A stretch of 64,000 nt of DNA from an uncultured Planctomycetaceae bacterium (GTDB taxonomy: Bacteria; Planctomycetota; Planctomycetia; Isosphaerales; Isosphaeraceae): positions 5,312,001-5,376,000 of the forward strand of contig CAWIAD010000002.1 in the NCBI GenBank assembly GCA_963833985.1, written 5' to 3'. Below are positions 1-64,000 of this stretch, piece by piece. Positions within the stretch are counted from its first letter, which is position 1. Each line of letters starts with the position of its first letter. The position numbers and the translations under genes are program-made. The notes below the pieces were generated by a model. It did not search any database. It was not told where the DNA came from and worked only from the letters and a program-made list of their open reading frames with translations.

Positions 1-245
1 ATCCAGACGTTGCTTGTCGTCGGATCCGTGAACCAGAGCTTCCCGCTGGACTGGACAATCGCCGCGGGACTGCTTGAAGGAGATGATGGGTACGCGACGA
101 TGTTGGCCGAGAGCAGGCAGCGCGACTCCAGGGCATCCACTCCTAGCTGCCGCGCCCGTCCCCGCTTTGACTGCGAACGTACATGCGTGATACCTGGATG
201 GGACGATTGCCCGCGGCGCGTGACCCATACAGACAAGCTTCTCAT
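1..245 (-). CDS. 5' part of a planctomycete extracellular protein (runs off the window); probable Vgb-lyase-like/beta-propeller repeats
   Basis: Manual translation from ATG at 245: MRSLSVWVTRRGQSSHPGITHVRSQSKRGRARQLGVDALESRCLLSANIVAYPSSPSSSPAAIVQSSGKLWFTDPTT. It has the planctomycete RRLxxExLExRxLLS-type signal followed by a 'GKLWFTD' repeat motif. Absent from the ORF track. Confidence 0.7.
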   Translation of the reverse strand, partial: MRSLSVWVTRRGQSSHPGITHVRSQSKRGRARQLGVDALESRCLLSANIVAYPSSPSSSPAAIVQSSGKLWFTDPTTSNVW

Positions 246-534
246 GGATGTGATTCCCTGGTGTGCGATTTTGACAGCAACTCTGGACCGAAGAATAGGC
301 ATTCGTAAATCTTCAATCAACCGAACTCAACCAATGTCGCGTTTTAGCAACAAAGGCTTCTCCCTCACGTGCCGTCTGAAGCGACCATGACGAATAGAAG
401 ACCGGGCGGCTTCGTGGCCCGTTAGAAAGGAGGTTGGATCGAAGCAAGATTCCATCCCCCACCAGTTGGGTGGCCGTTTGCAGGGGCCTCAGACTCGTCG
501 GGCTACGTCCGACCGTCCGCCGTCGAATGTGGCG

Positions 535-2087
535 TCAGACGTTGTACAGCTCGCCGTACCTCTGCCGTAACGACGCGATGAGCGGCTCATGGTGCGGCCT
601 GGCACCGGTTGCCCGCTCAATCAGTGCAACGGGTCGGTAACGTTGGCCGTGGCGATGGATGCGCTCGCGCAACCAGTGCAGCAGCGCTCCATAGTCTCCG
701 CGGGCGAATTCCTTGTCCAGGTCGGGCAGGTCATGTCGCGCCGAAGCGATGAGCTGCGCGGCGTAGATGTTGCCCAGCGTGTATGTGGGAAAATAGCCAA
801 AGAGCCCGGCGCTCCAGTGAATGTCCTGGAGGCAGCCAACGGCATCGGATTCGGGACGCAATCCCAGTGCCTCCTGGTACTTCTGGTTCCAGGCGAAGGG
901 CAGGTCCTCGATCGGCAAATCTCCGGAGAGGAGGGCCAGCTCCAGCTCGAAGCGGATGATGATGTGCAGGTTGTATGTGACCTCGTCCGCCTGGACCCGG
1001 ATGAGACTGGGCGTCACATGGTTCACCGCGGCCAGGAACTGCTCGAGGCTGACATCGTGGAGGGTCTGGTGGAACACGCGGCGAGCCATCGGGAACCAGT
1101 AAATCCAGAACGGTCGGCTGCGCCCGACCGCGTTTTCCCAGAGCCGCGATTGTGATTCATGCACACCCAGCGACGCTGCTTCACCCAGCGGCGTCCCGTA
1201 ATGCTCGGCAGGTAGCCCCTGCTCGTAAAGTGCATGCCCCGTTTCGTGCAGGATGCCGAAAAAAGCGTCGCCGAATTGCCGCTCATCGTATCGTGTGGTG
1301 ATCCGGGTGTCACCCGGGCCAATTCCGGTGCAGAAAGGGTGGGCCGTGACGTCGAGCCGGCCGCACCCGAAGTCGAAGCCGAGCGCCGCGGCAACGGCTT
1401 CCCCGAAGATCCGCTGGCGCTCCAGCGGATAAGCCCGGCTGAGAATCGAATCTGCGGCCGGCCGCGAGCCGGACGCATCGAGGGCCTGTACGAGTGGGAC
1501 CAGCTCCCGGCGCAGCGCCTCAAATAACACGGCCAGCTCGGACGACCGCGCACCCGGTTCGTACTCTTCCAGCAGCGGGTCATAAACTGCATGCCCGGGA
1601 TCGTGGTGTCTGCCATCCTGGCAGCGCCGGCGGCGCCCAAACACGCCGATTCCTGACGCTTGAGCTCGAGAACCTGTTCGAGCCATGGCTTGAACTGATC
1701 GAATTGATTGTCGCGCCTGGCCGCGATCCAGGCTTGCTGCGCAAGTGAAGTGGTGCGTGCGATCGCTTCGACTAACGCACGAGGCAGCTTACGTTTACGC
1801 TCATAAACGCGGCGCAGCTCGCGGACGTTGGACGCTTCTGGCGACTGGGGATCAATCGTTGATTCCGAGTTCTCGACCGCCTCCAGCAGTTCACTGTATC
1901 GAGGATCGGTAGCCCGTTCATGTAGAATGCCGGCCAGCAAAGCCAGTTGCTCACCCCGGTGCGCCGCGCCGCCCACGGGCAGCCAGGTCTGCTCGTCCCA
2001 GTGCAATACCGCGGAGCAGGATAAGAGCACCGCAAGTTCGCGTGCACGGCGGATGAGCTCCGGATAGGCTTCAAGGGCTTGGGTCAT
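535..2087 (-). CDS. Carboxypeptidase, M32 (Taq) family; split by a frameshift near 1590-1610
   Basis: N-terminus 'LHWDEQTWLPxGGAAHRGEQLA' is in ORF 1023..2126. C-terminus with HETGH, HESQS, IRVQADEVTYNLH and GYFPTYTLG is in ORF 535..1686. Confidence 0.9.
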
Positions 2088-2246
2088 ACCGGATACCAGG
2101 AAGAGAGGCCGCGGGGCGCATTCCAAAAAAAAGCGAGGCGAGGGCCCGTAAGCCCTCGCCTGCAGAAACGAACCCCCGGATCCAGGTCCAGGTCGTCACA
2201 TCTGGCCTCCCGCGAAGAGCCCGTGCGGGATCTTCGCGGCAGATCA

Positions 2247-2927
2247 TCAAGCGACCGCGGAACGCTTGAAGAACCGGCGGAAGGTGAACAGACCGCTCAG
2301 GCCGATGCCGAGCAGGGCCATCGAGGCGGGCTCGGGAATCGCACTGTAAGACCCCGACGCCTCCACGATCAGGCCGGTCGTGAAACCGAACACGTTCCGG
2401 GTGTCGAAGGTCAGCGTGTTGGTGCCGAGCTTGAACGGATCGGAGCCGGTCAGAGTGAACGACGTCAGCGGACCGATCGGGCCGAGCGGGCCGCTCAGTC
2501 CCAACTTCGTGCCGTTGAGCTCGATGTTGGTGAGCTGATCGTCGACAGAGATCTTCAGGTTGACAAGCACGGTCGCCAGGTTCGCGCCTGGGCCGATGGT
2601 GAAGGTGGTCTGGTAGCTGTACGGACCGTTCGGCTCGGTGGCGTTGGGTACCGGCGCGTCCCACTGGGCAGTCGGGGTGTTCACCCACGGGGGAAACGGA
2701 AACATGGTAGGATTGGCAACCTTGGCATCGTTGCCAGCCGGCGCAGCCGGGTCCGACGACACGGTGAGCATGTAATGAGTGTCGGTGGCATCGGGGGCGA
2801 GCAAGGCATGAGAGTTATCGACGCCCGTGCTGTACAGGTCGGCGATCGTAACCGTGCCCGCTCGCGCCTGGCCGGCGGTCAACGCAACCGCCAGGCCGAA
2901 CGAGAGCAACAGGGACTTCTTGAGCAT
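2247..2927 (-). CDS. PEP-CTERM sorting domain protein
   Basis: Signal peptide plus C-terminal IPEPASMALLGIGLSGLFTFRRFFKR. Confidence 0.9.
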   Translation of the reverse strand: MLKKSLLLSFGLAVALTAGQARAGTVTIADLYSTGVDNSHALLAPDATDTHYMLTVSSDPAAPAGNDAKVANPTMFPFPPWVNTPTAQWDAPVPNATEPNGPYSYQTTFTIGPGANLATVLVNLKISVDDQLTNIELNGTKLGLSGPLGPIGPLTSFTLTGSDPFKLGTNTLTFDTRNVFGFTTGLIVEASGSYSAIPEPASMALLGIGLSGLFTFRRFFKRSAVA

Positions 2928-3775
2928 CTAATCTGCCTCCAAGGAATCAGGAAACGAGGAAAAGCTCTGGCTGCCAGATTCGTCGCGATCTGACGATGAA
3001 GAGACTCACATGAAGTCAAACCACCGATCGCGGTCACCGAGTGCCCCGGGAGGTTGCGAGAATGTAGCCTCAATAGGATCCAATGCGTTACACGCTGAGG
3101 TACCCTTGGGCCGCGAGGGCCGACCGGCCTGCCTTCGCTCAGTAAGCGACGTCAACGGTCTCCTCGCCTCTACAACCAGCCCGATCCACAGAACCACCCC
3201 GGGGCACGATCATAACAGAGACGCCCGAGCATGCGTCAAGATCACCAGGAACCACGCGTACCGACGCTCGATTCGGTCTTGGCTTGATTTCCCGGACTTC
3301 ACCGGTCCTATGACGGCAAAAGACAACCGATGGCTCAAACAAGACGCGGAATCCAAACAGATCAGAACCAGGTTCTGTTCAAGCCAAACTTAATGGGTCA
3401 TTTGCAGAATCAGACAGGCTTGGGTCGCTACCGTTCCTTTGTGCTCTTCGTGAACGCACCGATAATCACCCAGGGACGAGTCTCGTTACACCAGGGATGA
3501 AACTCAAAACTTGTACCTGGCGAACGGTTTCCGACCTATCGGCATGCCTCTAACTGCTTCGTCGGCCCTTTGTACTTTATCTCCGGCGGGAAATCCACCC
3601 AAATCAGATGATGTGACAAAAAGCACCAAGAACTTCACGCCGTCCACAACCTGATGTTGAAAAAAGTCTTCAGTGACAAGGATTCATAGCACCGTGCATC
3701 GTGAGCAGCGTGCACGGCTGCTCACTACGGGGAAGAGATTTCGGTGTCCCGCTTCCCGCATTGCGAGGGACATGT

Positions 3776-5851
3776 TCAGAACGGCGGTGGAACGGCCGCG
3801 TCTGGGAGCGAGGGAACTTCCCGGCTCGTCAATTCGACATCTCCGTCCAGTGGTGTGCGCAGGCGGATGCCGCGATAATGGGCAATCCGCTGGGGACCCT
3901 CACGGAACCGGCTCTTGCTGAGTTCTGGAATGGCTGCATGGAGGTCGCGACCGAAGGCCGGCTCGTCACCAATGGCGTCGCGGCCTTGCTCCTGGCACCA
4001 GCTTCGCCAGGCGTCGTAGAGTGCCGCGACTGACACCTGTTCACCGGCACCGAGGACACAACGATCGCGCAGAAACGCTCCGATGGGGCTGCCCAGGTCC
4101 TCCATCGCGGCCATGAGAGCGCGGCCCGATTGCGGCTGCAAGAACCGCCCCCGCTCCCTGAGGCGCTGCCAGCCCTCCAGGGCCCAGAGCAGGATGCCCG
4201 GCAGCTCCCGGAGCAACCGTTCGTACAGGCCCGTATCTTCGCGGTCGTAGAACGATCGGGTGAACCGCAGCAGGATGAGCCGGCTCGCCAGGGCCCCGCT
4301 GGCATCACGTAACCGCGGCAGCTCATTGGAGATGAGCACGAAGCGCGTGGGCAGCCGGCCCGTCCAGGCCGGCAAGTGTTTGCGATCGATGGTCTGGTCG
4401 TCCTCGCCGCTGATCGAGAGCAAGCATTCCACGATGGCGGCATTGTCGGGCCGGCTGGAAAGCCGGGCGTCCGGAAAGATGGCCACCGGTTTGTCGATCA
4501 GCACGGACAGCCCGAACGGCCGTGCCAGAGTCGAAAGGGTTGGATTCGCGACGTTATTCGCCCCCACGAGCGCCTTGAGCACCCGCGCGATGGTTCCCCG
4601 GCCCGACCGCTTCGGGCCCACCAGCATGGCGATCTTCTGCTGACGCGTGTCCGTGGTCAGCAGGTAGCCGAACCACTCCTGCAAGCAGGCAATGCTCTCG
4701 ACGTCGTCTTCCCAGATCTGCCGCAGGAACGCCAGCCATTCCGCGGGCTCGCTCGCTCCGGGCACGAAATCGTAGTCCAGGGCGAAGCCGTTGAAGAACT
4801 CCGGCGTCGCCGCCAGCGTGCATGGGCGGCCCTCCACAAAAGAGGGCAGGTGAACTAGCCCGTTGCGTGCTGGCAAGATCTCCTGGACGGGCCATGGTGC
4901 GGCCCCGGCCGCATCCGGGCGGCCCGCCACCCAGGCTGGCTGCCGGGGACACTCGCTGGTGGGCACGAGGACCAGCCCCGTGATGGCCTGGACCACGTCG
5001 CTCACCATGCGCCCGGTGACCGGGATGGGCCGGAGAATCCGCTGGACGCTCGGAGAGCCGGGAGAATCCTCCCGTTTATGAAGGCGCGCTTCCATCTCCG
5101 CCTTGTATAAACGGTCGAATTCGCCGGCGAGGAATTGCGAAAGCCGTGCGCGAACCTCACTCATGGGAAGCGTGCGGTAGGCACATCCATCCCATGAATA
5201 AAACAGATCGCGCCAGTACCGCAGTCCGATCCCTCCCGGAAACGTGAAGTGGGCGTCCAGGAAGAGACGGGCCAGGCGGTGCGGGTTGGTCTCCTGGCCC
5301 ACCGGGCAGACGACGCCAGCGGCCTGGCCCGCGCGCGGCCTGGCTGCGCGGCCGCCTGCCGGCAGGGACGGCGGCCTGCCCGCGGGCGGCGGTTTCCTGT
5401 CTGATCTGAGATATCCCCTGGCGCGATCGTCGGCCGTCTTGTCAGCGCTTCTGAGCTTGTGCTCCAGCTCCTTGGGGCCCCAGGGAGGCAAGCACCGCTG
5501 GTTCCATTCCAGGAGGAACGGCCGGGCCTCGTCGATGGAGAGCCCGAACCCCTTGACGAGCACGCAGGCGACGTGGAAGGTGCGGTCATGGCCGCGCTCG
5601 CCAGAGACGGCGGGGGGAATGCGGGACAGGTAGGTGGCGATTCGCCGCGGCAGGGTGGTCGAGCGGTCATCGTGCCGGAGCGGCCCGGCCGGGGTCTTCG
5701 CCGGGTGGGAACCGGTCTGATCCGGCAAGGCCGGAGTGGGCCGCCGGGTACGAAGCCACGCGACAAGATCGAGAGGCAAGAGGGGAAGGGCAGTTCGTGA
5801 AGCTCCGCCCGGCAGTGGCTCCGGGCGGCTGTTCTCGGGGTGCATGGTCAT
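3776..5851 (-). CDS. Phage/plasmid P4-family (D5-like SF3) helicase with N-terminal PriCT-like domain
   Basis: 'LQEWFGYLL..QQKIAMLVGPKRSGRGT' (Walker A variant), 'LISNELPRL..GALASRLILLRF', N-terminal 'PPAVSGERGHDRTFHVAC..WNQRCLPPW'. Confidence 0.85.
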   Translation of the reverse strand: MTMHPENSRPEPLPGGASRTALPLLPLDLVAWLRTRRPTPALPDQTGSHPAKTPAGPLRHDDRSTTLPRRIATYLSRIPPAVSGERGHDRTFHVACVLVKGFGLSIDEARPFLLEWNQRCLPPWGPKELEHKLRSADKTADDRARGYLRSDRKPPPAGRPPSLPAGGRAARPRAGQAAGVVCPVGQETNPHRLARLFLDAHFTFPGGIGLRYWRDLFYSWDGCAYRTLPMSEVRARLSQFLAGEFDRLYKAEMEARLHKREDSPGSPSVQRILRPIPVTGRMVSDVVQAITGLVLVPTSECPRQPAWVAGRPDAAGAAPWPVQEILPARNGLVHLPSFVEGRPCTLAATPEFFNGFALDYDFVPGASEPAEWLAFLRQIWEDDVESIACLQEWFGYLLTTDTRQQKIAMLVGPKRSGRGTIARVLKALVGANNVANPTLSTLARPFGLSVLIDKPVAIFPDARLSSRPDNAAIVECLLSISGEDDQTIDRKHLPAWTGRLPTRFVLISNELPRLRDASGALASRLILLRFTRSFYDREDTGLYERLLRELPGILLWALEGWQRLRERGRFLQPQSGRALMAAMEDLGSPIGAFLRDRCVLGAGEQVSVAALYDAWRSWCQEQGRDAIGDEPAFGRDLHAAIPELSKSRFREGPQRIAHYRGIRLRTPLDGDVELTSREVPSLPDAAVPPPF

Positions 5852-5910
5852 CCGCCGGCACGATCAATTCTTGCAGGTCTTTTCAGTTGCCTTGCAAGCG
5901 AGGACGGGGT

Positions 5911-6663
5911 TCATTGGCCTGTTCCCTTACCATCCAGAGTAACCGGACGCCAGGGCCGATCAGGTCTGGAGGAGCCTTTCGCCTTGAGCGTGCCGGGCAA
6001 GCCGATCAGTCGCGCCGGGTTGACCGTGGCGGTGTCAATGACCACCGCGTGATCGTTGTACCGCCGCGCCAGCATCGAGACCGCCTCGGCAACGCAAGCC
6101 CGGTGCGCAGGGTCATTCGGGTAGTCAGGTAAACGGATCAGGACCCAGCAACCGTTCCCGGATCGGCCCCAGAGCGCGGCAGACGCCAGCTCCGGGCAGT
6201 CCGTAAGGATCGCGTCGCGCCGGGCCACTGCTGCCGCCAGCTCCGCGTCGGTGCTGCTGGTGTCCGGGGGGCGTACCGGGTCGATGTCAAGAAAAAGCCA
6301 GCGCAGGCAGGCGATGTTGTCGTCGCGGGTGGTGTGCCGGGCCCGTGCCAGGCGGTGGTCGCAGCGTGCCAGCAGATCGCGGCGCACCGGATTGATGGTG
6401 ACGTATGCCGAGACGCCGCGGAGCCTGCGGGAGTGCGCGATCAATTGCTCCACATCCTCGTACCATCCGGAAATCGTGGCGCCACCCTGATGCAGGCCCA
6501 GCTCCGCCGCGCGGTGAACGTTCCCCCGGCGGTCGAATCCCGCGTGCAGGATACGCAGTTCCGTGCAGCCCACCTCCGGCGCTCGCAAGAGCGACAGGAA
6601 CTCTCGTGTCGCCCCCGGATCGCCCGCGGCAGGCAGCGATGAGGCCGTGTGCAGCGTGTTCAC
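5911..6663 (-). CDS. Putative primase/PrimPol-like (RepB-like) catalytic protein
   Basis: 'YVTINP', 'WLFLDIDP', 'SGNGCWVL', 'NPARLIGLPGT' motifs. GTG start overlaps the sigma gene stop (GTGA). Confidence 0.65.
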   Translation of the reverse strand: MNTLHTASSLPAAGDPGATREFLSLLRAPEVGCTELRILHAGFDRRGNVHRAAELGLHQGGATISGWYEDVEQLIAHSRRLRGVSAYVTINPVRRDLLARCDHRLARARHTTRDDNIACLRWLFLDIDPVRPPDTSSTDAELAAAVARRDAILTDCPELASAALWGRSGNGCWVLIRLPDYPNDPAHRACVAEAVSMLARRYNDHAVVIDTATVNPARLIGLPGTLKAKGSSRPDRPWRPVTLDGKGTGQ

Positions 6664-7685
6664 GAGAGGCACTTTCTGAACGCCGTGCGCAATTTCTCCA
6701 TGGCGGTTCGCTCGAGCTTGCGGACCAGGTGGACCGAGATGCCCAGGGCCCGGCCGAGGCGGGTATAAGTCCATGGATCCGGGGGAAGAGGCGGCACTGA
6801 GCCCGGCTGCGCATCGGCATCCTGAGGATCGTCCAGGCCGTAACGCCGGCGGATCAGCCAGGCCTCGAGCGGCGTCAGGCTTGCCAGCGCTGCGTGCATC
6901 TCGTCGAGCAGCTCGATCCGCTCGCATTCCTCCTCCGGATTGGAAGGGTCGGCGATGATGTCCTCGAGTGAGATCGGTTCGCCATATTCGTTGATGCCAT
7001 AATACGACGAGCGAGAAATCCGCGACTGGTCCAGAAGCTCGAGCTGGCGGCTAGTCAGCCTGGGCTCGTCGTTGTCCGCGGTGGGAGTGCTCGATGCATC
7101 GACCGGAACCAGGGCGGACTCGCCCGAGCACTGGCGCTGCTCCGCTTCGCGGCGCGACTTGATGCTCAGCCGGAACAGATAATCAGGCATTCGGATGAGC
7201 GAGAAATTGGCGGCCACGGCGCGCTGGATGCTGTTCTTGATCCAGTACATCGCATACGTGGAAAAACGCGTGTTGTGGGTTTCCGGTTCGAACCGCTCGG
7301 CCGCCTTGATGAGACCCTGGGTACCTTCCTGGATGAGGTCTTCGAGAGTGGCCCCGAACGAGTAGTAGCGTCTGGCGATGATGGTGACCAGCCGCTGGTT
7401 CGCCAGGATCAGGGCGTCGCGAGCGGCCAGGTCGCCGGCTTTGACCCGCACCGCCAGCGCATTTTGTTCGGCTGCGGAGAGAATGTCTGGCCGCGTCAAC
7501 GGAGCATATACGGGCCTGGCTACCTGGTGGCTGGCGTCCGCGGTTTCGGCCTGCCCAGCCTGCTCACCGGGCCGGCTGCCATGGGGGCGGCCTTTGGACC
7601 AGAACCGGGCTTTGCGGCGCCTCGCCAACCGCGGCGCCGGCCTCGCGGGATAGGGTTCCGGGCAACCTGTCAACGTTGCGATCAT
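6660..7685 (-). CDS. RNA polymerase sigma-70 family factor
   Basis: Region 2 'ANQRLVTIIARRY..EDLIQEGTQGLIKAAERFEP..RFSTYAMYWI' and region 4 HTH 'TYTRLGRALGISVHLVRKLE'. GAGGA RBS. Confidence 0.9.
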   Translation of the reverse strand: MIATLTGCPEPYPARPAPRLARRRKARFWSKGRPHGSRPGEQAGQAETADASHQVARPVYAPLTRPDILSAAEQNALAVRVKAGDLAARDALILANQRLVTIIARRYYSFGATLEDLIQEGTQGLIKAAERFEPETHNTRFSTYAMYWIKNSIQRAVAANFSLIRMPDYLFRLSIKSRREAEQRQCSGESALVPVDASSTPTADNDEPRLTSRQLELLDQSRISRSSYYGINEYGEPISLEDIIADPSNPEEECERIELLDEMHAALASLTPLEAWLIRRRYGLDDPQDADAQPGSVPPLPPDPWTYTRLGRALGISVHLVRKLERTAMEKLRTAFRKCLS

Positions 7686-7737
7686 GTTGATTTCCTCGAC
7701 TATTGCGGGCTGCGCGCCGGGTGTCTTGCTTGGTGAG

Positions 7738-8280
7738 TCAGACCGAGGCCGCCTTGCTCCGATCGCGAGCCGGAACCTGCCAGATGACCCGCAGCCGCCC
7801 GGGTGCGCTGTGGCCGGGCCCGACGCGGACGCTCCAGCGGCCCTCGGCCACGCCCTCGACGGCACTGCGGGCCGTGGGAAAGCTGCGGCTCACCGGTTCC
7901 GCGCCAACATGAGCGGCCCGGCGCACGTACCATCGCCCGGCGATGTGCCCCGCGTGGTACTGCTGAACGAACCGGGGAGTGTAGACGACAAGCTCTTCGC
8001 CGGTGAACCGATCGAGCACCCGCAGGCGGCCGTCGGGCTCGCGCGGTGCGACATGCAGCCGCGAGATCAGGGGATTGTGAATCGGCAAAAGCGTCAACAT
8101 CGCCAGGGCGCCGCGGGACGAGCTCGATGCGCGGCGGGAGCGCCCGCGGGATCGAGGGGCGGGCAAGGCGGGCGCTCCAGCGGGCAGGCCGGTGCCGGCT
8201 CCCTCGGCCGGTCCGGCGGGCGGGTGCGGTGCCGTGGCCGGCCGGGCCGGGCCGAGACGCGATTGTGTAGTGAGCGACAT
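7738..8280 (-). CDS. Hypothetical protein
   Basis: GAGGAGG RBS before ATG 8280; co-oriented within the operon. Confidence 0.55.
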   Translation of the reverse strand: MSLTTQSRLGPARPATAPHPPAGPAEGAGTGLPAGAPALPAPRSRGRSRRASSSSRGALAMLTLLPIHNPLISRLHVAPREPDGRLRVLDRFTGEELVVYTPRFVQQYHAGHIAGRWYVRRAAHVGAEPVSRSFPTARSAVEGVAEGRWSVRVGPGHSAPGRLRVIWQVPARDRSKAASV

Positions 8281-8335
8281 GGCCGTGAGCCTCCTCATCT
8301 GGAACAGTGTGAGGCGAGTCTTTCAGGAATTGCGA

Positions 8336-9082
8336 TCAGCCCTGGCGCACGACGGCTGGACCGCCGCGACGAGTCCAGAGCATCGGCACGACTGCCGGCG
8401 GCGAAGCACCCGGGCCTCCCCATGCGGAGGGCACGTCCGCGGCGAGCCGGCGCAGCAACTCGGGAGCGTTGTCGCCAGGCCGCATGGACCGGGCAAAGAC
8501 CTCGAGCGCCAGCGCGGCTTGCTCTCCCCGACCGCTGCCCAGTCGCTTGATCCATGCAAAGGGCCGTGCGTCGTCCTGGAAGGCGAGTTCGGCGACCAGC
8601 TTCAGCGCGGCGATCGAACACTTGCCGTCGCGGCGGACGAGCTCGACGGGAATCGCGCTCCATCTCCAGTCCAGGATGGCTCCGTCGAGCTGGGCTCCGG
8701 TGAGCACGGCGCCGCGGAGGTCGGCCCCCACCAGCCGCGCCCCGGCGAGGTTCGCCTGGCGCAGGTCCGCGCTGCGGAGGTCGGCCTGGCGGAGATCGGC
8801 AAGGGCCAGAGAGGCGCCGCGGAGATCGGCCCCCACCAGCCTGGCGGCCCGCAGGTCCGCCTTCCGGAGATTGACGCGGACCAGCTCGCTGCCGCCCAGA
8901 TCGGCGCCGCGGAAGTCTCCCTCCTCCAGATCGGCCGCCTGCACCTTGATTCCTTTCAGGTCGGCGTAGAGCATCCTCACGCCCCTGGCCACGGCCAGTT
9001 CCAGGGCCTGCGGATAGGTATCGGCCTCCACCATTGCGATCGGCCGCGTACTCCAGCGATGAAAGATCGGGAAAGTCATCAT
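8336..9082 (-). CDS. Pentapeptide repeat protein
   Basis: Long run of A(D/N)LxG repeats. Confidence 0.85.
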   Translation of the reverse strand: MMTFPIFHRWSTRPIAMVEADTYPQALELAVARGVRMLYADLKGIKVQAADLEEGDFRGADLGGSELVRVNLRKADLRAARLVGADLRGASLALADLRQADLRSADLRQANLAGARLVGADLRGAVLTGAQLDGAILDWRWSAIPVELVRRDGKCSIAALKLVAELAFQDDARPFAWIKRLGSGRGEQAALALEVFARSMRPGDNAPELLRRLAADVPSAWGGPGASPPAVVPMLWTRRGGPAVVRQG

Positions 9083-9336
9083 GGCATGAGCCTTCTTGAA
9101 AGCAAACCGGCGAGAATCGGCTTCGGCGCGTACCATCTCCGTGTCAGGCTGGCGGGCGGCGCCCAGTCTGAATGGTTTCATCACGACTTACTGACGTGGT
9201 GGACTGAGAATGTGTTTGCGGCCCGGTGCCGGAGCCCCGGCAGGCGATGGCGGGGCTCCGGCTCGCACACGGGCTCACCGGGACAGCGTCGTCCCGGGTC
9301 GTCGACCTGCAAGGCGAGCAGGGCGGGAGAAAGCGA

Positions 9337-9549
9337 TCAACCGGGACCGACGGGCCCCGAAGGCCTGATCGGCGGCTGGACTATCGGCGGATCATCGGTC
9401 GGCAGGTCGCCCGGATCGTCCTCGGGGTCCGGCAGCGGCTCGTCGCCGGGCGGCGCGACCACCGTATGCGCGACCAGACTGCTGAGGCTCAGCTTGGTTT
9501 CCAGCGCGTCAAAGGCGCTCATTCCCTCGATGACAAACATGCGGCACAT
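9337..9549 (-). CDS. Small acidic, Pro-rich protein
   Basis: GAGAGGGG RBS; 'FDALETKLSLS' motif; C-terminus 'PPIVQPPIRPSGPVGPG'. Confidence 0.5.
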   Translation of the reverse strand: MCRMFVIEGMSAFDALETKLSLSSLVAHTVVAPPGDEPLPDPEDDPGDLPTDDPPIVQPPIRPSGPVGPG

Positions 9550-9654
9550 CAGGATGCCCCCTCTCTCGAAGTTGTTGTTCCCGGTTCCGAAGAACCAGCC
9601 TTATGAAACAATCAGGCCACCGGCCTGGTTGTCTCCGTTACCTCCCGCTCACTG

Positions 9655-9730
9655 CAACTGTCTCCCGTATAATCTGGATATTGTGTTGTGAAGTTGCAGG
9701 AAAATGGGAATTCTTTGGAAGATTTTCCGC
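9655..9730. promoter_or_regulatory. AT-rich intergenic segment with an inverted repeat, upstream of the sigma/primase module
   Basis: GGAAAAT (9699-9705) and ATTTTCC (9722-9728) in an AT-rich gap. Confidence 0.3.
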
Positions 9731-9908
9731 AGAGGGCTGAACCAGCCCGATCCGCCGGGATTGCCCCGGCAGCAAGGTCCATCAGTGCCTGGCGTGTGCC
9801 AGGTCCCGCAGGAGAGTGGGAGCGTTGATTTGCTGCGCTCTTGCAAGTCAGGGAGTGGCTTGCGGCAAAAGTGACGTGCCCGGAGTATGCCACTCCCATC
9901 AACGCGTC

Positions 9909-10202
9909 TCAGCCGGCGTCGCGCGACAGGTCCCCACGCAGAATACGAGCGACCCGTTCGCATGCGGCGATATACATCTGGTCGAACGCGAACTGGACTC
10001 GTGCGCTCGGATCGGTCTCGTGGTTGCGAAGCTGCAAGAGCGGAACGACGGCCTTCAGCCAGAGCCGGTTCTGAACGTCCGCGTCAGTGGTATCGAGACA
10101 CAGGTCCGCGGCGCCAGGGTCTTCTGCCTCGGTCCGGGCAGCTGCCGCTTCGGTGTCGGCATCATCGGATGGATCGGGAGTACTGGATGCTTCGGGATTC
10201 AT
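9909..10202 (-). CDS. Hypothetical protein
   Basis: Co-oriented ORF with an acidic N-terminus and a helical-looking C-terminus. Confidence 0.5.
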   Translation of the reverse strand: MNPEASSTPDPSDDADTEAAAARTEAEDPGAADLCLDTTDADVQNRLWLKAVVPLLQLRNHETDPSARVQFAFDQMYIAACERVARILRGDLSRDAG

Positions 10203-10248
10203 GGCCGTCTCACTTCTGGGCGATGAGGACACGCGCCGGGCAGCGGGC

Positions 10249-10629
10249 TCAGTACAGCGCAGCGGTGCGGAGGCAGGAGATGCAGTCGTGGTGGTTCACC
10301 AGGCCCCCGCGACCGCGCCCCTGCCCGCAGTGCGCCAGGCCTCCGCAGCCGCAATCGGTCTCGGACTCCCGGTACGGGCACGCGTACATCTGGTTGAGAA
10401 TGCTCCGCATTTCCGCCGCGTTGGGAAGGTCCGGAGAGGGGGACTTCGATCTGGGGTCATCGCCCGGCACCAGCGCTCCGGGTGTGAGAAGCGGGAGGTA
10501 GGCCGGGTTGTAAGCCGGGTGGTCCGGATCCACGAGCTCGCAGAGCCGTGGTACGTCGGTCCCCGCACAGTGCAGGCCCGGCGCGGTCGGACAGTTCGGG
10601 CACCGCGCCGGCTCAAGGGCGAGTTTCAT
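10249..10629 (-). CDS. Cys-rich protein, putative metal-binding tail-tip component
   Basis: CPNC..C..C, CPY..CGC..C..CISC; last gene of the tail module. Confidence 0.55.
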   Translation of the reverse strand: MKLALEPARCPNCPTAPGLHCAGTDVPRLCELVDPDHPAYNPAYLPLLTPGALVPGDDPRSKSPSPDLPNAAEMRSILNQMYACPYRESETDCGCGGLAHCGQGRGRGGLVNHHDCISCLRTAALY

Positions 10630-10654
10630 CGCGTGTGTCTCGGAAGGCTCCGCT

Positions 10655-11413
10655 TTACTGCGTGATCGTGAATGTGCTGTAGCCGTTGGCCCAGAGTACC
10701 GGGCAGATGTTGCTGTTGATGGAGTACTGAAGCAGAAAGGGACTGCAACTGTAACTCGAAAGCAGCAGCCCGAACGGGTCGGACCCCGGGCTGGTGCAAC
10801 TCTGGCTCTGGCCCCCGGGGCAGGTGCCGGAGAGGAAATACGTCACGTTGAACTGAGTTCCCCTCCCCGGGCACAAGAGCGAGAAGACCAGCTGGTTGGC
10901 GCAGGCCGAGATCCACTGGCCCGGGGGAACGAACGCGAGCGCGGCGGACCCGTTGCCCACCAGGTTGTTCTTCCAAGAGATTGTCAGATTCTGCCTGGGA
11001 AGGTTGCACGGGGAGCAGTTCAGCGAGGGTGTGGACCCGCCTGACTCGGCCACCCACCGGCCACCGACAGCCAGCGCCGGAAGGATCTGGCCGACCTGCG
11101 GTGGGGCGTTGCCGATGACCACCACCGGAATCTGGCGGGTCGCGTCCACCACGAATGCCGGCGCCGCTCCCTCCCGCTCCGTGCCACCAATCCGTACCGG
11201 GTTGACCAGGTAAACATGCTTCGTGTTCGAGGGCATGGCACCGCCGTTTGTCACCTGGCCCAGCAATCGGGGCGTACCCCGGGGCAGGCGTGCATGAGCG
11301 GCCAGTGCAACGGCCGCGAGACCGGGAGCAGGCGAGGCGGGCTCGCTTCGTTCCTGCCAGCGCAGCCGCAGCAGGCGCGTGGGATCAAGCTTCTGGCTGG
11401 ACCTGCCGATCAC
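10655..11413 (-). CDS. Putative tail-tip protein with Cys-rich C-terminal domain
   Basis: N-terminal domain is paralogous to 11429..11757; position after the hub gene. Confidence 0.55.
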   Translation of the reverse strand: MIGRSSQKLDPTRLLRLRWQERSEPASPAPGLAAVALAAHARLPRGTPRLLGQVTNGGAMPSNTKHVYLVNPVRIGGTEREGAAPAFVVDATRQIPVVVIGNAPPQVGQILPALAVGGRWVAESGGSTPSLNCSPCNLPRQNLTISWKNNLVGNGSAALAFVPPGQWISACANQLVFSLLCPGRGTQFNVTYFLSGTCPGGQSQSCTSPGSDPFGLLLSSYSCSPFLLQYSINSNICPVLWANGYSTFTITQ

Positions 11414-11428
11414 GAGTGGTCCCTCAAT

Positions 11429-11757
11429 TCAGCCGTCGTACCGGAAGGCCCAGCGCCCGCCACTGGCGTGCGCGATCACGATGGTGCCCACGGGAGGCAA
11501 CTGGCTGCCCACGTTGAAGGCGTAGAGAGTGCGCGTACTGTCGGCCGTGAATGACGCGGCCGCGCCCTCGTTCTCGAGGCCGTCGACCAGGACCGGATTG
11601 CACCCGTAGCACGCCCCTGCGGTGGTCGGATAGGCGGAGACGGCGGTGGTCTGAACCAGGATGGCAACGCCTCCATCATGGGCGAAGCCCGCGAGCCGAT
11701 CCGCGGCCGCCAGTGCATCGGCCTGGCGCTCGCGGAGAATGCGCGTGTCCATCATGA
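11429..11757 (-). CDS. Putative tail-tip protein
   Basis: 'NPVLVDGLENEGAA..ADSTRTLYAFNVGSQLPPVG..GGRW'; position in the tail module. Start approximate. Confidence 0.55.
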
Positions 11758-11795
11758 GTGCTTCACCAGGGTATCGAAGAAGGATCCAGGGCGGT

Positions 11796-13934
11796 TCACG
11801 GCAGCTCATCCGGCGCACGCCGGTCTGCCAGCTCAAGGATCGTCGACTGCCGTCCGGCGGCCAGATCCCAGGTCACCGCGACGACCACGGGGTAGACCGG
11901 CGACTCTCCCTGTCCCGTGCCGATATTTGTCTGGAACGAGATGTCGCGGCCGTTGATCTGGCCGATGCAATCGCCCACCCGGAAGGCGGTGATCAGGCTG
12001 GGAACGGTCACGCTGCCGGTGAGCGGCGGAAACTCATGCGCGGCGCGAAGCTGCTCGGCGTGCGCGATGGCGAGTTTCGTGTCGTCGCGCACGCTCACCT
12101 GCTGGCTACCGGAATTGTAGAGCGAGCCTGCGGCCACGGTCTCCAGGGCGAAGTGATCACGGGCATCCACTCTGCGGCGGATGGTGAAGGTCGTGGGGGA
12201 AGCCGGGCGCGGGGGGACAACCGCGGGAAGCATCAGGTCGTCATCGATCGTCGTGGTGAGTCGAAGCACGAAGCGCGTGTTCGGGCCGCCGGGGCTGGCC
12301 TGGCTGGTGACACCCCGCAGCGTCTGGCTGGGTTCCTGCGGGTTCGTTCCCGTGTAGTCGCCGATCGGCCATGATTCGGGATCTTCGATGGTGACGAGGA
12401 TGCCCAGCCGGTCTGGCAAGAGCTCCCAGCCGCCGGCGATCGGCTGCCAGGTTCCCGAGCCGTCCCAGACGCCGGGAACCGGACCCGCGTAATTCCTGGA
12501 GAGGGCAAGCTGGGCCTTCAGGGGCTGGCCCAGCGAATCCACCGAGAACAGGGTGTTTGACCCCGTCCGCAGCCTGCGCACGTACGTGAGGTTTCCCTTG
12601 GAGTCATCCGGGAAGATCGGCGAGAGGTCGAGCGCCCTGGCGACCCACTGGCCGCTGGAGGAGTCGTAGTGTCCATCGCCGGCCTCATCGGCCACGTAGT
12701 AACGGTACTTGCGGCGGATCTCACCGCTGGCCGTGGAAAGGTTCGTCCGCAGGAACTGGAGACGGTTTGCCGCGGTCTGGTCGCCGGCCGCGGCAGTGAA
12801 CCCAGGCGCCAGCACCACCGAAAGCTCGACACGCCTTTGCGTGGTCTCGACGGTGATCGCGTTGACGATGGACCGGCCGTCGTGCGCCAGGTTCAAGGCT
12901 GCCACGTTGCAGCGAGCCGGGTCGAGGGTGCTGCCGCTGGTGAGCAAGTCAAGGTTCAGCGGCGCGGCCTGGCTGGCACCGTCCTTGCGATAGAATTCCA
13001 GGGTCTGGCACGGGTTTCCCGAACCGTCCTCGGCGGTGACGAAGCGCATGCCGAAGCCGGCGTACCCGAGCTGAAGCGAGAGGGCGTCGGGCCAGGCCAG
13101 GTTGGTGGCGTCGAAGTCGCGGATCACCACGTCGGCCGCGGTGTAGTCGCTGGCGATCTCCGGGTCGAGATACCCCGATCCCGCCACCGGCGCACGGGTC
13201 TGGAGCAGCGCGTCGAGCTGCGAGAGATCGGGATTCTTCACGTAGGTTCCGTCGTTGCAGACGCTCAGGATGTAACGCGTGAACTTACCCAGGGTCCAGT
13301 AGGCGCGCGGGTCCGGCTGGCGGTCGAGGTTCTCATCCAGGAAGACGGGATATCCGATCGACGGGTTGGATTGGCTCACGTCGTAGCCGTCCGGCGTGCA
13401 GTTGGGCTGGCCGTTCGGGTTGAACCGGGTGGGCAGGTCCACGGACACCACCGCGCCGTTCTTGGGGTCGTCCGCATGCCGCTGGTAGCGGCCGCCGATC
13501 GGGCTGTCCCAGCATCGGATGGCCGCGCCCAGGGCCATGAACGAGACGCGCTGGGAGGCGGGGCCCAGGTCCACGCGGGGCACCTGGGCAAAGCCATCGA
13601 AGAGCACCCGGCTGCTGCCTGATGGGCCCGTCGCCAGCACGATGATTCGCTGATCATTCCGGACCACGTACGGACCCGCCGCGGCGAGCGGCCAGAGCAG
13701 CTCGAACTGCGAAGGGTAATCGACGGCGGCATCCGAATCGTCGAGCAAGTAGCTGAAGTGCGCCACCGGCGGCTCGGGACCTTCGCGATACTGGATTCGA
13801 TCACACCAGACATTGGGCAGGAGCGTGTAGCCCTCACCCGCCGGCTGAGTGGAATCGTACGCGAAGACCGCCACAACGGCCGCGCTGGTGGAAAGAGGCG
13901 CCGGGTAAGGATCAAGATCGAAGCTACCGGCCAT
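11796..13934 (-). CDS. Putative baseplate hub/tail-tip (Tal-like) protein
   Basis: 712 aa, beta-rich, downstream of the Dit-position gene; GAGAGGAGG RBS. Function inferred from position. Confidence 0.6.
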   Translation of the reverse strand: MAGSFDLDPYPAPLSTSAAVVAVFAYDSTQPAGEGYTLLPNVWCDRIQYREGPEPPVAHFSYLLDDSDAAVDYPSQFELLWPLAAAGPYVVRNDQRIIVLATGPSGSSRVLFDGFAQVPRVDLGPASQRVSFMALGAAIRCWDSPIGGRYQRHADDPKNGAVVSVDLPTRFNPNGQPNCTPDGYDVSQSNPSIGYPVFLDENLDRQPDPRAYWTLGKFTRYILSVCNDGTYVKNPDLSQLDALLQTRAPVAGSGYLDPEIASDYTAADVVIRDFDATNLAWPDALSLQLGYAGFGMRFVTAEDGSGNPCQTLEFYRKDGASQAAPLNLDLLTSGSTLDPARCNVAALNLAHDGRSIVNAITVETTQRRVELSVVLAPGFTAAAGDQTAANRLQFLRTNLSTASGEIRRKYRYYVADEAGDGHYDSSSGQWVARALDLSPIFPDDSKGNLTYVRRLRTGSNTLFSVDSLGQPLKAQLALSRNYAGPVPGVWDGSGTWQPIAGGWELLPDRLGILVTIEDPESWPIGDYTGTNPQEPSQTLRGVTSQASPGGPNTRFVLRLTTTIDDDLMLPAVVPPRPASPTTFTIRRRVDARDHFALETVAAGSLYNSGSQQVSVRDDTKLAIAHAEQLRAAHEFPPLTGSVTVPSLITAFRVGDCIGQINGRDISFQTNIGTGQGESPVYPVVVAVTWDLAAGRQSTILELADRRAPDELP

Positions 13935-13967
13935 GCGGCTTGCCTCCTCTCTGAAAAGCGCGAAGGG

Positions 13968-14758
13968 TCAACCGGTCAGCCCGGCCGCGCGGAGGTCATC
14001 CAGCAGCGCGTTCTGCACCTGAGCGACGTTCTCGACGAACTGGCGCAGGTTCTCATAAGCAAGGCGGAGGTTGTTCAGATCATTCGCCTGGGCATACGGC
14101 GTACCGCCTTGACCGGTGGCGATGCCGACAAAGGCAGTGGTCTCGACGATGGACGTGTAAGCGGCCAGCGTCCTGGTGGCCGTGCTGTAGACCTGAGTGT
14201 ACGGAGACGGCCGGGCGATTGGACTGGCTCCCCAGAAGCCCAGCTTCTGCGTCGCCGACGTGCCGATCTGCGTGCCCGTATTTGCTCCCAGCCCGATGCT
14301 GGCGCCATCGCCGAGCGTGCCGCCGGCCAGCGGCAGGAACGGCAGGGCGTCGCTGCCGGCCAGCGCGCAGACCACGCGGTCATCGTGCAGGCTGGTGACG
14401 CTGCCCGGGCCGGTGACGACCGTGGCCAGCGGCACGTGCGAGGTGGAGGGGTAACCGGTGCTGGAGACGGAGAGTGTTCCCGTGGGAAGGAGGTAAAGCA
14501 CGCTCGTCTGGCTGGCCCCCAGCGTCACCAGCGGCGCCCGGCGTACGTCGCCACGGTTCCGTTCTGCAACTGGTAGCTGCCGGCGGCCACCTGGACATTC
14601 AGGCTGGCGCTGGGGACCTCGGCCAGCGAGACGCAGAGCCCGCCCACTGGCGCCAGCGCGTCGAGCAGGTCGGCGTTGGCGTTCAGCGGCACGTTCCAGT
14701 TGCGGTCGGCCACCGCGGGCTTGCCCAGCTTGGCGTTCGGCGTGTATGTCGTTGACAT
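13968..14758 (-). CDS. Putative minor tail/fibre-adaptor protein (frameshift near 14525)
   Basis: 'MSTTYTPNAKLGKP..NWNVPLNANADLLDA' is a typical fibre N-terminus; C-terminal part 'QIGTSATQKLGFWGASP'. Confidence 0.6.
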
Positions 14759-14817
14759 GAACTCACTCGCATGTTGGATTCTGAAAATTCATCGGTCAGG
14801 CAAGACGACAATGATGA

Positions 14818-15510
14818 TCACTCCGGGCTGGGCTGCCAGCTCAGGGTGACCGCGCGGGACGCCGCGTCATAAGCGTACTTCAGCCTGCTGCCATCCGGAT
14901 AAGCCGCCGGCGGGCGCGGAGGGGCGTTGATGGCGAGCGTGGTCACGGCGGGCGTGCCCCGGTTGCCCGCGGCGTCCACCGGGACGACCGCGAACGACCA
15001 GTTGCCCGACGCGAGCCGCTTGCTGGTCCACTGGTACGAACTGGCTGACCGGCCGAACCCACCCTGGCCGTAGCCGCCCAGCCCGTAGCCGTCGGTGAGG
15101 ATGCCGCCGGGATAGGCTGGGATCTCGGCCAGCACCACGGTGTCGTCGACCGCGGCGCCGGGAGCGTTCGCGCCAAAGACCAGGAAGCCTGCCACGTCGT
15201 CGCTGCCGGTCGGGTCCAGATACGAGCCGCCCAGCCAGGAAAGCTGGGCGCGGTTCCCCGGCGCGGGGGGTAGCTGAGCCGAGAAATCCGTTGCCTCCTC
15301 ACCGGGCAGCACAGCCCCGATGTCAATGCGCACCTGGCTGACGGGCATGGTGATGGCCACCCAGCGCGAGGTGCCGTGCCACACCAGCGCGCCGGCGACA
15401 TAGACCTGGAAGACCGTGCCGGGGGGCGCGGATGAGGTCCACTCAAGCTGGAGCGCCGCGCCATCCCAGACCGGAGGCTTCACTTCGGTGATGGTGGATT
15501 GGTCAAACAT
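14818..15510 (-). CDS. Putative tail protein with FN3-like domain
   Basis: 'AQLSW..GFLVF..WSFAVVPVDAAGN' FN3-like pattern. Confidence 0.6.
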   Translation of the reverse strand: MFDQSTITEVKPPVWDGAALQLEWTSSAPPGTVFQVYVAGALVWHGTSRWVAITMPVSQVRIDIGAVLPGEEATDFSAQLPPAPGNRAQLSWLGGSYLDPTGSDDVAGFLVFGANAPGAAVDDTVVLAEIPAYPGGILTDGYGLGGYGQGGFGRSASSYQWTSKRLASGNWSFAVVPVDAAGNRGTPAVTTLAINAPPRPPAAYPDGSRLKYAYDAASRAVTLSWQPSPE

Positions 15511-15541
15511 TCCAGAAGATCACCCATGGGTTTGGCGGCCA

Positions 15542-15916
15542 TCAGGTCAGACCGTAGAACTGGGCCTTGTACGGCAAGGCCCATCCGCCGCCGGCCGTGA
15601 GGTAAGGGCCGCGCAGGTCGGGGACGAACTCGCCGCGGTAAATCACGTTGGGCCAGGCCCGGCCGCGTTGATCGACGAGGGTTCGCGCCACGCCATCGGC
15701 ATAGCTCTGGAGCAATGACTCGGCCGCGTTCAGGTCGTCCATCGTGTCGGCCAGCAGGATTCCCTGGATCAGGAAGGTCCGTCCGCGGCCGCCGCCAAAC
15801 AGAGTTTGCGTGCCCGTGACACCGAAGAACGCATTCATTTGCTGGGCGTTGGCGCTGGCGACTTGCTGCAACTGAACCGCAGCGCCGAAGATGTTGATGC
15901 CATCGTAGGTAACCAT
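15542..15916 (-). CDS. Putative distal tail (Dit-like) protein
   Basis: ~124 aa immediately after the TMP-position gene; GGAG RBS. Positional call. Confidence 0.5.
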   Translation of the reverse strand: MVTYDGINIFGAAVQLQQVASANAQQMNAFFGVTGTQTLFGGGRGRTFLIQGILLADTMDDLNAAESLLQSYADGVARTLVDQRGRAWPNVIYRGEFVPDLRGPYLTAGGGWALPYKAQFYGLT

Positions 15917-15978
15917 ATCTCCACTTGCTCCCATTCGATTCGGCCGCGAGATCGGGCGGAGCCGACAAGCCTCAAGCG

Positions 15979-16908
15979 TCAACCGTCGACACGGCCCCGG
16001 AAGGGCCGGGGCGCCGCGGCCGGGGAGGATGACCGGGATGTCTGTTGTGCCACGCGTTCGGCCGCTTCTTCGAGGCGGGTGACCGCCGCAAGCAGCTTGG
16101 AAGTCAGATCGCCCAGGAACTCCATGCCGCCGGAGTCGAACCCGGGCGGAACCGCGGAGGCCGATGCGACGGACCGGCTGCTTCGGAAGTCGTCCTTTCC
16201 TTGTCCGGTCCAGCGGGCGAGCGGGGCCGGATCGGCCGGGGCGTTCAAATGAGGCAGCATGCTGATCGGCGACTCCGAGTTCACGGTCGGTCCATCACCC
16301 ACGGAAGGGGTGCCTGGCGAGAGCGCCGGTGGACCATCCATGGGAAGGCCCGAGATGAGCATGCCGGAGAGGGGCTCATCCCGTTCCAGGTCGCCGGGCC
16401 CCGCACCGGAGGCCGCAGGGCCAATTGCTGGCGGTTCGCCGATCAACACCCGGTCCAGCGATGATCGATCCTGAAGCTGGAGCCCCTGCTGGTCTCCGCG
16501 AGTCGCGTGGTTCAAGCTCCCGAGAAGCGGCTCCAGGGCGGCACTGGTTTGCGTGACGACCGCGTTCATCGCCGGAAGCTGGGAATGCGCGCTCCTGGAA
16601 TCGGCAACGAACCGATCAAGCAGCGGTGTATCCAGGTGGGGAACAGGTCGCTCAGCTTGCAAAGAATGCTGTGGATTTGAAGTTGGGCCAGAATTGCCGG
16701 GCGCTTCCCCTGACACCCCGGCTGGCGCGATGACGGGCGGCCGCGGCGCGACCGTCAGCGGATCGTGGCCCTGGCCCTGCTCAAGGCCTGTCAGCGACGC
16801 CAGCTCCAGTCCGGCATCATGGATGAAAGGCCGCAGCGACTCATCGGCAGCCGCCACCTCCAGACGCAGTGTGCGGGTCTCGTCGGTATCTGGTCTTTGC
16901 GGGTTCAA
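15979..16908 (-). CDS. Short, low-complexity protein in the tape-measure position
   Basis: Lies between the TAC frameshift pair and the Dit-like gene; GAGGA RBS with TTG start; C-terminal helix 'LTSKLLAAVTRLEEAAERVA'. Confidence 0.45.
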   Translation of the reverse strand: MNPQRPDTDETRTLRLEVAAADESLRPFIHDAGLELASLTGLEQGQGHDPLTVAPRPPVIAPAGVSGEAPGNSGPTSNPQHSLQAERPVPHLDTPLLDRFVADSRSAHSQLPAMNAVVTQTSAALEPLLGSLNHATRGDQQGLQLQDRSSLDRVLIGEPPAIGPAASGAGPGDLERDEPLSGMLISGLPMDGPPALSPGTPSVGDGPTVNSESPISMLPHLNAPADPAPLARWTGQGKDDFRSSRSVASASAVPPGFDSGGMEFLGDLTSKLLAAVTRLEEAAERVAQQTSRSSSPAAAPRPFRGRVDG

Positions 16909-17087
16909 TCGTGCGTCCTCGACTCAGAGTCCATCTTATTCGGGAAGCATGGGGCCCTTGGTTGTCCTGGCGTGCCGAGCAGGGAGTCGGACCGGACCCT
17001 GCCTCCCCGGACCTCAAGCCCGGGTTCTCAGGTACGGAAGAATGCAGCGGAAACCTGCGACGTGGAAATCTGCGACGTGGAAGATTC

Positions 17088-17653
17088 TCAGAACAAGGCT
17101 TCGAGAGCGGCGTCCGCGGAGCGGGTGGAGAGGCTCTCGATCGCTTGCGCGGGTGGTCGCGCACGGCCGAGGGAAACGAGCATCAATGCGATGCCGATGG
17201 CGTCCTCCCAGGGCAGGTCCTGGGTGATCCCATTTGCAATCAGGGTGTGGCGGACCCATCGGCTGAAGGTTTTGGGGGACGGCCCAGAAGCACCTGGTTG
17301 ATCGCGGCCCAGCGCACTTCGCAGGCGGGGTCGGCCACGTCGATGACCAGGAGCGTGCGGAGGTCGGGGTCGGCAAGGTGGTAATTGCGGCACAGGAGCT
17401 CCGCGGCCATCTGAAACTGCAGGGCCAGGCGTCCGGCCGTGTCGGCGGGGTCGCAGTCCACCAGCCGATCGACCAGATCGTCGTAATCCCATCCATGGCT
17501 GAGCCCGCCCCCGACCGTCAGCTGGCCGTCGGCTCCCCGCACCGGGTAGAGCCGGAGCCAGGGCTTTGGAAAGGTCCACTCCTGGCCGTCACCGAGGATG
17601 ATCTTCGTCCCCTCGGTGAAGCCGGGCTGTCGCAGTGCGCGTTCATCAAGCAT
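17088..17653 (-). CDS. Tail assembly chaperone pair (G: 17240..17653; GT via -1 frameshift to 17088)
   Basis: In-frame slippery heptamer C CCA AAA (plus strand TTTTGGG, 17270-17276) leads into 'PKTFSRWVRHTLIANG..ALEALF'. Confidence 0.7.
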
Positions 17654-17945
17654 GGCCTGCCTCCTGCACGAGGAAGCCGTGCTCGGAGCCGTCGGGCTGC
17701 GGCACCCAGTGATAGCGGGGCTTGCCTTCGCGATCATTACCGACCGGAAATTGCAAGGTGTCGAGCGGGTCGGCCGTCACGAACAGCCGGCCGCCCGGCT
17801 GGCGGCGGATGTAAGCGCGCTGGCCGCGCGAGCGGTCCACGTTCAGCAGCGGCTCGGCGACTGCCAGGATGGAATCGATCCGGTCAAGCTGTGTCTGGCC
17901 CTTCTTCCATGCCTCGGGAAGAAGGAGTGCATCGGGAGAATTCAT
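17646..17945 (-). CDS. Hypothetical phage protein
   Basis: Stop overlaps the TAC start; co-oriented. Confidence 0.55.
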   Translation of the reverse strand: MNSPDALLLPEAWKKGQTQLDRIDSILAVAEPLLNVDRSRGQRAYIRRQPGGRLFVTADPLDTLQFPVGNDREGKPRYHWVPQPDGSEHGFLVQEAGHA

Positions 17946-18009
17946 GGTGATATTGGGGAATGCGAATGGAGAATGCGGAAGCGGGAACACGCAGGTCGGC
18001 AACCCGTGA

Positions 18010-19775
18010 TCAGCGGCCGGGCGAAGCGGACCGCTCCCAGACTTGCCAGGACGGGCCGGCCTCAAGCTGCGTCCAGTTGTGATGGGTCAGGTACGGGGGA
18101 ACGGGCTGGTCCGGGCGAAGACCCACGTAGCGAACGCGCAAGCGGTCGAGCGTGGGCTCGGGGTCCCTGACCACATCGTCGAAGGCGGCAAGGCGATTGG
18201 CAATTCTGCGGCGGGAGTCGGCGGGGTCCCGGGTCCACGGTCCCCAGCTGGCACCTGACCCGGTCTGAAATGTCCGCTTCTGGGAAGCCTCGAACATCTC
18301 GCGGCTCTCGCCCAGCAAGAAATGATTGAGCGCCACCCGCTGGTCCAGCTCGGCGTCGGTCACACCGGGACTGAGGAACACCCAGTAATTGTCCAGGGGC
18401 CGCTGATTCTCGAGGATCGACGCGAGACTGACGAACCGATCCTCGCCGGCGACCGTGGAGTTGGCGGCAAGCCGCGCGGCTGGCCCGGTCAATCGCTGTT
18501 TCTCGTAATTCTGAAACGCTTGAACCTGCTCGAGACCTGCCTGGGCACGCGCCCCTCGGCGGCGCGCAGGCCCACACCCATGAGGACATCGGCAATTGTC
18601 AAGAGTGCCAGCAGCGCCAGCCCCAGACGTGCTTTCCATCCGCGCTGCGGTAGCATCGAGGCAGCCATGGCCAGCTGCAAGAGCGAGGAGCATGGGCCCC
18701 AGAGGTACATCCAGTGATAGTTCTCAACGTTCAAGCCAGTGAATACATGATTTTTGAAAAGCAGCAAGCCGGCCAGGCCCATGGCCCAGAGGTAGACGAG
18801 CTCGCGCCGGCGCATCCAGACCCAGACCAGGCTGGCGGCCAGGACCAGGCTGGCCACCAGTGGGAACCTCATGTCCGTGAAGCGAGCGACGTGCACGAAC
18901 TTGTCGGACCGGATCAGCCAGTCCGGCGCCGAGTTTTGCTTGAGCGAGAAATCGTGGAAGAGGCGGAAGCTCCCCAGCACGCCGCCGACCAGTCCGGTCC
19001 AGAGATACACACGGCGATGGCCCGGGTCGATCAGGAATGCCAGGGCGAGCGCCGAGGTCGCCGTGGTCCAGAAGTAGGGGTAAACATGGAACAGAAGCCC
19101 GTAGCTCAGGCCCGCGAGTGCCAGGGACCAGGTCGTCGGCGACTGGCGCGCGCGGACGACCAGCCAGAGGTTCAGCAAGAGATAGGCCATGGTCAGCGCG
19201 GGAGTGGCCACGCGCCATTCCGCGTGAAAGAAGTCTCCGCCCGTCGGGTTCGAGCTGCCGCCCAGTACAGCCGCAGTGGCCTGAGCCTGGCGGAAGAACA
19301 GGCCACAGGAGAGTAGCCCCGCGTCCACGAGCAGGATCACGGTGAGTGCCGCGGCGATCCAGGGCCGCGGGAGGACTTGCCGGACGAGCAGGTACCAGGT
19401 GATCCCCAGGCTCAGCCCAGAGAGGATGCGCCACCAGAGGTCGATTGCCAGCGGCCCGCCTCCAGACGCCCATGCCAGCCAGACGCCAGGCAGCAGTGGA
19501 AGCTGCCGGAAGAGGCTGGCACCGCCGGAGACCAGGACGGGATCCGAGAGGTAGGCCGGATGATTGAAGTATGCCTGGCTTCCCAGGGCGAGCATGAACA
19601 GCTCGTCCCCGTTGCCGATCCAGATCAACACCCCGCGACTGAACCACTGCACCACCGCGGGAAGCAACGCCATGACCAGGCCCACGATCAGGCAGGTCGT
19701 GATGGGCAAGAGCTCGGCCAGAGACCGGCGATCGTGTTCACCCTGGAGTGCGGTCTCGGATGCAAGTCGAGTCAA
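18010..19775 (-). CDS. Multi-pass membrane protein, possibly GT-C-fold glycosyltransferase (frameshift near 18540)
   Basis: About ten hydrophobic segments, 'NGDE' after TM1, 'YPYFW', and a soluble C-terminal domain in ORF 18010..18693. Confidence 0.6.
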
Positions 19776-19945
19776 CGGTTTCCTGCCCTCTGGGACATGA
19801 CCCGGAGATCACGGGATCAAGGCTGACGCCATGGCGACACAGCGGGAGGTCGCGCACCCCAAGAGAATACCCGCTGAGTCGATGCGTGGCGAGCCTGGAT
19901 CACCCCGGCCGGCGGGGCACCGAGGTGGAATGCACCGGAGGTTGC

Positions 19946-20362
19946 TCAAGCCCGGGTAAAGCTCAGCGGGTTGGTTTTTCCATCGCTGGAGAAGGCCACG
20001 AGCTGGAGCGTTGCGGTGCCGAATTCGTTGTGCGAGCCGGAGGTCTGGACGTTCTCGCAGACGGCGTTGGCCATCACGTAAAGAATGTCGCCGCCAGTCG
20101 CCCCGGCCGCATCCTTGTGAGTCGCGCTGAAGGATGCGTTGGTACCCGGTGCGATGCCCATCAGCGTTGCGGTATCGGCGCTCGTGACCGAGGCGCGAGG
20201 CTTGTTCATGAGGTTCACAACCACCGTGGGGTAGTGATCCCCGTCCGCCGAGTATGATGCCAGCGAGCCACCCTGGGAGAAGGTCACCTGGGAGACCCGG
20301 GTGATGCTCGTGGTCCCAAGGGAGACCGCCGTCCAGTTTGCTTGCAGCCTGGTTGCCGCCAT
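19946..20362 (-). CDS. Putative tail tube protein
   Basis: 138 aa, beta-rich, between the terminator-like gene and TAC; GAGGAG RBS. Confidence 0.65.
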   Translation of the reverse strand: MAATRLQANWTAVSLGTTSITRVSQVTFSQGGSLASYSADGDHYPTVVVNLMNKPRASVTSADTATLMGIAPGTNASFSATHKDAAGATGGDILYVMANAVCENVQTSGSHNEFGTATLQLVAFSSDGKTNPLSFTRA

Positions 20363-20413
20363 GGAAGAAACTCCTCTGCCAGGTCATGACCTGTTCTGGA
20401 GAAAGGGAAACAC

Positions 20414-20869
20414 TTACTCCGATGTATTGAGCCCATTCCAACCTGAGCCGAGATACTGGAGTTCGAGCACCGCCGAGATTCTCCGCTCCGGCGCCCTCGG
20501 CTTCTGCCATGCCCAGGAGGTGACCTGGGTCCGGGCCGGAAGCACCAGGCCGCCCAGCGAGCTACCCCCGAGGGCATCGATGGCGACGTTCAGCAGCAGT
20601 TCCGCGGTCTCGTCGCGAAGCTGGGGATCCTCATGCCGCGCCAGGATGATGAGGTTCACCCGGCAGGACAGCAGCGGATCGCCCTGGTAGTCGTCCGAGG
20701 GCTGGGCCTGGGCTGTCTGCCAGGGCTCGATGGCCACGGCATGGCTGTCGGCTGCCGACTCACCCCGGTCTTCGGGCAGCCCCGAGAGGTAGACGCCGTC
20801 GAAGGCGCCGGTCTGCTCGAGCAGCTCCGCAACCTGATTGCGAATGTCTCTTTCGCGAAACGAAAGCAT
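20414..20869 (-). CDS. Putative tail terminator protein
   Basis: 'RDIRNQVAELLEQTGAFDGVY..LLLNVAIDAL' pattern; directly upstream of the tube gene. Confidence 0.6.
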   Translation of the reverse strand: MLSFRERDIRNQVAELLEQTGAFDGVYLSGLPEDRGESAADSHAVAIEPWQTAQAQPSDDYQGDPLLSCRVNLIILARHEDPQLRDETAELLLNVAIDALGGSSLGGLVLPARTQVTSWAWQKPRAPERRISAVLELQYLGSGWNGLNTSE

Positions 20870-20886
20870 GGCGAACCTCGTGGTGC

Positions 20887-23800
20887 TTACCGCCAACGTT
20901 TCCGGAACGGCACGAAAAGCTTCCTCGTCCTGGATGTGGGGGCCGGCGGCGGAGGCGGAGGCGGCGGAGGCGGCGTCTGTGCCATCCATTCATTGAGCGC
21001 CTGCAAGCGGACCGCATCGCACTGGGCATCCTGGTTGGTCGTGGCCGCCTTGGTATAAGTCTGCCCGGGCGTGGCCAGGCAACGGCGGTTGACGAACCCT
21101 CCGTTCGAGCCATCGCCCTTGCCCGGTTTCTGCCCGGGCCAGTGCTTGAGCCCCCAGTTGTTCGAGTAGCTGTAATAGATGGAGTAGGAATAGAGGTTGA
21201 TGCCGGGGAACCCGGCGCTCTGGAACAAGGCGTACATATCTTTCTCAATGATCAGCCAGTTCGGGTCATAGGGCATGTCGCGCGAGCGGGGGGTCACGTT
21301 GCCGGCAGCGGCCGGCACGCCCGTCTCGAACCCGCCCTCATATCCCCAGAATCCAGCAGACGTTCCCATCGCGGCGTTATAGGCCGCCAGGGTGGACGCA
21401 TTTCCCGCCATGAAGGCCTGGAAACCCTGTGTGTTGTAGTAGAGGTCATGAATCCAGAGGTCGATCGCCTGCTGGATGTCGGCGCTGTTCCAGGCCGCCA
21501 CACTCGCCGCCGAGTTGTCGGGATCGATGTACGGTGCCAGGCCCAGGGCATCGATCGTCACCGAGTTCGCCTGTGCCTGCGCAAGCTGCATCTGCGCATT
21601 GCCTGGCGCGGAGTACTGGCAATTGATGAGCGCCTGGATCTCTCCCGCGCGGCTGCCGAACACATTGCGATAGATCGCCCGGATCTGCCCGGTACGGATC
21701 ACGTACCAGGCGTAGGGGCTTGAATACCCCGCGAACCGGCTTATCAGCGTGATCTGGCCGTACTGGATCTGGGCAAAGTTCCACGGCTCATCGGAGAGTT
21801 CCAGGTAGATCTTGCGGCCCGCCGGGAAGTTGGCCAGGTCCTTGTTAGCCATCGCGTACACGTAGCTATCGGTAGCGATGAGGGGGATGTTGCGGTGCAA
21901 GTTGCAGCCCCCCACCGATCCGGTCACCATGGCGGTGAACTCGGGTGGGAAGCCGATATCCGGCATGGCGAAATACGTGGTATTGGTGGCCGGATTGAGC
22001 GTGTAGGTTTGGGTCAGCGTGGTCGTGCTCGTCGACGTGTTGTACCAGAGCTGGAAGAAGGAGTTCGGCCCGGTCACCCAGACAGGCTGGCTGCCTCCGG
22101 TGATGTTGAAGCTTGTGCCGTCTGTCGTCGTGAACTGCGGAAAACTTCCCCCCGGAGCGATCTGGAGCCCGGACTTGAGCCCATGGGGGTTCTGCGTGAC
22201 AAACTCCACGACCTGGGTGTTCACTCCGCCCAGGTTCGAGAGCGACGTCCAGGCCCAGCGGTTCATGGCGGTGATCGGCTCGCCCGCGGCGTGCGTTACG
22301 GGAGTGGTGCCGGACGATCCCCGCTCCACCACCGCCGTGTTGCCGGAAATCGACTTCACCCGCAACTTTTCCGTGGGGCCGATTTGCAGCAGGATGCCGG
22401 CGAAGAGATCCGTCGGAATTGCCGAAAGGGTGATCGTCTCGAGAGTGCCGACAGCGGGGGCGTCCAGCACTGCGGCACCGAGGGTGACTGCCGAGCCGGC
22501 AACCATGGGCGTCCATGGTGAACCCAGGAAGTCGCCGTAGACATACGGGCTGGTTGCCACCGAAAGCGGCCTGGCGGCGGTGTAGCCAATGGTGTAGGTG
22601 TTATGCAGGCTGTTGTTCCATGAGAAGTCCGTGAGCTGGTGCAGCTCCCACGCCTCGGTCTTGTTCGACATGCCACCGAACGTGTCGGTCGAGTCCAGCC
22701 AGCGCATCGAGCCGATACCGTTTGGTAGATCGGCCAGGAACTGTCCGGACAGCGCGTAGGGTTGGGAACGGTCGAAGGAGAGCGGCGTGCCGGGCGTGTA
22801 GCTGAAATCGCCGGGGGCCAGGATCCAGAGATTGCTGATGTTCGGCGTCTGGCTTGGGCACGTCCACTGGAGACCGATCGGCAGGCTAGCTGATGTCGCC
22901 CCCGCAGGCGCCGAGACCGTGAAGGCGTAGAACTGGCCGACGCCGTTACTTCCGGAATTGCTTACCGATGCAACTGGTGTCACCGTGCACTGCGCCGCGT
23001 TGAGCGACACCATGGCAAGCTGACTGGCCGAGTTCGTGCCGAAGGCGTTGTCGTCGAAGCCGATCGCCCACACGCCGGCGATCCCCGGGTAATTGGTGGA
23101 GTCGATATTGTTGCTCATCCCGGTATAGTCAAGTATCGACAACGTCTCGGTGGGGTGCAGCATCCGAGTGGGGTAGCCGTCGACGGTGTTTGTCGACCCG
23201 GCCTCGGAGGGCGAGAGCCGATAGCGCCAGTTCTTCGGGATGTTGTACAGGGTGCCGTTGGACGCACCGCTGTTGCTGAAGTTCAGTCCGGGGCGAATTG
23301 TTTTGGCGAGAGAGTCCGTCCCGAAGCAAGACATGCCCGTGTAGTTGCTGATCGGCAAGTTCGTGACGGCGTTCACCGACCCCGCGCCGCAAGTCATCCA
23401 GGAGGTCGGGGTCGAGATCGTGACGGTGTCTCCTGGGTTGATCTGCTGGCCGCTTTGCAGGCTTAAGACTGCACACTGGTGGTATCCGGTGACCCACGCG
23501 TTGACACCAGGGCCAATCGGGTTGCCGTTCTGGAAGATGCTGGGTGCGTAGTTCAGTGCGGTGGGATTGACCGGCGTGTTCCCCGAGATGGTGGAGAAGA
23601 AGAAAACGATCGTCTTGCCGCTGGTGCCAACGTAAGCTCTGGAAATCTGGCAGGTTGGAGGAGGCGGTAACGGGTCCTGAACGACCACGTTGCCGACATG
23701 AATTCCGGTCGTGGCGGTGACCGGCGTCGCCTGGAAGTAAGGCCCGACGCCATAAGCGGAGGGCAGCGAGGTCGGCAGGACCGTGAAGGGGTTGACCGGC

Positions 23801-25236
23801 AGCAGTGTGTTCCAGGTGCTGCCGCCGTTGGTCGAGTAGTAAGTCCAGATATCCGCATATCCGGAGTTGCTCTGGTTCGGCTTGACCTGGATCCTGATGC
23901 GCCAGGTCACCCCGACAGCCGGTCCCGCGGTAGACCCTGCGCCGGCGTCCGAACCGTTCTGCACCAGGCGGATTGACCCGACGCCGTCGGCGGGATGGAA
24001 CCGCAGGTAGAGCTGGTTCGAGCCGCTACCCGACGACATGAAGATCATCTGGGCGTACTCAGTCGTCACGGCCGAAAGATAGGCGAGGTCGAACTGGATC
24101 TCCAGCGGTGTGATGGGCGAGCCCGAGATGGCAGGCAGCGCGCCCTGCCAGAGCGACTGGGTATCAGGAGCCGCTGCCTGGAAGGTGCAGCCATTACCGT
24201 CGAGCTGGATGGCCCCGCCGGTGGGCGCTGACCACCCGCCGCCAGACTGGCCGCTGAGAAGCGTGTTGCTGATGTGGCCAGAGATCAAGATGCCCGGGGC
24301 GCCTGTGAAGCTGTCCTGAAGATAGATCCCCGTGGAGATGAAGCTCACAGCGCCCGGGTTGGCCAGGGTCCCGGAGTTCGTGAACGTCCAGGTGATCGTG
24401 TCCGCCGACAGCGGCGTGAACTGCCAGTTGATGGAGCTCTGGGTGCCGTCGCAGGAAATCACGATCGGACTGAAGAGCTGCGCGCCAGAGGGCGTGGCCG
24501 TGATGGTGCCGGTGAATGCTGACCCGGCGGGCGTGAAGTTGATCGTTGCCGATGCGGTCGTTTTCTGATGCCCGCCGCCTGGCATCGCGACCGAGTATCC
24601 GGTGGCCTGTGAAAAGCTCGGGACGTCCTGCACGACCAGGCCGACGATGTGTGTGCCGGTCGTGGCGGTTGCGGCGGTGGCGGTGTTCGCCACGAAGCCC
24701 ACGTTCACGGGCGCGGTCGGGGTGGTTGTGGTGTAGGAGAACAGCGGGTTCCACGGACCGCCGTTGATCGTCGCGTACCTGGCCGTGAACGTCGTGTTGC
24801 CGCCAGAGGTCGAGACATCGACCTTGATCCACCACTTCTGGCCGACCGCGGGAGAGAGCCCGGTCGACGCCTTCGAGGTTGGACCGTTGTAGAGGCCGAA
24901 GCCGCTGCCATCGGTGAACATCAACTTCCAGTTGTTGGTCGTCGGCGGCTCGGTCGAGAATAGCGTGACGCCGGTCTGGCTGGGGTTGACCGCGGTCATG
25001 CGGTAGACCGCGAAGAGCACCTCGAAGTTGACCGTTCCGGGCATCGCGGCCGTGCTGAGGATGCTGCTGGGCGCGGTCGTGGACAGATAGACCCCGCCGC
25101 TGCCGTCGAGCGCCAGGCCGTTGCCTCCGTTGGAATGGTTGCTGTCGTTGGGCCAGGCGGCGCCGCTGTCCGAGGTGTGCGCCGAGAGCAGCGTGCCGGA
25201 CGTCCCGCTGAAGGTATCATTCAAATAAACTGCCAT
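20887..25236 (-). CDS. Large fibre/spike-like protein with two lectin-like domains and a C-terminal glycoside-hydrolase-like domain
   Basis: Repeated 'YLxDxFxG' domains; 'IYLELSDEPWN' and 'WGYEGG' motifs; poly-Pro linker and basic tail. Confidence 0.6.
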   Translation of the reverse strand: MAVYLNDTFSGTSGTLLSAHTSDSGAAWPNDSNHSNGGNGLALDGSGGVYLSTTAPSSILSTAAMPGTVNFEVLFAVYRMTAVNPSQTGVTLFSTEPPTTNNWKLMFTDGSGFGLYNGPTSKASTGLSPAVGQKWWIKVDVSTSGGNTTFTARYATINGGPWNPLFSYTTTTPTAPVNVGFVANTATAATATTGTHIVGLVVQDVPSFSQATGYSVAMPGGGHQKTTASATINFTPAGSAFTGTITATPSGAQLFSPIVISCDGTQSSINWQFTPLSADTITWTFTNSGTLANPGAVSFISTGIYLQDSFTGAPGILISGHISNTLLSGQSGGGWSAPTGGAIQLDGNGCTFQAAAPDTQSLWQGALPAISGSPITPLEIQFDLAYLSAVTTEYAQMIFMSSGSGSNQLYLRFHPADGVGSIRLVQNGSDAGAGSTAGPAVGVTWRIRIQVKPNQSNSGYADIWTYYSTNGGSTWNTLLPVNPFTVLPTSLPSAYGVGPYFQATPVTATTGIHVGNVVVQDPLPPPPTCQISRAYVGTSGKTIVFFFSTISGNTPVNPTALNYAPSIFQNGNPIGPGVNAWVTGYHQCAVLSLQSGQQINPGDTVTISTPTSWMTCGAGSVNAVTNLPISNYTGMSCFGTDSLAKTIRPGLNFSNSGASNGTLYNIPKNWRYRLSPSEAGSTNTVDGYPTRMLHPTETLSILDYTGMSNNIDSTNYPGIAGVWAIGFDDNAFGTNSASQLAMVSLNAAQCTVTPVASVSNSGSNGVGQFYAFTVSAPAGATSASLPIGLQWTCPSQTPNISNLWILAPGDFSYTPGTPLSFDRSQPYALSGQFLADLPNGIGSMRWLDSTDTFGGMSNKTEAWELHQLTDFSWNNSLHNTYTIGYTAARPLSVATSPYVYGDFLGSPWTPMVAGSAVTLGAAVLDAPAVGTLETITLSAIPTDLFAGILLQIGPTEKLRVKSISGNTAVVERGSSGTTPVTHAAGEPITAMNRWAWTSLSNLGGVNTQVVEFVTQNPHGLKSGLQIAPGGSFPQFTTTDGTSFNITGGSQPVWVTGPNSFFQLWYNTSTSTTTLTQTYTLNPATNTTYFAMPDIGFPPEFTAMVTGSVGGCNLHRNIPLIATDSYVYAMANKDLANFPAGRKIYLELSDEPWNFAQIQYGQITLISRFAGYSSPYAWYVIRTGQIRAIYRNVFGSRAGEIQALINCQYSAPGNAQMQLAQAQANSVTIDALGLAPYIDPDNSAASVAAWNSADIQQAIDLWIHDLYYNTQGFQAFMAGNASTLAAYNAAMGTSAGFWGYEGGFETGVPAAAGNVTPRSRDMPYDPNWLIIEKDMYALFQSAGFPGINLYSYSIYYSYSNNWGLKHWPGQKPGKGDGSNGGFVNRRCLATPGQTYTKAATTNQDAQCDAVRLQALNEWMAQTPPPPPPPPPPAPTSRTRKLFVPFRKRWR

Positions 25237-25342
25237 GGTTCCCGCCAGGGCAAAGCCCTGCACCTACGTGTTGGGGCCCTTGCGAGGCCGTTGGAACAGG
25301 CTCTGCGCCACGCCGCGCGATGGGGCCCGAAGTCCTTGCACA

Positions 25343-26308
25343 TCATTCCTGGCTGGTGGCAACGGCCTGCAGCGCATCGACCAGCGCGGGAGGAGTACCG
25401 TCCGCCAGGATGGTCAGGACGGTCGTGTTCGATTCCTCGCCCACGCCGTTGAAGGCGCGGACCGCCAGCGCGTAGCGTTGCCCGGCGGTCAGGCCGGTCA
25501 GGTTCGCCGTGAAGCAGCCGAACCGCCCGCTGGACCAGGGTACCGTCGCGACAGCCGTCGTATATTCTGGCAGCCCGCCGGTACCCACGTATACGTGAAA
25601 GCCAGTCGGCTGCCTGAGCGGGATGCCGCAGGGACAGCTCCACTCGGCTCGGACGATGCCGCCAGCCGTCGAGAATGCTCGCAAGCCCAGCGGAGCGGGT
25701 GGCACCTGCGTGATGTCGTTGCCGCCGGCGTCGAGCACCAGCTCGACCACCGCATCGATATTCTGCTCTTCCAGGCCGGTGCTCGGGTTGAAGGCCCTCA
25801 CGCCAAGCTTGTAGCTTCCCGGAGCGGTCAGGGTTCCACTTGTCCATGCGGGCCGTGTAACCATTGCCACCGCGCTGGCGTAGCTGATCGGATCGCCAGT
25901 ACCGGAGTTGATGTAGATATGGTAGGCGAGTGATCCCTGGTTGTCCACACCGCCCAGGGCCATCCCGCCGCCCGCGGCGACAGCGTGTGCCGTATGAGCG
26001 GCCGCGGCGCCGGCCAGGGCGGAGCCGCCCCCGCAGGAGACCGAAGCCGCATGGACCGGTAACGCCGTGCCGGCGATGGCCAGTCCGCCACTCGCGGTCG
26101 CACTGGCGTTCTGCCGGACACCCAGCCCCGACGAGCCGAGAGCCACGCCGCCCGACGGCCAGACCACCAGGTGGGTCACGCCGCTGAGGCCCTGAAGCAG
26201 GACCGGGCCGCCAAGGCCCTGCGTGATGAGATTGGGCGCCACCGGGGCAGACCACCCCTGGGTGACGACCTGGCCGCCAAGCAACCCCTGTGCAATGATG
26301 AGGCTCAT
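25343..26308 (-). CDS. FN3-domain structural protein
   Basis: 'PPAPLGLRA..GFHVY..LTGLTAGQRYALAVRAFNGVGE'. Confidence 0.7.
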   Translation of the reverse strand: MSLIIAQGLLGGQVVTQGWSAPVAPNLITQGLGGPVLLQGLSGVTHLVVWPSGGVALGSSGLGVRQNASATASGGLAIAGTALPVHAASVSCGGGSALAGAAAAHTAHAVAAGGGMALGGVDNQGSLAYHIYINSGTGDPISYASAVAMVTRPAWTSGTLTAPGSYKLGVRAFNPSTGLEEQNIDAVVELVLDAGGNDITQVPPAPLGLRAFSTAGGIVRAEWSCPCGIPLRQPTGFHVYVGTGGLPEYTTAVATVPWSSGRFGCFTANLTGLTAGQRYALAVRAFNGVGEESNTTVLTILADGTPPALVDALQAVATSQE

Positions 26309-27093
26309 CACGACCTCTGCGTCGGGGTCGAGGCGCTATCGAGCGTGAAGCTTCGGACGACCGTCGCGCCGTCGCCCGCATAGAGCGTCAGCGTCGTGCC
26401 CGAGAGCACCCACCGCCCAAAGCCCTGGGCACGGGCGGCGTTCAGGGCGTCACCAACAGTCTGCGCGGTGTTGGAGGTTGGAATGGACTGTGTCAGGTTC
26501 AGGCTGTAGCCCGTCTTGTCGTTGTTGGTGGTGACGGTCACCCCCGCGGTCACCGAGGCCACCCCGCCGGCCACGTTTCCCCCCACATTCCCCGTCACCG
26601 AACCCACTGCTCCGGTCACACTGCCAACCGAGCCAGTGGTGCTGAAGGCCTGGCTGGCGGCCAGGCTGTAGCCCGTCTTGTCGTTGTTGGTGCCCACCGT
26701 CACGGTCCCTGAGACCGGCACCGCGCCTGCGCTGGGGCTGATCTGCCCCGAGCCGGTGCCGACCGTGAGTAACCCCCCCGCGGCCGCGGGCGCGGCGGTC
26801 GGAAGGTTCTCGAAAGTCACGGTGATGGGCAGGATGACAATGCCCGCGGTCGAGGACCTGCCCGCAAGCGTGCCCACCTGGCACTGCGCCTGCGCGGCCG
26901 TGACTGTTGCCTTGTAGACACCCGGGCAGCTCGCGGCATCAACTTCCGACGCCGTGGGGATGGTGGTGGTGTCCTCGGTGCCGTCGTGTACCCACCGAAG
27001 CGCGTGGTTCGCCGCGTCGCCCGTCTTGCCCACGTTGTTCATCGTGTCCCAGGCAAGGTATTGCAGCGTGACTGTCTGGCCGTAGCTGGGCAT
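26308..27093 (-). CDS. Gly/Thr/Val-rich fibre-like structural protein
   Basis: 'GSVGSVTGAVGSVTGNVGG' repeats and two copies of 'TNNDKTGYSL'. Confidence 0.65.
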   Translation of the reverse strand: MPSYGQTVTLQYLAWDTMNNVGKTGDAANHALRWVHDGTEDTTTIPTASEVDAASCPGVYKATVTAAQAQCQVGTLAGRSSTAGIVILPITVTFENLPTAAPAAAGGLLTVGTGSGQISPSAGAVPVSGTVTVGTNNDKTGYSLAASQAFSTTGSVGSVTGAVGSVTGNVGGNVAGGVASVTAGVTVTTNNDKTGYSLNLTQSIPTSNTAQTVGDALNAARAQGFGRWVLSGTTLTLYAGDGATVVRSFTLDSASTPTQRS

Positions 27094-27140
27094 GACCGTC
27101 CCTCCCAAAACATGTGTGCGGTACGCAGGCGGCGAGTCGA

Positions 27141-27975
27141 TCACACGAACTGCTTGAAGAACTCCCAGATCCATAAGGCCGCAGGCACGTCAGCCACGAG
27201 CGGGCCGCCCTTGCCCCCGTCCACGGCGATTCCACCGGGCCACTGGTGGCCACCGCCCGGTAGCTTGTAGAGCACCACCGGGTGTGTGCCGGGGTACGTG
27301 CCGCACTCGTAGTCCGTGCCCGTCGTGACCTGCGTGGGACCGCACTTGTTGACCGTGGTCCAGGCGCCTATGACCTCGGGGATCGGGGTGTGGAAGCAGT
27401 GGTCGATCGAGTGGGCACCGTAGCCACCATTGAACGGGCAGTTCTGATCGAGTATGCCGTGGAAGTGGATCACGGGCATCGGATTATGCGGAGGCGGCGT
27501 CATGATGCCCATATCGCCCGAAACCGGACCAATCGCCGCAACCAACCCCGGCGCCATGCGGGCCAGCTGGTAGCAGAACATCGCGCCGTTGGAAAAGCCC
27601 GTGGCGAAGATGTTCTTGCGGATGATCGGGAACCGCTTTTGCACGTCGTTCACCACCGCTCTGGTGAACTCCACGTCATCGACGTTGTTGCGCGGGCGCA
27701 CCACAGCACGAACCCGCGTTCCAATCGAGCAACGATGTCGCGCCCGGATTCTCGTTGGTTCCGTTGGGGCAGACCAACAGGAATCCGTTGTCGTCCGCGA
27801 CCTTCACAAACCCGCTCTGGCGCTCGAAGCCCGCACCATGGCCGGCGCCGCCGTGAAACCCAAGAACCACCGAGAGCGGAGTGGTCCCGTCCCAGCCGGC
27901 CGGTGTATGGACGATGTAGCTGCGTGTCCTGCCACCCTTGGTCGTCAACTCGTAACTTGGATCCTGAAGGGCCAT
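27141..27975 (-). CDS. PHB-depolymerase/LpqP-like esterase (frameshift near 27700)
   Basis: 'VLGFHGGAG', 'WNAGSCCG', 'DDVEF', GFSNG nucleophile motif, 'GGGHQWPG'. Confidence 0.85.
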
Positions 27976-27990
27976 TGAAAACTCCGGCGG

Positions 27991-28659
27991 CTACTTGGCA
28001 CGGCCGCAATTGAAAAGGTGAACGGGTACGATTGGAATGTCACGTACAAGCAGGTTTCCGATGTGCGTGCCGGCCGTGGCGGTCGCGGTGCCGCCGCCGT
28101 TTGGATTGATGACCGGTCCGACGTTCGGCGTGCATGTGACGCCCGATGCCGTGTAGGACAGGAGCGACGTCCAGGGGCCAGAGGTTCCCGCCGTCGCATA
28201 TTTGCACGTAAACGTGACGTTGGCTCCGCTGTAGGTCACGTCGATCTTGATCCACCACTTCACCCCGACCGCCGGCCCGAGCGAGGTTGACGCCGCCAGA
28301 CTCGGGCCATTATAGATCCCGAATCCGGACCCGTCCGTGTAATACAATTTATAGTTGTTTGTTGAAGTGGGTATCGTGTTGAGAATGAGGATGCCAGTCT
28401 GAGCCGGCGGGAGCGCCGTGAGACGCTCGATCCAGTAAACAATTTCAAAGTTGCTGGTTGCCGGCATGACGGCAGAACTCAGATTGCTTGCCCCGGAGGT
28501 TCCCGACGAATTGAAGATGCCGCCGTTGCCGTCCAGGGCAATGACGTTTGAGTTTCCGTGGTTCGCGTCGTTCGGCCAGGTGGCGCCGCTGTCTGCCGAA
28601 TGGGCGGTCAGGAGTGTGCCGGCGGTCCCGGCGAACGTATCAAGCAGGTAGACGCTCAT
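27991..28659 (-). CDS. Stand-alone lectin-like domain protein, paralogue of the N-terminus of 20887..25236
   Basis: MSVYLLDTFAGTAGTLLTAHSADSGATWPND vs MAVYLNDTFSGTSGTLLSAHTSDSGAAWPND. Confidence 0.75.
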   Translation of the reverse strand: MSVYLLDTFAGTAGTLLTAHSADSGATWPNDANHGNSNVIALDGNGGIFNSSGTSGASNLSSAVMPATSNFEIVYWIERLTALPPAQTGILILNTIPTSTNNYKLYYTDGSGFGIYNGPSLAASTSLGPAVGVKWWIKIDVTYSGANVTFTCKYATAGTSGPWTSLLSYTASGVTCTPNVGPVINPNGGGTATATAGTHIGNLLVRDIPIVPVHLFNCGRAK

Positions 28660-28707
28660 GAAGGGTTCCTCGTGGGCAGGCGGGAACGCCCGCGCAGATC
28701 GACTTCG

Positions 28708-29163
28708 TCACGCGTTCTCGAAGACCGGCGTGAGGCTGAGCGTATCACCGGAGCCGAGCGTGCGCGGCGTGGCGAACGCCTCGGCGCAGATCAGGTTGCC
28801 GGACGTGGCACCGATGATGAAGTAGCCGTAGACCGTGTCGCCGGTCGTGCCGCAGGTCCACACTTGCGGAGCGTTGCCGTACTGGCTGTGCCCGACCTGG
28901 CTGCGGCCGGTCCACGGAGGGCTGCCCGAGGGGGGTTGGCTGACCGGCGTGCTCCACGTGGTGCTGGAGATGCCGCGGGTGAGCGTCATGCGGCTGTAGC
29001 CGGAAAACACGGCCTCATGCGCCGTGTAGGTTGCGGCTGTGTCGGTCTCGCTGGGCGTGATGTTCGTGTTGAACAGCCCGAGCTGCCAGTTCTCCAGAGC
29101 GCCGCCGGCCAGCAAGTCGGTCAGGAGCTGGACGTCGCCTTGATGAGGAACAAGAAGCGCCAT
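28708..29163 (-). CDS. Small phage structural protein (fibre-base/minor tail-like)
   Basis: 'LGLFNTNITP..EAVFSGYSR..VYGYFI..AEAFATPRTL..DTLSLTP' pattern, common in phage minor structural proteins. Confidence 0.65.
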   Translation of the reverse strand: MALLVPHQGDVQLLTDLLAGGALENWQLGLFNTNITPSETDTAATYTAHEAVFSGYSRMTLTRGISSTTWSTPVSQPPSGSPPWTGRSQVGHSQYGNAPQVWTCGTTGDTVYGYFIIGATSGNLICAEAFATPRTLGSGDTLSLTPVFENA

Positions 29164-29171
29164 GATCGAAT

Positions 29172-29852
29172 TCACCTCACGATTCGTGTACAGAACCAGT
29201 TGGTCGCTTGCGTGTCCGAGCCGCTGGTTCCCCACCGAAGTTGCAGCCGCGCGAGAACCTCGGATAACTCTTGTTTGATCTGAGTGAGCTTGAGCGCGAA
29301 GTCACCTTCACTGCCGCGCGTCTCGCTTGCGTAGCGCTGGGACAGCACGGTGAGCACACAGGCCTGGCGGAGATCGCGCAGATCGTAAACGTCGGCCGGC
29401 GTTCGGCCAGGGATGTTCGGGTCAATCCAGTACCGCCGGTTGAGGTCGAAGCTGGCCTCTTCGATCTGGGGGTCGAAGGTGGCGATCAGGAATTCAACCC
29501 CGGTGAGCCCCGCCGCCGGCGCGGGAGACTGGCCGACGCTCAGAGCGGCCCCCAGACGACGGAGCACAACGCCGCTGTCGGAGGCGCTGTCCACAGCCAG
29601 TAGCTCGCCTCCCCCCTTGAAGACCGTGTTCGGCTTCCTGAGCAGGACCACGTGCTGCTGCGTCACTCCCGCGGCGAGGAAGTCGACCGATGGCGAGCTC
29701 AGGACCCACGGCGATCCGGCGGCGAAGGCGCCGTCGCTGCCGTAGGCCAGCTTCTGCCAGTCCGGGCAGAGCATCGAGAAATCGCCACCAGCACGGATGG
29801 CGATGTTCTCGTCGGTAGCATAAACAGTCGTCAGAGTTGCTGGAGCAGACAT
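29172..29852 (-). CDS. Putative head-tail adaptor
   Basis: N-terminal 'YATDENI' and helical 'QIEEASFDLNRRY..LRQACVLTVL'; located after the capsid genes. Confidence 0.6.
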   Translation of the reverse strand: MSAPATLTTVYATDENIAIRAGGDFSMLCPDWQKLAYGSDGAFAAGSPWVLSSPSVDFLAAGVTQQHVVLLRKPNTVFKGGGELLAVDSASDSGVVLRRLGAALSVGQSPAPAAGLTGVEFLIATFDPQIEEASFDLNRRYWIDPNIPGRTPADVYDLRDLRQACVLTVLSQRYASETRGSEGDFALKLTQIKQELSEVLARLQLRWGTSGSDTQATNWFCTRIVR

Positions 29853-29953
29853 TGGTGGTGCTCGCCTTGTGGTTTTGCGGTGTCGGGCCGAGGGCCGGAT
29901 GAGGGGAGCGGGGCTGGGACATGCAGTCGGCCCTGCCCCTGCCTCTTGCCTGT

Positions 29954-30702
29954 TCAGGGCAGCACCCAGCGCTGGAGCGGCATGCCGACGGCGGTCATGC
30001 TGCTGCTCACGGCCGCGGGCAAGTTGTTGACAACCAGGCTGCAAGACTCGCCCAGGGCCTGGTTCCAGAGCGCCACGACTCCCTGCCAGCTTGTATGCTG
30101 ACCGATCACCATGCGGCGCTCGATCGGATAGCCGGAGAGGTAGTTGCTCAGGTCTTCACTCAGGCGCTCGAGCGTCTTTTCCGTGATCGGCAGCGGCAGC
30201 AGTGAGTAGATCCGCTGCACATGGGCCCCGGCGCCTGTGGTGTTCTGGTTGGGGGTCGACTGCGTGGGCTGGTCCGCGGGGATGGCGTACGACAGGGCGA
30301 ACGTGGTGCCCGTCACGCCGCTGGCGTACAGCGTCTCGGTGCCACTGGGCAGGTTCGGGTCGGTGAGGTAGATGTTCATCGCCTGGCAGCCGGCGGGGAG
30401 GCTGGGCAAGGTGACCGTCGCCAGGTGCGCGCTGTCGGCCTGTGTGAACTGGCGCTCTCGCTGGTGCCGAGCGTGGTCTCGCCGAACGGGTCGACGAACG
30501 TGTAGGCCACGAAATACGTTCCTACCGGCAGGCTGGAACCGGCCGACGTGATGGACACGGTGGCCTGGGTGGTCGGGTTCGCCTTGGCGACGTTGGCGGC
30601 GATCAGGTTGTCGAGCACGATCTTCAAGCCGCCCGTCTTGTACTGCGCCCAGGTTGTACCGGAGGGCGTGATCACAGGCGGAACATAGGTGTCTCGGGCC
30701 AC
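29954..30702 (-). CDS. Putative head-associated protein (frameshift near 30450)
   Basis: ORFs 30376..30702 and 29954..30409 join into one beta-rich protein ('GTYFVAYTFVDPFGET'). Confidence 0.55.
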
Positions 30703-30705
30703 GGG

Positions 30706-31035
30706 TCAGCCCCTCCGTTTCTTCTCGGTTTTGGTGTGGGTGTTCGTCTCGGTGAGGGCGAAGGCCGGCGCCGGCAGTTCCAGCGCGGTGGTGACTTCCA
30801 GGATCGCCGCATCGGCGCCTTCCAGCGCCAAGGCCAGCGAGTCCCTGGTCGCGACGACGTGTTCCAGTAATTGCCGCTGGCTGACCGGATCAAGCCGAGG
30901 AAGCTGGCCGAGTGCGTCCTGCATCTGAGACAGATGCCAGATCTGCCGGCAGCGGCCTGACTGGTGCAGGTTACGCCCGGTCTCCGCGGCGACTCTCTCG
31001 ATGAACGGCCAGATGCCGGGGAACGTGTATGACAT
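30706..31035 (-). CDS. Hypothetical phage protein
   Basis: Directly downstream of the capsid gene. Confidence 0.55.
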   Translation of the reverse strand: MSYTFPGIWPFIERVAAETGRNLHQSGRCRQIWHLSQMQDALGQLPRLDPVSQRQLLEHVVATRDSLALALEGADAAILEVTTALELPAPAFALTETNTHTKTEKKRRG

Positions 31036-31072
31036 GTCTCTCAGTTGCCATTGGCCGGTGGCCGGTTAGAAC

Positions 31073-31133
31073 CAGTGGGCAGTGGGCAGTGGGCCATGAG
31101 GTATTGGGTACGGACCCTGGCACACTGCCCACT
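31073..31133. repeat. CAGTGGG heptamer repeats forming a hairpin just 3' of the capsid gene
   Basis: (CAGTGGG)x3 at 31073-31093 and complementary CACTGCCCACT at 31123-31133. Confidence 0.7.
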
Positions 31134-31139
31134 TCATGG

Positions 31140-32294
31140 TCAGGCGGCCGCGAACGCGGTGACGCCGGTGACCCAGGCGTGATGGGCTTCGTTATCCAGC
31201 TCGATGGCGCCTTCCATGATGATGTCGCCCTCGAACGCATCGCCGCGGCTGCCACGGGGCTTGTCAATCATGGCGCGCTTGAGGCGGATGCGGACCTCGG
31301 CGTCGGACAGGCAGATCGCGGTGCCGGGCCGCAAGAGAGGGGCAGGGATGATGCTGATGCCCGAGAGGAAGGGCGCTTCGAAGAGGTCGATCGGCGTGCC
31401 GAAGACGTTCGAGCCGGCCGGAATCCGCATGGCCGCGTGGCCCCAGACCGCAAAGCCGGAAAGGAAATCAGTGCTGACCACCAGCACGCTCGGGTTGCCG
31501 CCTCCGTTGAAGCAGGCCTGGATCGTGTCGCGCACCAGGTCCGAAGGCTTGTAGGCCGCGGCGTTGATCGGCGCGCTCACGTTATTGCTCTGGACCAGCG
31601 TCGAGACTCCCTTCATGAGCGGCCGGCTCGTCGAGGCCGAAAGGGGCACGCCCTTGCCGTAGTAGCAGGCGCTCTCGAAGTCGTCCATCACGTGCTGCAT
31701 CGCCAGCATGCGGTCGCGGTCCAGCGGGGTGGCGAAGCCGGTGACGTAGTTGCTGTCGGCTTGCAGGGCGCCGCCCACCTGGTAGGCATGCTGCACGGTC
31801 TGGCAGTACTGGGTGACCGCCTGGGGAATGCGGCTGACGCTGGCGACGTTCAGCTCGGCACCGGTGCGCGTGTTGCTCACCAGGTAGGCCGTCGCACCGC
31901 TGGCGTGGCTGGCCGCGGTGGTGCCCGCGTAACCAGGCTGCACGCTGATGGTCGTCGCGCTGGTACCGGCCGAGCCGGCGTCGGGCGTACCGGTGACCAG
32001 CATGTACTCCTGGTCCACCTGGATCACGTCGCCGATGTCGTACTCGCTCGCATCGCCGACGGTCAGGGTGGTGGCCCCCGCCGTGAAGGCGGCAGCGACG
32101 GGCTGGCTACGGGGGCGATAGTTGTCGTTGGTGATGAGAAACTGGGGCGCGCCGGTCGGCAGCTTGGGCAGCCGGGAGATCAGTGGCGTGCGGTTGACGA
32201 ACCAGTTGATCGCCACTCCGAACACGTCGTTCGGAATGACCCCGGCGTTGAACGCCGTGAATTGAGTCAGCGGTCCACCTTCATACAGAGGCAT
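31140..32294 (-). CDS. Major capsid protein, SU10/DUF5309-like, with inserted beta domain
   Basis: 'TPLISRL', 'TQYCQTVQHAYQVGG', 'DFESACYYG', 'RPLMKGV', 'GDAFEGDIIMEGAIELDNEAHH'. Confidence 0.8.
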   Translation of the reverse strand: MPLYEGGPLTQFTAFNAGVIPNDVFGVAINWFVNRTPLISRLPKLPTGAPQFLITNDNYRPRSQPVAAAFTAGATTLTVGDASEYDIGDVIQVDQEYMLVTGTPDAGSAGTSATTISVQPGYAGTTAASHASGATAYLVSNTRTGAELNVASVSRIPQAVTQYCQTVQHAYQVGGALQADSNYVTGFATPLDRDRMLAMQHVMDDFESACYYGKGVPLSASTSRPLMKGVSTLVQSNNVSAPINAAAYKPSDLVRDTIQACFNGGGNPSVLVVSTDFLSGFAVWGHAAMRIPAGSNVFGTPIDLFEAPFLSGISIIPAPLLRPGTAICLSDAEVRIRLKRAMIDKPRGSRGDAFEGDIIMEGAIELDNEAHHAWVTGVTAFAAA

Positions 32295-32387
32295 GGGTTA
32301 GTCCTTTGGCACGTGGCCGATGAATGAACAAAGCGGGTCTTCTCAACTTCTGGCCACTGGCCACAGACCACTGGCCAATGCGATGGG

Positions 32388-33134
32388 TCACTGCCGGTTG
32401 CCGGACGGGCGAAGCCCGAAGGCCTGGTACTGGTTCTGCCGGTTCCTCCATTCCGAAACGATCGAGTCGAGCGAACCGGGCTGGGTCAGGGACGGGCCCG
32501 CCGGTGGCCGGGTGGCGTCGCTGCCGGAACCACCGCGTGAGGACGGGGCGAAAAAGATGGCGAACTGAGGCGAATCGAGGCGCTCGCGGAGCACCTCGGT
32601 CGCGGGCCGGCCGCTCACCTTCTCCCGCACCATCAGGGCGCCGGAGCCGTCACGCGTGGTCTCGAATTCGTCGGCCAGCAGGCGGCGGACCATCACGGCC
32701 GTGGCGGCCCGCGCCTCGGGCGTCTCACCCACGAACGCACGGCCGTGGAAAGCCTCGGCAATGGCCGAGTTCTTGCGCTCGGCATTGACTTGCTGCTCGA
32801 GCTGGCTGTAGCGGTTCAACGCCTCGGCATGTTTCTGTTCCCAGCTCTTCCGCTGCTGGGTCAGCGCTTCCTCCACCTGGCCCTTCTCGGCAAGCGCCCG
32901 CAGCCGCTCGGCCTCCTTGGCCTCGAGCATCGCTTGCTGGGCTTTCTGCACGTCCTCGAGTTGGTGCTCCAGCGATCGCAGCCGCTGGTACTCCTCGACG
33001 CTCAGGTGAATCGTCGGCGGCAGGGACGCTTCGGGGACCGTGGAAGGGCGGCCGGAATCTGGCGGCAGTGCCGGCTGCGCCTGGCCAGGAGACGTCGCGC
33101 CGGCATTCGTCGGCGAATAGGGTTGGTCACTCAC
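32388..33134 (-). CDS. Putative capsid scaffolding protein
   Basis: Coiled coil 'EAKEAERLRALAEKGQVEE' and 'FFAPSSRGGSG' tail; lies between portal and MCP. Confidence 0.7.
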   Translation of the reverse strand: MSDQPYSPTNAGATSPGQAQPALPPDSGRPSTVPEASLPPTIHLSVEEYQRLRSLEHQLEDVQKAQQAMLEAKEAERLRALAEKGQVEEALTQQRKSWEQKHAEALNRYSQLEQQVNAERKNSAIAEAFHGRAFVGETPEARAATAVMVRRLLADEFETTRDGSGALMVREKVSGRPATEVLRERLDSPQFAIFFAPSSRGGSGSDATRPPAGPSLTQPGSLDSIVSEWRNRQNQYQAFGLRPSGNRQ

Positions 33135-33237
33135 GGTAAGGCTCCAGTGCGTGGCGCTCTCTTGCGGGATGTGGTCGCTTCGGCAAGTCCAGGCTTCGCA
33201 GGGCACGGGCTTCGCAAGGCCCCGGCTCCGCGGCGCG

Positions 33238-34883
33238 TTACGGCTTTGTTTGCGGCTCCGGGTCGTCGGCCTCGCCCTCGCCCTCGCGGAGCTCCCCCGC
33301 ACGGGTGCGCAGGTAATCGTCCAGCTCCGTGTCGAACTCGCTGTACTGCTCGTCCTCGAGGCCCGGAAGCATCAGCCGGACCAGCCTTCGCAGCAGCTCG
33401 CTCTCGGTCTCCGGCGCGTTGCCGGCATTTGCCAGGATCTCCTGGAACTGGCCGATCGTCCGTGCCAGCTCCTCCGCGGTGAAAAGATCGAACTGCGTGG
33501 GATAAGCAATCCTCACGTCCTCGCGATCGGCGGAGGCCCGGCCGTCGTCCAGCACCAGCAGGGCCAGCTCGGCGATCTGCTTCTCGGCGCGGCCCAGCAT
33601 GCCGGCAATCTTGCCCAGCAGGTCGTTGCCGGCGGACTGGTCGATCCGCTTGGAGATGCCGCTCTGCGCGACGGTCGTCCCTGTTGATCCGCTCGCACCG
33701 GCCGGCTTCAGCAGCAGCGCCGCGCGGTCCGCGGCGTCGCGCAGATCGGCCTTGTTCAGGCGGATCGACTCGGCACCCCCCTTGGGAAACTCGACGACGT
33801 CGAACCCCTCGTAGGTCGCGCCCGCACCGCTGGAGTTCTTCTTCTTGGGCAGCAGCCAGTTCGGGCCGATCGGCACCGTGCCGTCCGGCTGGACGTAGTC
33901 TTCGGGTCCCTGCAAGAGCGGGTGCGCCTGGGTGGTATCCGAGAGGATCAGCTCGCTATCGCGGTTGTAGAATTCTCGCTGAAGCTCGGCGATGGATTCG
34001 TACCGCGGCAAGCCGATGTTGCCAAAGCGCGGCCGGCGGCGGTCGAACACCCGGACGATGGGCACTCGCCCGAACGGATGCGCGACGGGCCCGGCCTGGA
34101 TGTCGCCGGCTTCATCGAAGAGCATCCAGGTTCTCGCGTCCCAGTAACGCCAGAGAACCGAGCCGTCATCGCGCACCTCGCGGACCACGCACTGGCGGTA
34201 ATGGCCAAGCCGGTCCAGGCTCCACCAGAGCATGTTCTCGGGAAGGATGTACGAGGCCACGCAGCCGTCGAGGCCCAGACGAAACTCGTCGGCACGGGTG
34301 CGGACCTGCTCGCCGTCGGGAAGCGGCGGGTGGTCGACCACGATGTCGAGCTGGCCCAGCACCAGGAGCAGCGGGGCGATGGTCCCGGACATCCACTGGT
34401 CGATCGTGGTACCGCGGCCGTCCACGTTCTTCCACCAGGCGCGGAGCCTTTCGGGAGCGCCGCGATGGACTTCCCGGCTGAAGATCCGCGCCAGGTGGGC
34501 CTCGACCGCCTCGGCCACGAACGTGGGCACGGGCGTGCGCGCCTGCGCAGCTCGTAATCGTCGTCGGTGGCCTGGTTCGCCGGATCGGTGCCCGGCGGCC
34601 TGCCGGTCTGCATCGAGTAGTTCGAGTCGAATGCCGAAGGGTACTCGCGCTTGTGCCGGATGAGGTTGCGCACGGGCAAGCCGTGGATGTCATATCCATA
34701 CACGGCCATGCGATAAGCCTCGCCCCCTTCCCACGAATCGAGCAGCCAGCGCCAGCGTAGCTGGAACAGGATCCACTCGTTGTGGGGCCGCTCGATCGTT
34801 TGCCCGTCGGGCAACGCGATGCGCGGCATCCCCCCCTGACTCGCCAGGTAGGCCAGGGCCGCTGAGTTTGGTGCAAGTGGCAT
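33238..34883 (-). CDS. Portal protein (frameshift near 34540)
   Basis: 'RHKRE..DYELRR', 'HPFGRVPIV', 'QSGISKRID', 'IAYPTQFD'; directly after terL. Confidence 0.8.
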
Positions 34884-34928
34884 GGTAGAAATCGGTGGGT
34901 TTCTTGGGAAAACGGGATCAGTGCTGCG

Positions 34929-36437
34929 TCAGAACACTCGTGCCGCCCGGGCCCTGCCCAGGCCTCTTTGCCGGCTGTGACTTTCCGGGAGCATCAGCTT
35001 CAGTGCTCCGCGAAGGGCATCGATCAGGTCCTCGTGGGGGTGCTGCGGATCGGCCGGGTAGTCCATCCACTGACCCGAACGGCGGGCTCGGGCGTAGCTT
35101 CTCATGGCGGCGATCAGAGTGTTGCACCGCGGGTGGATGGTCAGGCGGACGCCGCCGTCGGCCGAGCGGACGAGGTTCTCTATGAGACCCAGGCCATCGG
35201 TCACGCAGCCGGGATACTTGGGCCACTGGAGCAGGCCGCCGTCGCCCACCAGGCCGCACCTCTGGTACTCCGCGATGACGGTGGGCCCGACCGGGTTCCG
35301 CGACCCGCCGGCCGAATCGGTAGACACCTGCCGTCGCGCCGCACCACAGAGCCGTTCGGCCATGCCGCGGATCGACAGGGCGCAGGATTCGGCAGTCTGT
35401 CCCTCGGCCAGGAAGTCCGCGAAGATGTTCACCCGTGGCAGGGCATCGGGGCGCAGCTGGAGGAACACCGCGCCGGTGAAGACGCCACTGTCGATGGCAA
35501 TGTGCACCGGCAGCTCCGGGTTGAACTCGGCGTCCGGCGAGACGTTGTCGGCCTCGACAAACTGCGCGAACCAGACGCCGTCGGCCCGGGGCCCCCGGCA
35601 CAGGTAATCGCTGGCGAAGACCCGGGGTGAGACCGCCTTGCACTTCTGGATCAGAGCATCGATGGTGTAATGACCGCGGCTGCGCTTGGCCTTGGGCCGG
35701 CCGTGGGGGTCAAGATCGCGGTCCTCGTGACACCAGCTCACCAGGGGACACGCGGGGCACTTCTCCAGGTTCGGGCCGCTTCGCTCCGGTGGGCAACGCT
35801 CCAGCACCTCGAACATGCAGTACGTGAAGACCGGGAACTCGCCGGACCGCCCGCGCTCGATGAGCTGCGACATCGGTCCCACCAGGCGGTGCCAGGTTGA
35901 GGTCATGAGCACGCTGGCGCGGCAGCCGTGCCGCTCCATCACCATGCCCATCGCCGACTCGCGGATGTCCGGGTCGATCTCGTCCACCTCGTCCAGCTTC
36001 AGGCTGGCAACGTGCGGGCCGCGAACGCTGGTGGGGCTGGCGGCCAGGATCGCCACGCGCGACCGGTTCTGATACACGACCTCCGTCTTCAGCAGCTTGC
36101 CAATGGCGGCCGCGTCGCCGCCCAGGGCGCCCCTGCCATCGACGATCGCCTCGGTGAGCGCCCGGTAGATCTGCTCGGACTGCGCCTTGGAACCACCCAG
36201 GATCCTGGTTTCGTGGAGCGGGTGGAAACGGCTCTTCAAGTGTGTGTCGATGGCCGAGAGAAATGACTTGCCGCTGCCGCGCGGGCCGTGCCAGAGTGCC
36301 AGAGAGGGTCGCTCCAGCACCTGCTGGCTGAACATCGCCAGCGGCGCGGAGTGCCCCACGCAGACCGGGCGGTCGGGAATGCGCACACCGGTGAACTGGC
36401 GGACCCAGTCGGCCAGCTCGGCGCTGCTGGCCGGCAT
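34929..36437 (-). CDS. terL: Terminase large subunit
   Basis: Walker A GPRGSGKS, Walker B LKLDEVD, 'MTST' coupling motif, RNase-H-like 'AIDSG' and 'HEDLIDALR'. Start uncertain (the frame is open to 36572). Confidence 0.85.
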   Translation of the reverse strand: MPASSAELADWVRQFTGVRIPDRPVCVGHSAPLAMFSQQVLERPSLALWHGPRGSGKSFLSAIDTHLKSRFHPLHETRILGGSKAQSEQIYRALTEAIVDGRGALGGDAAAIGKLLKTEVVYQNRSRVAILAASPTSVRGPHVASLKLDEVDEIDPDIRESAMGMVMERHGCRASVLMTSTWHRLVGPMSQLIERGRSGEFPVFTYCMFEVLERCPPERSGPNLEKCPACPLVSWCHEDRDLDPHGRPKAKRSRGHYTIDALIQKCKAVSPRVFASDYLCRGPRADGVWFAQFVEADNVSPDAEFNPELPVHIAIDSGVFTGAVFLQLRPDALPRVNIFADFLAEGQTAESCALSIRGMAERLCGAARRQVSTDSAGGSRNPVGPTVIAEYQRCGLVGDGGLLQWPKYPGCVTDGLGLIENLVRSADGGVRLTIHPRCNTLIAAMRSYARARRSGQWMDYPADPQHPHEDLIDALRGALKLMLPESHSRQRGLGRARAARVF

Positions 36438-36453
36438 GCGATTGCGGACCGCG

Positions 36454-36807
36454 TCAATCAGGCTCGGCAGGACCCTGGTCTCGTCCCAGCTCGAGAATCT
36501 GGCGGGCGAGTTTGTCATCGATGTCAACTGCATCACGGCTTGAGGGGTCCGCGGAGCCCGGCTTGCCGTCAAGCCGGGTCCAGATTTCCAGCATGGCCCG
36601 CAGGCTTCCTCTGTCGGTGAATTCCAGGAGTCCCTGCACCAGCCGGTCTTGCCAGGAGACTCCGTCGCTGCTTCGCTTGTTGAGGTGGTTCCTCAGGCGG
36701 AAGGTCAAGCTGCCTCGGGCGGGGACCTCACTCTGCTGCCTCCGGTCGTTCTCCGGGGCCTCAGCCGGGTCGTTGTTGAGCCATGAATCAAGTTGAGGAT
36801 CGGCCAT
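36454..36807 (-). CDS. Putative terminase small subunit
   Basis: Immediately upstream of terL; 'GSLRAMLEIWTRLDGKP' resembles TerS-like C-termini. Confidence 0.55.
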   Translation of the reverse strand: MADPQLDSWLNNDPAEAPENDRRQQSEVPARGSLTFRLRNHLNKRSSDGVSWQDRLVQGLLEFTDRGSLRAMLEIWTRLDGKPGSADPSSRDAVDIDDKLARQILELGRDQGPAEPD

Positions 36808-37166
36808 CAGGGCACCGTCGAAGTGTCCGAGTTGTCCACGATGTGCCCGAGCTGCCGGATGATCCCCTCGAGCTGTTCCATCATCTCGTGCCGGTGCTTG
36901 TCATCCTCGTTCTGCTGCTTCTGGCTGTCTTGCAGCGACAGGAGCAGGCTGGCGAACTGACCCTGCTGGAAGGTTTCCTGCCGCTGGAACCGCTGGCGGA
37001 CCTCGCGGACCAGGGCGCGTGACCGCCGCTCAACTTGCCAGAGCTCGATGCTCATGTAGCCAAGAATGAGCGCCAGAAACACAAGCGCCCTGAGCTGCGG
37101 TGTGCGCTGCCGCCACCAGCCGAGCAAGTCATACCAGATGAATGTCCGCCTCGGATTCTTCATCAT
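36807..37166 (-). CDS. Single-TM coiled-coil protein (holin/antiholin/spanin-like?)
   Basis: TM 'ALVFLALILGYMSI' followed by a Gln-rich coiled coil. Confidence 0.5.
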   Translation of the reverse strand: MMKNPRRTFIWYDLLGWWRQRTPQLRALVFLALILGYMSIELWQVERRSRALVREVRQRFQRQETFQQGQFASLLLSLQDSQKQQNEDDKHRHEMMEQLEGIIRQLGHIVDNSDTSTVP

Positions 37167-37503
37167 CAAAGTGAACCTCCGGAACCGCCGGCAGCGCCGC
37201 GACAGCACCGTGCGCTGCCTTGGCCCAGCCATACAGCTCACGCACGGCGACGCCGGACCGGCTGCTACGCAGCTTGATCCTGAGCATGGCGACCTCGTGC
37301 TCGCGCTGCTTCTGCCGGTCCGACCAGTAGTCCTTGATAAAGGCGGAGATCGCCGCGACCAGTCCCGCCCCGCCCAGCAGGAACGAGCCCGTGCCCACGG
37401 AGGTGTCCGTCGAGCTCGCCTCGGCGATCACCGCAGCGCCGGTGGCCAGCAATCCGCCCACGACGGTGAGTGTCCTCGAGGTGAGTTCTGGCAGAATGCT
37501 CAT
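37129..37503 (-). CDS. Holin-like small membrane protein
   Basis: Two hydrophobic segments followed by the charged 'DYWSDRQKQREHE'. Confidence 0.5.
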   Translation of the reverse strand: MSILPELTSRTLTVVGGLLATGAAVIAEASSTDTSVGTGSFLLGGAGLVAAISAFIKDYWSDRQKQREHEVAMLRIKLRSSRSGVAVRELYGWAKAAHGAVAALPAVPEVHFDDEESEADIHLV

Positions 37504-37676
37504 GACACGCTCCACCCTTCCCGGTGCTGAAACGAGATGAGTTCACGGAAGAACGTTCCAGACTCTTTCGGAGAAGAGCAACGCAAGACCTGCTAGCGAC
37601 AGCAGGACCAGCCATGCCAGGTCTCCATGGTCCATCCTCGGCACGAATCGTGGCATGGCCGGAGCCTGTGGTGAAA

Positions 37677-38306
37677 TCAAGGTTTCCACGCTTTGACTTG
37701 CGGGGACGGATCCGCCGCATGGCTCGCGGAGGTCCCTGCCTGCGCCAGTCCTGTACGCCGGGCCGCGTACAGCCGCTCCCGGCGCTGCTTCCTCGTCTCC
37801 TTCACTCCCACGGCTGCCCTGACCGCGGCGGGCTTGCTCTCGGGACGCGGGTCGGTCCGGGGGTCGCGCTTCAGCGCTGGATGGTCGTCGAATCCCGACC
37901 GGGAACAGACCATGCAACAGAACACCGACCCGCGAGGGATCGGGCCGTGATGCGGACAGACCGATTGGGGGGTGAACGACCCGACCGGGAAAAGCGGCAT
38001 CAGCCGGGGCGGACGATCGCGTGCATCACCCGAGAGGCTGCGCACTGCGCCACTTGCCACCTCGTCCCGTGTGTGCAGGTCCCCGCTGAATCGGGTATTG
38101 CTGGAACGGGAGATCTGATGATTCGCTTTCTCCCGCGCTCGGGAGACCCCCAGCTGGATGCTGCGGCAACTGAGCCGTTCCTGCCTGGCGATCTCCTTGA
38201 TGCTCTTGCCGCAACGAACCTCTTCGAGCCAGGAAAGCTCGCGGCCCTGGCAGGCCACGGAACGCTGGGGCCTGCTCATGCCAGGTAAACCACGTGTACC
38301 GGCCAT
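37677..38306 (-). CDS. Putative HTH plus Cys/His zinc-finger regulator
   Basis: 'GKSIKEIARQERLSCRSIQLGVSRA' HTH; 'CPHHGPIPRGSVFCCMVC'. Confidence 0.6.
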   Translation of the reverse strand: MAGTRGLPGMSRPQRSVACQGRELSWLEEVRCGKSIKEIARQERLSCRSIQLGVSRAREKANHQISRSSNTRFSGDLHTRDEVASGAVRSLSGDARDRPPRLMPLFPVGSFTPQSVCPHHGPIPRGSVFCCMVCSRSGFDDHPALKRDPRTDPRPESKPAAVRAAVGVKETRKQRRERLYAARRTGLAQAGTSASHAADPSPQVKAWKP

Positions 38307-38617
38307 GTCGGTCGATCCTCAGCCGCCCGGCCACGATCGACTCTGCTCTCAGAATGCGCCAGGAATCTGGCTGATTTGCGTGAAAGACCTCCTAGTGGCC
38401 CATCACTCGTCTCTCAAGTTGTTATGCATCAAGAACTTGGACAAAAAGAAAAAAAACCGCCGGTGCGCAAAGAAAGGTGGCGATCTGGCGTCTTTGTGTC
38501 GCAGACTCAGAAGGGGGAGTGGCGCAATCTGGAATCTGGAATGACCTTATCTAACCAAGCCCGCCCGGCCCGGTCGCCTGCGCAGGCTCCCCTGAATCCG
38601 TCCGCCGATCTGATCGC

Positions 38618-39514
38618 TCAGGCCTCGTCCGCGCGCCCCGGCTGTCCTGATGGGGTTTCCACGGAGCGGGCCAACGGCAAGCTGGACGTCAGATGCACGC
38701 GTCCAAAGAGTGCCTGTCCGGAAAGGGCGGCGTCGGCGTGGCGACGCGGCCGCTTGCCGCCAGCGACCGGAACGGCCCGGGGCACTGACCAGGAAGCCGT
38801 TGCGGCCTCGTCCCAGTGCCCCGGCTGGCGGCACGGTACGACGACCCGCATCATGAACGCCGCGTGGCAGCCGCTCCCAGCCAGAACGAACAGGTGAAAC
38901 AGCTCATGCGAGCCGAAAACCCCTGGCAGCGGCACCGGCCAGCCTCGCAGGTTGATGAGAGCACCCATGCTGTAGAGAACACCCCCCAGCGGAAGCGGCA
39001 AGAGCGTGCGGTGGCTCAGGCTTCGAGCCAGCTCGCGATAGCAGATCAGAACCCCCCAGCCCATGGTCATGTAGATGGTGGTGGAAAGCCAGATGGGCAA
39101 GACCCCGCCCAACCAGACGCGCGCCGAGCAAAATGCGGCCACGCTCCAGACCACGCTCAGGGTACCGTGCCTCCAGCGGCGACGGAAAAGCGACCACGTG
39201 GCTGGCGTGTAAGTACCGGCAATCAGCAGGTAAATCCCCACGTGGTCCAGCCTGCGGTACCACCCGAGCGCCTCCCCGGAGAGCCGGACAGAGTGGTACA
39301 GGGCGCTGCTGCCGAAGCAGATCACCAGGGTCAGACCATAGAGGACCAGGGTTGCGCGCTTGCCGCGCTGGTAGTGCGTCACCCGGTCGTCGCCCGATGT
39401 GTCCCGCAACGGAGACCTTGCGCGTTCCCAGAAGATCCACGTGAGCGGAAGGGCCAGCATCATGCCCACGCCATGGCTGAGAGCGCTGATCGGCTCTCGA
39501 AGTTCAAGCAGCAT
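38618..39514 (-). CDS. Hemolysin III / PAQR family membrane protein
   Basis: 'SSALYHS', 'RRLDHVGIYLLIAGTYTP', 'HELFHLFVLAG'. Confidence 0.9.
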   Translation of the reverse strand: MLLELREPISALSHGVGMMLALPLTWIFWERARSPLRDTSGDDRVTHYQRGKRATLVLYGLTLVICFGSSALYHSVRLSGEALGWYRRLDHVGIYLLIAGTYTPATWSLFRRRWRHGTLSVVWSVAAFCSARVWLGGVLPIWLSTTIYMTMGWGVLICYRELARSLSHRTLLPLPLGGVLYSMGALINLRGWPVPLPGVFGSHELFHLFVLAGSGCHAAFMMRVVVPCRQPGHWDEAATASWSVPRAVPVAGGKRPRRHADAALSGQALFGRVHLTSSLPLARSVETPSGQPGRADEA

Positions 39515-39638
39515 CGCCGCGGCCCCGGGTTTGTGAGTTGCGTCATCGGTGGACTTTCGACCGCGCCGGGGCCCGTTCTTGAACCATTCCGAAGCTGGAA
39601 CTCGCGTGAGACAACGTTCCAGTCGTGCCTCCGCGGTC

Positions 39639-40580
39639 TCACCGATCCGGTGGGCAACGTTTCCCACGATCGCGCCAGAGCAGCAGTGCGGCAGCGGCCA
39701 GGCCGAAGACCACGAGCGTGCGGGGCTCGGGAACGGGGGTTGGCTGCACCGAACCGGTGATCACCTGGGCTTGCAGTACCGGCTTCGTGGTGCTCGCAAG
39801 CGCCTTGGGGGCAACGTTCTTGGGCGCCTTGATCCCCAGGTCGCTTTCGATCGCCGTGAGGCTTTGCTGGTTCCAGTTCACAAGCTTGCCGGATTTCAGC
39901 TTGAACAGGTTCCCCAGGTCCTGGACGAGCTTGGAATTCATGATCGGGTCGGTATTCGCGTTCGTGGGAACCAGCGTCTGGGCCTGAACAGACGTGCCGG
40001 ATGCGGCTGTGGACGTCGCCGCTACCGAAGACCCCGCCGGGGAGCTGCCGCTCGCGGACGAGGACAAGGACGAGGACGAGGCGGCCAGCCAGGCCAGGGT
40101 GGTGCCGCTCGACGCGGAGGATCCGCCCGCGCCGAAGAGCGGCGGCAGGGGCCTGACCAGGTACACACTCTGCCCGTTATAAACCGCGGCGTGCCCGTTT
40201 GCGGCCAGTGTTTCATCAAGCTGGGACTTGACCTGGGCATCGAACCGGAGCGGACCGGTAGTGGCAGCCGTGCCCGTCGTCGCTGGCGCTGAGTTCACCG
40301 TGGGGTAGTTTTGCGGCAGCGGGTTCCCCTTGAGCTGGACCGCGACATAACTGGGCAGCTCGCCGTTATTCAGAACCACCGGCCCTGCACTCGGGCTGGT
40401 CGGCATGGCAATCGGCTGTCCGTTCTGGTCCAGCACGATGGCATTGGGCAGCTTGCCGAGCTTGATGGTGGAGCACCATGCCAGCGGCCCCATGCCCGTG
40501 CCCGCACCCAGACCGATGCCGAAGATCAGCACCGCCAGTAGCCCGCGGCAGAAACGGTAAAAAAGAGCGATCATGTGCAT
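39639..40580 (-). CDS. PEP-CTERM sorting domain protein
   Basis: C-terminal VPEPRTLVVFGLAAAALLLWRDR. Confidence 0.8.
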   Translation of the reverse strand: MHMIALFYRFCRGLLAVLIFGIGLGAGTGMGPLAWCSTIKLGKLPNAIVLDQNGQPIAMPTSPSAGPVVLNNGELPSYVAVQLKGNPLPQNYPTVNSAPATTGTAATTGPLRFDAQVKSQLDETLAANGHAAVYNGQSVYLVRPLPPLFGAGGSSASSGTTLAWLAASSSSLSSSASGSSPAGSSVAATSTAASGTSVQAQTLVPTNANTDPIMNSKLVQDLGNLFKLKSGKLVNWNQQSLTAIESDLGIKAPKNVAPKALASTTKPVLQAQVITGSVQPTPVPEPRTLVVFGLAAAALLLWRDRGKRCPPDR

Positions 40581-40878
40581 GGCAGCGCCCCTCCCTGGGA
40601 AACGGCAAGTGCCGAACCGGCCTGATCTGACCGAGCTTCGATGTGACTGCGTTGAAAGGTAGGGCCTATCTAGCAGGATCACCGGGCAGGCTCAACCCGG
40701 GTTGAGCACCGCCGCGGGCGAATTGAAGCGGATTGAAAGATTTCCCTGAAGTTCTGCAACAAATGGACCGACAGCCCGCAGACCGTGCAAGGCGGACCGC
40801 TGGAGCAACCACGGAAATCCTGAAGACACCAACCACGGAATCTCAGAGGACAGAAACTGCGGAATTCCAGAAGACATC

Positions 40879-41031
40879 AACCACAGAGATCACAGAGATC
40901 ACAGAGAAGAAAAAGAGCGAAGAGGAGACAGGGAAGCGGGAAGAGGGAAGCGGGGATGTCCAGGCAAGGTCACCCATGTCACTCGCGAATTCCGCGTGTC
41001 TTTCTCTGTGGTCTCTGTGATCTCTGTGGTT
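40879..41031. repeat. 30 bp inverted repeat built from CACAGAGAT nonamers
   Basis: AACCACAGAGATCACAGAGATCACAGAGAA (40879-40908) vs TTCTCTGTGGTCTCTGTGATCTCTGTGGTT (41002-41031), one mismatch. Confidence 0.8.
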
Positions 41032-41052
41032 GGTTCTTCGCGTTCGCTTCAT

Positions 41053-41181
41053 CACTGCCCACTGCCCACTGCTGACAGGCAAGAATGCCTGTCCTCCCCT
41101 TCCTCTTCACTGCCCACTGCCGCCTTCGTGGGCCTCGCCTGCGGCTCGACCCACCCTACAAGCTGCCCACTGCACACTGCC
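41053..41181. repeat. CACTGCC heptamer intergenic repeats
   Basis: Copies at about 41053-41071, 41108-41121 and 41163-41181. Confidence 0.7.
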
Positions 41182-41693
41182 TACTTGATCTGTAGTAGTT
41201 CGACTTCGAAGAGCAGGGTGGCGTTGGGCGGTATGACGCCGCCTGCGCCGCGGCTGCCGTAGCCGAGGCTGGGGGGGATCAGCAGCTCGCGCTTGCCGCC
41301 CACCTTCATGCTCATCACGCCCTCGTCCCAGCCCTTGATCACCTGGCCAGTGCCGATGACGAAATCGAAGGGCTGGCCGCGGTCCACGGAGCTGTCAAAC
41401 TTCTTGCCCTTGACTCCGTTTTCCCAGAGCCAGCCGGTGTAATGCATGTAGCAGGTTTCGCCCCTCTTGGGCTTTTCGCCGGTCCCTTCCTTGACGTCCC
41501 GGTATTGCAGGCCGCTGTCGGTCTTGGTCATCCTCTTTTCCTTCTCGGCTTGGCTGGCACGCGCGAGTGGACCCTCGGTCGCCGCGACGAAGGCGAGCAT
41601 CGCCGCCATGGCGGCAACAAGACGCCAGGGCCTCGAGGCGGTTCTGAGATGGCAGGTGAGATCCGTCGTGTGCATCATCCACATCCTCATCAT
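41181..41693 (-). CDS. FKBP-type peptidyl-prolyl isomerase
   Basis: 'HYTGWL..KFDSSVDRGQPF..VIKGWDEG..IPPNATLLFEVEL'. Start uncertain. Confidence 0.95.
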   Translation of the reverse strand: MMRMWMMHTTDLTCHLRTASRPWRLVAAMAAMLAFVAATEGPLARASQAEKEKRMTKTDSGLQYRDVKEGTGEKPKRGETCYMHYTGWLWENGVKGKKFDSSVDRGQPFDFVIGTGQVIKGWDEGVMSMKVGGKRELLIPPSLGYGSRGAGGVIPPNATLLFEVELLQIK

Positions 41694-41947
41694 GTCACAT
41701 GCGGGTTCGGAGAGGGAAACGGGCCCTCCTTGCGGACTGGGTGCACCGTATCAGCGCCCGGGCGAGCGTGGCAAGAGGTTGCAGCCGGCAGGCTTTCCTG
41801 GCCGCAAGCATTCCGCAGGGCGCTTTTTTGCCGCTCCGCCTCTTCGGGTCGTTGTGTCGATCGATCCTATTGCGTACGCTCAGGTTTACATCGTCTCGGG
41901 GGTGTTCCCGCGCCTCTGCATCCGATTCCTGTGTTGAGGGTTCCTCG

Positions 41948-44450
41948 GTGATCGGTATCGGCACGACACTCAACCAGAGGTTCCTGCTCGAGCGGGAGCT
42001 GGGCCGGGGAGGGATGGGCGCGGTTTACTCGGCCACCGACCAGCTCTTGCAGCGGAGTGTGGCGATCAAGCTGCTGAAGGAGCAAAGCGGCGAGGACGTG
42101 GGCAAACGGCTGCGGCTGGAGGCCCAGATCGCCGCCCGGCTGCTGCACGATAACGTCGTACGGATTTACGACTTCGGACAGGCGGAAGGAACCTGGTACC
42201 TGGTGATGGAGCAGGTCGACGGCACCAGCTATGTCAAGCGCTGGAGGGCGCTGAGCCTGGTGGAGCGTCTCCGCGTGCTGGCCCAGGTGGCCGACGCCCT
42301 GGATTACGCCCACCACCAGGGCGTCATTCATCGCGACATCAAGCCGGGCAACGTGCTCCTGACCGCGGCGGACGTGCCCAAGCTGTCGGACTTCGGCCTG
42401 TCGCTCCTGGCCGAGCAGGCCGACGAGGCCGGGAGCATTCGTGGCACGCCCCATTACATGAGCCCGGAGCAGACCAAGGGGCGGCGGCTCGACTTTCGCA
42501 CTGATCTCTACTCCCTGGGCGTGATGCTCTACGAAAGTGCCGCCGGCGCTGTGCCGTTCACCGGCACGACGGCCGCGGTGATGGCCATGCACGTGGGGAC
42601 CATGCCCCAGCCTCCGCGCAGCCGCAACCCGGGGATTTCGGAGCCGCTGGAAAGCCTGATCCTGGCCCTCCTCTCCAAGAAGCCGGCGGCGCGGCCCGCC
42701 AGCGGCGCCGCGGTGGCGCAGGCGATCCGCGAGGAGATCGAGCGGATCGCCGGCCGCGAACAGGCCCAGGCGCAGAACGTGGCGGCCGAAGGGGCCACCG
42801 CGCCGGAGGCTCTGCCCGAGGCGGTTCCCGCTGGCCCGGACCTGTCCGCCCTGGCCGGCCTGGAACAGGAGGCCGCGAGGTCCGCCGCGGCTTCCCAGGC
42901 AGCCAGCGTCGAGCGCTTGCGGCCCGTGCCGCCGGCTCCCTCCCGTCCGGCGCAGCCGCCAGCCAGCGCGGCCGACCTGGTCGCCTCGCCACTGGTGCAG
43001 AAGATGCTCCGCGTGGTGCTGGCCGAGCCGGTGATGCTCTCGGCCGACGAGCGCTACCTCATGGGCCATTACCTGGCCTACCTGCTGATCGGCTCGCGGC
43101 GCAAGGGGCCATTCCAGCGCCGTACCGTGGATCGCCGCAACGCCGACCGCGCACGCTATCTTCTGGCCATGACCTACGCCCTGGCCTCGGGCCCCACCGA
43201 GGAGGCCGTGCACGAGGCGGCCGGCCTGCTTGACCAGAAGATCGAGGTCCGCCCTGCCCTCTCGCCGGTGGTGGTGGCCAAGTACCTGGCCTGGCGCGAT
43301 ACGCCCCAGCGCCGTCGGCTTTTCCGGCAGACGCGCAAGGCCCTCCGCGAGGCCAGCCAGCATGCCCAGAAGCAGATGACCGACGCCCGCGGCCAGCTCA
43401 ATCCCGGTCTGGTGCCCCAGACGCTCGACGACCTGCGGAAGATCGCCCCGGCCCGGAACGTGGTGGACGACGTGCTGGTGGAGCGCTGGAACCGGCTGGC
43501 CGAGGTCTGGCGCGACCATCCCGACTTCCGCGTGGCCGCCCTCCGCTATGCCTCCAGGGAAGCCTACCGCGACCCGGCCAGCCTGGCACTCTGGCCAGAG
43601 GTCGTCTACCCCTTGATCGAGCTGGCGCGCTGGCAGCGCCGGTTCCGCACCCGGGCCGAAACGCTCTGGGACACGCTGGTGGGCCGCCTTTTCCGCCCGG
43701 GCGACGCCGGCCGAACGCTGGACAGGCTGCTCGCCCGCTCCGTCCCCGCACAGGTGGTCGCGCAGATCGACGACTCGGTGAACCTGCTGGCGAAGAAGCC
43801 TCCCGTCGATGCCGAGGAAGACGCCGATGGCGAACACGAGTCCGCGGCCGATGAGACCGACCGGCTGAGCGCCCGGCTTTCCTCGGCGGCGGTGGACCTT
43901 GACGACCTGGCCCAGGAAGCGAGCAAGGACAAGGACCAGGAGCTGGTCACCCTGGTCGATGCCGACCCCATGCGGTTCCTCCAGGGCCAGCTTCAAGAGG
44001 CTCTGGAAGGAGGCCGTGAACGCCTTGACGGCCCAGGCCCGGCCTGGTGCGCCCGGGGCGAACCGCACTCCCGCACACAAACCGGTCCCCCTGGGCCCGT
44101 ATCGCCTGGTGGTCGTGGCGTCGATCCGCGGCCGTGCGGCCGGGCAGGTCGCCATCCAGGGAATGGCCAACAAGCAGATCGAGCTCACCACACCTTCGTT
44201 CCGCACCACCGGCTCGGCCAGCCGCCCCATCCTGGCCGTCTGGCTCTACCGCGATCACAGCCTGGTGATCTCGCACCTCGACTTCCAGGGCACGGAGCGC
44301 TACGTGCTCTGGCACGCCCCGCTCGCGCACCAGGTGAAGTTCGACGACCCCGCCGACCTGCACCGCGAGCTCGAAAACCTCTCCCTGGAACCCCCCGAGC
44401 ACCTCGACACCGCGCTCACCCGCCGCTTCCGCCCCAGGAATATCGTGTAA
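41948..44450 (+). CDS. Ser/Thr protein kinase (frameshift near 43990)
   Basis: LGRGGMGAVY, VAIK, HRDIKPGN, DFG, GTPHYMSPEQ. C-terminus continues in ORF 43899..44450. Confidence 0.9.
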
Positions 44451-44588
44451 GTTCACGGAAGCACCATGAGACCGGAACCGGATTGACAGGGCGGTTTTTT
44501 TAGCTACTCTGTATTACGCAGTAGAGAGCGGAGTCTGGGTCATTCCTCGGGCTCTGCTCGGTCTTTGCGAGATGGGGAAAGCGTGGAT

Positions 44589-44939
44589 ATGGACCACTGG
44601 GAAACCCAGATGCGCAAGGGGCTGGTGGAACTGGCCGTGCTGGCGACGATTGCGCGCGGGGAGACCTACGGGTACCGGATCGTCGAGCAGCTCCAGCGGC
44701 TGGAGGGCCTGGCGCTCACCGAGAGCACCGTGTATCCGGTACTCACACGGCTGGCTCGCGAGGCGTTCCTGGCGACCCGCACCGAGCCTTCGCCGGCCGG
44801 TCCGGCCCGGCGGTATTATCGCCTCACGGCCCGCGGCGAGCAGCGGTTGCGCCAGATGGCGGAACGCTGGAACAGCGTGGTATGTTCGGTTACAGGATTG
44901 CTCAACTCTCATCACGAAGGAGCGCAAGCATGTCCGTGA
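44589..44939 (+). CDS. PadR family transcriptional regulator
   Basis: 'QMRKGLVELAVL..YGY..TVYPVLTRL..GPARRYYRLT'. Confidence 0.9.
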   Translation: MDHWETQMRKGLVELAVLATIARGETYGYRIVEQLQRLEGLALTESTVYPVLTRLAREAFLATRTEPSPAGPARRYYRLTARGEQRLRQMAERWNSVVCSVTGLLNSHHEGAQACP

Positions 44940-45615
44940 TCACCTCGGTCCAGGTTCCCGAATCGCTGCAAATGCTGATTGACAGCCGGCTCGACACGAT
45001 CGACCGGATGCTGCTGGGTGCATGCCCCGGTCGCAAAGGGTGGAGATCGTCCGCGAGGTCGAGGCCCAGATTTACGAGCTGCTTGGCGAATGCGAGCGCG
45101 GGCGCGAGGGCACAGGAGCAGGCGCAGGCGAGGAGGTGTCGCGCCAGGACGTGCTGTCGGTGCTCGGCCGGCTCGACCCGCCGGAAGCCTACCTGCCGGA
45201 CGAGGCCGGGTTCGAGACCGGGCCGGGCCTAGCAGGGCAAGGGCCTGGGCCTGCCTCCGTCAGGGCGATGGCTGCGCGTCCGGCCGTCTCGCGGAGCGCC
45301 CCGGCGGTCGAGCTGAAACCGAGGGCGGCGAAGGCGAGCGGGATTGTGGGAATCGTGACGCTGGTGTCCTCGTTCCTGCTGGCTCCCCTGCTCATCCTGT
45401 TCGCCTCGGTCTTCAGGACGGATTCCACGGTGGGGGTTCTCATCTTCTGGATTCCCACGGCCGGGTCTGTCTTCGTCGCCGCCATCGTGGCGATCGTCCT
45501 GGCGGCCCAGGCCCGCCTGCGCAACGGCTGGGCGATCACCGGCCTGTGCACGGGCATCGGCGCGCTTCTGGTCTTCAGCGCGAAGTCGCTCTGGCTGCTG
45601 CTGGAGGCCTTGTGA
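44930..45615 (+). CDS. PadR-associated membrane protein (HAAS/DUF1700-like; frameshift near 45020)
   Basis: 'EIVREVEAQIYELL..VLGRLDPPEAY' plus three TM segments. Confidence 0.7.
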
Positions 45616-45623
45616 CCCAGTTG

Positions 45624-45765
45624 CCGTGGAACACGATTCCATTCGTGTCATTCCTCTTCTTTCATAGATCCCATGACACGATCGGAATCGTGTTCCACGG
45701 AAAGAGAAACGTGGCATTCTTCCCTCTTTATAGAACACCATGACACGAACGGAATCGTGTCCCAC
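45624..45765. repeat. Cluster of three REP-like palindromes
   Basis: ACACGATTCCATTCGTGT 45631-45648; GACACGATCGGAATCGTGT 45675-45693; GACACGAACGGAATCGTGTC 45742-45761. Confidence 0.85.
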
Positions 45766-45869
45766 AGGGGAAGAATCACAACACGAGCGAAGTCTTGCCC
45801 CTCATGGGGCAATGCGGCATGATCGGGTTTTGCATCAGGCGAAGACATGACGACCCGCGGAGCAGTTCC

Positions 45870-48143
45870 ATGAGCTCTCTCAACCGCCCGAGCCTGTTCT
45901 GGGTGCCCTTGATCTGGCTCGCGGCGATTCCCTCCGCGGCAGCCCAGCCTTTGCCCGGCACTCAGCCGCTTACCATGACCGGCGATATTGCCGATGCGCT
46001 CGTCTCCGGCGCCGACCGGTTCCTGCTCCGCAAGATCGACGAGTCGGTCGGCCAGCGCGCCCGGCACTGGAAGCGCGACGTCTCGTCGGCCGCGGCCTAC
46101 AACGCCTCGGTCGAGCCCAACCGCAAGCGGCTGGCGCATATCGTGGGGGTGCGTGATCCGCGGGCGGCGGTCGAGGGTTTGCAGCTCGACGTGAAGCGCG
46201 CGCGGGACATGGCGCTGAGCCGCGGGGACAACTTCCAGGTCTTCGCGGTCCGCTGGCCGGCCTTCGGCGACGTCCAGGGCGAGGGCTTGCTGCTGGTGCC
46301 CGACGGGCCCGACAACGCGACCGTCATCGCCATTCCCGATGCGGGACAGTCGCCCGAGCAGCTTGCCGGCATCTCGCCTGGAATCCCCGAGGTATCGCAA
46401 GTGGCTCGCAGGCTGGCCGAGAGCGGCTGCCGGGTGATCGTACCGGCACTCATCGACCGCACCATCGAACCGCGCCACGGCCGCGTCCGGCTGACGGACC
46501 GCGAGTTCCTTTACCGCCCCGCATTCGAGCTCGGCCGGCATATCATCGGCTACGAGGTGCAAAAGGTGCTCGCACTCGTCGACCTGCTGGCAAAGCAGCC
46601 CAACCTGGGCGTCTTCGGGTACGGCGAGGGCGGGGCCATTGCGCTCTACGCCGCGGCCCTCGACACGCGGATCAAGGCCGCCTGCGTCAGCGGCTATTTC
46701 GACGACCGCAATTCTCTCTGGACCCAGCCGATCGACCGCAACGTGTTCGGCTTGCTCGATGAGTTCGGCGATGCCGAGCTGGCCAGCCTGGTGGCGCCTC
46801 GAACGCTGATCATCGAGGCCGCCAGGGGGCCGGAGTTCGTCATCCCGCCCGGTACGGGAGGCGCTCCGGGCCGGCTGACCACGCCCAGGCTGGAAGCGGT
46901 CAAGGCCGAGGTGGACCGCGCCCGCAAGCTCGTGGCCGGTCTTCAGCCGGAAGCGTGGCTCGCGCTGATCAACCGCGAATTCGATGGTCAGGGGCCGTTC
47001 GGAACGACGCTGGCCTTGAGCCGGTTCCTGTCGGCCCTCGATGCCAAGCTGGTGATGCCGGAAAACGCCCAGGTGAAGATCATCGATCGGTCTGATGACC
47101 GCCAGGCCCGCCAGCTCCACGAGCTCGACCGGCACACCCAGCAGCTTCTGGTCGAGAGCCCCTACGTCCGGGCGAAGTTCATGGAGAAGCTCGACACGAA
47201 GACGCCGGAAGCTTACGCGAAGACGGTCGAGCCTTACCGCGAGTTCTTCGCCACCGAGGTCATCGGCCGGTTCGACGACACGCTGTTACCGCCCAATGTC
47301 CGCTCGCGCAGGGTCTACGACGAGCCGAAGTTCACCGGCTACGAGGTCGTGCTCGACGTCTTCCCGGACGTCATCGCCTATGGCATCCTGCTCTTGCCGA
47401 AGGGCATCAAGGACGGCGAGAAGCGGCCGGTGGTGGTTTGCCAGCACGGGCTGGAGGGCCGGCCGCAGGACGTCGCCGACCCGAAGATTCACAACCCGGC
47501 CTACCACCAGTTCGCGGTGCAGCTCGTCGAGCGCGGGTTCATCACGTTCGCACCACAGAACCTCTATCTCTTCGGCGACCGGTTCCGCACCCTCCAGCGC
47601 AAGGCGAACCCGCTGGGCAAGACGCTCTTTTCGATCATCGTCCCGCAGCACCAGCAGATCACCGGCTGGCTGAAGACCCTGCCGCAGGTCGACCCTGAGC
47701 GCATTGCTTTTTACGGCCTCAGCTACGGAGGCAAGTCGGCGATGCGCATCCCGCCCCTGGTGAAGGATTATTGCCTGTCAATCTGCTCGGCGGACTTCAA
47801 CGAATGGGTCTGGAAGAACGCGTCCACGCGCAGTCCGTACAGCTACGTCTGGGGCAACGAGTACGAGATCTTCGAGTTCGACCTGGGCTCGACGTTCAAC
47901 TATGCGGAGATGGCCGCGCTCATCGCCCCCAGGCCGTTCATGGTCGAGCGCGGGCAGTTCGACAGCGTGGCTCCGGACGACATGGTGGCCCACGAGTTCG
48001 CGAAGGTCTTTCACCTCTACAGCGCCCGCCTTGGCCTGGGCGACCGCTGCGCCATCGAGTTCTTCGCCGGCCCGCACACGATCCACGGCCAGGGCACGTT
48101 CCGCTTCCTGCACCGCCACCTGAACTGGCCCGACCCGCGCTGA
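45870..48143 (+). CDS. Secreted tandem alpha/beta hydrolase (dienelactone-hydrolase-like)
   Basis: Signal peptide; GYGEGG and GLSYGG motifs; 'VVCQHGLEG'. Confidence 0.85.
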   Translation: MSSLNRPSLFWVPLIWLAAIPSAAAQPLPGTQPLTMTGDIADALVSGADRFLLRKIDESVGQRARHWKRDVSSAAAYNASVEPNRKRLAHIVGVRDPRAAVEGLQLDVKRARDMALSRGDNFQVFAVRWPAFGDVQGEGLLLVPDGPDNATVIAIPDAGQSPEQLAGISPGIPEVSQVARRLAESGCRVIVPALIDRTIEPRHGRVRLTDREFLYRPAFELGRHIIGYEVQKVLALVDLLAKQPNLGVFGYGEGGAIALYAAALDTRIKAACVSGYFDDRNSLWTQPIDRNVFGLLDEFGDAELASLVAPRTLIIEAARGPEFVIPPGTGGAPGRLTTPRLEAVKAEVDRARKLVAGLQPEAWLALINREFDGQGPFGTTLALSRFLSALDAKLVMPENAQVKIIDRSDDRQARQLHELDRHTQQLLVESPYVRAKFMEKLDTKTPEAYAKTVEPYREFFATEVIGRFDDTLLPPNVRSRRVYDEPKFTGYEVVLDVFPDVIAYGILLLPKGIKDGEKRPVVVCQHGLEGRPQDVADPKIHNPAYHQFAVQLVERGFITFAPQNLYLFGDRFRTLQRKANPLGKTLFSIIVPQHQQITGWLKTLPQVDPERIAFYGLSYGGKSAMRIPPLVKDYCLSICSADFNEWVWKNASTRSPYSYVWGNEYEIFEFDLGSTFNYAEMAALIAPRPFMVERGQFDSVAPDDMVAHEFAKVFHLYSARLGLGDRCAIEFFAGPHTIHGQGTFRFLHRHLNWPDPR

Positions 48144-48164
48144 GCTCCTGCACCTCTGCCTCGT

Positions 48165-48250
48165 GGGACACGATTGGAATCGTGGCCCAAAGGGAGAGAC
48201 CGTCACACGATCGGAATCGAGTTCCACGAACAGCGAGAAGATCGGAATCC
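48165..48250. repeat. Cluster of REP-like palindromes
   Basis: GACACGATTGGAATCGTGG 48167-48185, CACACGATCGGAATCG near 48204, GATCGGAATC near 48240. Confidence 0.75.
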
Positions 48251-48267
48251 TACACCACGTCGTTTGT

Positions 48268-51141
48268 CTACCGTCGTGTGCCGCGGGGTGGGCGTCGTCG
48301 GGGAGCTCCAGCACCTGGCCGGCGATGAGGCGCGAGGGGTCGTCGATGATGTCGCGGTTCAGTTCCAGGATCTCACTGGCGCGGCGGGCGTCGTCGAGGG
48401 TGTCGCGGGCGATCGTCCGCAATGTGTCGTAGGGGCGGACCTTGTAAACCGGCCGGGCGGCCGTCACACGGGTGTGGACCTCGGGTTGACCGTCCTGGTC
48501 CGGACGGACACGCTCGGCGGGCGCGGAACCGCGGGTGCTCGTCCGCTCGGTCGCGGCGTCGGGGAACGGCAGGTTCAGCTCCACGTCCGACCGGCTGGAG
48601 CGCCGCACCGGCACGCTGTCGCCGGAGCCAGCATCGGAGCCGGCGCGGGTCGTCTCGTGGCGGGCCAGGATCTCGCCTTCAGCCTGAGGTTGAGGCTGAA
48701 GCTGAGCCTGAGGTTGACGCTGACGCTGAGACTGGGTCCTGGCCTGAATGGGCTGAGCGGCCTTGCCGGGCGGGTCGATGAAGGCCGGGTCCAGCTCCTC
48801 GGGCGGAGGAACGCGTACCACCGTGCCCTGGTAGAGCTTGGTGATCTCCGGCACCCTGTCCTCGTTGGCCTTCCACAAGGCGCGATAGTACCGGCCCGAG
48901 TTGTAGTACATACGCGAGATGTCCCAGAAGTTCTCGCGGTTCTCCACCCGGTGGAGCACGGTTTCCAGCTTGCCCGCGCCGCTGGCCGGCCGCTTGCTAC
49001 CGGCGCTGGCCTCCGCGGCCGGTGCACTCTTGCCGCGGCCTGGCGGCGATTCGAGCTCGAAGCTCTGCTCCTTGTCGGCGTGGGCGTTCGGGTCGGTCGT
49101 TCCGGCGAGCGTTCCCTGGCCTTCGCCATCGTCCAGGCCTGGAACCTCGCGCTGCACCTCGTGCACGGCAGAACCGCCGCTGTGATGGATTGGCACCCAG
49201 CCCTGCCGCACCAGCTCCTCGCTGTTCATGGGTCCGGCTGCCGTCGGCGCGGCGTCCCCGGCGGGAATGATGCTGGCCGAGGGCTCCGCGGAGGCTGGCT
49301 CACGGCTCCGCTCCGGCCGTGATGACGACGCTGCCGCAGCCGCAACGGCCGGTGCCAGAACAGCAGCGGAAGCGCCGGCCACAGCAAGAGCCGGGGCCGG
49401 TGACGGATGCGACGCGGGCGCTCCGGATGCCCCGTGATCCAGGGCAGAAGCGGAAGCGAAAGCGGAATCGGCAGCGGGAGCATGTGCCGGTGCGGACGAC
49501 GCCGATACCGAGTCCAGTACCGGGGCAGGAGCAGGCGCCGCGGCGACCAGTGGTGCCGCGGCCGGCCCAGGATCCGGCGCGGGAGCCATGGCCGGCGGCT
49601 CGGCGGGTGCAAGGGCGGACGGGGGAGGAACAGCGGGAGAGGGAGCGGGCTTCGCCTGGGCCACGGGCGTGCCGCGGCCATTCGACGGCGCGGGCTTGTG
49701 CTCTCGCGCGGTGACGGCGGCCGCGGCGCCAAGGGCTGCGCCTGTGCCCAGGGCCGCGCTGCCGGCCACGGCGGCCAAGGTAGCCGCAGCCACCGTCGGG
49801 TTCCCGGCCGCCGAAGCGGGCGCGGGCAGCGGAATGGCTCGGGAGGCCGGGGCCGGCGCAGGGCAGGGGCAGCCGCCGGCACCGGCGCAGGGGCATCGAC
49901 CGGCGGCAGCGGGGTGATCACCGGCGCGGCGCACTGGTAAGCGTTGCGGCGGGTGCAGGGGCGGGCGCGAGGCCAGGAGCCGCGACAGCACCCGGCGGCG
50001 CAGCAGGCGGCTTGTCGGCCGTGGGAAGTTCCAGCAAGGGCGAGAGCGCAGGGGCGGCCGCCGGCACGGGTCCCTGTCCGGCAGCCGCGGCCGGCTCCGG
50101 CAAAAGGCCGATTGCCGGAGCGGAGCCGACCGCAGGCGCCGGCGCGGCAGCCAGCTTCGGGTCTGTCACGGCCCCCGCGCCGTTCCTGGCACCGGAGACC
50201 GGTGGCAGCTCGTCGATGGGCGGCAGCGCGAGGCTGCTGCCGGCGGCCGCCAGCGAGATGGGCTCGCCGGAGGGCACCGGAAGCGCAGGATCGTCAGCCC
50301 TGGCATCCGGGGCCGGGGCAGCCGCAATCACCGGCGCCGGTGGGGCGGCAGACGGAAGCGCTTCGCCGCCGTGAGATCCCCTGTCCTGGCTCGACTGGCC
50401 CGACGAGCCGGAATCGCCGGGCAGAGCCGGCAGGTTCCCATCAGCCAGCAGGGCCGCCGGTGCAGCCGCTTTCGACTTCCTCTCATGCGTTTCCTGCTTC
50501 GCGGACTCCGACTTCGAGGCGGAGGACGCGGGCAAACTGTTGTGGGCCGTTTGCGCGGCTGATGGCGCGGGCCTGGGAGCCGTATCTGGATCTGGAACCG
50601 CAGCCGGGGTCCTGGACTGAGCCCCGGACGTGGAGCCGGAGGCCGAGGCCGAGGTCGACGTGACCGCACCGATCTGGGCGGTTGTGTCGTGCTTCCCCTG
50701 GCCCGGCTTGAGCACGACCACGGACGCCAGGATGGCCAGCGAAAGCCCCGTGGCCAGGGCGCCCCGGGGATAGCGCCGGGCCAGGACATAACCCTGCCGG
50801 GCCGCTCCCCACCCGAGGTCTGCCGCCATGCCCAGCCGCTGAGCCCAGGAAGCGGCCGCGAACCGGGATTTCCCTTTGGCCGCCTTCTCGTGGACGTCAT
50901 CCCCGTCCGGGTCGCCGTGCTCGTTCTCGTCCTCGGGCGCGCCGTCGTCGCCCGTGGAACCGTCGGCGTAGTGGACGGGCAAGGCGAAGCCGGCCAGGGG
51001 CCCGGCCGGGCGCGAAGTCGAGGGCTCAGCCCCGGCCTCTGCCATCGGCATCGGCGCTGGCGTCGGCGCTGGCCCCGGCTGAGGCTCGGGCTCTGGCCTG
51101 GGATCGAATTCGGACGTCACGTTCCAGGCTGGTTCAGACAT
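48268..51141 (-). CDS. Membrane-anchored Pro/Ala-rich protein with two LysM domains (frameshifts near 49930 and at the 3' end)
   Basis: TM 'ALATGLSLAILASVVVL'; 'HRVENRENFWDISRMYY' and 'YKVRPYDTLRTIARDTL..LIAGQVLELP'. Confidence 0.75.
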
Positions 51142-52021
51142 CGCTCGGCCACCCTCAGTTTGGCGCTGCGCGCCGGGGATTGACGGCCACTTCCGGGGCC
51201 GTCGCGGTCACGGGTTTCCTGGTCAGGACATTCAGCGCGGGCTCGTTGCGAAAGGCCCACTTGACGCGGCGGTCTTCCAGCGAGTGGAAGCTGATGATCG
51301 CGGCCCGGCCGCCAGGAGCCAGGATCCCCGGCAGTTGCCCGAGGATCGCATCAAGGTGGCCCAGCTCGTCATTGACCTTGATTCGCAGAGCCTGGAAGAC
51401 GCGGGTCGCCGGGTCGATCGGCCCGTGCCGGTAGCGGCCGGGCACGCTCTGGCGGACGAGCTCGGCAAGCTGCCGGGTGGTCTCGATCCGCGTGTGCCGC
51501 CGGGCCTCGACGATCCGGCGGGCGATCCGCCTGCTGTACCGCTCTTCCCCGAAGTGAAAGAAGACGTCGGCCAGGGCGTCGGCCGCGAGGCTGTTGACCA
51601 GCTCGGCGGCGGTGGGCCCGGTGGCCAGTGAGCCCGGTTCGGGGCTCGCGTCGAACCGCATGTCGAGCGGCCCGTCCTGAGCGAAGCTGAACCCGCGATC
51701 GGCCCAGGCAAGCTGGTCGGAGGAGAGCCCCAGGTCCAGAAGAACCCCCTGGACCGCCCTGATGCCGCGCTCGTCCAGCACCTCGCGCATCGCGCTGTAG
51801 GGTGAATGGATCAGCGTCACGGGCAGGCCGGCGGTGGCTTCCTGGGCCAGGGCCAGCATGGCCGGGTCGCGGTCCAGTCCGATGACTTGGCCGCTGGGGC
51901 CGACGCGCTCCGCCAGGGCTGCGGCATGCCCCCCGGCGCCGGCGGTCCCATCGACCAGGACTGCCCCGTCTTGCGGCTGCAACCAGTGAGTCACCTCGTC
52001 GAGCAGGACGGGGCGATGCAC
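51117..52021 (-). CDS. rsmH: 16S rRNA m4C1402 methyltransferase (frameshift near the 3' end)
   Basis: HRPVLL, DGTAGAGGH, LLDLGLSSDQL, DGPLDMR, ISFHSLEDR. The conserved 'RSAKLRVAER' end is in a shifted frame. Confidence 0.95.
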
Positions 52022-52247
52022 GTTTCAACCCGCTTTCGACGGTCGAGAACGCGTCGCGGCCCTGTCCTGTCCTGGGACATGCCGCGACGCCAGATAGGAA
52101 CATCGCGACTCTACCGGAACCGACAAAGCTGTCAAGCTCAGGGAGCCAGCCATCATCATCGATCGGCGCTGGCGGGGGAAAACTTGAGGAGCAGAGATGT
52201 CTGTCTTGCTTGAACGGAGAAGATGACTCCCATCGATCTGGTGGTCT

Positions 52248-53090
52248 TCAGGCTTCGACGAGTCGCTGAAGCTCGCGCCACTCCGGGACCCAGTCGCCGA
52301 TGTCATCCGTCATTCGTTCAATACCGATCAAAACCCTCTCGAGGAAAACCTGGGCACTGGGGAAACCAAGCTCCCTGAGTTTGGCGTCAATCGACAGCAA
52401 TAGATCCTTTCCAGAAAATGCGTAGAGAAACGAAGCGTGGCGCGCGCCTCCTTGTAGGAACTCAGGGAGGAACGACGTGAACTTTTGCTCAACGTCGTCA
52501 CAGTCTATGGTCTGAGATTTTGCATGTCTGTCTACAGTCAGCCGGAGACCGGTCCTGCAACTTGGCTCATCGAGAGAATCCGGGAATGGGTGCCTCTGTC
52601 TTCCGCGTGCCTTGCCGAAGCACGAGGGTAGATCGACAAATCTGACCCGGCTTGAGGCGGGTGTCGTGCGGGCGGCCTGGTACGGACCAAGCCGATCTCG
52701 GGCTTCCTCGAGCATGGTCCTGTAGAGATTGCCTGCCGGCGCCGCATCGCTGCCCAGCAGGCTCAAAGCCGGGATGACCACATCCGGATCCAGAAGATAA
52801 TTCTCGATTTCCTTCCTCTCCCAGCGCCACCCGAAGTGAATTCGCCCGTCTGAGTTGGTCCACGCTCTGGGGTGGTCCGTCGGCTGCTGCCACGGTTCGA
52901 CGAAGTCCCCGTCGAGCAGCCCAAAGACGGTCTGCCGGCCCAGCGCTTCGCGGCGGGCAATGACCTTGCTGCCCATGCTGTACTTTCCACCCTGGGGCAG
53001 AACCAGGCATCGGCCGGCGAGCAGCTTCGTGAACACTCGCACATCCGGGCTGTTCGGACCTCCCTCACAGAGAAGCAAGTCTACAGGCAC
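52248..53090 (-). CDS. TOPRIM/DUF4435-like protein (AriB-like)
   Basis: 'LLCEG', 'LLDGDF', 'WERKEIENYLL', 'SGKDLL'. Start overlaps the ATPase stop. Confidence 0.65.
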   Translation of the reverse strand: MPVDLLLCEGGPNSPDVRVFTKLLAGRCLVLPQGGKYSMGSKVIARREALGRQTVFGLLDGDFVEPWQQPTDHPRAWTNSDGRIHFGWRWERKEIENYLLDPDVVIPALSLLGSDAAPAGNLYRTMLEEARDRLGPYQAARTTPASSRVRFVDLPSCFGKARGRQRHPFPDSLDEPSCRTGLRLTVDRHAKSQTIDCDDVEQKFTSFLPEFLQGGARHASFLYAFSGKDLLLSIDAKLRELGFPSAQVFLERVLIGIERMTDDIGDWVPEWRELQRLVEA

Positions 53091-54175
53091 AGTCGTCCTC
53101 CCGGCAGCCTGTAGATCTGCTCCCTGCTGAAGACGCTACTGATGGCTTCCGAGTGAGTCGTCAAGATGAACTGGGAGCAAGGCGCCAGGGCGGGCAAGGC
53201 CGACAGCAACGCTTGGGCCAGGGGAGGATGAAGATTCAAATCAAGCTCGTCGATCAGCACAACCGAATGACGGATTTGCTGCCGAACGAATTCGTACAGC
53301 AAGGGCAAGACTGCCTGTTCGCCCGCGGACATCTCCTCGATATCGTATGACCGATTCCCATCCTCGATGATGAAGTAGTAATCCTCCGGGGAGGGCACTC
53401 CACCACGGTACATGGGCTCGGGCATGCCGAAGGATCGCCCAGGGAAGACACGCTTGAAGCTGCGCTGAAGCTCGTCCAGGAAATCCACCTTGCCAGGTCC
53501 CCTGGAGAGCCGGTTCAGCTGCCACCGGTTGAGATGCTCGCGCAGACGCGCGACTCCCACCTGATAGCTTGGCCGTTCAGGGCCTTCCCGACCGCCGTTC
53601 CCTTCGCTCATGCTGGGAGGCGTTGCGAGGTTTCGGAACTGGTCAAACCAGAAGACTCCCGGCAGACGCCCGAACAGGTCTCGGGCAGCCGGATCGGTCT
53701 CCAGAAGCTGTGCGGCATACCAGCGACCCCGGAACTGGTAGAGTTCCGCCTGTGAACGAGCCGAGCAATGCTCGCCCTCGAGCCTGATCGTAACGACCCG
53801 GGAGTCACCCGGTTCAACGTAGACCAAATGCCTTTCAACTGTGGAGCGTGAACGGAACCAGCGGTCGGCCGCCTCCCGGGTGGCGTCGATCTCTTCCTGA
53901 GAAAAGTGCACTTCCAGTTCCACGGCGGGTCTGCCCCACCGCTCATAACGGCCGGAAACCCATCCGAGCCAGTGAAAGTCTTTGACACTTCTTGTGCGCC
54001 AGGATGCCAGCGACAGGCACAAGGCGATCGCTTGCAGAACCGTGGTCTTCCCCGTTCCATTATCGCCCAGCAGCAGGAACTGGTCCGCGATATCCTGGGT
54101 CAACGAATTCCGCAGCTCGATGTCCAGCGTCTCGAATCGCTTGAAATTCTCCAGGTGAATGGACGCAACTCTCAT
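53081..54175 (-). CDS. ABC/AAA_21-type ATPase (AriA-like)
   Basis: 'LENFKRF', GDNGTGKT, MSAGEQ, 'LIDELDLNLHP', 'ILTTHS'. Confidence 0.85.
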   Translation of the reverse strand: MRVASIHLENFKRFETLDIELRNSLTQDIADQFLLLGDNGTGKTTVLQAIALCLSLASWRTRSVKDFHWLGWVSGRYERWGRPAVELEVHFSQEEIDATREAADRWFRSRSTVERHLVYVEPGDSRVVTIRLEGEHCSARSQAELYQFRGRWYAAQLLETDPAARDLFGRLPGVFWFDQFRNLATPPSMSEGNGGREGPERPSYQVGVARLREHLNRWQLNRLSRGPGKVDFLDELQRSFKRVFPGRSFGMPEPMYRGGVPSPEDYYFIIEDGNRSYDIEEMSAGEQAVLPLLYEFVRQQIRHSVVLIDELDLNLHPPLAQALLSALPALAPCSQFILTTHSEAISSVFSREQIYRLPGGRLCL

Positions 54176-54498
54176 GGAGGTTCTCCGTGCATGAACGGTT
54201 GCTTCACCGTGAGGCGTGGAGAGTGAAATGTCGAGAGACACCTTGCTCGCCTCCCGGGCGAGCAGCCAGACACCCTTGCGGCTCATCGGCCAGCGCGACG
54301 CAACTCGGGCCGGCCTAATGCTCGGTCGGTTCCTGATGGGTCTGCATTCTACCCGGAATGCGTGCCGGCGGCATCATGCCCATAGACCCTGGTGGTGAGC
54401 GGTTTTCCGGCCGTTCTCGTTGAGTTGCCGTTCTCGAAAATCCTCTCCTCCGTTACGATCCGCGTCATCGGAGGTATTCCAGCAGGCCAGGGAAGGAC

Positions 54499-56109
54499 TT
54501 GCCGCACATGGAAGGACCACAAGGCGGAGTGCGCACACCCGAACCAGCGGTGCTGGGTGGCGGATCCACGTCCATTCGGCGCGATCTCGGGACGGCGGAA
54601 CGGCGTTCCTCACCGCGGCTCTGGAGCTGGCTGGTCGGACTGTTCCTGGTGCTCGCCGTGGTCTTCTCAGCCATCCCGCTGGGCATCGACCTGCTCGAAA
54701 AGCCGAACAAGGATTACAGCCTCTGGTACCAGGTGGGCGCCTTGCTGCGCCAGGGGATGGACCTGTATCCCGATCCCTCCACCGGCCGGCTCTTCCCGTT
54801 CATGTACCCGCCCTCGGCCGCGGCCATGCTGGGCTACTTGAGCGTGCTGGGCAAGCACGGCACAACGCTGGTGCTGGTGCTGGCGCACTCGGCGGCCTGG
54901 GCCGGGGCGATCGTGCTTTCCGTCTGGCTGGCGACGGGCGGCAAGGTGGGTATCCACACGCTGCGGCAGCGCCCGCTGCTGGCGGCGGCGCCCTCGCTCG
55001 CCATCGTCGCCCTGGTGCACAACACCTATCTGCTGGGCCAGCCGAACCTCGGGCTCCTGACGCTCTTGCTGCTGGCGTTCGCCTACCTCCGCCAGCGCCG
55101 TGAGATCACCGCGGGCGTGCTGGTGGCCACGGCGGCGGCCATCAAGGCGTTTCCCATCCTGGCGCTCGGTTACTTCGTCTACCGCCGCATGTGGCGGGCG
55201 TCGGCCGCCACCGTGCTGGCACTCGTGGCCTGGCTGCTCGTCGCCCCCTTGCCCTTCCGCACGCCCGCCCAGGCCCTCGCCGACGTGACCACCTGGTCGC
55301 AGGGGATGCTCTTCACTTACAACAGCAAAGGCATTGCACAGCGGCCCTACCGGTCGTTCTCGTACAAGAACCAGTCCATCATGGCCCTGGCGCACCGGCT
55401 GCTGCGGGATGTTCCCGCCGACGGCGAGAAGGTGCTCACCGAGCACGTCGCCGCGCGGCTGCGGGGCCGGTCGATCCGGGGGATGACCGCCGATGGCTCC
55501 ATTGACCTGGCCGCCATGCTCACCGCACCGCCTGATACCCCCCGCTGGAACGAGAACTACGAGGGCGTCGACGCCGCGCTGCGGAAGGCCTGGCGGGTGA
55601 ACGTCCTGTCGCTCAACTTCCGCGCGGTCACGGCCGTCACGCTGGCCGCGATGCTGGCGCTTGCGCTGTTCGTCGCCAGCATGCTCCCCGCGCGGAAGCA
55701 GCGCACGGCCGACACGGACGCCATCGAGTTCGCCCTTGTCACGCTGCTCATCGTGATGTTCTCTCCGCTCTCATTCAACTACGCCTTCGTGTGGCTGATC
55801 TACCCGCTCACCGTGGCCCTGAACGTCGTGCGCGAAAGCCCCGCGAAAGCCCGCTGGCGGAACCTGGAGCGCACCTGGGTGGCCCTGGTCTTCGGCATCC
55901 CCGCCACGGCGATCGCCTTCCCGCTGTACGCTCAAGCCTACGGCAACCTCTTCGTCCCGGCCCTGCTGCTGGTCATCGGCCTGGGTGTGAAGCTGCACGC
56001 GCTGCGATCGGCCGGCTGGCCCACCTCTTTGCCAGCAGCTTCTGCCCCGCTTCAGTCTATAGCATCCAGGCATTCCATCACTACCAACTGCTCATTTAGC
56101 AGTTATTAG
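54499..56109 (+). CDS. Glycosyltransferase family 87 (DUF2029) membrane protein
   Basis: 'KDYSLWY', 'FMYPP', 'LGQPN', 'AAAIKAFP', 'NQSI'. Confidence 0.8.
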   Translation: MPHMEGPQGGVRTPEPAVLGGGSTSIRRDLGTAERRSSPRLWSWLVGLFLVLAVVFSAIPLGIDLLEKPNKDYSLWYQVGALLRQGMDLYPDPSTGRLFPFMYPPSAAAMLGYLSVLGKHGTTLVLVLAHSAAWAGAIVLSVWLATGGKVGIHTLRQRPLLAAAPSLAIVALVHNTYLLGQPNLGLLTLLLLAFAYLRQRREITAGVLVATAAAIKAFPILALGYFVYRRMWRASAATVLALVAWLLVAPLPFRTPAQALADVTTWSQGMLFTYNSKGIAQRPYRSFSYKNQSIMALAHRLLRDVPADGEKVLTEHVAARLRGRSIRGMTADGSIDLAAMLTAPPDTPRWNENYEGVDAALRKAWRVNVLSLNFRAVTAVTLAAMLALALFVASMLPARKQRTADTDAIEFALVTLLIVMFSPLSFNYAFVWLIYPLTVALNVVRESPAKARWRNLERTWVALVFGIPATAIAFPLYAQAYGNLFVPALLLVIGLGVKLHALRSAGWPTSLPAASAPLQSIASRHSITTNCSFSSY

Positions 56110-56189
56110 CAGTTGATTGGCAGTCGCACCGGCAGGGTCATGCGGATAGGGACATGCTGCCGGCGAGCCTTCCCGGTTTCCCAAAAGCC

Positions 56190-56388
56190 CTCTTCCTGGC
56201 ACACGTTTCCTTTCGCCTCATGCCTTCTCTCTCTTGATCCAGAAATTGGCACGATCGGAATCGTACCCCACGAGGGGAGCGCGGACGGCCCCTCTTCCTG
56301 GCACACGATTCCATTCGTGTCGGGATAAACTCACGGTCAACGAGAAACAGGATCGTCTCAAGATCTTGAGGCATCAAGGAGACACGAT
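56190..56388. repeat. REP-like palindrome cluster; last copy split by the intron
   Basis: GGCACGATCGGAATCGTACC 56248-56267; CACACGATTCCATTCGTGT 56302-56320; half-site GACACGAT 56381-56388. Confidence 0.8.
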
Positions 56389-56931
56389 GTAGAGTCGAGG
56401 TGTGGCGCGGTGGGCTCGAGTCGATGGCTCGGCTGGGCCTCGTTTCCACACCCCGCTCATCAAACTGGACGGGCGGTTTTCCCGCATCCAGCTTTCGGAC
56501 AAGGCTTGTCTCATCGGTTGAGTTCACACGTTCGCTCACGAAACCATCGCGGCTAGGTTCGTTGCAGCTGGTAAAGATGCAACTCCTGGTGCAGGTATCT
56601 GTCAGGGTAGCGTCTGAGCCCCTGACCCGGCACCTTGAACTTCGCACACAACCACTGACGTACCCGGTAGCGGACGTGGTGGTTGACTTGGCGATAGGCT
56701 GGGCTCACCGTTCCGATGCGAAAATAGTTGGACCAACCGCGTAACTTGCGATTGATCCGACCAATCTGCATCTCGACGTCCTGTCCAGTGGTCTGGCGCG
56801 TCGTCATCGCACTGATCTCGCTGCACAGCCGAATGATCTTCTTCCGCGATGGGCGTGACCCTATGTAGGATCGGCCCGTTCGTCGGTCGTAGTTCCGGCC
56901 GAGGGTATAACCCAGAAAGTCGAACGTCTCC

Positions 56932-58806
56932 TCAGGCAGGTGGCACAGCCGCGTCTTGGTCTCGTTCACCGTTAACTTCAGCCTGGACATCATCTTCCGC
57001 ATCACCGTCATGGCCTCTTCGGCCGTGCCGCGACAGCAGATGACGAAGTCGTCCGCATAGTTGACGATTCGCGCGACCAGACGCCGCTCGTGTCCACCAG
57101 TCTTCCATCCCTTCACAAATCGTCGCATGTAGATGTTGGACAACAATGGTGAGATCACGCCCCCAACAATGTTGCGAACTACGTTGTTGGGGGCCTTTCT
57201 CAAAAGGGGACGGACTGACCCGATACACGATGCGGACCTCCTGCTCGTCGATCTCGACCTTCTTCACCAAGGCCCGAACCACCTCCCGTCGCGTGGCCCA
57301 GTCCGGCTCTTGCAACCCTTGCGAGACGCGACGTGCGAACTCCTCCAACTGACCGATCACCAGTCGCAATTCCGCCTCTTGGGCGGCCTCGCCGATTCGT
57401 TGTCGATGCTCCTCCGCCAATCTCGAGAGGCGCGTCCTTGCCGCCGAGATCCGGGGCTCGAACTCCGATTTGTCGAGCAACCCGTCGCCGTAAGCATCGA
57501 TTAATCGAGAAATCATCTTTTTCACATTATTTATCAATTTGCCGAGATGCTCCACCTCCTGATTCGGCCCGCCCTGGGCACCCTGCAGCCGCCGCTCGTA
57601 CTCCTCCCGGACCCGCTCCGGCTCGGACAGGAGACCTCGTAAGTCCTCCCAGACGGCAGCGTCAAGGATATCGGTGCGGATCTGCTTGTTCCAGCAGAGG
57701 CGCTGCCCGCCGAAACGATAGGCGTCAGAGCCCGTGCAACGGTAGTACGCGTAGCGGACCCTACCCTTGCCCTCGAACGCGGCTCGGCTCGTCGGCTTGC
57801 CGTAGCAGCCGTAGCCGCAGCGCTTGCAGACGACCAGGCCCTGGAGCAGATATCGGCCACCGCCGGGCCGGTCGCGACGGCGTTGCCGGTTCTCTTCAAG
57901 CTGGGCCTGGACAGCCAGGAAGAGGTCTTCGCTCACCAGCCCGGGGACTTCAATGAAGATTTGATCTTCCGAGGATGTATCAACCCGTGAGACCGGTCGC
58001 CGGGAGTGTTCGGGGCGGCCTCGCTGCGGGCGGAGGCGTTGAGGTTTGAACTCACCTGAGCGCGTCTTGCCGAAGGCCGCGGTCCCCTTGTAGGCAGGGT
58101 TCTTGAGGATCAACCAGACCGTCGCGCAATCCCAGGCCGATTTCCCGGTCCGCGTCGGGATACTGTCGCGCCGGAGGCGTCGGCACACCTCGCCGATCGA
58201 GCACCGTTCCTGACCCACCCATTCGAAGATCTTCCGCACGACCCGGGACTCTTCAGCGAGGACCTGATAACGCGCCTCGCCACCTCCCTCGTGCTTGCCG
58301 ATGTAACGGTAGCCGTACGGCGCGCCGCTGAGGACGTTGACCGAACCGCGGCGGGCGGCGTGTTGCTTGCCCCTGCGGCAACGCTCCATGATCTTGGCGC
58401 GCTCGTATTCCGCGATCATTCCCTGGACCTGAAGCAGCAGGTCGGCTTCCGGACTGCGGCCGACGGGGTTGCGCAAGAAGACGACCTCGACACCGCACCG
58501 GATAAGTTCCTCAAGGATCAAGACCTGATAGGCATACTTGCGTGAAAGTCGATCCGGATCGAGCATATAGAGGCGGTCGATGGCTCCAGCGGCGGCTTGG
58601 TCCCGAAGTCGCTCGAGTGCCGGTCGGGCCAGGATGTAACCGCTGACGCCGTCGTCCACGAAGTGCAGTTCGGGCTCGCATTCCAAGCCATCAGTGGCGA
58701 TCCGCTGAGTGACCGCCTCGAGCTGGCTGGCGATCGTGTCCTCCTTCTCCTGCTGCTCCCCCGAAACCCGGGCGTAGAGCGCCACGCGGAGATTGTCCGT
58801 GATCAT
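56932..58806 (-). CDS. Large serine recombinase
   Basis: 'YARVS' catalytic motif, 'DDGVSG..RPALERL', 'DRLSR', recombinase domain 'LKNPAYKG', zinc ribbon 'LLQGLVVCKRCG..YYRC', coiled coil. Confidence 0.95.
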   Translation of the reverse strand: MITDNLRVALYARVSGEQQEKEDTIASQLEAVTQRIATDGLECEPELHFVDDGVSGYILARPALERLRDQAAAGAIDRLYMLDPDRLSRKYAYQVLILEELIRCGVEVVFLRNPVGRSPEADLLLQVQGMIAEYERAKIMERCRRGKQHAARRGSVNVLSGAPYGYRYIGKHEGGGEARYQVLAEESRVVRKIFEWVGQERCSIGEVCRRLRRDSIPTRTGKSAWDCATVWLILKNPAYKGTAAFGKTRSGEFKPQRLRPQRGRPEHSRRPVSRVDTSSEDQIFIEVPGLVSEDLFLAVQAQLEENRQRRRDRPGGGRYLLQGLVVCKRCGYGCYGKPTSRAAFEGKGRVRYAYYRCTGSDAYRFGGQRLCWNKQIRTDILDAAVWEDLRGLLSEPERVREEYERRLQGAQGGPNQEVEHLGKLINNVKKMISRLIDAYGDGLLDKSEFEPRISAARTRLSRLAEEHRQRIGEAAQEAELRLVIGQLEEFARRVSQGLQEPDWATRREVVRALVKKVEIDEQEVRIVYRVSPSPFEKGPQQRSSQHCWGRDLTIVVQHLHATICEGMEDWWTRAASGRANRQLCGRLRHLLSRHGRRGHDGDAEDDVQAEVNGERDQDAAVPPA

Positions 58807-59171
58807 GGTTTGTCAAACCCCCCCGACCTTGGACTGGATAGTGTGGACCACAGTCGCGTGGTTGCGGCTGGGTCGCGGCCGATCCAGGCGCTGCGAAACG
58901 ACCGGGATCAAGACCTGATATGCACGCGCGATCAATTGCTCCTGAAGCCGAGTGAACTCGAAGTGGCGGGTGACAGGAGGACTGAACGTGGGCCTCCGTG
59001 GGGACGTGATCATGTCGACTCCTCCTCTCCGAGAGCGCGGCCGCCAGCCTGCCTTGGATCGGGATCGAGTCGGGGCTGCCATCCGTGCCCGTACTTCGGT
59101 CGAAGCCGCGATCTGGAAATGACAGAGTCAGGAATCAGGGACGATTTTGCAACATTGTTGGGGGCGTGATC
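57153..59171 (-). mobile_element. 2.0 kb large-serine-recombinase mini-element with perfect 23 bp terminal inverted repeats
   Basis: GATCACGCCCCCAACAATGTTGC (57153-57175) and GCAACATTGTTGGGGGCGTGATC (59149-59171). Removal leaving one GATC restores the RT frame. Confidence 0.9.
58813..59013 (-). CDS. Small (66 aa) accessory protein of the recombinase element
   Basis: Strong RBS GGAGAGGAGGAG before ATG 59013; ends 6 nt upstream of the recombinase start. Confidence 0.6.
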   Translation of the reverse strand: MITSPRRPTFSPPVTRHFEFTRLQEQLIARAYQVLIPVVSQRLDRPRPSRNHATVVHTIQSKVGGV

Positions 59172-60426
59172 GGTGCACCTTGCGGTGTACCCATCCCCTG
59201 GTCTTTATTCCGGGTCGTTCGATGGCGCTGCCCCTTCCCGTCGGTTTCTTCCACCGGTGTTTCCAGCCACATCTTGATCAGCCGCAGGACGCGACCGTCG
59301 CTGATGCGCCGTGACGCCGATTTCATTAACTCGGAATGGGGTATGCTATCGAAATATCCAGATAAGTTCGCGTCCACCACCTCGGTGTGCCCCGTCTTGA
59401 GCAGCCGTTCGACTTCGCGGACGGCGTCCAGGGCGCTGCGCTCCGGGCGGTAGGCGTGTTGTTCCGGCTCCAGGTCGGCCTCGAAGATCGGCTCCAAGAC
59501 CAGCACCGCAGCCATCTGCACCACACGATCCTTGATGCAAGGAATGCCCAGCGGCCTTTGCTTGCCGTCCCCTTTGGGGATGTACACGCGCCGCACCGCC
59601 TGGGGTTGATACGTCTCCTTACGAAGTTGTTCCGCCAGTTCGTCCAGCCATCGTTCCTTCCCGGACGCCTCGATGTCGGCGAAACTCTGGCCGTCGATCC
59701 CCGGCGCGCCGCCGTTGGCACGGCAGCGTTCGTAGGCGAATCCCAGAACGTCACGTCGATAAATCTTGTCGTACAGGACGTAGAACCGATAGTTGGGCGC
59801 GTTCTTCGCTTTGGTGTGCAACGCCGTCTGCAACTTCCCGACCTTCAGTGGAGGTGATAGACTCACGCCAATCTCCCGGCTGTCTGCCGCTTGTTGCGTT
59901 GACCTTGAACCAAGGCCCCTTCCCTCGACCGGAGTTACCCGGCGTCGACGGTACTACGGGCCTCTCCGCCACCCCAGGCAGCCCGGCCGGTCCCTCGCGG
60001 GCGTCCGGTTGAGGGTCACGCGCCCTCACCGCTTGGGGTTTCCCGTGTTGTGTTGATCTCCGTGTGCCGACATGCCGTCGTCAATACCCCGGTGGCCCGC
60101 TGGGTTCTGATCGCTCGTGGGGCGGCCTATTCCAACCGTTTCCCTTTCATCCCCAGCGACGGCGGCCTTCCCCATATTCCAGCAAGGTCGGCGACCACAT
60201 TGGACTTTTCGAGGCCTGCTCAACGTTCACTCGCGTTACGGCCTGTCGGTTCGCTGCATCGCCAAGCGACACATCTGTCTCGAAGGCTCCGACGGTTTCG
60301 TCTCCTCCACCGCCGCTCCGATAGCTACCGGCTGGAGCGACCCAGTTGCCGGGTGGGAGTTACACCCACTGAAGACCAACACCTTTCCACGGCGCACCGG
60401 AATCGTGTCCCACGAGGGAAAAACCC

Positions 60427-61450
60427 TCAGCCCTTCGCCGCCATGGCGCTGATGCGCACCACGCCGTCGTGGTGGGCCGTGGCGAGGTGGATGCCGTCCG
60501 GGTGAAGATCCAGCGCACGGGCGCTGGTGGGGAGCGCGAACTTGAAGAACTCGCTCTCCTGGTCGGGCCGCGTGAAGAACAGGAACCCGCCGCTGGTCCC
60601 GCCGACCACGCTGATGAGGAAGCCCTCGGGATGGAAGCGCACACCCCAGGACACGCCCTTGATGTCCTCTTTGGGATGGGAGAGCGCCTTGAACGCGCCG
60701 GTCTTCCAGTCGAAGACCAGTACCGCCGGCGTGCTCACCGCGCCCAGCGGGTTGCTGGCGTTGATCAACCCGGCGCAGGCCAGGTAGGCACCATCGCGTG
60801 AGAAGCTGAGGTCGCGCACGCCGCCGTAATCGACCCCCTGCCCTCCCTCGTAGAGATGCAGCCGGGCCGCGTCAAGCCGGCGCGCTTCCTTGCCGGTGCG
60901 CACGTCCCACTGGATCACCAGCCCCATGAGGTCGGCCGAGATCAAAAACTTGCCGTCGGCCGTGTAGCTCACCTGGTAGACCGGCCGGGCATGGCCGGGC
61001 AGCTCCATCTCAAGCGTGCCGTCCGCGAGCGACCAGAGCTTGACCCGGCCATCGTTCCCGCAACTGGCGGCCTGCTTCCCGTCCGGGCGAATAGCCAGCG
61101 CCGCGCACCCAGCCGTGATGTGCCATGATCGTGCGCAGGGGTTTCGGGGCGGCGGCCGCTCTCGCATCCGCACCCGCATCCGGCCACCAGATCAGCCGGC
61201 CGTCGGTCCCGCCGCTCAGGAGCGTCTTGCCGTCGGGAGTCACGGCCAGGGCGAACACCCAGCCGTCATGCGCGGCGAAGCTCACGGGCCTGGCCCTGGC
61301 AGGATCGGCACTCCAGTCCCAGCGCACGACCGTATCGTCCTCGGAGCCGGCGAAGAGGTAGCGGCCCGTGGGATCGAACCGGCACGACACCAGCGGCTTG
61401 CCGTGCTTCAGGTCCTGCACGACGCGCGTTTTCTCAGGAGTTGCACCCAT
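60427..61450 (-). CDS. WD40 repeat protein (frameshift near 61100)
   Basis: 'HDGWVFALAVTPDGKTLLSGGTDGRLIWW', 'GHARPVYQVSYTADG'. Confidence 0.85.
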
Positions 61451-61470
61451 GGTCTGGTCCGCTCCCTCCC

Positions 61471-61538
61471 ATCTGATCTGACCCGATCTGATCTGATCTG
61501 ATCTGATCTGATCTGATCTGATCTGATCTGATCTGATC
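61471..61538. repeat. (ATCTG)n pentanucleotide tandem repeat
   Basis: Two copies at 61471-61480, then ten perfect copies at 61486-61535. Confidence 0.95.
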
Positions 61539-61567
61539 CGCTCCGCTGCCGTTGCCAGGCCGCTCGC

Positions 61568-62860
61568 TCACGCCAGCAGGGCCTCCACCGCCTTGCCGGT
61601 CGGATCGGCAAGCTGGATGGAGCGGCCGTCGGCCTCGAACGATTCGGTCGGGTCCAGGCCCACGGCGCGGAGGTAGGTGTGGAACAGGTCGCCCCCGCTC
61701 ACCTGGTGGTCGACGACCTCGGTGCCGTTGGCGTTCGTCTCGCCCACGACGTTGCCGGGCTTGACCCCCGCGCCCGCCATGCAGACCGACCACGCGGTGC
61801 CCCAGTGGTCGCGGCCGTAGAGGTGGTTGATCTGCGGCGTGCGGCCGAACTCGGACATGACCACGACCAGCGTGTGCCGCAGCAGCCCCCGCGCGGCCAG
61901 GTCCTCGATGAGCGCGGCGAACGAGACGTCGAACTCGCCCACCTGTTCCAGGTGAAAATCAAAGTTTTCGTTATGGGTGTCGTAGTTGGAATGCGTGACC
62001 TGCACGAACGTGGCGCCCGCTTCCAGCAGCCGGCGGGCCAGCAGGCAATGGCGGCCGAAGTCGTGCGTACCGTAGCGGTCGAGCTCCTTCGCCGGTTCCC
62101 TGGAGACGTCGAAGACGTCGCGCCGGGACATCAGCTTCTGGGCCTGGTCAAAGGTGGTGGTGTAGGCTTCGGTCTCCGCCGTGCGCCGGCGGCGGGCGAA
62201 GCGGTCGCTGGCGTGCATCCGGATGGCTTGCCGGCCCGCCGCCCCCAGGGCCGAGAGTGCGGGGTCGGCCGCCGTGTTGGCCGGGGCATGGCCGTTGCCC
62301 AGGTACAGCGGGTTGTAGCGCGGGCCGAGATAGGCCGCCTCGCTTGAGCCGCGGCCGCCCCCGCCGGGCGTGATGTGGATGTAGCCGGGCAGCGGGTTGG
62401 CGTCATCGCCGAGGTAGCGCGCCATGACCGAGCCAATGTGCGGATACACGAGCGCCGGGGTGAGCGGCCGCCCCGTGTGCATCAGGTACGTGCCCTTGTT
62501 ATGGTCGTTCTCCTTTGTGTTGATGCTCCGCAACAGGGCCAGGTGGTGCATCTGCCTGGCGGTCCTGGGCAGCAACTCGGAGATCCGCACGCCCGGGACC
62601 GAGGTCTCGATGGACCGGAACGGCCCGCCGGTGTCGGTCCTGGGCTTCGGGTCCCAGGTCTCGAGCTGGCTGGCACCGCCGGCCAGCCACACCACGAGCA
62701 CCTGGCGCTCCTTGCCTTGGAGCTCGGCCGAGATCGCCGGTGTGGTGAACCCGGAGAACCCGAGGCCGAGGCCGGCTCCCAGGCCCGCGCCCACCGTCCC
62801 CAGGAATTGCCGGCGCGAGAGCAGGTGCTCCGCCGAGTTGCAGGCATAGGTGCACTTCAT
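61568..62860 (-). CDS. DUF1501 family protein
   Basis: Tat 'SRRQFL', 'GGASQLETWDPKP', 'SEFGRTP', 'GRDHW'. Confidence 0.9.
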   Translation of the reverse strand: MKCTYACNSAEHLLSRRQFLGTVGAGLGAGLGLGFSGFTTPAISAELQGKERQVLVVWLAGGASQLETWDPKPRTDTGGPFRSIETSVPGVRISELLPRTARQMHHLALLRSINTKENDHNKGTYLMHTGRPLTPALVYPHIGSVMARYLGDDANPLPGYIHITPGGGGRGSSEAAYLGPRYNPLYLGNGHAPANTAADPALSALGAAGRQAIRMHASDRFARRRRTAETEAYTTTFDQAQKLMSRRDVFDVSREPAKELDRYGTHDFGRHCLLARRLLEAGATFVQVTHSNYDTHNENFDFHLEQVGEFDVSFAALIEDLAARGLLRHTLVVVMSEFGRTPQINHLYGRDHWGTAWSVCMAGAGVKPGNVVGETNANGTEVVDHQVSGGDLFHTYLRAVGLDPTESFEADGRSIQLADPTGKAVEALLA

Positions 62861-62902
62861 GGGTGGTGTCCTGAAAGCTTGAGTGAGCGGGGCCTGGATC
62901 GA

Positions 62903-64000
62903 TCAGTGGTTGAACCGGAACTCGGACGAGGTCAGCAGTCCCCAGGCCAGCTCGGAGAGGGCGGCGGAACGCTCCTTGCCGGCGCGGCTGGCCAGGTAGC
63001 TGGCGACCTCGGCGCGCTCGTCGGCGGTGGGCCGGCGGAGAGGATGCCGAGGTAAAGCTCCTCGGCGACGGCGGTGGCGTCCGCCAGCGCCGCGGCGCGG
63101 CCGATCAGCCAGCCGGCGTGCGGGGCCAGCCACGCGCGGACGGGCTGGCCATTGCTCAGGAAGAGCGCCTGGTCCACTGTCGCGGTGCCTTCCACGGACT
63201 CCTGCGGCTGCCCCTGCACGCCGCCGAAGTGGCTCACGAAGGAACGCACGTTCGGCTCCAGCCGGACGAAGACCTTCTCTTCCAGGACCGCCTCGCGGAG
63301 CGCCTTGCGTTTCGCGTCGAGGCTGAGGATGGCCTTCATTCGCGGGTCCGCGCCGTCGAGCTGCCAGGCGGCTTCGGTGCGCGTGGCGTCCAGCAGTCCC
63401 ACGGCCTGCATGACGCTCCAGGCCAGGGGCTCCGGCGCCAGGGGCCGCAGCGTGGCCACGGCAAAGCGGCCCGGTTCGCTCAGCTCCGGGCGGCAATCCG
63501 GCGGCGGCTCGCTGCTGCGCGCGTAGGCCCGCGTCAGCACCAGCTCGCGGATGAAGGCCTTCAGGTCGTAGTGCATGGCCGCCAGCTCACCGGCCAGCAG
63601 GTCCATGAGCTCGGGGTTCGACGGCGGGTTGTCCTTGTGGTGCAGGTCCACCGGGTGCACGATGCCGCGGCCGAAGACCAGCGCCCAGAGCCGGTTGGCG
63701 ATGTTGCGGGCGAAGGCCGGCGTGCCCGGTCCGGTCAGGCTTGGACCAAGGAGCGCCCGGCGGCTGTAGGCCGGCACGGGTGGGACCTGGCCATTCGGGT
63801 CCGGCGGGATCAGGTACTCTTGCCCTTTCAGGATCGCGGGCTCGGCCAGGGGCGGTCCGCCCAGCACGCGCGGGCCGGTCTTCTTGATCACCTTCTTCTT
63901 GAAGACCGAGCTGAAGGTCACCTCGCCGTCGGCCTTCTCGCCCAGCACGGCCACCGACCCCGGCTTGATCGAGCCGTCGGCCTGCTTGCCATTGAGGATC
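62903..64000 (-). CDS. DUF1549/DUF1553 (PSD1-type) protein, 3' part (frameshift near 63030)
   Basis: 'FARNIANRLWALVFGRGIVHPVD..NPPSNPELMDLLA', 'QALFLSNG', end 'LLTSSEFRFNH'. Confidence 0.9.

Follow-up and report, generated by a model that had tools for sequence, protein, structure and literature searches.

A candidate domesticated, GTA-like phage cluster in the planctomycete family Isosphaeraceae

The window analyzed here is a stretch of 64,000 nt from an uncultured Planctomycetaceae bacterium (GCA_963833985.1 CAWIAD010000002.1:5312001-5376000). Within it, a block of 34.5 kb (3776-38306) encodes a terminase, portal, scaffold, capsid, adaptor, tail tube, hub and fibres, together with a sigma factor and a primase-helicase. 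Gene calling with a codon model fitted to the genome gave 39 ORFs in the block, 38 of them on the minus strand; the sole plus-strand ORF is a weak call of 54 aa. The block genes, the AT-rich upstream segment and the host flanks described below are all on the minus strand. TerL, portal, scaffold and an SU10-type major capsid protein were identified by profile search, whereas tail tube and hub were confirmed by fold using structure models and Foldseek. An earlier sequence-only reading had described a complete head-neck-tail set in a single orientation; the orientation and the head, tube and hub genes bear this out, but no stopper or Neck1 gene was recognised in the block, and the profile search recognised no sheath there.

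The block lies between ordinary chromosomal genes, as that reading had stated. Profile searches and comparison of site-A loci (see below) identified a PEP-CTERM protein and an M32 carboxypeptidase, the site-A marker, on the left (535..2927), and an HlyIII-family membrane protein and a PEP-CTERM protein on the right (38618..40682). Its impression of a host-like composition also held, with a GC content of 65.9% versus about 65% for the genome and a tetranucleotide distance that ranks at the 79th percentile among 293 windows of the genome. The host-type heptamer repeats that it had seen amount to a single array inside the block, three copies of CAGTGGG (31073..31094), although this unit is indeed the commonest in the genome (14 of 65 heptamer arrays). 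The portal and several other block genes are broken by frameshifts in the assembly. Because host genes are hit as well (10 of 31 tested, versus 2 of 12 element genes), the frameshifts point to assembly error; decay of the element was rejected as their cause, since host genes are affected at least as frequently.

Packaging is represented by two genes. A likely small terminase (36454..36807) was assigned from its position ahead of TerL and an alignment of homologues, in which the C-terminal part is conserved and the N-terminus is variable. One homologue matches the DUF5681 profile at positions 24-75 only, below the cut-off, and an N-terminal GRNPKG stretch in the small terminase of a phage-type relative is missing from 8 aligned resident-type homologues; on the phage side this argument has one or two sequences, together with the profile match under the cut-off. 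The TerS of RcGTA is likewise reported to have no specific DNA-binding domain (PMC7947584). In TerL (34929..36518; phrog_2, E 1.6e-12), the Walker A (GPRGSGKS) and Walker B (LKLDEVDE) motifs and the nuclease aspartates are intact, and their alignment columns are invariant.

The portal (33238..34883; phrog_145, E 1.8e-32) is split by one frameshift here and is continuous, at about 555 aa, in relatives. It is followed by the head scaffolding protein (32388..33134; phrog_206, E 7e-11) and the major capsid protein (31140..32294; PF17236, E 7e-41), which is of the SU10 type with an inserted beta module. Small head-associated genes (29954..31035; weak HYR match), one of 109 aa and one Ig-like of 244 aa that is split here, are kept in relatives. 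The likely head-tail adaptor (29172..29849) is present at nearly all loci, including head-only ones; its atlas lead is a Mu gp36-domain cluster (score 0.95), with the family on 24% of members.

The tail genes begin with a variable fibre and appendage region (20887..29235), which encodes a gp80-like protein, beta-rich proteins, a split esterase, an Fn3 protein and a protein of 1458 aa (weak matches to Gp80, fn3 and phrog_1101), and whose gene content differs strongly among relatives. A likely tail terminator (20414..20866) yielded no profile match and was assigned from its position ahead of the tube. The tail tube protein of 138 aa (19946..20362; model pLDDT 78) has the tube of siphophage R4C (8gtb, E 3.3e-5) as its top Foldseek match, and the RcGTA chain 6tba ranks fifth. 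A split membrane protein gene (18010..19775) is an insertion outside the conserved core; among the fetched loci, it occurs only in the source genome and one other (G006). Two small genes (17240..17945) occupy the tail-chaperone position in a conserved order, from which their function is suggested.

The gene in the tape-measure position (15979..16908) had been noted as short, and its 309 aa were confirmed. It contains 12% proline, and its conservation is limited to the C-terminus. Across 10 loci of lineage A1, this gene spans 205-352 aa with 8-18% proline, and the proline-rich remnant may be incompetent for tail assembly. Farther on lie tail-tip genes (13968..15916), namely a distal-tail position gene, an Ig-like gene and a gene of 263 aa split here, assigned from weak Ig_J and phrog_31 matches and conserved order. 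The baseplate hub (11796..13934; model pLDDT 84) has a gp27/gp44-like fold with insertions and matches the hubs of injection systems, Mu and T5 (Foldseek E 4e-10 to 8e-8). Five small genes, including tail-tip and Cys-rich ones, are conserved at site A (9337..11755).

Regulatory and lysis-like genes lie at both ends of the block. An AT-rich segment upstream (38330..38480) is likely the main promoter region, since an alignment by eye found comparable segments in most of 17 site-A upstream regions, in both head lineages. A look-up of sequencing runs listed none for 28700-38300, RNA included, which carries no weight for or against expression. The first gene (37677..38306), a likely regulator with a sigma-region-4-like HTH and a Cys-rich motif (weak Sigma70_r4_2 match, E 0.018; atlas leads below 0.9), keeps its first position at site A. 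Next come two small membrane proteins of 124 and 119 aa (36807..37503), which their hydrophobic stretches mark as likely lysis accessories. The absence of an endolysin, noted previously, is true of the source genome but not of its relatives: just upstream of the small membrane genes, 15 of 19 site-A loci, which are of the same lineage, carry a three-gene peptidase/holin-like cassette that is found nowhere in the source genome. Therefore, the copy in the source genome may be partly disabled. The cassette peptidase of the relatives may be papain-like, judging by motifs seen by eye; the G004 peptidase has no Pfam match, and its pairwise similarity (E 0.04) to a protein of the prophage-type copy G095b that Pfam assigns to Peptidase_C1 is weak.

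At the other end, a pentapeptide-repeat protein (PF00805, E 1.6e-25) and a conserved gene of 120 aa (7738..9034) form a pair present at 14 site-A loci and at zero site-B loci. They are followed by a sigma70-type factor (6660..7499; Sigma70_r2 and r4 matches), a likely activator, and by an optional module of a prim-pol-like gene and a D5-type primase-helicase (3776..6663; PHROG primase, E 3.6e-54). The sequence-only reading had mentioned neither the sigma factor nor this replication pair. Loss of replication is described as a trait of GTAs (PMC9662315), but an absence of replication genes was not supported by the comparison: a primase-helicase is present at 7 of the 14 site-A loci that extend that far, with a dN/dS of 0.26-0.27.

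The earlier reading had recognised no integrase, tRNA or att repeat, and this was substantiated. The window contains no tRNA or tmRNA, no direct repeat of at least 10 bp is common to both block junctions, and the nearest tyrosine integrase is more than 550 kb away. Within the resident elements, no integrase match was obtained with a local screen of 13 queries, which is less sensitive than profile search, or with a profile search covering 5 genomes. A serine recombinase at 56932-58806 was rejected as the missing integrase; it belongs to a set of 11 near-identical copies, sits inside a group II intron and shows no conservation at site A. The M32 flanks of two genomes without the element (G002 and G033) are rearranged, so that no att core could be read from empty sites.

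The distribution was analyzed in 74 Isosphaeraceae genomes that are at least 85% complete. The capsid gene was found in 56 of them, at a single locus in 50, and resident loci occupy two conserved chromosomal sites. Site A has the M32 gene directly downstream (12 loci in 5 genera), and site B has EgtD/PfkA/S4/CvpA upstream or Trm112 downstream (15 loci in 13 genera). The expected single syntenic copy per genome was thus observed in most carriers, but the capsid gene is missing from 18 of the 74 genomes, including all three near-complete genomes of genus g21, and broken or lost copies occur within the genus of the window (G002, G006, G007 and G011). In other families of the class, 24 genomes yielded one marginal capsid match (E 1e-3). 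With a cut-off of E 1e-15, the capsid profile matched 50 of 400 other Planctomycetota genomes, in most of them once, and the TerL profile matched 4 of the 5 of these that were tested. In those tested, the two genes are far apart, unlike the clustered Isosphaeraceae block, and the tail tube was not found.

The residents form three lineages, and the same site holds two different head lineages. The AU test rejected a single resident clade, both for site A alone (p 1.4e-7) and for all residents (p 1.7e-6), and with it the one GTA-like origin that had been proposed. This indicates that capture took place several times or that modules were swapped. Within lineages, the predicted congruence of gene trees with the host was recovered: splits common with RpoB numbered 9 of 15 for the site-A head tree (shuffle mean 0.09, maximum 2) and 7 of 15 for the site-B head tree (shuffle maximum 4), both above shuffles. 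The tail tree of both sites shared 12 of 20 splits and recovered 10 of 12 well-supported host splits, and the tree of the regulator module (sigma factor) shared 7 of 11. The tail tree of the seven site-B loci alone shared 2 of 4 (shuffle maximum 4) and was not above shuffles.

Selection was quantified for 11 pairs, and dN/dS was well below 1, as had been anticipated: 0.08-0.31 for TerL, 0.09-0.23 for the portal, 0.08-0.32 for the capsid and 0.07-0.19 for the tube, ratios that are approximate because dS is near saturation. Element dS was similar to, or lower than, the values of the host genes on either side. In 10 of 11 pairs the capsid had a lower dS than the portal, which would be expected if the capsid gene is highly expressed. 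GC3 of the residents tracks that of host RpoB (rho 0.65, n=36); mobile copies show the same tracking, so GC3 amelioration was rejected as a marker of residency. A common mobile prophage inserted in a hot spot of integration, or else neutral debris, might account for the patchy losses in 18 of 74 genomes, the two head lineages at one site and the 20 related contigs in IMG/VR. We regard this as very improbable, given the missing integrase and att sites, the congruence with RpoB, the dS equal to that of flanking genes and the low dN/dS across genera. Moreover, several of the IMG/VR matches are resident-type copies, one of which carries the host HlyIII gene; resident copies are thus being catalogued as viruses. 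A close free phage, which had been named as contrary evidence, was not found among 50,697 phage records by tblastn of capsid and TerL.

Temperate phages of Isosphaeraceae (G094b, identical to IMG/VR L144, G095b, G100 and G073b) have the same structural genes in the same order, with capsids 32-67% identical. Unlike the residents, they are extra copies with many small accessory genes, a tape measure of 512-924 aa (2-7% proline) and a Neck1-like gene that is absent from every resident locus; integrases adjoin three of the four (the second copies G094b, G095b and G100). The record of a prophage relative whose capsid is 67% identical has 38 kb, and therefore the head might be large enough for the whole 34.5-kb element. 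One alternative is a grounded prophage that replicates in place, packages itself and adjacent DNA in a manner like lateral transduction, and is maintained in part by selfish spread via homologous recombination. The element resembles a compact phage genome minus the integrase, the G095b integrase sits just upstream of the same first gene as that of the residents, lineage A1 is nested within the mobile copies in its head genes, and the primase-helicase is intact and under selection at seven loci. However, it is missing from the other seven site-A loci and all 18 site-B loci without a raised dN/dS (0.12 for TerL of G004/G013), and within each lineage the element trees follow the host tree; we consider this alternative improbable.

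The universal core of the loci is portal, capsid and adaptor, whereas tail or terminase may be missing. Tube and hub are absent from 17 of the 56 capsid-positive genomes, which leaves DNA delivery unexplained. TerL, portal and capsid remain constrained in the tail-less pair G031/G108 (dN/dS 0.08, 0.09 and 0.15, respectively), so selection seems to act on a DNA-filling head. Head proteins kept by the host could instead interfere with related temperate phages of Isosphaeraceae or take tails from them, in a possible resemblance to capsid-forming satellites. This core, the close mobile relatives circulating in the same hosts and the tail-terminator-like gene often kept in head-only loci fit such a role. 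Yet at full loci an entire operon is retained, lysis-like genes and a dedicated sigma factor included, which exceeds the needs of interference. Capsid-forming satellites have an integrase, a primase and head genes without a tail, and the head-only loci have neither integrase nor primase. This explanation appears rather unlikely, if somewhat less so than the grounded prophage.

At 4 of the 19 site-A loci (G007, G020, G032 and G068), TerL of the same type is gone or reduced to a remnant while capsid and tail persist; at one other locus it is replaced. This would suit a domesticated particle without gene transfer, such as a PBSX-like killer, a decoy or a surface adhesin with packaged DNA as filler, as would the highly variable fibre region. 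PBSX has a contractile tail; here, no sheath was recognised, and the closest tube match is from a siphophage. TerL is also kept at 17 of 18 site-B loci, and head-only lineages keep head and terminase but not the tail, the opposite of a tailocin. According to PMC12946183, PBSX functions as a tailocin although it packages host DNA, in fragments of 13.4 kb. A particle without transfer is unlikely in our view, though the strongest of these alternatives.

Taken together, domestication of the block is well supported. Its ancestors belong to a family of planctomycete temperate phages that still circulates, from which the residents differ by fixed sites, co-divergence with the host, loss of the integrase and the Neck1-like gene and a shortened tape measure, with terminase motifs intact. 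We judge it slightly better than an even bet that this integrase-less, vertically inherited, purifying-selected cluster makes a GTA-like particle, one that would package host DNA with little specificity and hand it to related cells. Its own HTH protein and sigma factor would turn on the single-strand operon in a minority of cells. The head would be assembled from scaffold, portal and capsid, and filled by TerL, presumably by headful packaging, guided by the small terminase with its unconserved N-terminus. A short non-contractile tail and variable fibres would then be joined to the head, and a holin-like protein and peptidase would lyse the cell. Where the primase-helicase survives, the locus might be amplified in place, biasing packaging to neighbouring DNA. 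A broader version is possible but more doubtful: a planctomycete GTA family of independent evolution, captured two or more times out of a phage lineage that is still alive and renewed through the swapping of modules. Some genera would have complete particles with a short tail, and others DNA-filled heads that have no tail or borrow one. The family would then be the clustered version of a capsid/terminase system whose domestication extends over much of Planctomycetota.

Our literature searches found no published description of the Isosphaeraceae element. Formally classified GTAs go back to three capture events, which took place in Alphaproteobacteria and in Brachyspira (PMC9662315); outside these groups, the GTA-like elements known so far are few (PMC12946183). 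A Planctomycetota candidate with cultured carriers would add an independent origin. A domestication series is visible together, from integrase-bearing relatives through residents with and without primase to head-only forms; it can therefore be tested which losses convert prophages to GTAs and for what reason the hosts retain such genes.

GTA viriforms are defined by six features (PMC9662315). The block has a caudoviricete-derived set of virion-like proteins, by similarity of profiles and folds and known here from its genes, with mostly random host DNA as the predicted cargo. In its genomic aspects it is fully endogenised (no integrase, att or tRNA, fixed sites, host-like composition), with the primase-helicase persisting in some copies, and inheritance is mostly vertical with co-diversification within lineages, of which there are three overall. 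A genome that is not fully packageable may not apply, given the 38-kb relative, and the head-only forms make delivery of DNA to other cells doubtful. The block differs from active temperate prophages in lacking a terminal integrase and att and in not being patchy, site-variable or host-incongruent, and from tailocins and contractile injection systems in that the head is kept, the tail is lost in 17 of 56 genomes and no sheath was matched. No GTA-specific Pfam match was obtained in the block, and it falls outside the RcGTA-like Rhodogtaviriformidae: its capsid profile found only 9in6 and 9ny2 in the PDB, and its TerL profile found none. The capsid matched 9in6, 'major capsid of VP1', over nearly its full length (E 1.9e-25); Vibrio phage VP1 has the same SU10-family capsid type (PF17236) but is distant, lytic and from a host of another phylum.

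PBSX of Bacillus subtilis and FpGTA of Faecalibacterium, compared with the block by family scans, are likewise resident, integrase-less, near-ubiquitous phage-like operons outside Alphaproteobacteria. Both package host DNA, PBSX acting as a killer and FpGTA being podovirus-like (PMC12946183). RcGTA, BaGTA and the Brachyspira GTA (PMC9662315) also are caudoviricete-derived head-tail clusters without integrase, vertically inherited, co-diverging with their hosts under purifying selection, and have a short tape-measure gene and a small tail tube of the same fold. In contrast to these systems, to which it is unrelated in sequence, the block, known from genes alone, has an SU10/VP1-type capsid with a scaffold, about 34.5 kb, its own sigma factor, an optional primase-helicase, three resident lineages, and head-only and terminase-less forms. 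It is a credible candidate for an independently derived, GTA-like system.

Between positions 3776 and 38306 of the window, a genome-trained codon model predicted 39 ORFs, 38 of them on the minus strand. In reading direction, the element starts with genes for an HTH protein, two small membrane proteins, and a likely small terminase, followed by the large terminase (TerL, phrog_2), portal (phrog_145), scaffold (phrog_206), SU10-type capsid (PF17236), and adaptor. Next come a variable fibre region, the tail terminator position, the tail tube, and the chaperone position, then the gene at the tape-measure position, tail-tip genes, the baseplate hub, and small genes. The last genes encode a pentapeptide protein, a sigma70-type factor, a prim-pol-like protein, and a D5 primase-helicase. 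Because the tube and hub had no match in profile searches, their structures were predicted; the top match of the tube was the siphophage tail tube 8gtb (E 3.3e-5), and the hub matched gp27/gp44-type hubs. The head-tail set in one orientation that the sequence-only reading had described was recovered, its core being named by profile or fold, and the short gene at the tape-measure position indeed encodes 309 aa. In TerL, the Walker A and Walker B motifs are intact, as are the nuclease aspartates. Frame changes occurred in 10 of 31 host genes versus 2 of 12 element genes tested, and because host genes were affected as well, the split genes, including portal, are probably assembly errors. Cargo genes vary from copy to copy of the element: in the window, a membrane protein gene (18010-19775) is inserted between the tube and chaperone genes, and in genome G006 (locus L075) this gene is found among similar cargo genes close to the tail end.

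The sequence-only reading had also recognised no marks of mobility such as an integrase, a tRNA, or an att repeat. No tRNA was found in the window, the element junctions have no 10-bp repeat in common, no tyrosine integrase lies within 550 kb of the element, and the composition was measured as host-like. The heptamer repeats inside the element are of the host type, as claimed, but just one array was found there. A tblastn search of 50,697 phage records yielded no match for TerL or capsid. We regard an ordinary prophage as very improbable.

A serine recombinase 18.6 kb from the element was considered as its integrase and ruled out, as it belongs to an element with several copies in the genome that sits within a group II intron. 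The window contains a group II intron (56381-60417) with a reverse transcriptase gene interrupted by a 2,019-bp large-serine-recombinase segment (57153-59171) that has 26-bp inverted ends. Intron and recombinase together form a 4,037-bp composite, of which the genome has seven copies of more than 99.8% identity; the segment is inverted in two further introns, absent from two introns, and stands alone at two other sites. It looks like an invertible element riding on a mobile intron. Other repeats in the window are REP-like short intergenic palindromic repeats (GACACGAT...GGAATCGTGT.CCAC) at 45621-45775, 48158-48236, 56188-56321, and 60398-60423, a 31-nt inverted repeat made of 9-mer units (40878-41032), and an (ATCTG)x13.6 array (61471-61538).

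Among 74 Isosphaeraceae genomes of at least 85% completeness, the capsid gene was found in 56, at a single locus in 50 of these. One syntenic copy per genome had been proposed as a sign of domestication; this was the case for most carriers, at two fixed sites, but 18 genomes lacked the gene. Some capsid-negative genomes (G003, G006, G011) are fragmented and retain other element parts, and capsid, TerL, tube, and hub were all absent from three of three near-complete genomes of genus g21. All named relatives belong to the Isosphaeraceae, the nearest being the cultured carriers Aquisphaera insulae JC669 (capsid identity 81%) and Paludisphaera soli JC670 (76%). Other families of the class yielded one marginal capsid match among 24 genomes. 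When 400 other Planctomycetota genomes were searched with the capsid profile, 50 gave a match, in most cases a single one, and these distant homologues (G255, G447, G405, G319, and 46 more genomes) belong to other families. In five such genomes tested, a related TerL was found in four, far from the capsid gene on the chromosome, and the tail tube in none. An IMG/VR search yielded 20 related loci. Part of these are resident-type copies, and one (L139) includes the host HlyIII gene; others differ in gene order and look phage-like. The 'viral' contigs L138-L142 cluster with resident copies, one with host flank, and are probably chromosomal fragments entered as viruses.

We compared 43 capsid loci from 41 genomes, comprising 19 of the site-A type, 18 of the site-B type, and 6 others. 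At site A, that of the window's element, the M32 peptidase gene lies directly downstream in 12 loci from 5 genera, and the upstream neighbours are HlyIII/PEP/PadR or an esterase gene. The M32 gene also follows element remnants in G006 and G011, and is inverted and nearby in G085. Two loci of this type (G093, G020) had no matching flank, and four further loci were on short contigs or cut off. Site B has EgtD/PfkA/S4/CvpA upstream or Trm112 downstream in 15 loci from 13 genera; the flanks of G028 and G029 differ from these, and the contig of G016 is just 3 kb long. Site-B loci carry a strongly conserved 75-95-aa HTH gene (L089:8580-8912, L086:11766-12020) at the position of the site-A small-terminase-like gene. 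Of the 19 site-A loci, 15 carry three genes (peptidase-like, holin-like, and unknown) that are missing from the window's genome; the reported absence of an endolysin therefore held for this genome, but not for most site-A loci.

The four to six copies outside both sites served as the control for the mobile state. A tyrosine integrase adjoins three of the six (G094b, G095b, G100), and typical small phage genes are present in G094b, G100, and G025. A Neck1-like gene was found in four mobile-type copies versus none of the resident (integrase-less, fixed-site) loci. The tape measure of mobile-type copies has 512, 693, 769, or 924 aa; at this position, 10 loci of resident lineage A1 have a proline-rich gene of 205-352 aa, and other residents have up to 521 aa. 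In the prophage-type relative G025, a 1,207-aa intein-containing terminase of a different class (L059:11305-14928) precedes the same portal and capsid.

Inheritance was analyzed by comparing element trees with RpoB trees of the same genomes. The splits in common were 9 of 15 for the site-A head, 7 of 15 for the site-B head, 12 of 20 for the tail of both sites (a site-B-only tail tree of seven loci is uninformative), and 7 of 11 for the regulator module, versus a mean below 0.3 and a maximum of 4 in shuffles. The proposed congruence with the host was observed. The dN/dS values (Nei-Gojobori, 11 pairs, dS close to saturation) were also well below 1, another outcome proposed beforehand as support. 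TerL values were 0.08-0.31, those of portal 0.09-0.23, those of capsid 0.08-0.32, and those of tube 0.07-0.19, with the sigma gene less constrained (0.12-0.57). Element dS was similar to or lower than that of flanking host genes. Because phage genes are conserved as well, low dN/dS counts just in combination with the fixed site and congruence.

Three resident lineages were distinguished. A1 comprises the window's genus and g64, A2 comprises the remaining site-A genera, and the third is B. A1 is placed among mobile copies, and AU tests with 24 portal-plus-capsid rows rejected a single clade for A1 and A2 or for all residents. Because A1 and A2 have the site, upstream block, first gene, lysis-like cassette, and sigma module in common, the simplest reading is that the element was captured once and its structural genes were swapped afterwards; less simply, there may have been two separate captures at one site.

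Portal, capsid, and adaptor form the best-conserved core, and TerL is present at 31 of 37 resident loci. Of the 19 site-A loci, four have lost TerL or keep just a remnant of it, and in one it has been replaced. Isosphaeraceae with large genomes (G032, G065-G071, G081-G083, G091) have several extra terminases away from the cluster, matching the window's TerL in the nuclease half only, which might serve loci without their own TerL. Tube and hub are absent from 17 of 56 capsid-positive genomes, one of which is prophage-type and several fragmented. In seven (G031, G108, G026, G030, G023, G022, G061), the HTH gene, TerL, portal, scaffold, capsid, adaptor, and often a tail-terminator-like gene continue straight into host genes, and no tube or hub was found elsewhere in those of these genomes that were searched. 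Such tail-less heads are still strongly selected (G031/G108 TerL dN/dS 0.08). Plain GTA function leaves the head-only and terminase-less forms unexplained. We consider phage interference or tail borrowing improbable. The primase was retained at 7 of 14 site-A loci. A grounded, self-replicating prophage is still less probable.

Because the element cannot excise, the selection on its DNA-filling head suggests that chromosomal DNA is packaged, and we favour, by a small margin, a GTA-like particle as the product. The operon would be induced by the HTH protein and sigma factor that the cluster itself encodes, the terminase would package by headful, guided by a small terminase of low specificity, and holin and peptidase would lyse the cell. 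The resident small terminases keep the C-terminal part and lack an N-terminal motif of one phage-type relative, a modest parallel to RcGTA TerS as described in the accessible text of PMC7947584. A particle that does not transduce is unlikely, though it is the most serious rival to the GTA-like particle.

In the accessible parts of the literature, PMC7947584 mentions planctomycetes solely with a predicted Zavarzinella prophage, PMC12946183 does not mention them, and PMC13092639 mentions unspecified prophage genes. The terms 'phage', 'terminase', and 'capsid' are absent from the accessible text of PMC5352709, a comparison of four Isosphaeraceae genomes. No published description was found in the open literature seen, and supplementary genome-survey tables could contain one; as a system, the cluster appears new. 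Its gene content and history indicate a real, old, host-retained virion gene set that is GTA-like in anatomy and descent, with a candidate function. In sequence, it is not RcGTA-like. The accessible text of PMC9662315 defines a GTA by six features, three of which the cluster shows on genomic evidence; it is a candidate that most plausibly works like a GTA.

Follow-up and report, generated by a model that had tools for sequence, protein, structure and literature searches.

The window, a stretch of 64,000 nucleotides of DNA from an uncultured Planctomycetaceae bacterium, carries a group II intron inside a repetitive extragenic palindrome (REP), and the intron is itself interrupted by a serine-recombinase cassette. 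The intron, its exons and the neighboring repeats are laid out as follows.

60398..60413, minus strand: 5′ exon, the 5′ part of a GTGG-tagged REP (GTGG tag 60413-60410, IBS2 GGAC 60410-60407, IBS1 ATTCCG 60403-60398)
56389..60397, minus strand: group II intron with inserted cassette, 4,009 nt in all and 1,994 nt without the cassette (RF02003 and RF00029)
59171..59866, minus strand: RT/maturase gene, N-terminal part, ending at PQGAP (RVT_1, TIGR04416)
56553..57153, minus strand: RT/maturase gene, C-terminal part, with ISPLL, YADD and domain X (RVT_1 and GIIM only)
56462..56494, minus strand: domain V with an AGC triad (RF00029 alignment, fold)
56395, minus strand: branch-point A of domain VI predicted from sequence, 6 nt before the 3′ splice site
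56381..56388, minus strand: 3′ exon, the 3′ stem of the REP, ATCGTGTC, with IBS3 the A at 56388
56298..56321, plus strand: unoccupied degenerate REP with GCAC at the IBS2 position
56248..56271, minus strand: unoccupied REP of the GGGT subtype

The intron is read from 60397 down to 56389, begins with GUGCG and ends with CUCUAC. These exact ends, which follow the group II pattern (5′ GUGYG, 3′ AY), are common to all full-length copies in the genome. Rfam models match at 60371-60231 (group-II-D1D4-4, RF02003, 98.9 bits) and at 56496-56414 (Intron_gpII, RF00029, 41.2 bits against a cut-off of 40). The consensus fold, 98.8% paired and with two-sided change at 9 pairs, shows the expected domain structure, and the spacing from branch A to the 3′ end is the same as that reported for the class F intron Pe.th.I2. 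The RT/maturase, 418 aa when unsplit, as in two genomic copies, has no endonuclease domain in a domain search and carries YADD instead of the FADD of g2. It is split in the window copy, which cannot produce its own RT with the cassette in place.

The first-pass annotation doubted that the intron is class C and suggested placing its RT in a phylogeny. In a quick tree, whose references include neither g4 nor basal class F, the RT forms a clade with Ni.ha.I1 (50.6% identity) and a g3 fragment from A. caldus (SH-aLRT 98), and the g1, g2 and D references lie outside it. Judged by its sequence and by these references, the intron is an endonuclease-less group II intron of class F type (g3-like). The doubt about class C was sound: besides the grouping of the RT with g3/class F, EBS2 covaries with the exons and the insertion lies inside the palindrome.

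Removal of 56389-60397 restores GACACGAT directly followed by CGGAATCGTGTC, confirming precise insertion in a REP-like hairpin, and unbroken versions of the rejoined 20-mer are found at other places in the genome (8 strand-hits, 0 mismatches). Public runs consist of contigs and share at most 0.31 of the words; the four examined contain no splice or excision junction and are uninformative. The repeat is a short hairpin with a GT[AG]G tag at its foot and occurs in many clustered intergenic copies, as is typical of GTAG/GTGG-type REPs. Distinct free copies number 179 in the genome and form 77 clusters, and 12 of the 179 fall within crude coding regions; at the same score, the search returned 180 matches in the real genome and 1 in a shuffled genome.

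The intron family comprises 13 insertions in this genome, and 12 of them occupy the same base of the GTGG-tagged REP. When the flanks of all copies were compared, as had been proposed, homology in the 2-kb flanks was confined to the repeat clusters (about 280 bp at most), the single longer match being the overlap of two neighboring copies. Because the REP position is constant and the surroundings are unrelated, REP insertion is not a matter of chance. The initial suggestion thus stands: an abundant intergenic repeat serves a non-class-C intron as a target with many copies. The orientation of insertions relative to neighboring crude ORFs follows no pattern. The GC skew is too flat for replichore placement.

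Occupancy is restricted to one REP subtype. GGAC stands at -13 to -10, the IBS2 position, in 13/13 occupied sites; REPs with GGAC are represented by 12 occupied and 54 free copies, as against 0 occupied and 125 free for all other REPs (p=1.4e-6). Among the latter, 108 still have a suitable IBS1. Read from these sequences, a four-base EBS2 selects one REP subtype. Even the single site outside a REP retains IBS1 and IBS2. Misfits do occur among occupied sites, with T at +1 in three, two IBS1 mismatches in two, and poor pairing at the diverged copy.

Placement of the exon-binding sites required relatives, since an automated scan on the genome's own sites could not separate two copies of UGGAAU. 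Single-sequence folds of domain I were inconsistent.

60202..60205, minus strand: EBS2 GUCC in an internal loop, intron nt 193-196 (covariation; unpaired in the consensus fold)
60176..60181, minus strand: EBS1 UGGAAU in a terminal loop, intron nt 217-222 (covariation; loop in the consensus fold)
60129..60134, minus strand: second UGGAAU, an invariant structural loop, the same in 27/27 aligned introns
60084, minus strand: EBS3 U, intron nt 314 (covariation with exon +1)

The segment 60176-60181 is the one that covaries most strongly with exon positions -1 to -5, showing 17 pair types and 79% Watson-Crick pairing, and it forms 143/180 Watson-Crick pairs with 30 exons against a shuffle mean of 80, in a sample of mutually dependent relatives whose data overlap with those used to pick the EBS positions. 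The first-pass annotation had the EBS1 sequence and its pairing with the repeat right and its location wrong, having placed it at 60129-60134. That copy stays UGGAAU in all aligned introns despite their differing 5′ exons and yields 49/180 pairs with the same 30 exons. The second base of EBS2 covaries with exon -11 (U-A in 16 and A-T in 8 of 30), and EBS3 with exon +1 (A-T in 10 and U-A in 2 of the 15 introns with a known 3′ exon). It is likely that EBS1 UGGAAU pairs with ATTCCR, EBS2 GUCC with GGAC and EBS3 U with the +1 base, the hairpin not being read.

Folded as DNA, the rejoined REP forms a hairpin of -8.3 kcal/mol, and the fold puts the cut at the loop/3′-stem junction, exactly where it had been described. 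This position, together with the presence of four of the six IBS1 bases in the loop and folds of -7.8 to -8.4 kcal/mol at 4 of 12 folded sites, would suit a mechanism in which the hairpin itself is read, either by class C-like structure recognition or through an extruded loop that presents IBS1. However, the non-REP site has no hairpin across the junction, several other sites are weak (-1.2 to -3.8 kcal/mol), and 14 of 17 relatives' sites fold at -2.9 or weaker. REPs of the GGGT subtype share the loop and yet are unused, and an EBS2 that covaries with exons exists. Reading of the hairpin is therefore quite improbable; going by the computed folds, the REP hairpin seems dispensable for target recognition and is probably not what the intron recognizes.

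The targets of related introns point to a wider habit. Relatives keep EBS2 on GG(A/T)C and vary EBS1, of which 18 forms were found. Their targets are multi-copy in their own genomes. Extra local copies exist for 13/33 targets against 7/200 controls. The motif GGGGWSAS is matched within one mismatch by 25/33 targets, leaving 8/33 outside that limit, and by 19/200 GGWC-anchored controls. A looser comparison with the flanks of Y1 transposase genes (12-mer, one mismatch) was rejected as non-discriminating (26/33 targets, 155/200 controls). Since controls passed it as often as targets, a two-sided test was adopted in its place: 12/33 relatives' targets, versus 14/150 controls, match repeats that flank a Y1 gene on either side and face inward, among 81 sampled Y1 loci that are part of the Y1 genes of those genomes. 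The remaining 21/33 targets match no sampled transposase locus, and most of the more distant introns (RT identity about 50-75%) show no such target. Sequence comparison nonetheless supports the view that members of the lineage occupy other transposase-associated repeats, so that the habit reaches beyond the intron in the window.

The REP targeted here adjoins no cognate RAYT gene at the seven Y1 loci of its own genome (0/7). In a same-genus genome (G009, locus L191), paired copies of it flank a RAYT-like gene on either side; this gene is frameshifted, and the scanned piece scores 57.7 bits on NF047646 (cut-off 80). A scan of metagenome contigs for the REP-intron junction of this genome gave 27 matches, 0/27 of them an intron. 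A family-wide junction pattern, for which 15 of 30 fetched loci had the intron 5′ end, found no other genome with this REP exon. The REP-tuned variant is thus seen, in these scans, only in this genome.

These observations are best explained by a class F-type intron that would retrohome to a fixed base of the REP by pairing, in a lineage that likely specializes on the repeats of REP-type tyrosine transposases (a reading to which a probability of roughly three in four is given). EBS2 likely stays on the GG(A/T)C core common to these repeats, and EBS1 likely shifts to the repeat family of the host. By analogy with RmInt1/RmInt2, reverse splicing may proceed into single-stranded DNA at replication forks, and the intron may be currently active.

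The term "safe harbor", applied in the first-pass annotation, holds in part. The use of a multi-copy intergenic repeat as target is well founded; active avoidance of genes is not. Matching sites are occupied more often in REPs (9 occupied, 23 free) than elsewhere (1 occupied, 34 free; p=0.005), but the difference vanishes against intergenic non-REP sites (1 occupied, 9 free; p=0.40). Loss of gene insertions could thus account for the pattern, and it is conceivable that there is no specialization at all: a short sequence would be recognized wherever present, gene insertions would be purged, and intergenic repeats would collect the survivors. In agreement with this, 25 of the 34 free matching sites outside REPs lie in crude coding regions and only 9 are intergenic, and a similar pattern was attributed to purifying selection by Mohr et al. 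2010 (PMC2882425). Purging alone nevertheless leaves unexplained why related introns, with 18 EBS1 forms among them, time and again fit repeat families that lie to either side of Y1 genes, and why the fit to GGGGWSAS extends beyond the four EBS2-paired bases. As a full account it is unlikely, although purging is compatible with specialization on transposase repeats and could be its selective cause.

About half of the 4,009-nt element is a cassette on which the first-pass annotation was silent.

57154..59170, minus strand: serine-recombinase cassette, splitting the RT gene (comparison with cassette-free copies)
58813..59082, minus strand: 89-aa ORF upstream of the recombinase, a putative gene with no family match
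56932..58806, minus strand: large serine recombinase ORF (Resolvase, Recombinase, Zn_ribbon_recom)

The cassette spans 2,013 bp between AT cores at 59170-59169 and 57155-57154, and its ends are perfect 20-bp terminal inverted repeats (59168-59149 and 57175-57156). With its three domains, a 2-bp core and a defined empty site, the system has the hallmarks of a large serine recombinase. No stop codon closes the recombinase ORF within the cassette, and the frame continues past the right end, giving 624 aa here and, in the computed frame, 603 aa across joined ends. The integration is observed at the PQG..ISP codons of the RT gene. Full-length cassette relatives sit in RT genes in 19 of 21 cases (7 forward, 12 reverse), and two stand-alone copies of the cassette are found in the genome.

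How the interrupted intron multiplied is less clear-cut. All seven forward composites carry allele 3260C, which is found in 0/4 other copies (p=0.003). Because these seven copies share one cassette orientation and one allele, the composite may have spread as a unit, moving as 4-kb RNA with RT supplied by the two intact copies, a proposal for and against which the odds are about even. SNPs are mosaic among copies, with all four gametes at intron 1030 and cassette 850, and recombination or assembly polishing has thus mixed them. If real, such exchange between copies would favor a different course of events, in which the cassette arrived after the intron had spread, either by gene conversion between copies or by site-specific integrations that took place separately, with no movement of the composite as RNA. 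Position 3260, only 16 bp away from the edge of the cassette, would be co-converted with it; the stand-alone copies indicate that the cassette is mobile on its own; and the diverged intron likewise has C at this position beside a forward cassette. Separate integrations, on the other hand, predict both orientations for any allele, in conflict with the distribution observed. Late arrival of the cassette is a serious contender, falling just short of an even chance.

A more far-reaching proposal is put forward tentatively, as it is rather more likely to fail than to hold: the clade would be a dedicated parasite of RAYT/TIRYT systems that reads their common GG(A/T)C core with a near-fixed EBS2, re-tunes EBS1 to the repeat family of each host and jumped here from non-palindromic TIRs to the GTGG REP, and most copies in this genome would have spread as 4-kb composite RNAs together with their recombinase parasite, driven by the two intact copies. 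If true, this would amount to a three-tier chain of repeat, intron and recombinase cassette, and to a natural 2-kb cargo retrohomed in trans. Should the composite move as a unit, a DNA element would spread via the RNA of the intron it disables, and 2 kb of natural cargo would reach many repeat sites through RT acting in trans.

Known shelters of bacterial group II introns are terminators, attC sites, stop codons and IS elements. The present intron adds a well-resolved case, the repeat system of REP-type tyrosine transposases, and links two families of single-strand-dependent elements. A fixed EBS2 on a common core and a variable EBS1 make the targeting rule legible from natural variation, with 18 EBS1 forms on one scaffold, and render target change by introns testable.

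The nearest described introns are Ni.ha.I1 and D.a.I1 of class F/g3, which share an RT-X protein without endonuclease, YADD, a length of about 1.9-2.0 kb, both EBS1 and EBS2, and a branch A six nt from the 3′ end. The available parts of the two reports (Toro and Martinez-Abarca 2013, PMC3552965; Nagy et al. 2013, PMC3753933), Table S2 included, give no repeat targets for them, in contrast to the REP and transposase-flanking repeats found here. In REPtrons and TIRtrons, GT[AG]G-tagged hairpins or GGGGWSAS TIRs flank Y1 genes and are dispersed (PMC3733652, PMC6006769); they correspond to the target, not to the element. The main text of Di Nocera et al. 2013 (PMC3733652) does not contain the word "intron", and that of the Durrant preprint, whose target-gene domains are in supplements, contains neither "intron" nor "reverse transcriptase". 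Among titles and abstract openings, a search outside which most subscription papers fall, there was no group II intron aimed at REP/TIR repeats and no serine recombinase aimed at intron RT genes.

Class C introns at terminators and attC sites are likewise tied to a repeated intergenic hairpin, but they have no EBS2 and insert downstream of the hairpin, whereas here EBS2 covaries, the insertion point is within the palindrome and the hairpin is apparently not needed. The insertion sequences IS1397, IS621, ISKpn1 and ISPpu9/10 also occupy a fixed REP position; unlike the intron, they are DNA transposons whose target is chosen by the transposase (Tobes and Pareja 2006, PMC1525189). In the same survey, only 2 of 9 copies of a P. 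putida group II intron were REP-associated. Thermosynechococcus elongatus TeI3/TeI4 resemble the present family in proliferating by EBS divergence and in using RT in trans for ORF-defective copies, and an IS interrupts one of the intron ORFs (PMC2882425). Their passive copies are short and ORF-less, whereas those proposed here would have a recombinase gene on board and double the usual length. RmInt1 and RmInt2 of Sinorhizobium meliloti (class D, PMC4615759) are likewise endonuclease-less and multi-copy and target an abundant mobile-element sequence; RmInt2 uses ISRm17 inverted repeats as its target, pairs EBS2 with IBS2 over four base pairs and forms head-to-tail copies. The target described here differs in being a 24-bp dispersed non-coding repeat of a RAYT system rather than an IS, and the clade retargets across several repeat families.

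The element that interrupts the repeat is a group II intron into which a recombinase cassette has been inserted:

60397 to 56389, minus strand, group II intron with cassette (5′ GUGCG, 3′ CUCUAC)

Its in silico removal restores the 24-bp GTGG-tagged hairpin repeat (REP), as the first-pass annotation had proposed. When folded as DNA, the restored site gives a hairpin with the insertion point at the loop/3′-stem junction. Domain I and domains V-VI are recognised by Rfam, domain V contains an AGC triad, and 6 nucleotides separate the probable branch A from the intron 3′ end, a spacing likewise reported as six nucleotides for the class F intron Pe.th.I2 (PMC3753933). The 4,009 nt comprise a 1,994-nt intron and a 2,015 bp insert that splits the reverse transcriptase (RT) gene between its PQGAP and ISPLL codons, a feature absent from the first-pass annotation. 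The RT is devoid of an endonuclease domain and is 50.6% identical to that of Ni.ha.I1. The phylogeny that the annotation had recommended, here a quick tree with g4 and basal F unsampled, places it in one clade with Ni.ha.I1 and a fragment from A. caldus (SH-aLRT 98); both of these are described as g3 of class F (Toro and Martinez-Abarca, PMC3552965). A second group II intron RT in this genome (G000:C2:4725768-4726874) is 36% identical, unrelated and without a cassette at the PQG motif. Window positions 61434-61560 hold a short tandem run with DQIRS repeats in one frame, flanked by a WD40 gene on one side and a DUF1501-like ORF on the other.

Thirteen intron insertions were counted in the two contigs of the 10.16 Mb assembly. 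Seven are composites of intron and forward cassette, two carry the cassette inverted (one with an additional 1.3-kb IS), two are intact, one is divided over two contig ends and scored as one, and one is a relative that has diverged, lost parts by deletion and retains a remnant of a likewise diverged cassette. Homology between their flanks is restricted to repeat clusters, and the copies are thus separate insertions; the suggested comparison of all copies and flanks places 12 of 13 at one base of the repeat. Both contigs start within an intron copy (C2:1-1245 and C1:1-747), which probably places the assembly break inside a single composite. The IS (C2:2147542-2148824), which looks ISAs1-like, is bounded by 12-bp inverted ends with an apparent 8-bp duplication and interrupts the 3′ portion of the RT gene in copy C2:2143754-2149057, giving four nested layers of REP, intron, inverted cassette and IS. 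The diverged relative (L004, C2:4627313-4628477; 1,165 nt, two large deletions) is inserted in a degenerate REP and keeps the 3′ end of its cassette at the same RT site.

REP is present as 179 free copies grouped into 77 clusters; 12 copies of the 179 lie within crude coding regions. The repeat occurs in 8 of 13 same-genus genomes versus 0 of 107 others of the family. It fits the GT[AG]G REP description (PMC3733652, PMC6006769). It flanks none of the seven Y1 transposase genes of this genome; in the same-genus genome G009, two REP pairs enclose a frameshifted RAYT-like gene, a scanned piece of which scores 57.7 bits on NF047646, below the cut-off of 80. Most of the seven Y1/RAYT-type genes (L080-L086) are flanked by their own repeat family: a relative intron in L029 targets the repeats found at L081 and L083, and the repeat at L084 resembles the REP targeted here.

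Homologous introns were gathered from GTDB genomes (75 loci, later more). The hexamer UGGAAU at 60129-60134, put forward earlier as EBS1, is excluded by its invariance in 27 of 27 aligned introns despite differing exons. It is a second UGGAAU, in a terminal loop at 60176-60181, that covaries with the final bases of the 5′ exon. In 30 different intron-exon sets, 29 of them from relatives and one from a copy in this genome, this position forms 143 of 180 Watson-Crick pairs, versus a shuffle mean of 80 and reached in 0 of 10,000 shuffles; the rejected hexamer forms 49 of 180. The set was limited to rows with both EBS motifs parsed, tandem-intron junctions excluded, and one row misparsed by one base was retained as 0/6. 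EBS2, G(U/A)CC, pairs with GG(A/T)C at -13 to -10 (U-A in 16 sets, A-T in 8, three rows pairing one base further out), and EBS3 pairs with exon +1 in 12 of 15; these pairing figures are descriptive, the positions having been picked on overlapping data from related introns. The EBS1 is identical to the invariant loop 47 nt downstream, plausibly a chance match (roughly 1 in 12), or it may stem from copying within the RNA.

All 13 sites in this genome have GGAC at IBS2. GGAC REPs are 12 occupied to 54 free, versus 0 to 125 for other REPs (p=1.4e-6, tandem copies being non-independent), and 108 of these 125 carry a suitable IBS1. The sole non-REP site keeps IBS1 and IBS2 with no hairpin across the junction. 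Exceptions are three sites with T at +1, two sites where IBS1 has two mismatches, and the poorly pairing diverged copy. The proposal that the repeat serves as a multi-copy safe harbour holds in part: 12 of 13 insertions lie in REP, and matching sites in REPs are 9 occupied to 23 free versus 1 to 34 for all others (p=0.005), but the preference is not significant against intergenic non-REP matching sites (9 to 23 versus 1 to 9, p=0.40). REPs may be chosen as targets or may simply be where insertions survive. Insertion at a fixed base of REP is real and well supported overall.

Close relatives (RT 79-90% identical, mostly in records titled Planctomycetota) keep EBS2 and, with the window intron, present 18 forms of EBS1. 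Their targets are mostly non-hairpin (folding energy -2.9 kcal/mol or weaker for 14 of 17). Among 33 distinct exons (35 less two tandem junctions), 25 match GGGGWSAS with at most one mismatch, versus 19 of 200 GGWC-anchored controls; this is the motif of terminal inverted repeats (TIRs) of tyrosine-transposase genes (Di Nocera et al., PMC3733652). Extra local target copies accompany 13 of 33 exons versus 7 of 200 controls, and inward-facing repeats on both sides of a Y1 gene are matched by 12 of 33 versus 14 of 150 controls (81 sampled Y1 genes). The tested Y1 genes best match the REP-associated transposase model, three of seven exceeding its cut-off. Target patterns are multi-copy (112, 11, 29, 46 and 1 versus 1-2 for the reversed control; 24-100 versus 7-17 in a further comparison). 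A looser test of these targets failed, eight of the 33 fall outside GGGGWSAS, and the majority of the distant introns have no such target. Two distant intron groups do occupy these repeats, but on the other strand. Distant introns at L016, L017, L019 (about 2999), L048 and L050 (about 2989), with RTs about 69-72% identical, use the close clade's TIR families on that strand at a different position; a class D intron is nested inside at L048/L049. REP GTGGGACAC agrees with GGGGWSAS at all but one of the motif's eight positions, so altering EBS1 alone would presumably suffice to shift the intron onto REP. A search of further genomes and of metagenome contigs found the REP-tuned variant nowhere else.

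The ends of the cassette are perfect 20-bp inverted repeats around an AT core. Its gene product is a large serine recombinase; the ORF runs through the cassette without a stop codon (624 aa here, 603 aa across joined ends). Of 21 full-length related cassettes in the family, 19 interrupt an RT gene at the motif used here (7 forward, 12 reverse); the cassette is therefore a parasite of intron RT genes. Two stand-alone cassettes of this genome lie outside any RT gene (L002, C2:5865419-5867434; L003, C1:1741773-1743789), the former frameshifted by one base near codon 460 and with a right-end core of TT rather than AT. Allele 3260C is present in 7 of 7 forward composites versus 0 of 4 other copies, an association accounted for if one composite spread as a unit by retrohoming with RT supplied by intact copies (probability about 0.5). 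Trans mobilisation has been shown for T. elongatus introns (PMC2882425). Gene conversion among copies is a less likely source of the cassette pattern, and the mosaic SNPs that support it could also be polishing errors; separate cassette integrations into intron copies fit poorly and are improbable. Searches of openly available papers and preprint main texts found no description of group II introns directed at REP or TIR repeats, nor of recombinases directed at intron RT genes.

Most likely, by analogy with RmInt1 and RmInt2, two endonuclease-less introns for which this has been demonstrated (PMC4615759), a spliced lariat-RT particle would reverse-splice into single-stranded target DNA at the replication fork. 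Nagy et al. (PMC3753933) report that class E and F introns can splice without EBS2 and propose that it acts in homing, which fits the choice of REP subtype in this genome. Relatives also form head-to-tail arrays of two or three introns per target (L051:2968-5003, L052:934-7235, L037:821), reminiscent of the head-to-tail copies described for RmInt2 (PMC4615759).

Follow-up and report, generated by a model that had tools for sequence, protein, structure and literature searches.

A two-gene serine-recombinase element at one codon of group II intron RT genes, with a recombinase gene open across its own attachment site

In a 64,000-nucleotide stretch of DNA from an uncultured Planctomycetaceae bacterium (GCA_963833985.1; the whole stretch is hereafter called the window), the RT gene of a group II intron is interrupted by a 2-kb unit encoding a large serine recombinase, which raises the questions of how such an element reaches this site, whether it leaves again, and what its presence means for the intron. 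We consider that it is probably a minimal 2-kb element of two genes, placed at one exact RT codon, which is likely to be excised as a circle and re-inserted either way through a 2-bp core. The ends, the core, the target codon, the two orientations and the recent multi-copy spread were observed.

The initial annotation delimited the unit at 57153-59171, and the length (2019 bp) and the match of its terminal inverted bases (23/23) were reproduced. However, GATC, which had been taken as the sequence shared by target and element, is too long: the shared core is the 2 bp AT, and G57153 and C59171 are bases of the target. Because the two solo copies of the element in the same genome read CATC...GATG (C1:1741772) and AA...AT, the core measures 2 bp, and the element proper corresponds to the interval between the two cores (Table 1). 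A 4-bp GATC core is ruled out by the former copy and by relatives with cores of CT, AG, GT, AC or CG besides AT. Joining of the ends in the computer gave a perfect palindrome of 42 bp, as expected, and removal of the element with a single GATC kept gave an open 432-aa group II RT with GTPQGAPISPLLSN and YADD. This uninterrupted reading is not due to chance, because two empty intron copies in the genome encode the 432-aa RT. The subterminal recurrence of TTGTTGGGGG at 57184 was also real, but as a functional site of the whole family it did not hold up, since it lies inside the recombinase coding sequence and at least 9 of its 10 positions match in only 20/57 relatives, all from the planctomycete group. 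A sigma-70 promoter scan of 56900-59400 gave 0 sites.

Table 1. Coordinates of the element, its genes and attachment sites, and the surrounding intron (positions counted from the first letter of the window).
Feature	Position	Strand	Remark
Element proper, between the two 2-bp cores, 2013 bp	57156..59168	-	11 genome copies, four different flank pairs; 57 relatives
Crossover core AT, recombinase 3' side; positions 1-2 of the Ile codon in PQGAP[I]SP	57154..57155
Crossover core AT, opposite end	59169..59170
Terminal inverted repeat of 20 bp, attP half-site, within the last recombinase codons	57156..57175
Terminal inverted repeat of 20 bp, attP half-site, element start	59149..59168
Subterminal copy of TTGTTGGGGG, clade-limited, coding	57184..57193	+
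Large serine recombinase, 551 codons within the element, no stop; reads on to 56932	57154..58806	-	Domain and residue matches
Conserved small protein of 66 aa, FEPxRL...L..AY..L.P	58813..59013	-	Candidate directionality factor
Start-less 52-codon frame extending the recombinase once the ends join; stop overlaps the small-ORF ATG (ATGA)	59010..59168	-
Host group II intron, GTGCG...CTAC, 4009 bp including the element	56389..60397	-	Rfam
RT 5' half, up to PQGAP; 243-aa truncated product in the interrupted copy	59171..59866	-
RT 3' half: SPLLSN, YADD, maturase domain	56553..57153	-
5' exon, left arm of the palindromic repeat targeted by the intron	60398..60415	-
3' exon, right arm of the identical palindromic repeat	56377..56388	-

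The gene content proposed at the outset, a 66-aa ORF and a large serine recombinase, was borne out, the latter having Resolvase, Recombinase and Zn-ribbon domains (PF00239, PF07508 and PF13408, all above cutoff). The catalytic serine S15, the residues D85, R86 and R89 of the DRLxR motif and the zinc cysteines C327, C330, C357 and C371 were invariant in 29/29 aligned sequences. The nearest solved structures were those of SPbeta SprA and the A118/LI integrase, and the fold also matched that of Bxb1; the scores against the CcrB, CcrC and XisF equivalogs (104, 88 and 101) were below the respective cutoffs (900, 900 and 375). In the window copy, the reading frame beyond the 551 codons adds 74 residues, out of frame, from the RT 3' half.

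The host of the element was identified as a group II intron by RF02003 and RF00029, which exceeded their gathering scores, and by TIGR04416, which matched both RT halves; in the genome copies the flanks change exactly at GTGCG and CTAC. The Rfam matches correspond to D1-D4-4 (60231-60371, 98.9 bits) and DV/DVI (56414-56496, 41.2 bits), and the element lies between them, consistent with the location in domain IV assigned by the initial annotation. A putative EBS1 (TGGAAT, complementary to the 5' exon) was found at intron position 217. The truncated RT ends before YADD. The intron in turn sits in the loop of a palindromic repeat, for which 149 matches with up to three mismatches were counted on both strands (on contig C1, 58 matches vs 0 after shuffling), and the three-level nesting of repeat, intron and element described earlier therefore holds.

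The source genome has 11 full copies of the element with at least 99.9% identity, and the recombinase gene is intact in 10 of them. Nine occupy the same intron position (seven in the window orientation and two reversed) and the other two are solo, while a tenth composite of intron and element is cut by the start of contig C2. Occupied introns thus number 10 of 12, the remaining two being the empty copies, each with a full RT gene. A diverged remnant with the same junction was also found (intron about 95% and element 81% identical). Whatever the route, the two orientations, the two solo sites and the remnant require five or more separate insertions. With a matrix made from the 34 RT sites described below, one solo site falls within the top 0.05% and the other within the top 0.5% of positions in the genome. 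Another RT in the genome, 35% identical, has a good predicted site that is unoccupied. Filled, empty, flipped and off-target sites can thus be seen side by side in one genome.

A scan of genome contigs for relatives confirmed at least 548 of 593 candidate stretches and gave at least 79 loci with 43-97% identity; among the loci listed, both ends were called in 57, one end in 16 and neither in 6. The initial annotation had proposed testing whether the flanks of homologous elements are RT halves split at the same motif, and in 34 of the 57 both-end loci the RT is indeed split at the same codon of PQGxx[I/L]SP, with the N-half on one flank and the C-half on the other. The break falls on positions 1 and 2 of the codon that precedes SP in all 34 of these paired RT insertions, and the host RT segments are about 27-85% identical to that of the window. 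Together with the comparison of filled and empty sites, these 34 junctions support crossover at a 2-bp core. An RT motif was present on at least one flank in 41/57 loci; among the seven beyond the 34, five are flanked by the same RT half on either side, suggesting that copies have rearranged with one another. The remaining 16/57 have no RT motif on either flank.

The hosts of these relatives belong to Planctomycetota, Chloroflexota, Pseudomonadota and Acidobacteriota. Of 121 genomes in the family of the source organism, 38 gave a match at E <= 0.001 and 25 did so below 1e-30. Plasmid records with a match at E <= 1e-60 numbered 48, and the TOL plasmid pWW53 carries its copy at this RT motif too. 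In a single genome, three RT sites that differ in sequence are occupied (L038-L040). Other targets are also used. One well-supported branch lies in IS256 transposase genes (L053 and L055 by Pfam, L056 by motif only), and in L068 the insertion site is the 2-nt bulge of intron domain V, the RT upstream of it being intact. L002 was located within a sulfatase gene, and L029 next to a truncated IS3-type integrase core. An IS5-like target for L046, suggested by a motif only, had no Pfam match and was rejected.

The initial annotation connected insertion in either orientation with the symmetric core. Both orientations were confirmed (7 vs 2 in the genome and 17 vs 17 among the relatives), but a palindromic GATC is not needed for two-way insertion, because the two end cores are identical in 24 of the 34 RT insertions and different in 10; for the same reason, core mismatch appears to be tolerated. 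Both orientations were also seen at CT/AG and GT/AC cores. When the sequences are read outward from the core, CC occupies positions 5-6 in both RT half-sites and in both element ends. The recombinase very probably reads the RT motif as a pseudo-symmetric attB, recognizing CC at positions 5-6 in the four half-sites and tolerating a mismatched core.

A point missed by the initial annotation is that the attachment site of the element divides the recombinase gene. The recombinase lacks a stop codon within the element and gains a conserved tail of about 52 residues only across joined ends. In a set of 57 elements, which partly differs from the 57 both-end loci, a recombinase stop before the element end was found in 0/57, and in 57/57 the same frame crosses the 2-bp core and enters the opposite end at its first base. 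The continuing frame is open for at least 28 codons in 56/57, compared with 4 and 18 for the other two frames. When the elements were clustered at <65% DNA identity, it was open in 20/21 clusters (other frames, 2 and 5; expectation from shuffles, 7.5). Across phyla the tail peptide retains the motifs NNxAK and IxRxxL, a hydrophobic strand and, in many cases, YG, and its stop overlaps the start of the small ORF in 34/53.

Joined ends were found in two proteins. P0020, from a 1509-bp metagenome contig, is the recombinase followed by the exact predicted tail, and P0005 is the recombinase and tail with one extra codon at the junction; these were the only 2 of 174 tail-bearing proteins checked in which the recombinase is directly upstream. 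A scan of metagenome contigs for the junction motif gave three matches, two unrelated to the element and one in L116, a 39%-identical relative consisting of a tandem of two 89%-alike three-gene elements of 2256 bp, whose junction reads through. Because L116, the sole junction with DNA context, is a tandem, P0020 and P0005 may also be tandems, and joined ends need not mean a free circle. The junction motif was not found in the source genome or in the retrieved loci of relatives. Likewise, the end-to-start joint was not among the 15 joints listed, of 15 plus 29 counted, from four runs covering contigs only, with a best share of 0.46, a result that is uninformative on excision.

The 66-aa protein is present in 53/57 elements, and a strong ribosome-binding site (59019-59027) precedes its ORF. 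Neither Pfam nor NCBIfam gave a match to it, any one Pfam family was hit by at most 1/29 members, and no fold match was found in PDB; its model predicts a single helix at residues 22-43. Atlas matches were annotated as 'hypothetical' only (0.87-0.88) and serve as leads only. Homology between the recombinase tail and the small protein was considered and rejected, as the two have no profile similarity (probability 0.1%). The 66-aa protein is a candidate excision factor.

In the AlphaFold model of P0020 (26 sequences, mean pLDDT 74), tail residues 435-438 are predicted to form a beta-strand (pLDDT about 71) between disordered segments, and a strand partner was not visible in the output or in structure searches. 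The accessible text of Shin et al. (10.1101/2024.06.11.598349) proposes extra C-terminal strands as a possible block of the RDF site, and describes small RDFs predicted to add strands to the same sheet. The tail of the circle form would supply the zinc-ribbon domain with a further beta-strand, obstruct the directionality-factor site and tip the reaction toward integration. We regard it as close to an even call that two protein forms set the direction in this way, the tailed circle form integrating and the tail-less integrated form excising with the 66-aa protein. The open frame at the element start might instead reflect a constraint on the DNA, such as a promoter or recombinase binding, with a recombinase indifferent to its tail and no switch. 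This would agree with the arbitrary tails of 23-74 residues carried by the integrated genome copies, with the poor conservation of the distal tail, with an early stop in the tail frame of element L026, and with the modest synonymous bias of that frame (proximal 23:31 vs 16:38 and 9:40 in the other frames; distal 19:46). However, a frame that stays open in nearly all clusters less than 65% alike in DNA, the hydrophobic strand and I-x-R-x-x-L kept across phyla, and the frequent overlap of the stop with the next start argue for the peptide, and we consider a constraint on the DNA unlikely.

At an intron SNP located 16 bp from the core, 7/7 window-orientation composites have C and 4/4 others have A (both reversed composites and both empty introns; the copy at the contig break is not covered), a linkage with an exact chance of 1/330, or of 1/36 among occupied copies only. 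The composites are at different exon sites with precise intron ends. The junction-linked SNP and the different exon sites favour copying of intron and element as a unit, which would be feasible because the element lies in the intron ORF loop. We therefore lean toward composites copied as units, whether through gene conversion or through retrohoming, for which the two intact copies would supply RT, in which case the element would disable RT in cis while riding on the intron. The other SNPs are mosaic (copies G and I share intron SNPs, F and I an element SNP, and D and E one), which shows recombination among copies and does not support a clean retrohoming tree. That the ten occupied introns were each hit separately, the composites being dead ends, seems rather doubtful to us. 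The two orientations and the two solo sites prove several independent insertions, the element and intron SNPs are discordant, and the RT sites occupied in the one genome of L038-L040 have three different sequences; moreover, the linked SNP lies inside the probable attB and could bias orientation. Against such a bias, the relative L004 combines the A allele with the window orientation and the family as a whole shows equal numbers of both orientations, and the linkage itself (7/7 vs 0/4) speaks for copied units. The initial annotation had offered a reversible off-switch for intron mobility, but regulation or excision was not seen here, and occupation of 10/12 introns at different exon sites fits hitchhiking better than silencing. 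It seems quite improbable that the element is kept because its regulated excision restores RT on demand: precise removal gives an open RT, the cores match in 24/34 RT insertions and most copies keep an intact recombinase, but no regulatory gene or signal was found, RT is already supplied by two intact introns, and the two orientations, the off-target sites, the insertion into a sulfatase gene and the hybrid rearrangements are the behaviour of a selfish element. Solo or non-RT insertions (2/11 full copies here and 16/57 relatives) might suggest a promiscuous serine-recombinase transposon that survives in introns as harmless sites without real targeting, but this is hardly credible in view of 34/34 paired RT insertions at the same two bases of a codon in very different RTs, and of solo sites that resemble the RT site.

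Among known systems, the element resembles the clostridial elements Tn5397 (TndX) and Tn4451/Tn4453 (TnpX), in which a large serine recombinase carries out both integration and excision. Those elements are cargo-carrying and conjugative or mobilisable, with a length of 21 kb for Tn5397 and a fixed GA core, whereas the window element is 2 kb long and cargo-free, with 20-bp terminal inverted repeats, a variable core and a mobile element as its target. Its cores of AT, CT, GT, AC and CG and its two genes only thus depart from the TndX/TnpX pattern. DUF4368 was not matched in the recombinase at E <= 0.001, an absence that alone leaves membership of the TndX/TnpX clade possible, since, in the accessible text of PMC10083194, DUF4368 is found in 63% of the multi-targeting TndX/TnpX clade. 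The accessible text of PMC4430133 describes TndX as favouring a conserved target in protein-coding sequence, the Fic domain, and as using a central dinucleotide.

The integrases of SPbeta (SprA), A118/LI, Bxb1 and phiC31 share with our recombinase the domain order, the fold, the 2-bp core and an attB in a conserved gene, and they too have a small neighbouring gene as a candidate RDF. Unlike phage serine integrases, however, the recombinase has a near-perfectly palindromic attP located inside its own gene and inserts in both orientations with mismatched cores in 10/34, and the window element is without phage genes and has an IS-like, multi-copy spread. The orientation is not fixed by identical asymmetric cores as in the phage type.

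The integrase of SSV1 is a viral tyrosine recombinase that is split by its own attP and has its C-terminus changed on integration. As described in the accessible text of PMC3816273, integration of phiRSS0 truncates ORF13, a protein encoded across attP. An attP inside a gene therefore has precedents; unlike the regulator of phiRSS0 and the tyrosine recombinase of SSV1, the present case concerns a serine recombinase in a minimal element, with a tail stop that overlaps the start of a candidate RDF. IS607 is IS-sized, carries TnpB and uses a serine recombinase with a 2-bp crossover. Our element differs from it in the large-recombinase architecture and the terminal inverted repeats, and its NF033518 score was 26 vs a cutoff of 110; no TnpB-sized ORF was found in the element besides the recombinase. 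Mobile elements that target other mobile elements include IS1111-attC, IS4321/IS5075 and the res-site hunters. Like our element, they insert where another mobile element is conserved, but the enzyme differs. Introns that target IS elements are also known (accessible text of PMC3522654), but in the present case it is the intron that is invaded, and different branches in the family use RT motif 4, domain V or IS256 transposase.

No description of the element family was found in a literature search outside ISfinder, the TIGER/Islander tables, the Durrant recombinase-target database and the pWW53/pDK1 papers. In the accessible parts of the main text and supplements of Durrant et al. (PMC10083194), RT or maturase is not mentioned and 'intron' is used for human sites only. 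A broader reading is possible, and we offer it with reserve: an undescribed, widespread family may target the least mutable sequences of mobile elements (RT motif 4, the catalytic bulge in domain V of introns and IS256 transposase), control its direction through a gene split by attP, with an RDF-blocking strand present in the circle and lost on integration, and be amplified in intron RNA that intact introns retrohome in trans.

The element points to a cause, likely a common one, of broken group II intron RT genes, and to a natural brake on the spread of introns. As a two-gene system in which one gene yields both protein forms, it could be used to ask whether an extended C-terminus occludes the RDF site and sets direction. 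Its degenerate codon-motif targets, mismatched cores, insertion in both orientations and target-switching branches would be useful for learning the rules of target recognition.

The group II intron that carries the two-gene element sits in the loop of a palindromic repeat, GACACGAT...ATCGTGTC, which is its homing site; several copies lie on either side of the intron and the repeat is abundant across the genome. At higher coordinates, a WD40-like repeat gene seems to be divided between two frames, of 146 and 250 aa, perhaps through a sequencing frameshift, and about 14 ATCTG pentamers run between two genes. On the other side of the intron, a gene for an AAA/ABC-type ATPase precedes that of a 280-aa partner, in which there is a DGD motif; we take the two to resemble ATPase-TOPRIM defence pairs.

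Elsewhere in the genome, on contig C2, the 3' part of composite copy D (intron with inserted element) contains an extra 1.3-kb IS with a 411-codon frame, presumably ISAs1-like, which is a second parasite within one intron. At a distance of 3 kb downstream there is an empty intron that is intact. Another locus (L114) retains what deletion has left of an older intron-plus-element pair (identity 95% and 81%, respectively); here the intron, from exon 1 to domain V, is scrambled internally.

Coordinates of the features described
Feature	Sequence	Position
ATPase gene and DGD-motif partner	window	52248-54286
Palindromic repeat copies	window	56188-56317; 60398-60418
WD40-like repeat gene	window	60427-61450
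ATCTG run	window	61471-61540
1.3-kb IS, copy D	C2 (L112)	2147541-2148825 (3976-5208)
Intron-plus-element remnant	C2 (L114)	4627320-4628480
Relative in domain V	L068	3612-3643; 5613-5660
Second module, TOL plasmid pWW53	L080	5142-7505

Relatives of the element also occupy targets other than the RT gene. The relative at L068 sits in domain V of a group II intron, within the 2-nt CG bulge, and has ends (TACGGTT...) similar to the domain's 3' strand. The same branch includes L036, L058 and L059, which lie at other sites. One branch (L053, L055, L056 and plasmid hits H9 and H10) is inserted in IS256-family transposase genes, close to their 3' ends, and five relatives (L006, L010, L012, L077, L079) lie within short palindromic repeat-like sequences, not genes.

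On pWW53, a second module of small ORF and recombinase directly follows the RT-inserted element, and L116 (WNFV01054752.1) has two 2256-bp three-gene relatives in tandem, with a 119-codon extra frame; the first has the second one inserted at its end. At other loci a relative is flanked on both sides by the RT N-half (L007, L009, L011, L052), by the C-half (L014) or by an identical half-site (L058), and some of these flanks are perfect inverted duplications. The same half-site at both flanks suggests recombination between element copies, rearranging genomes.
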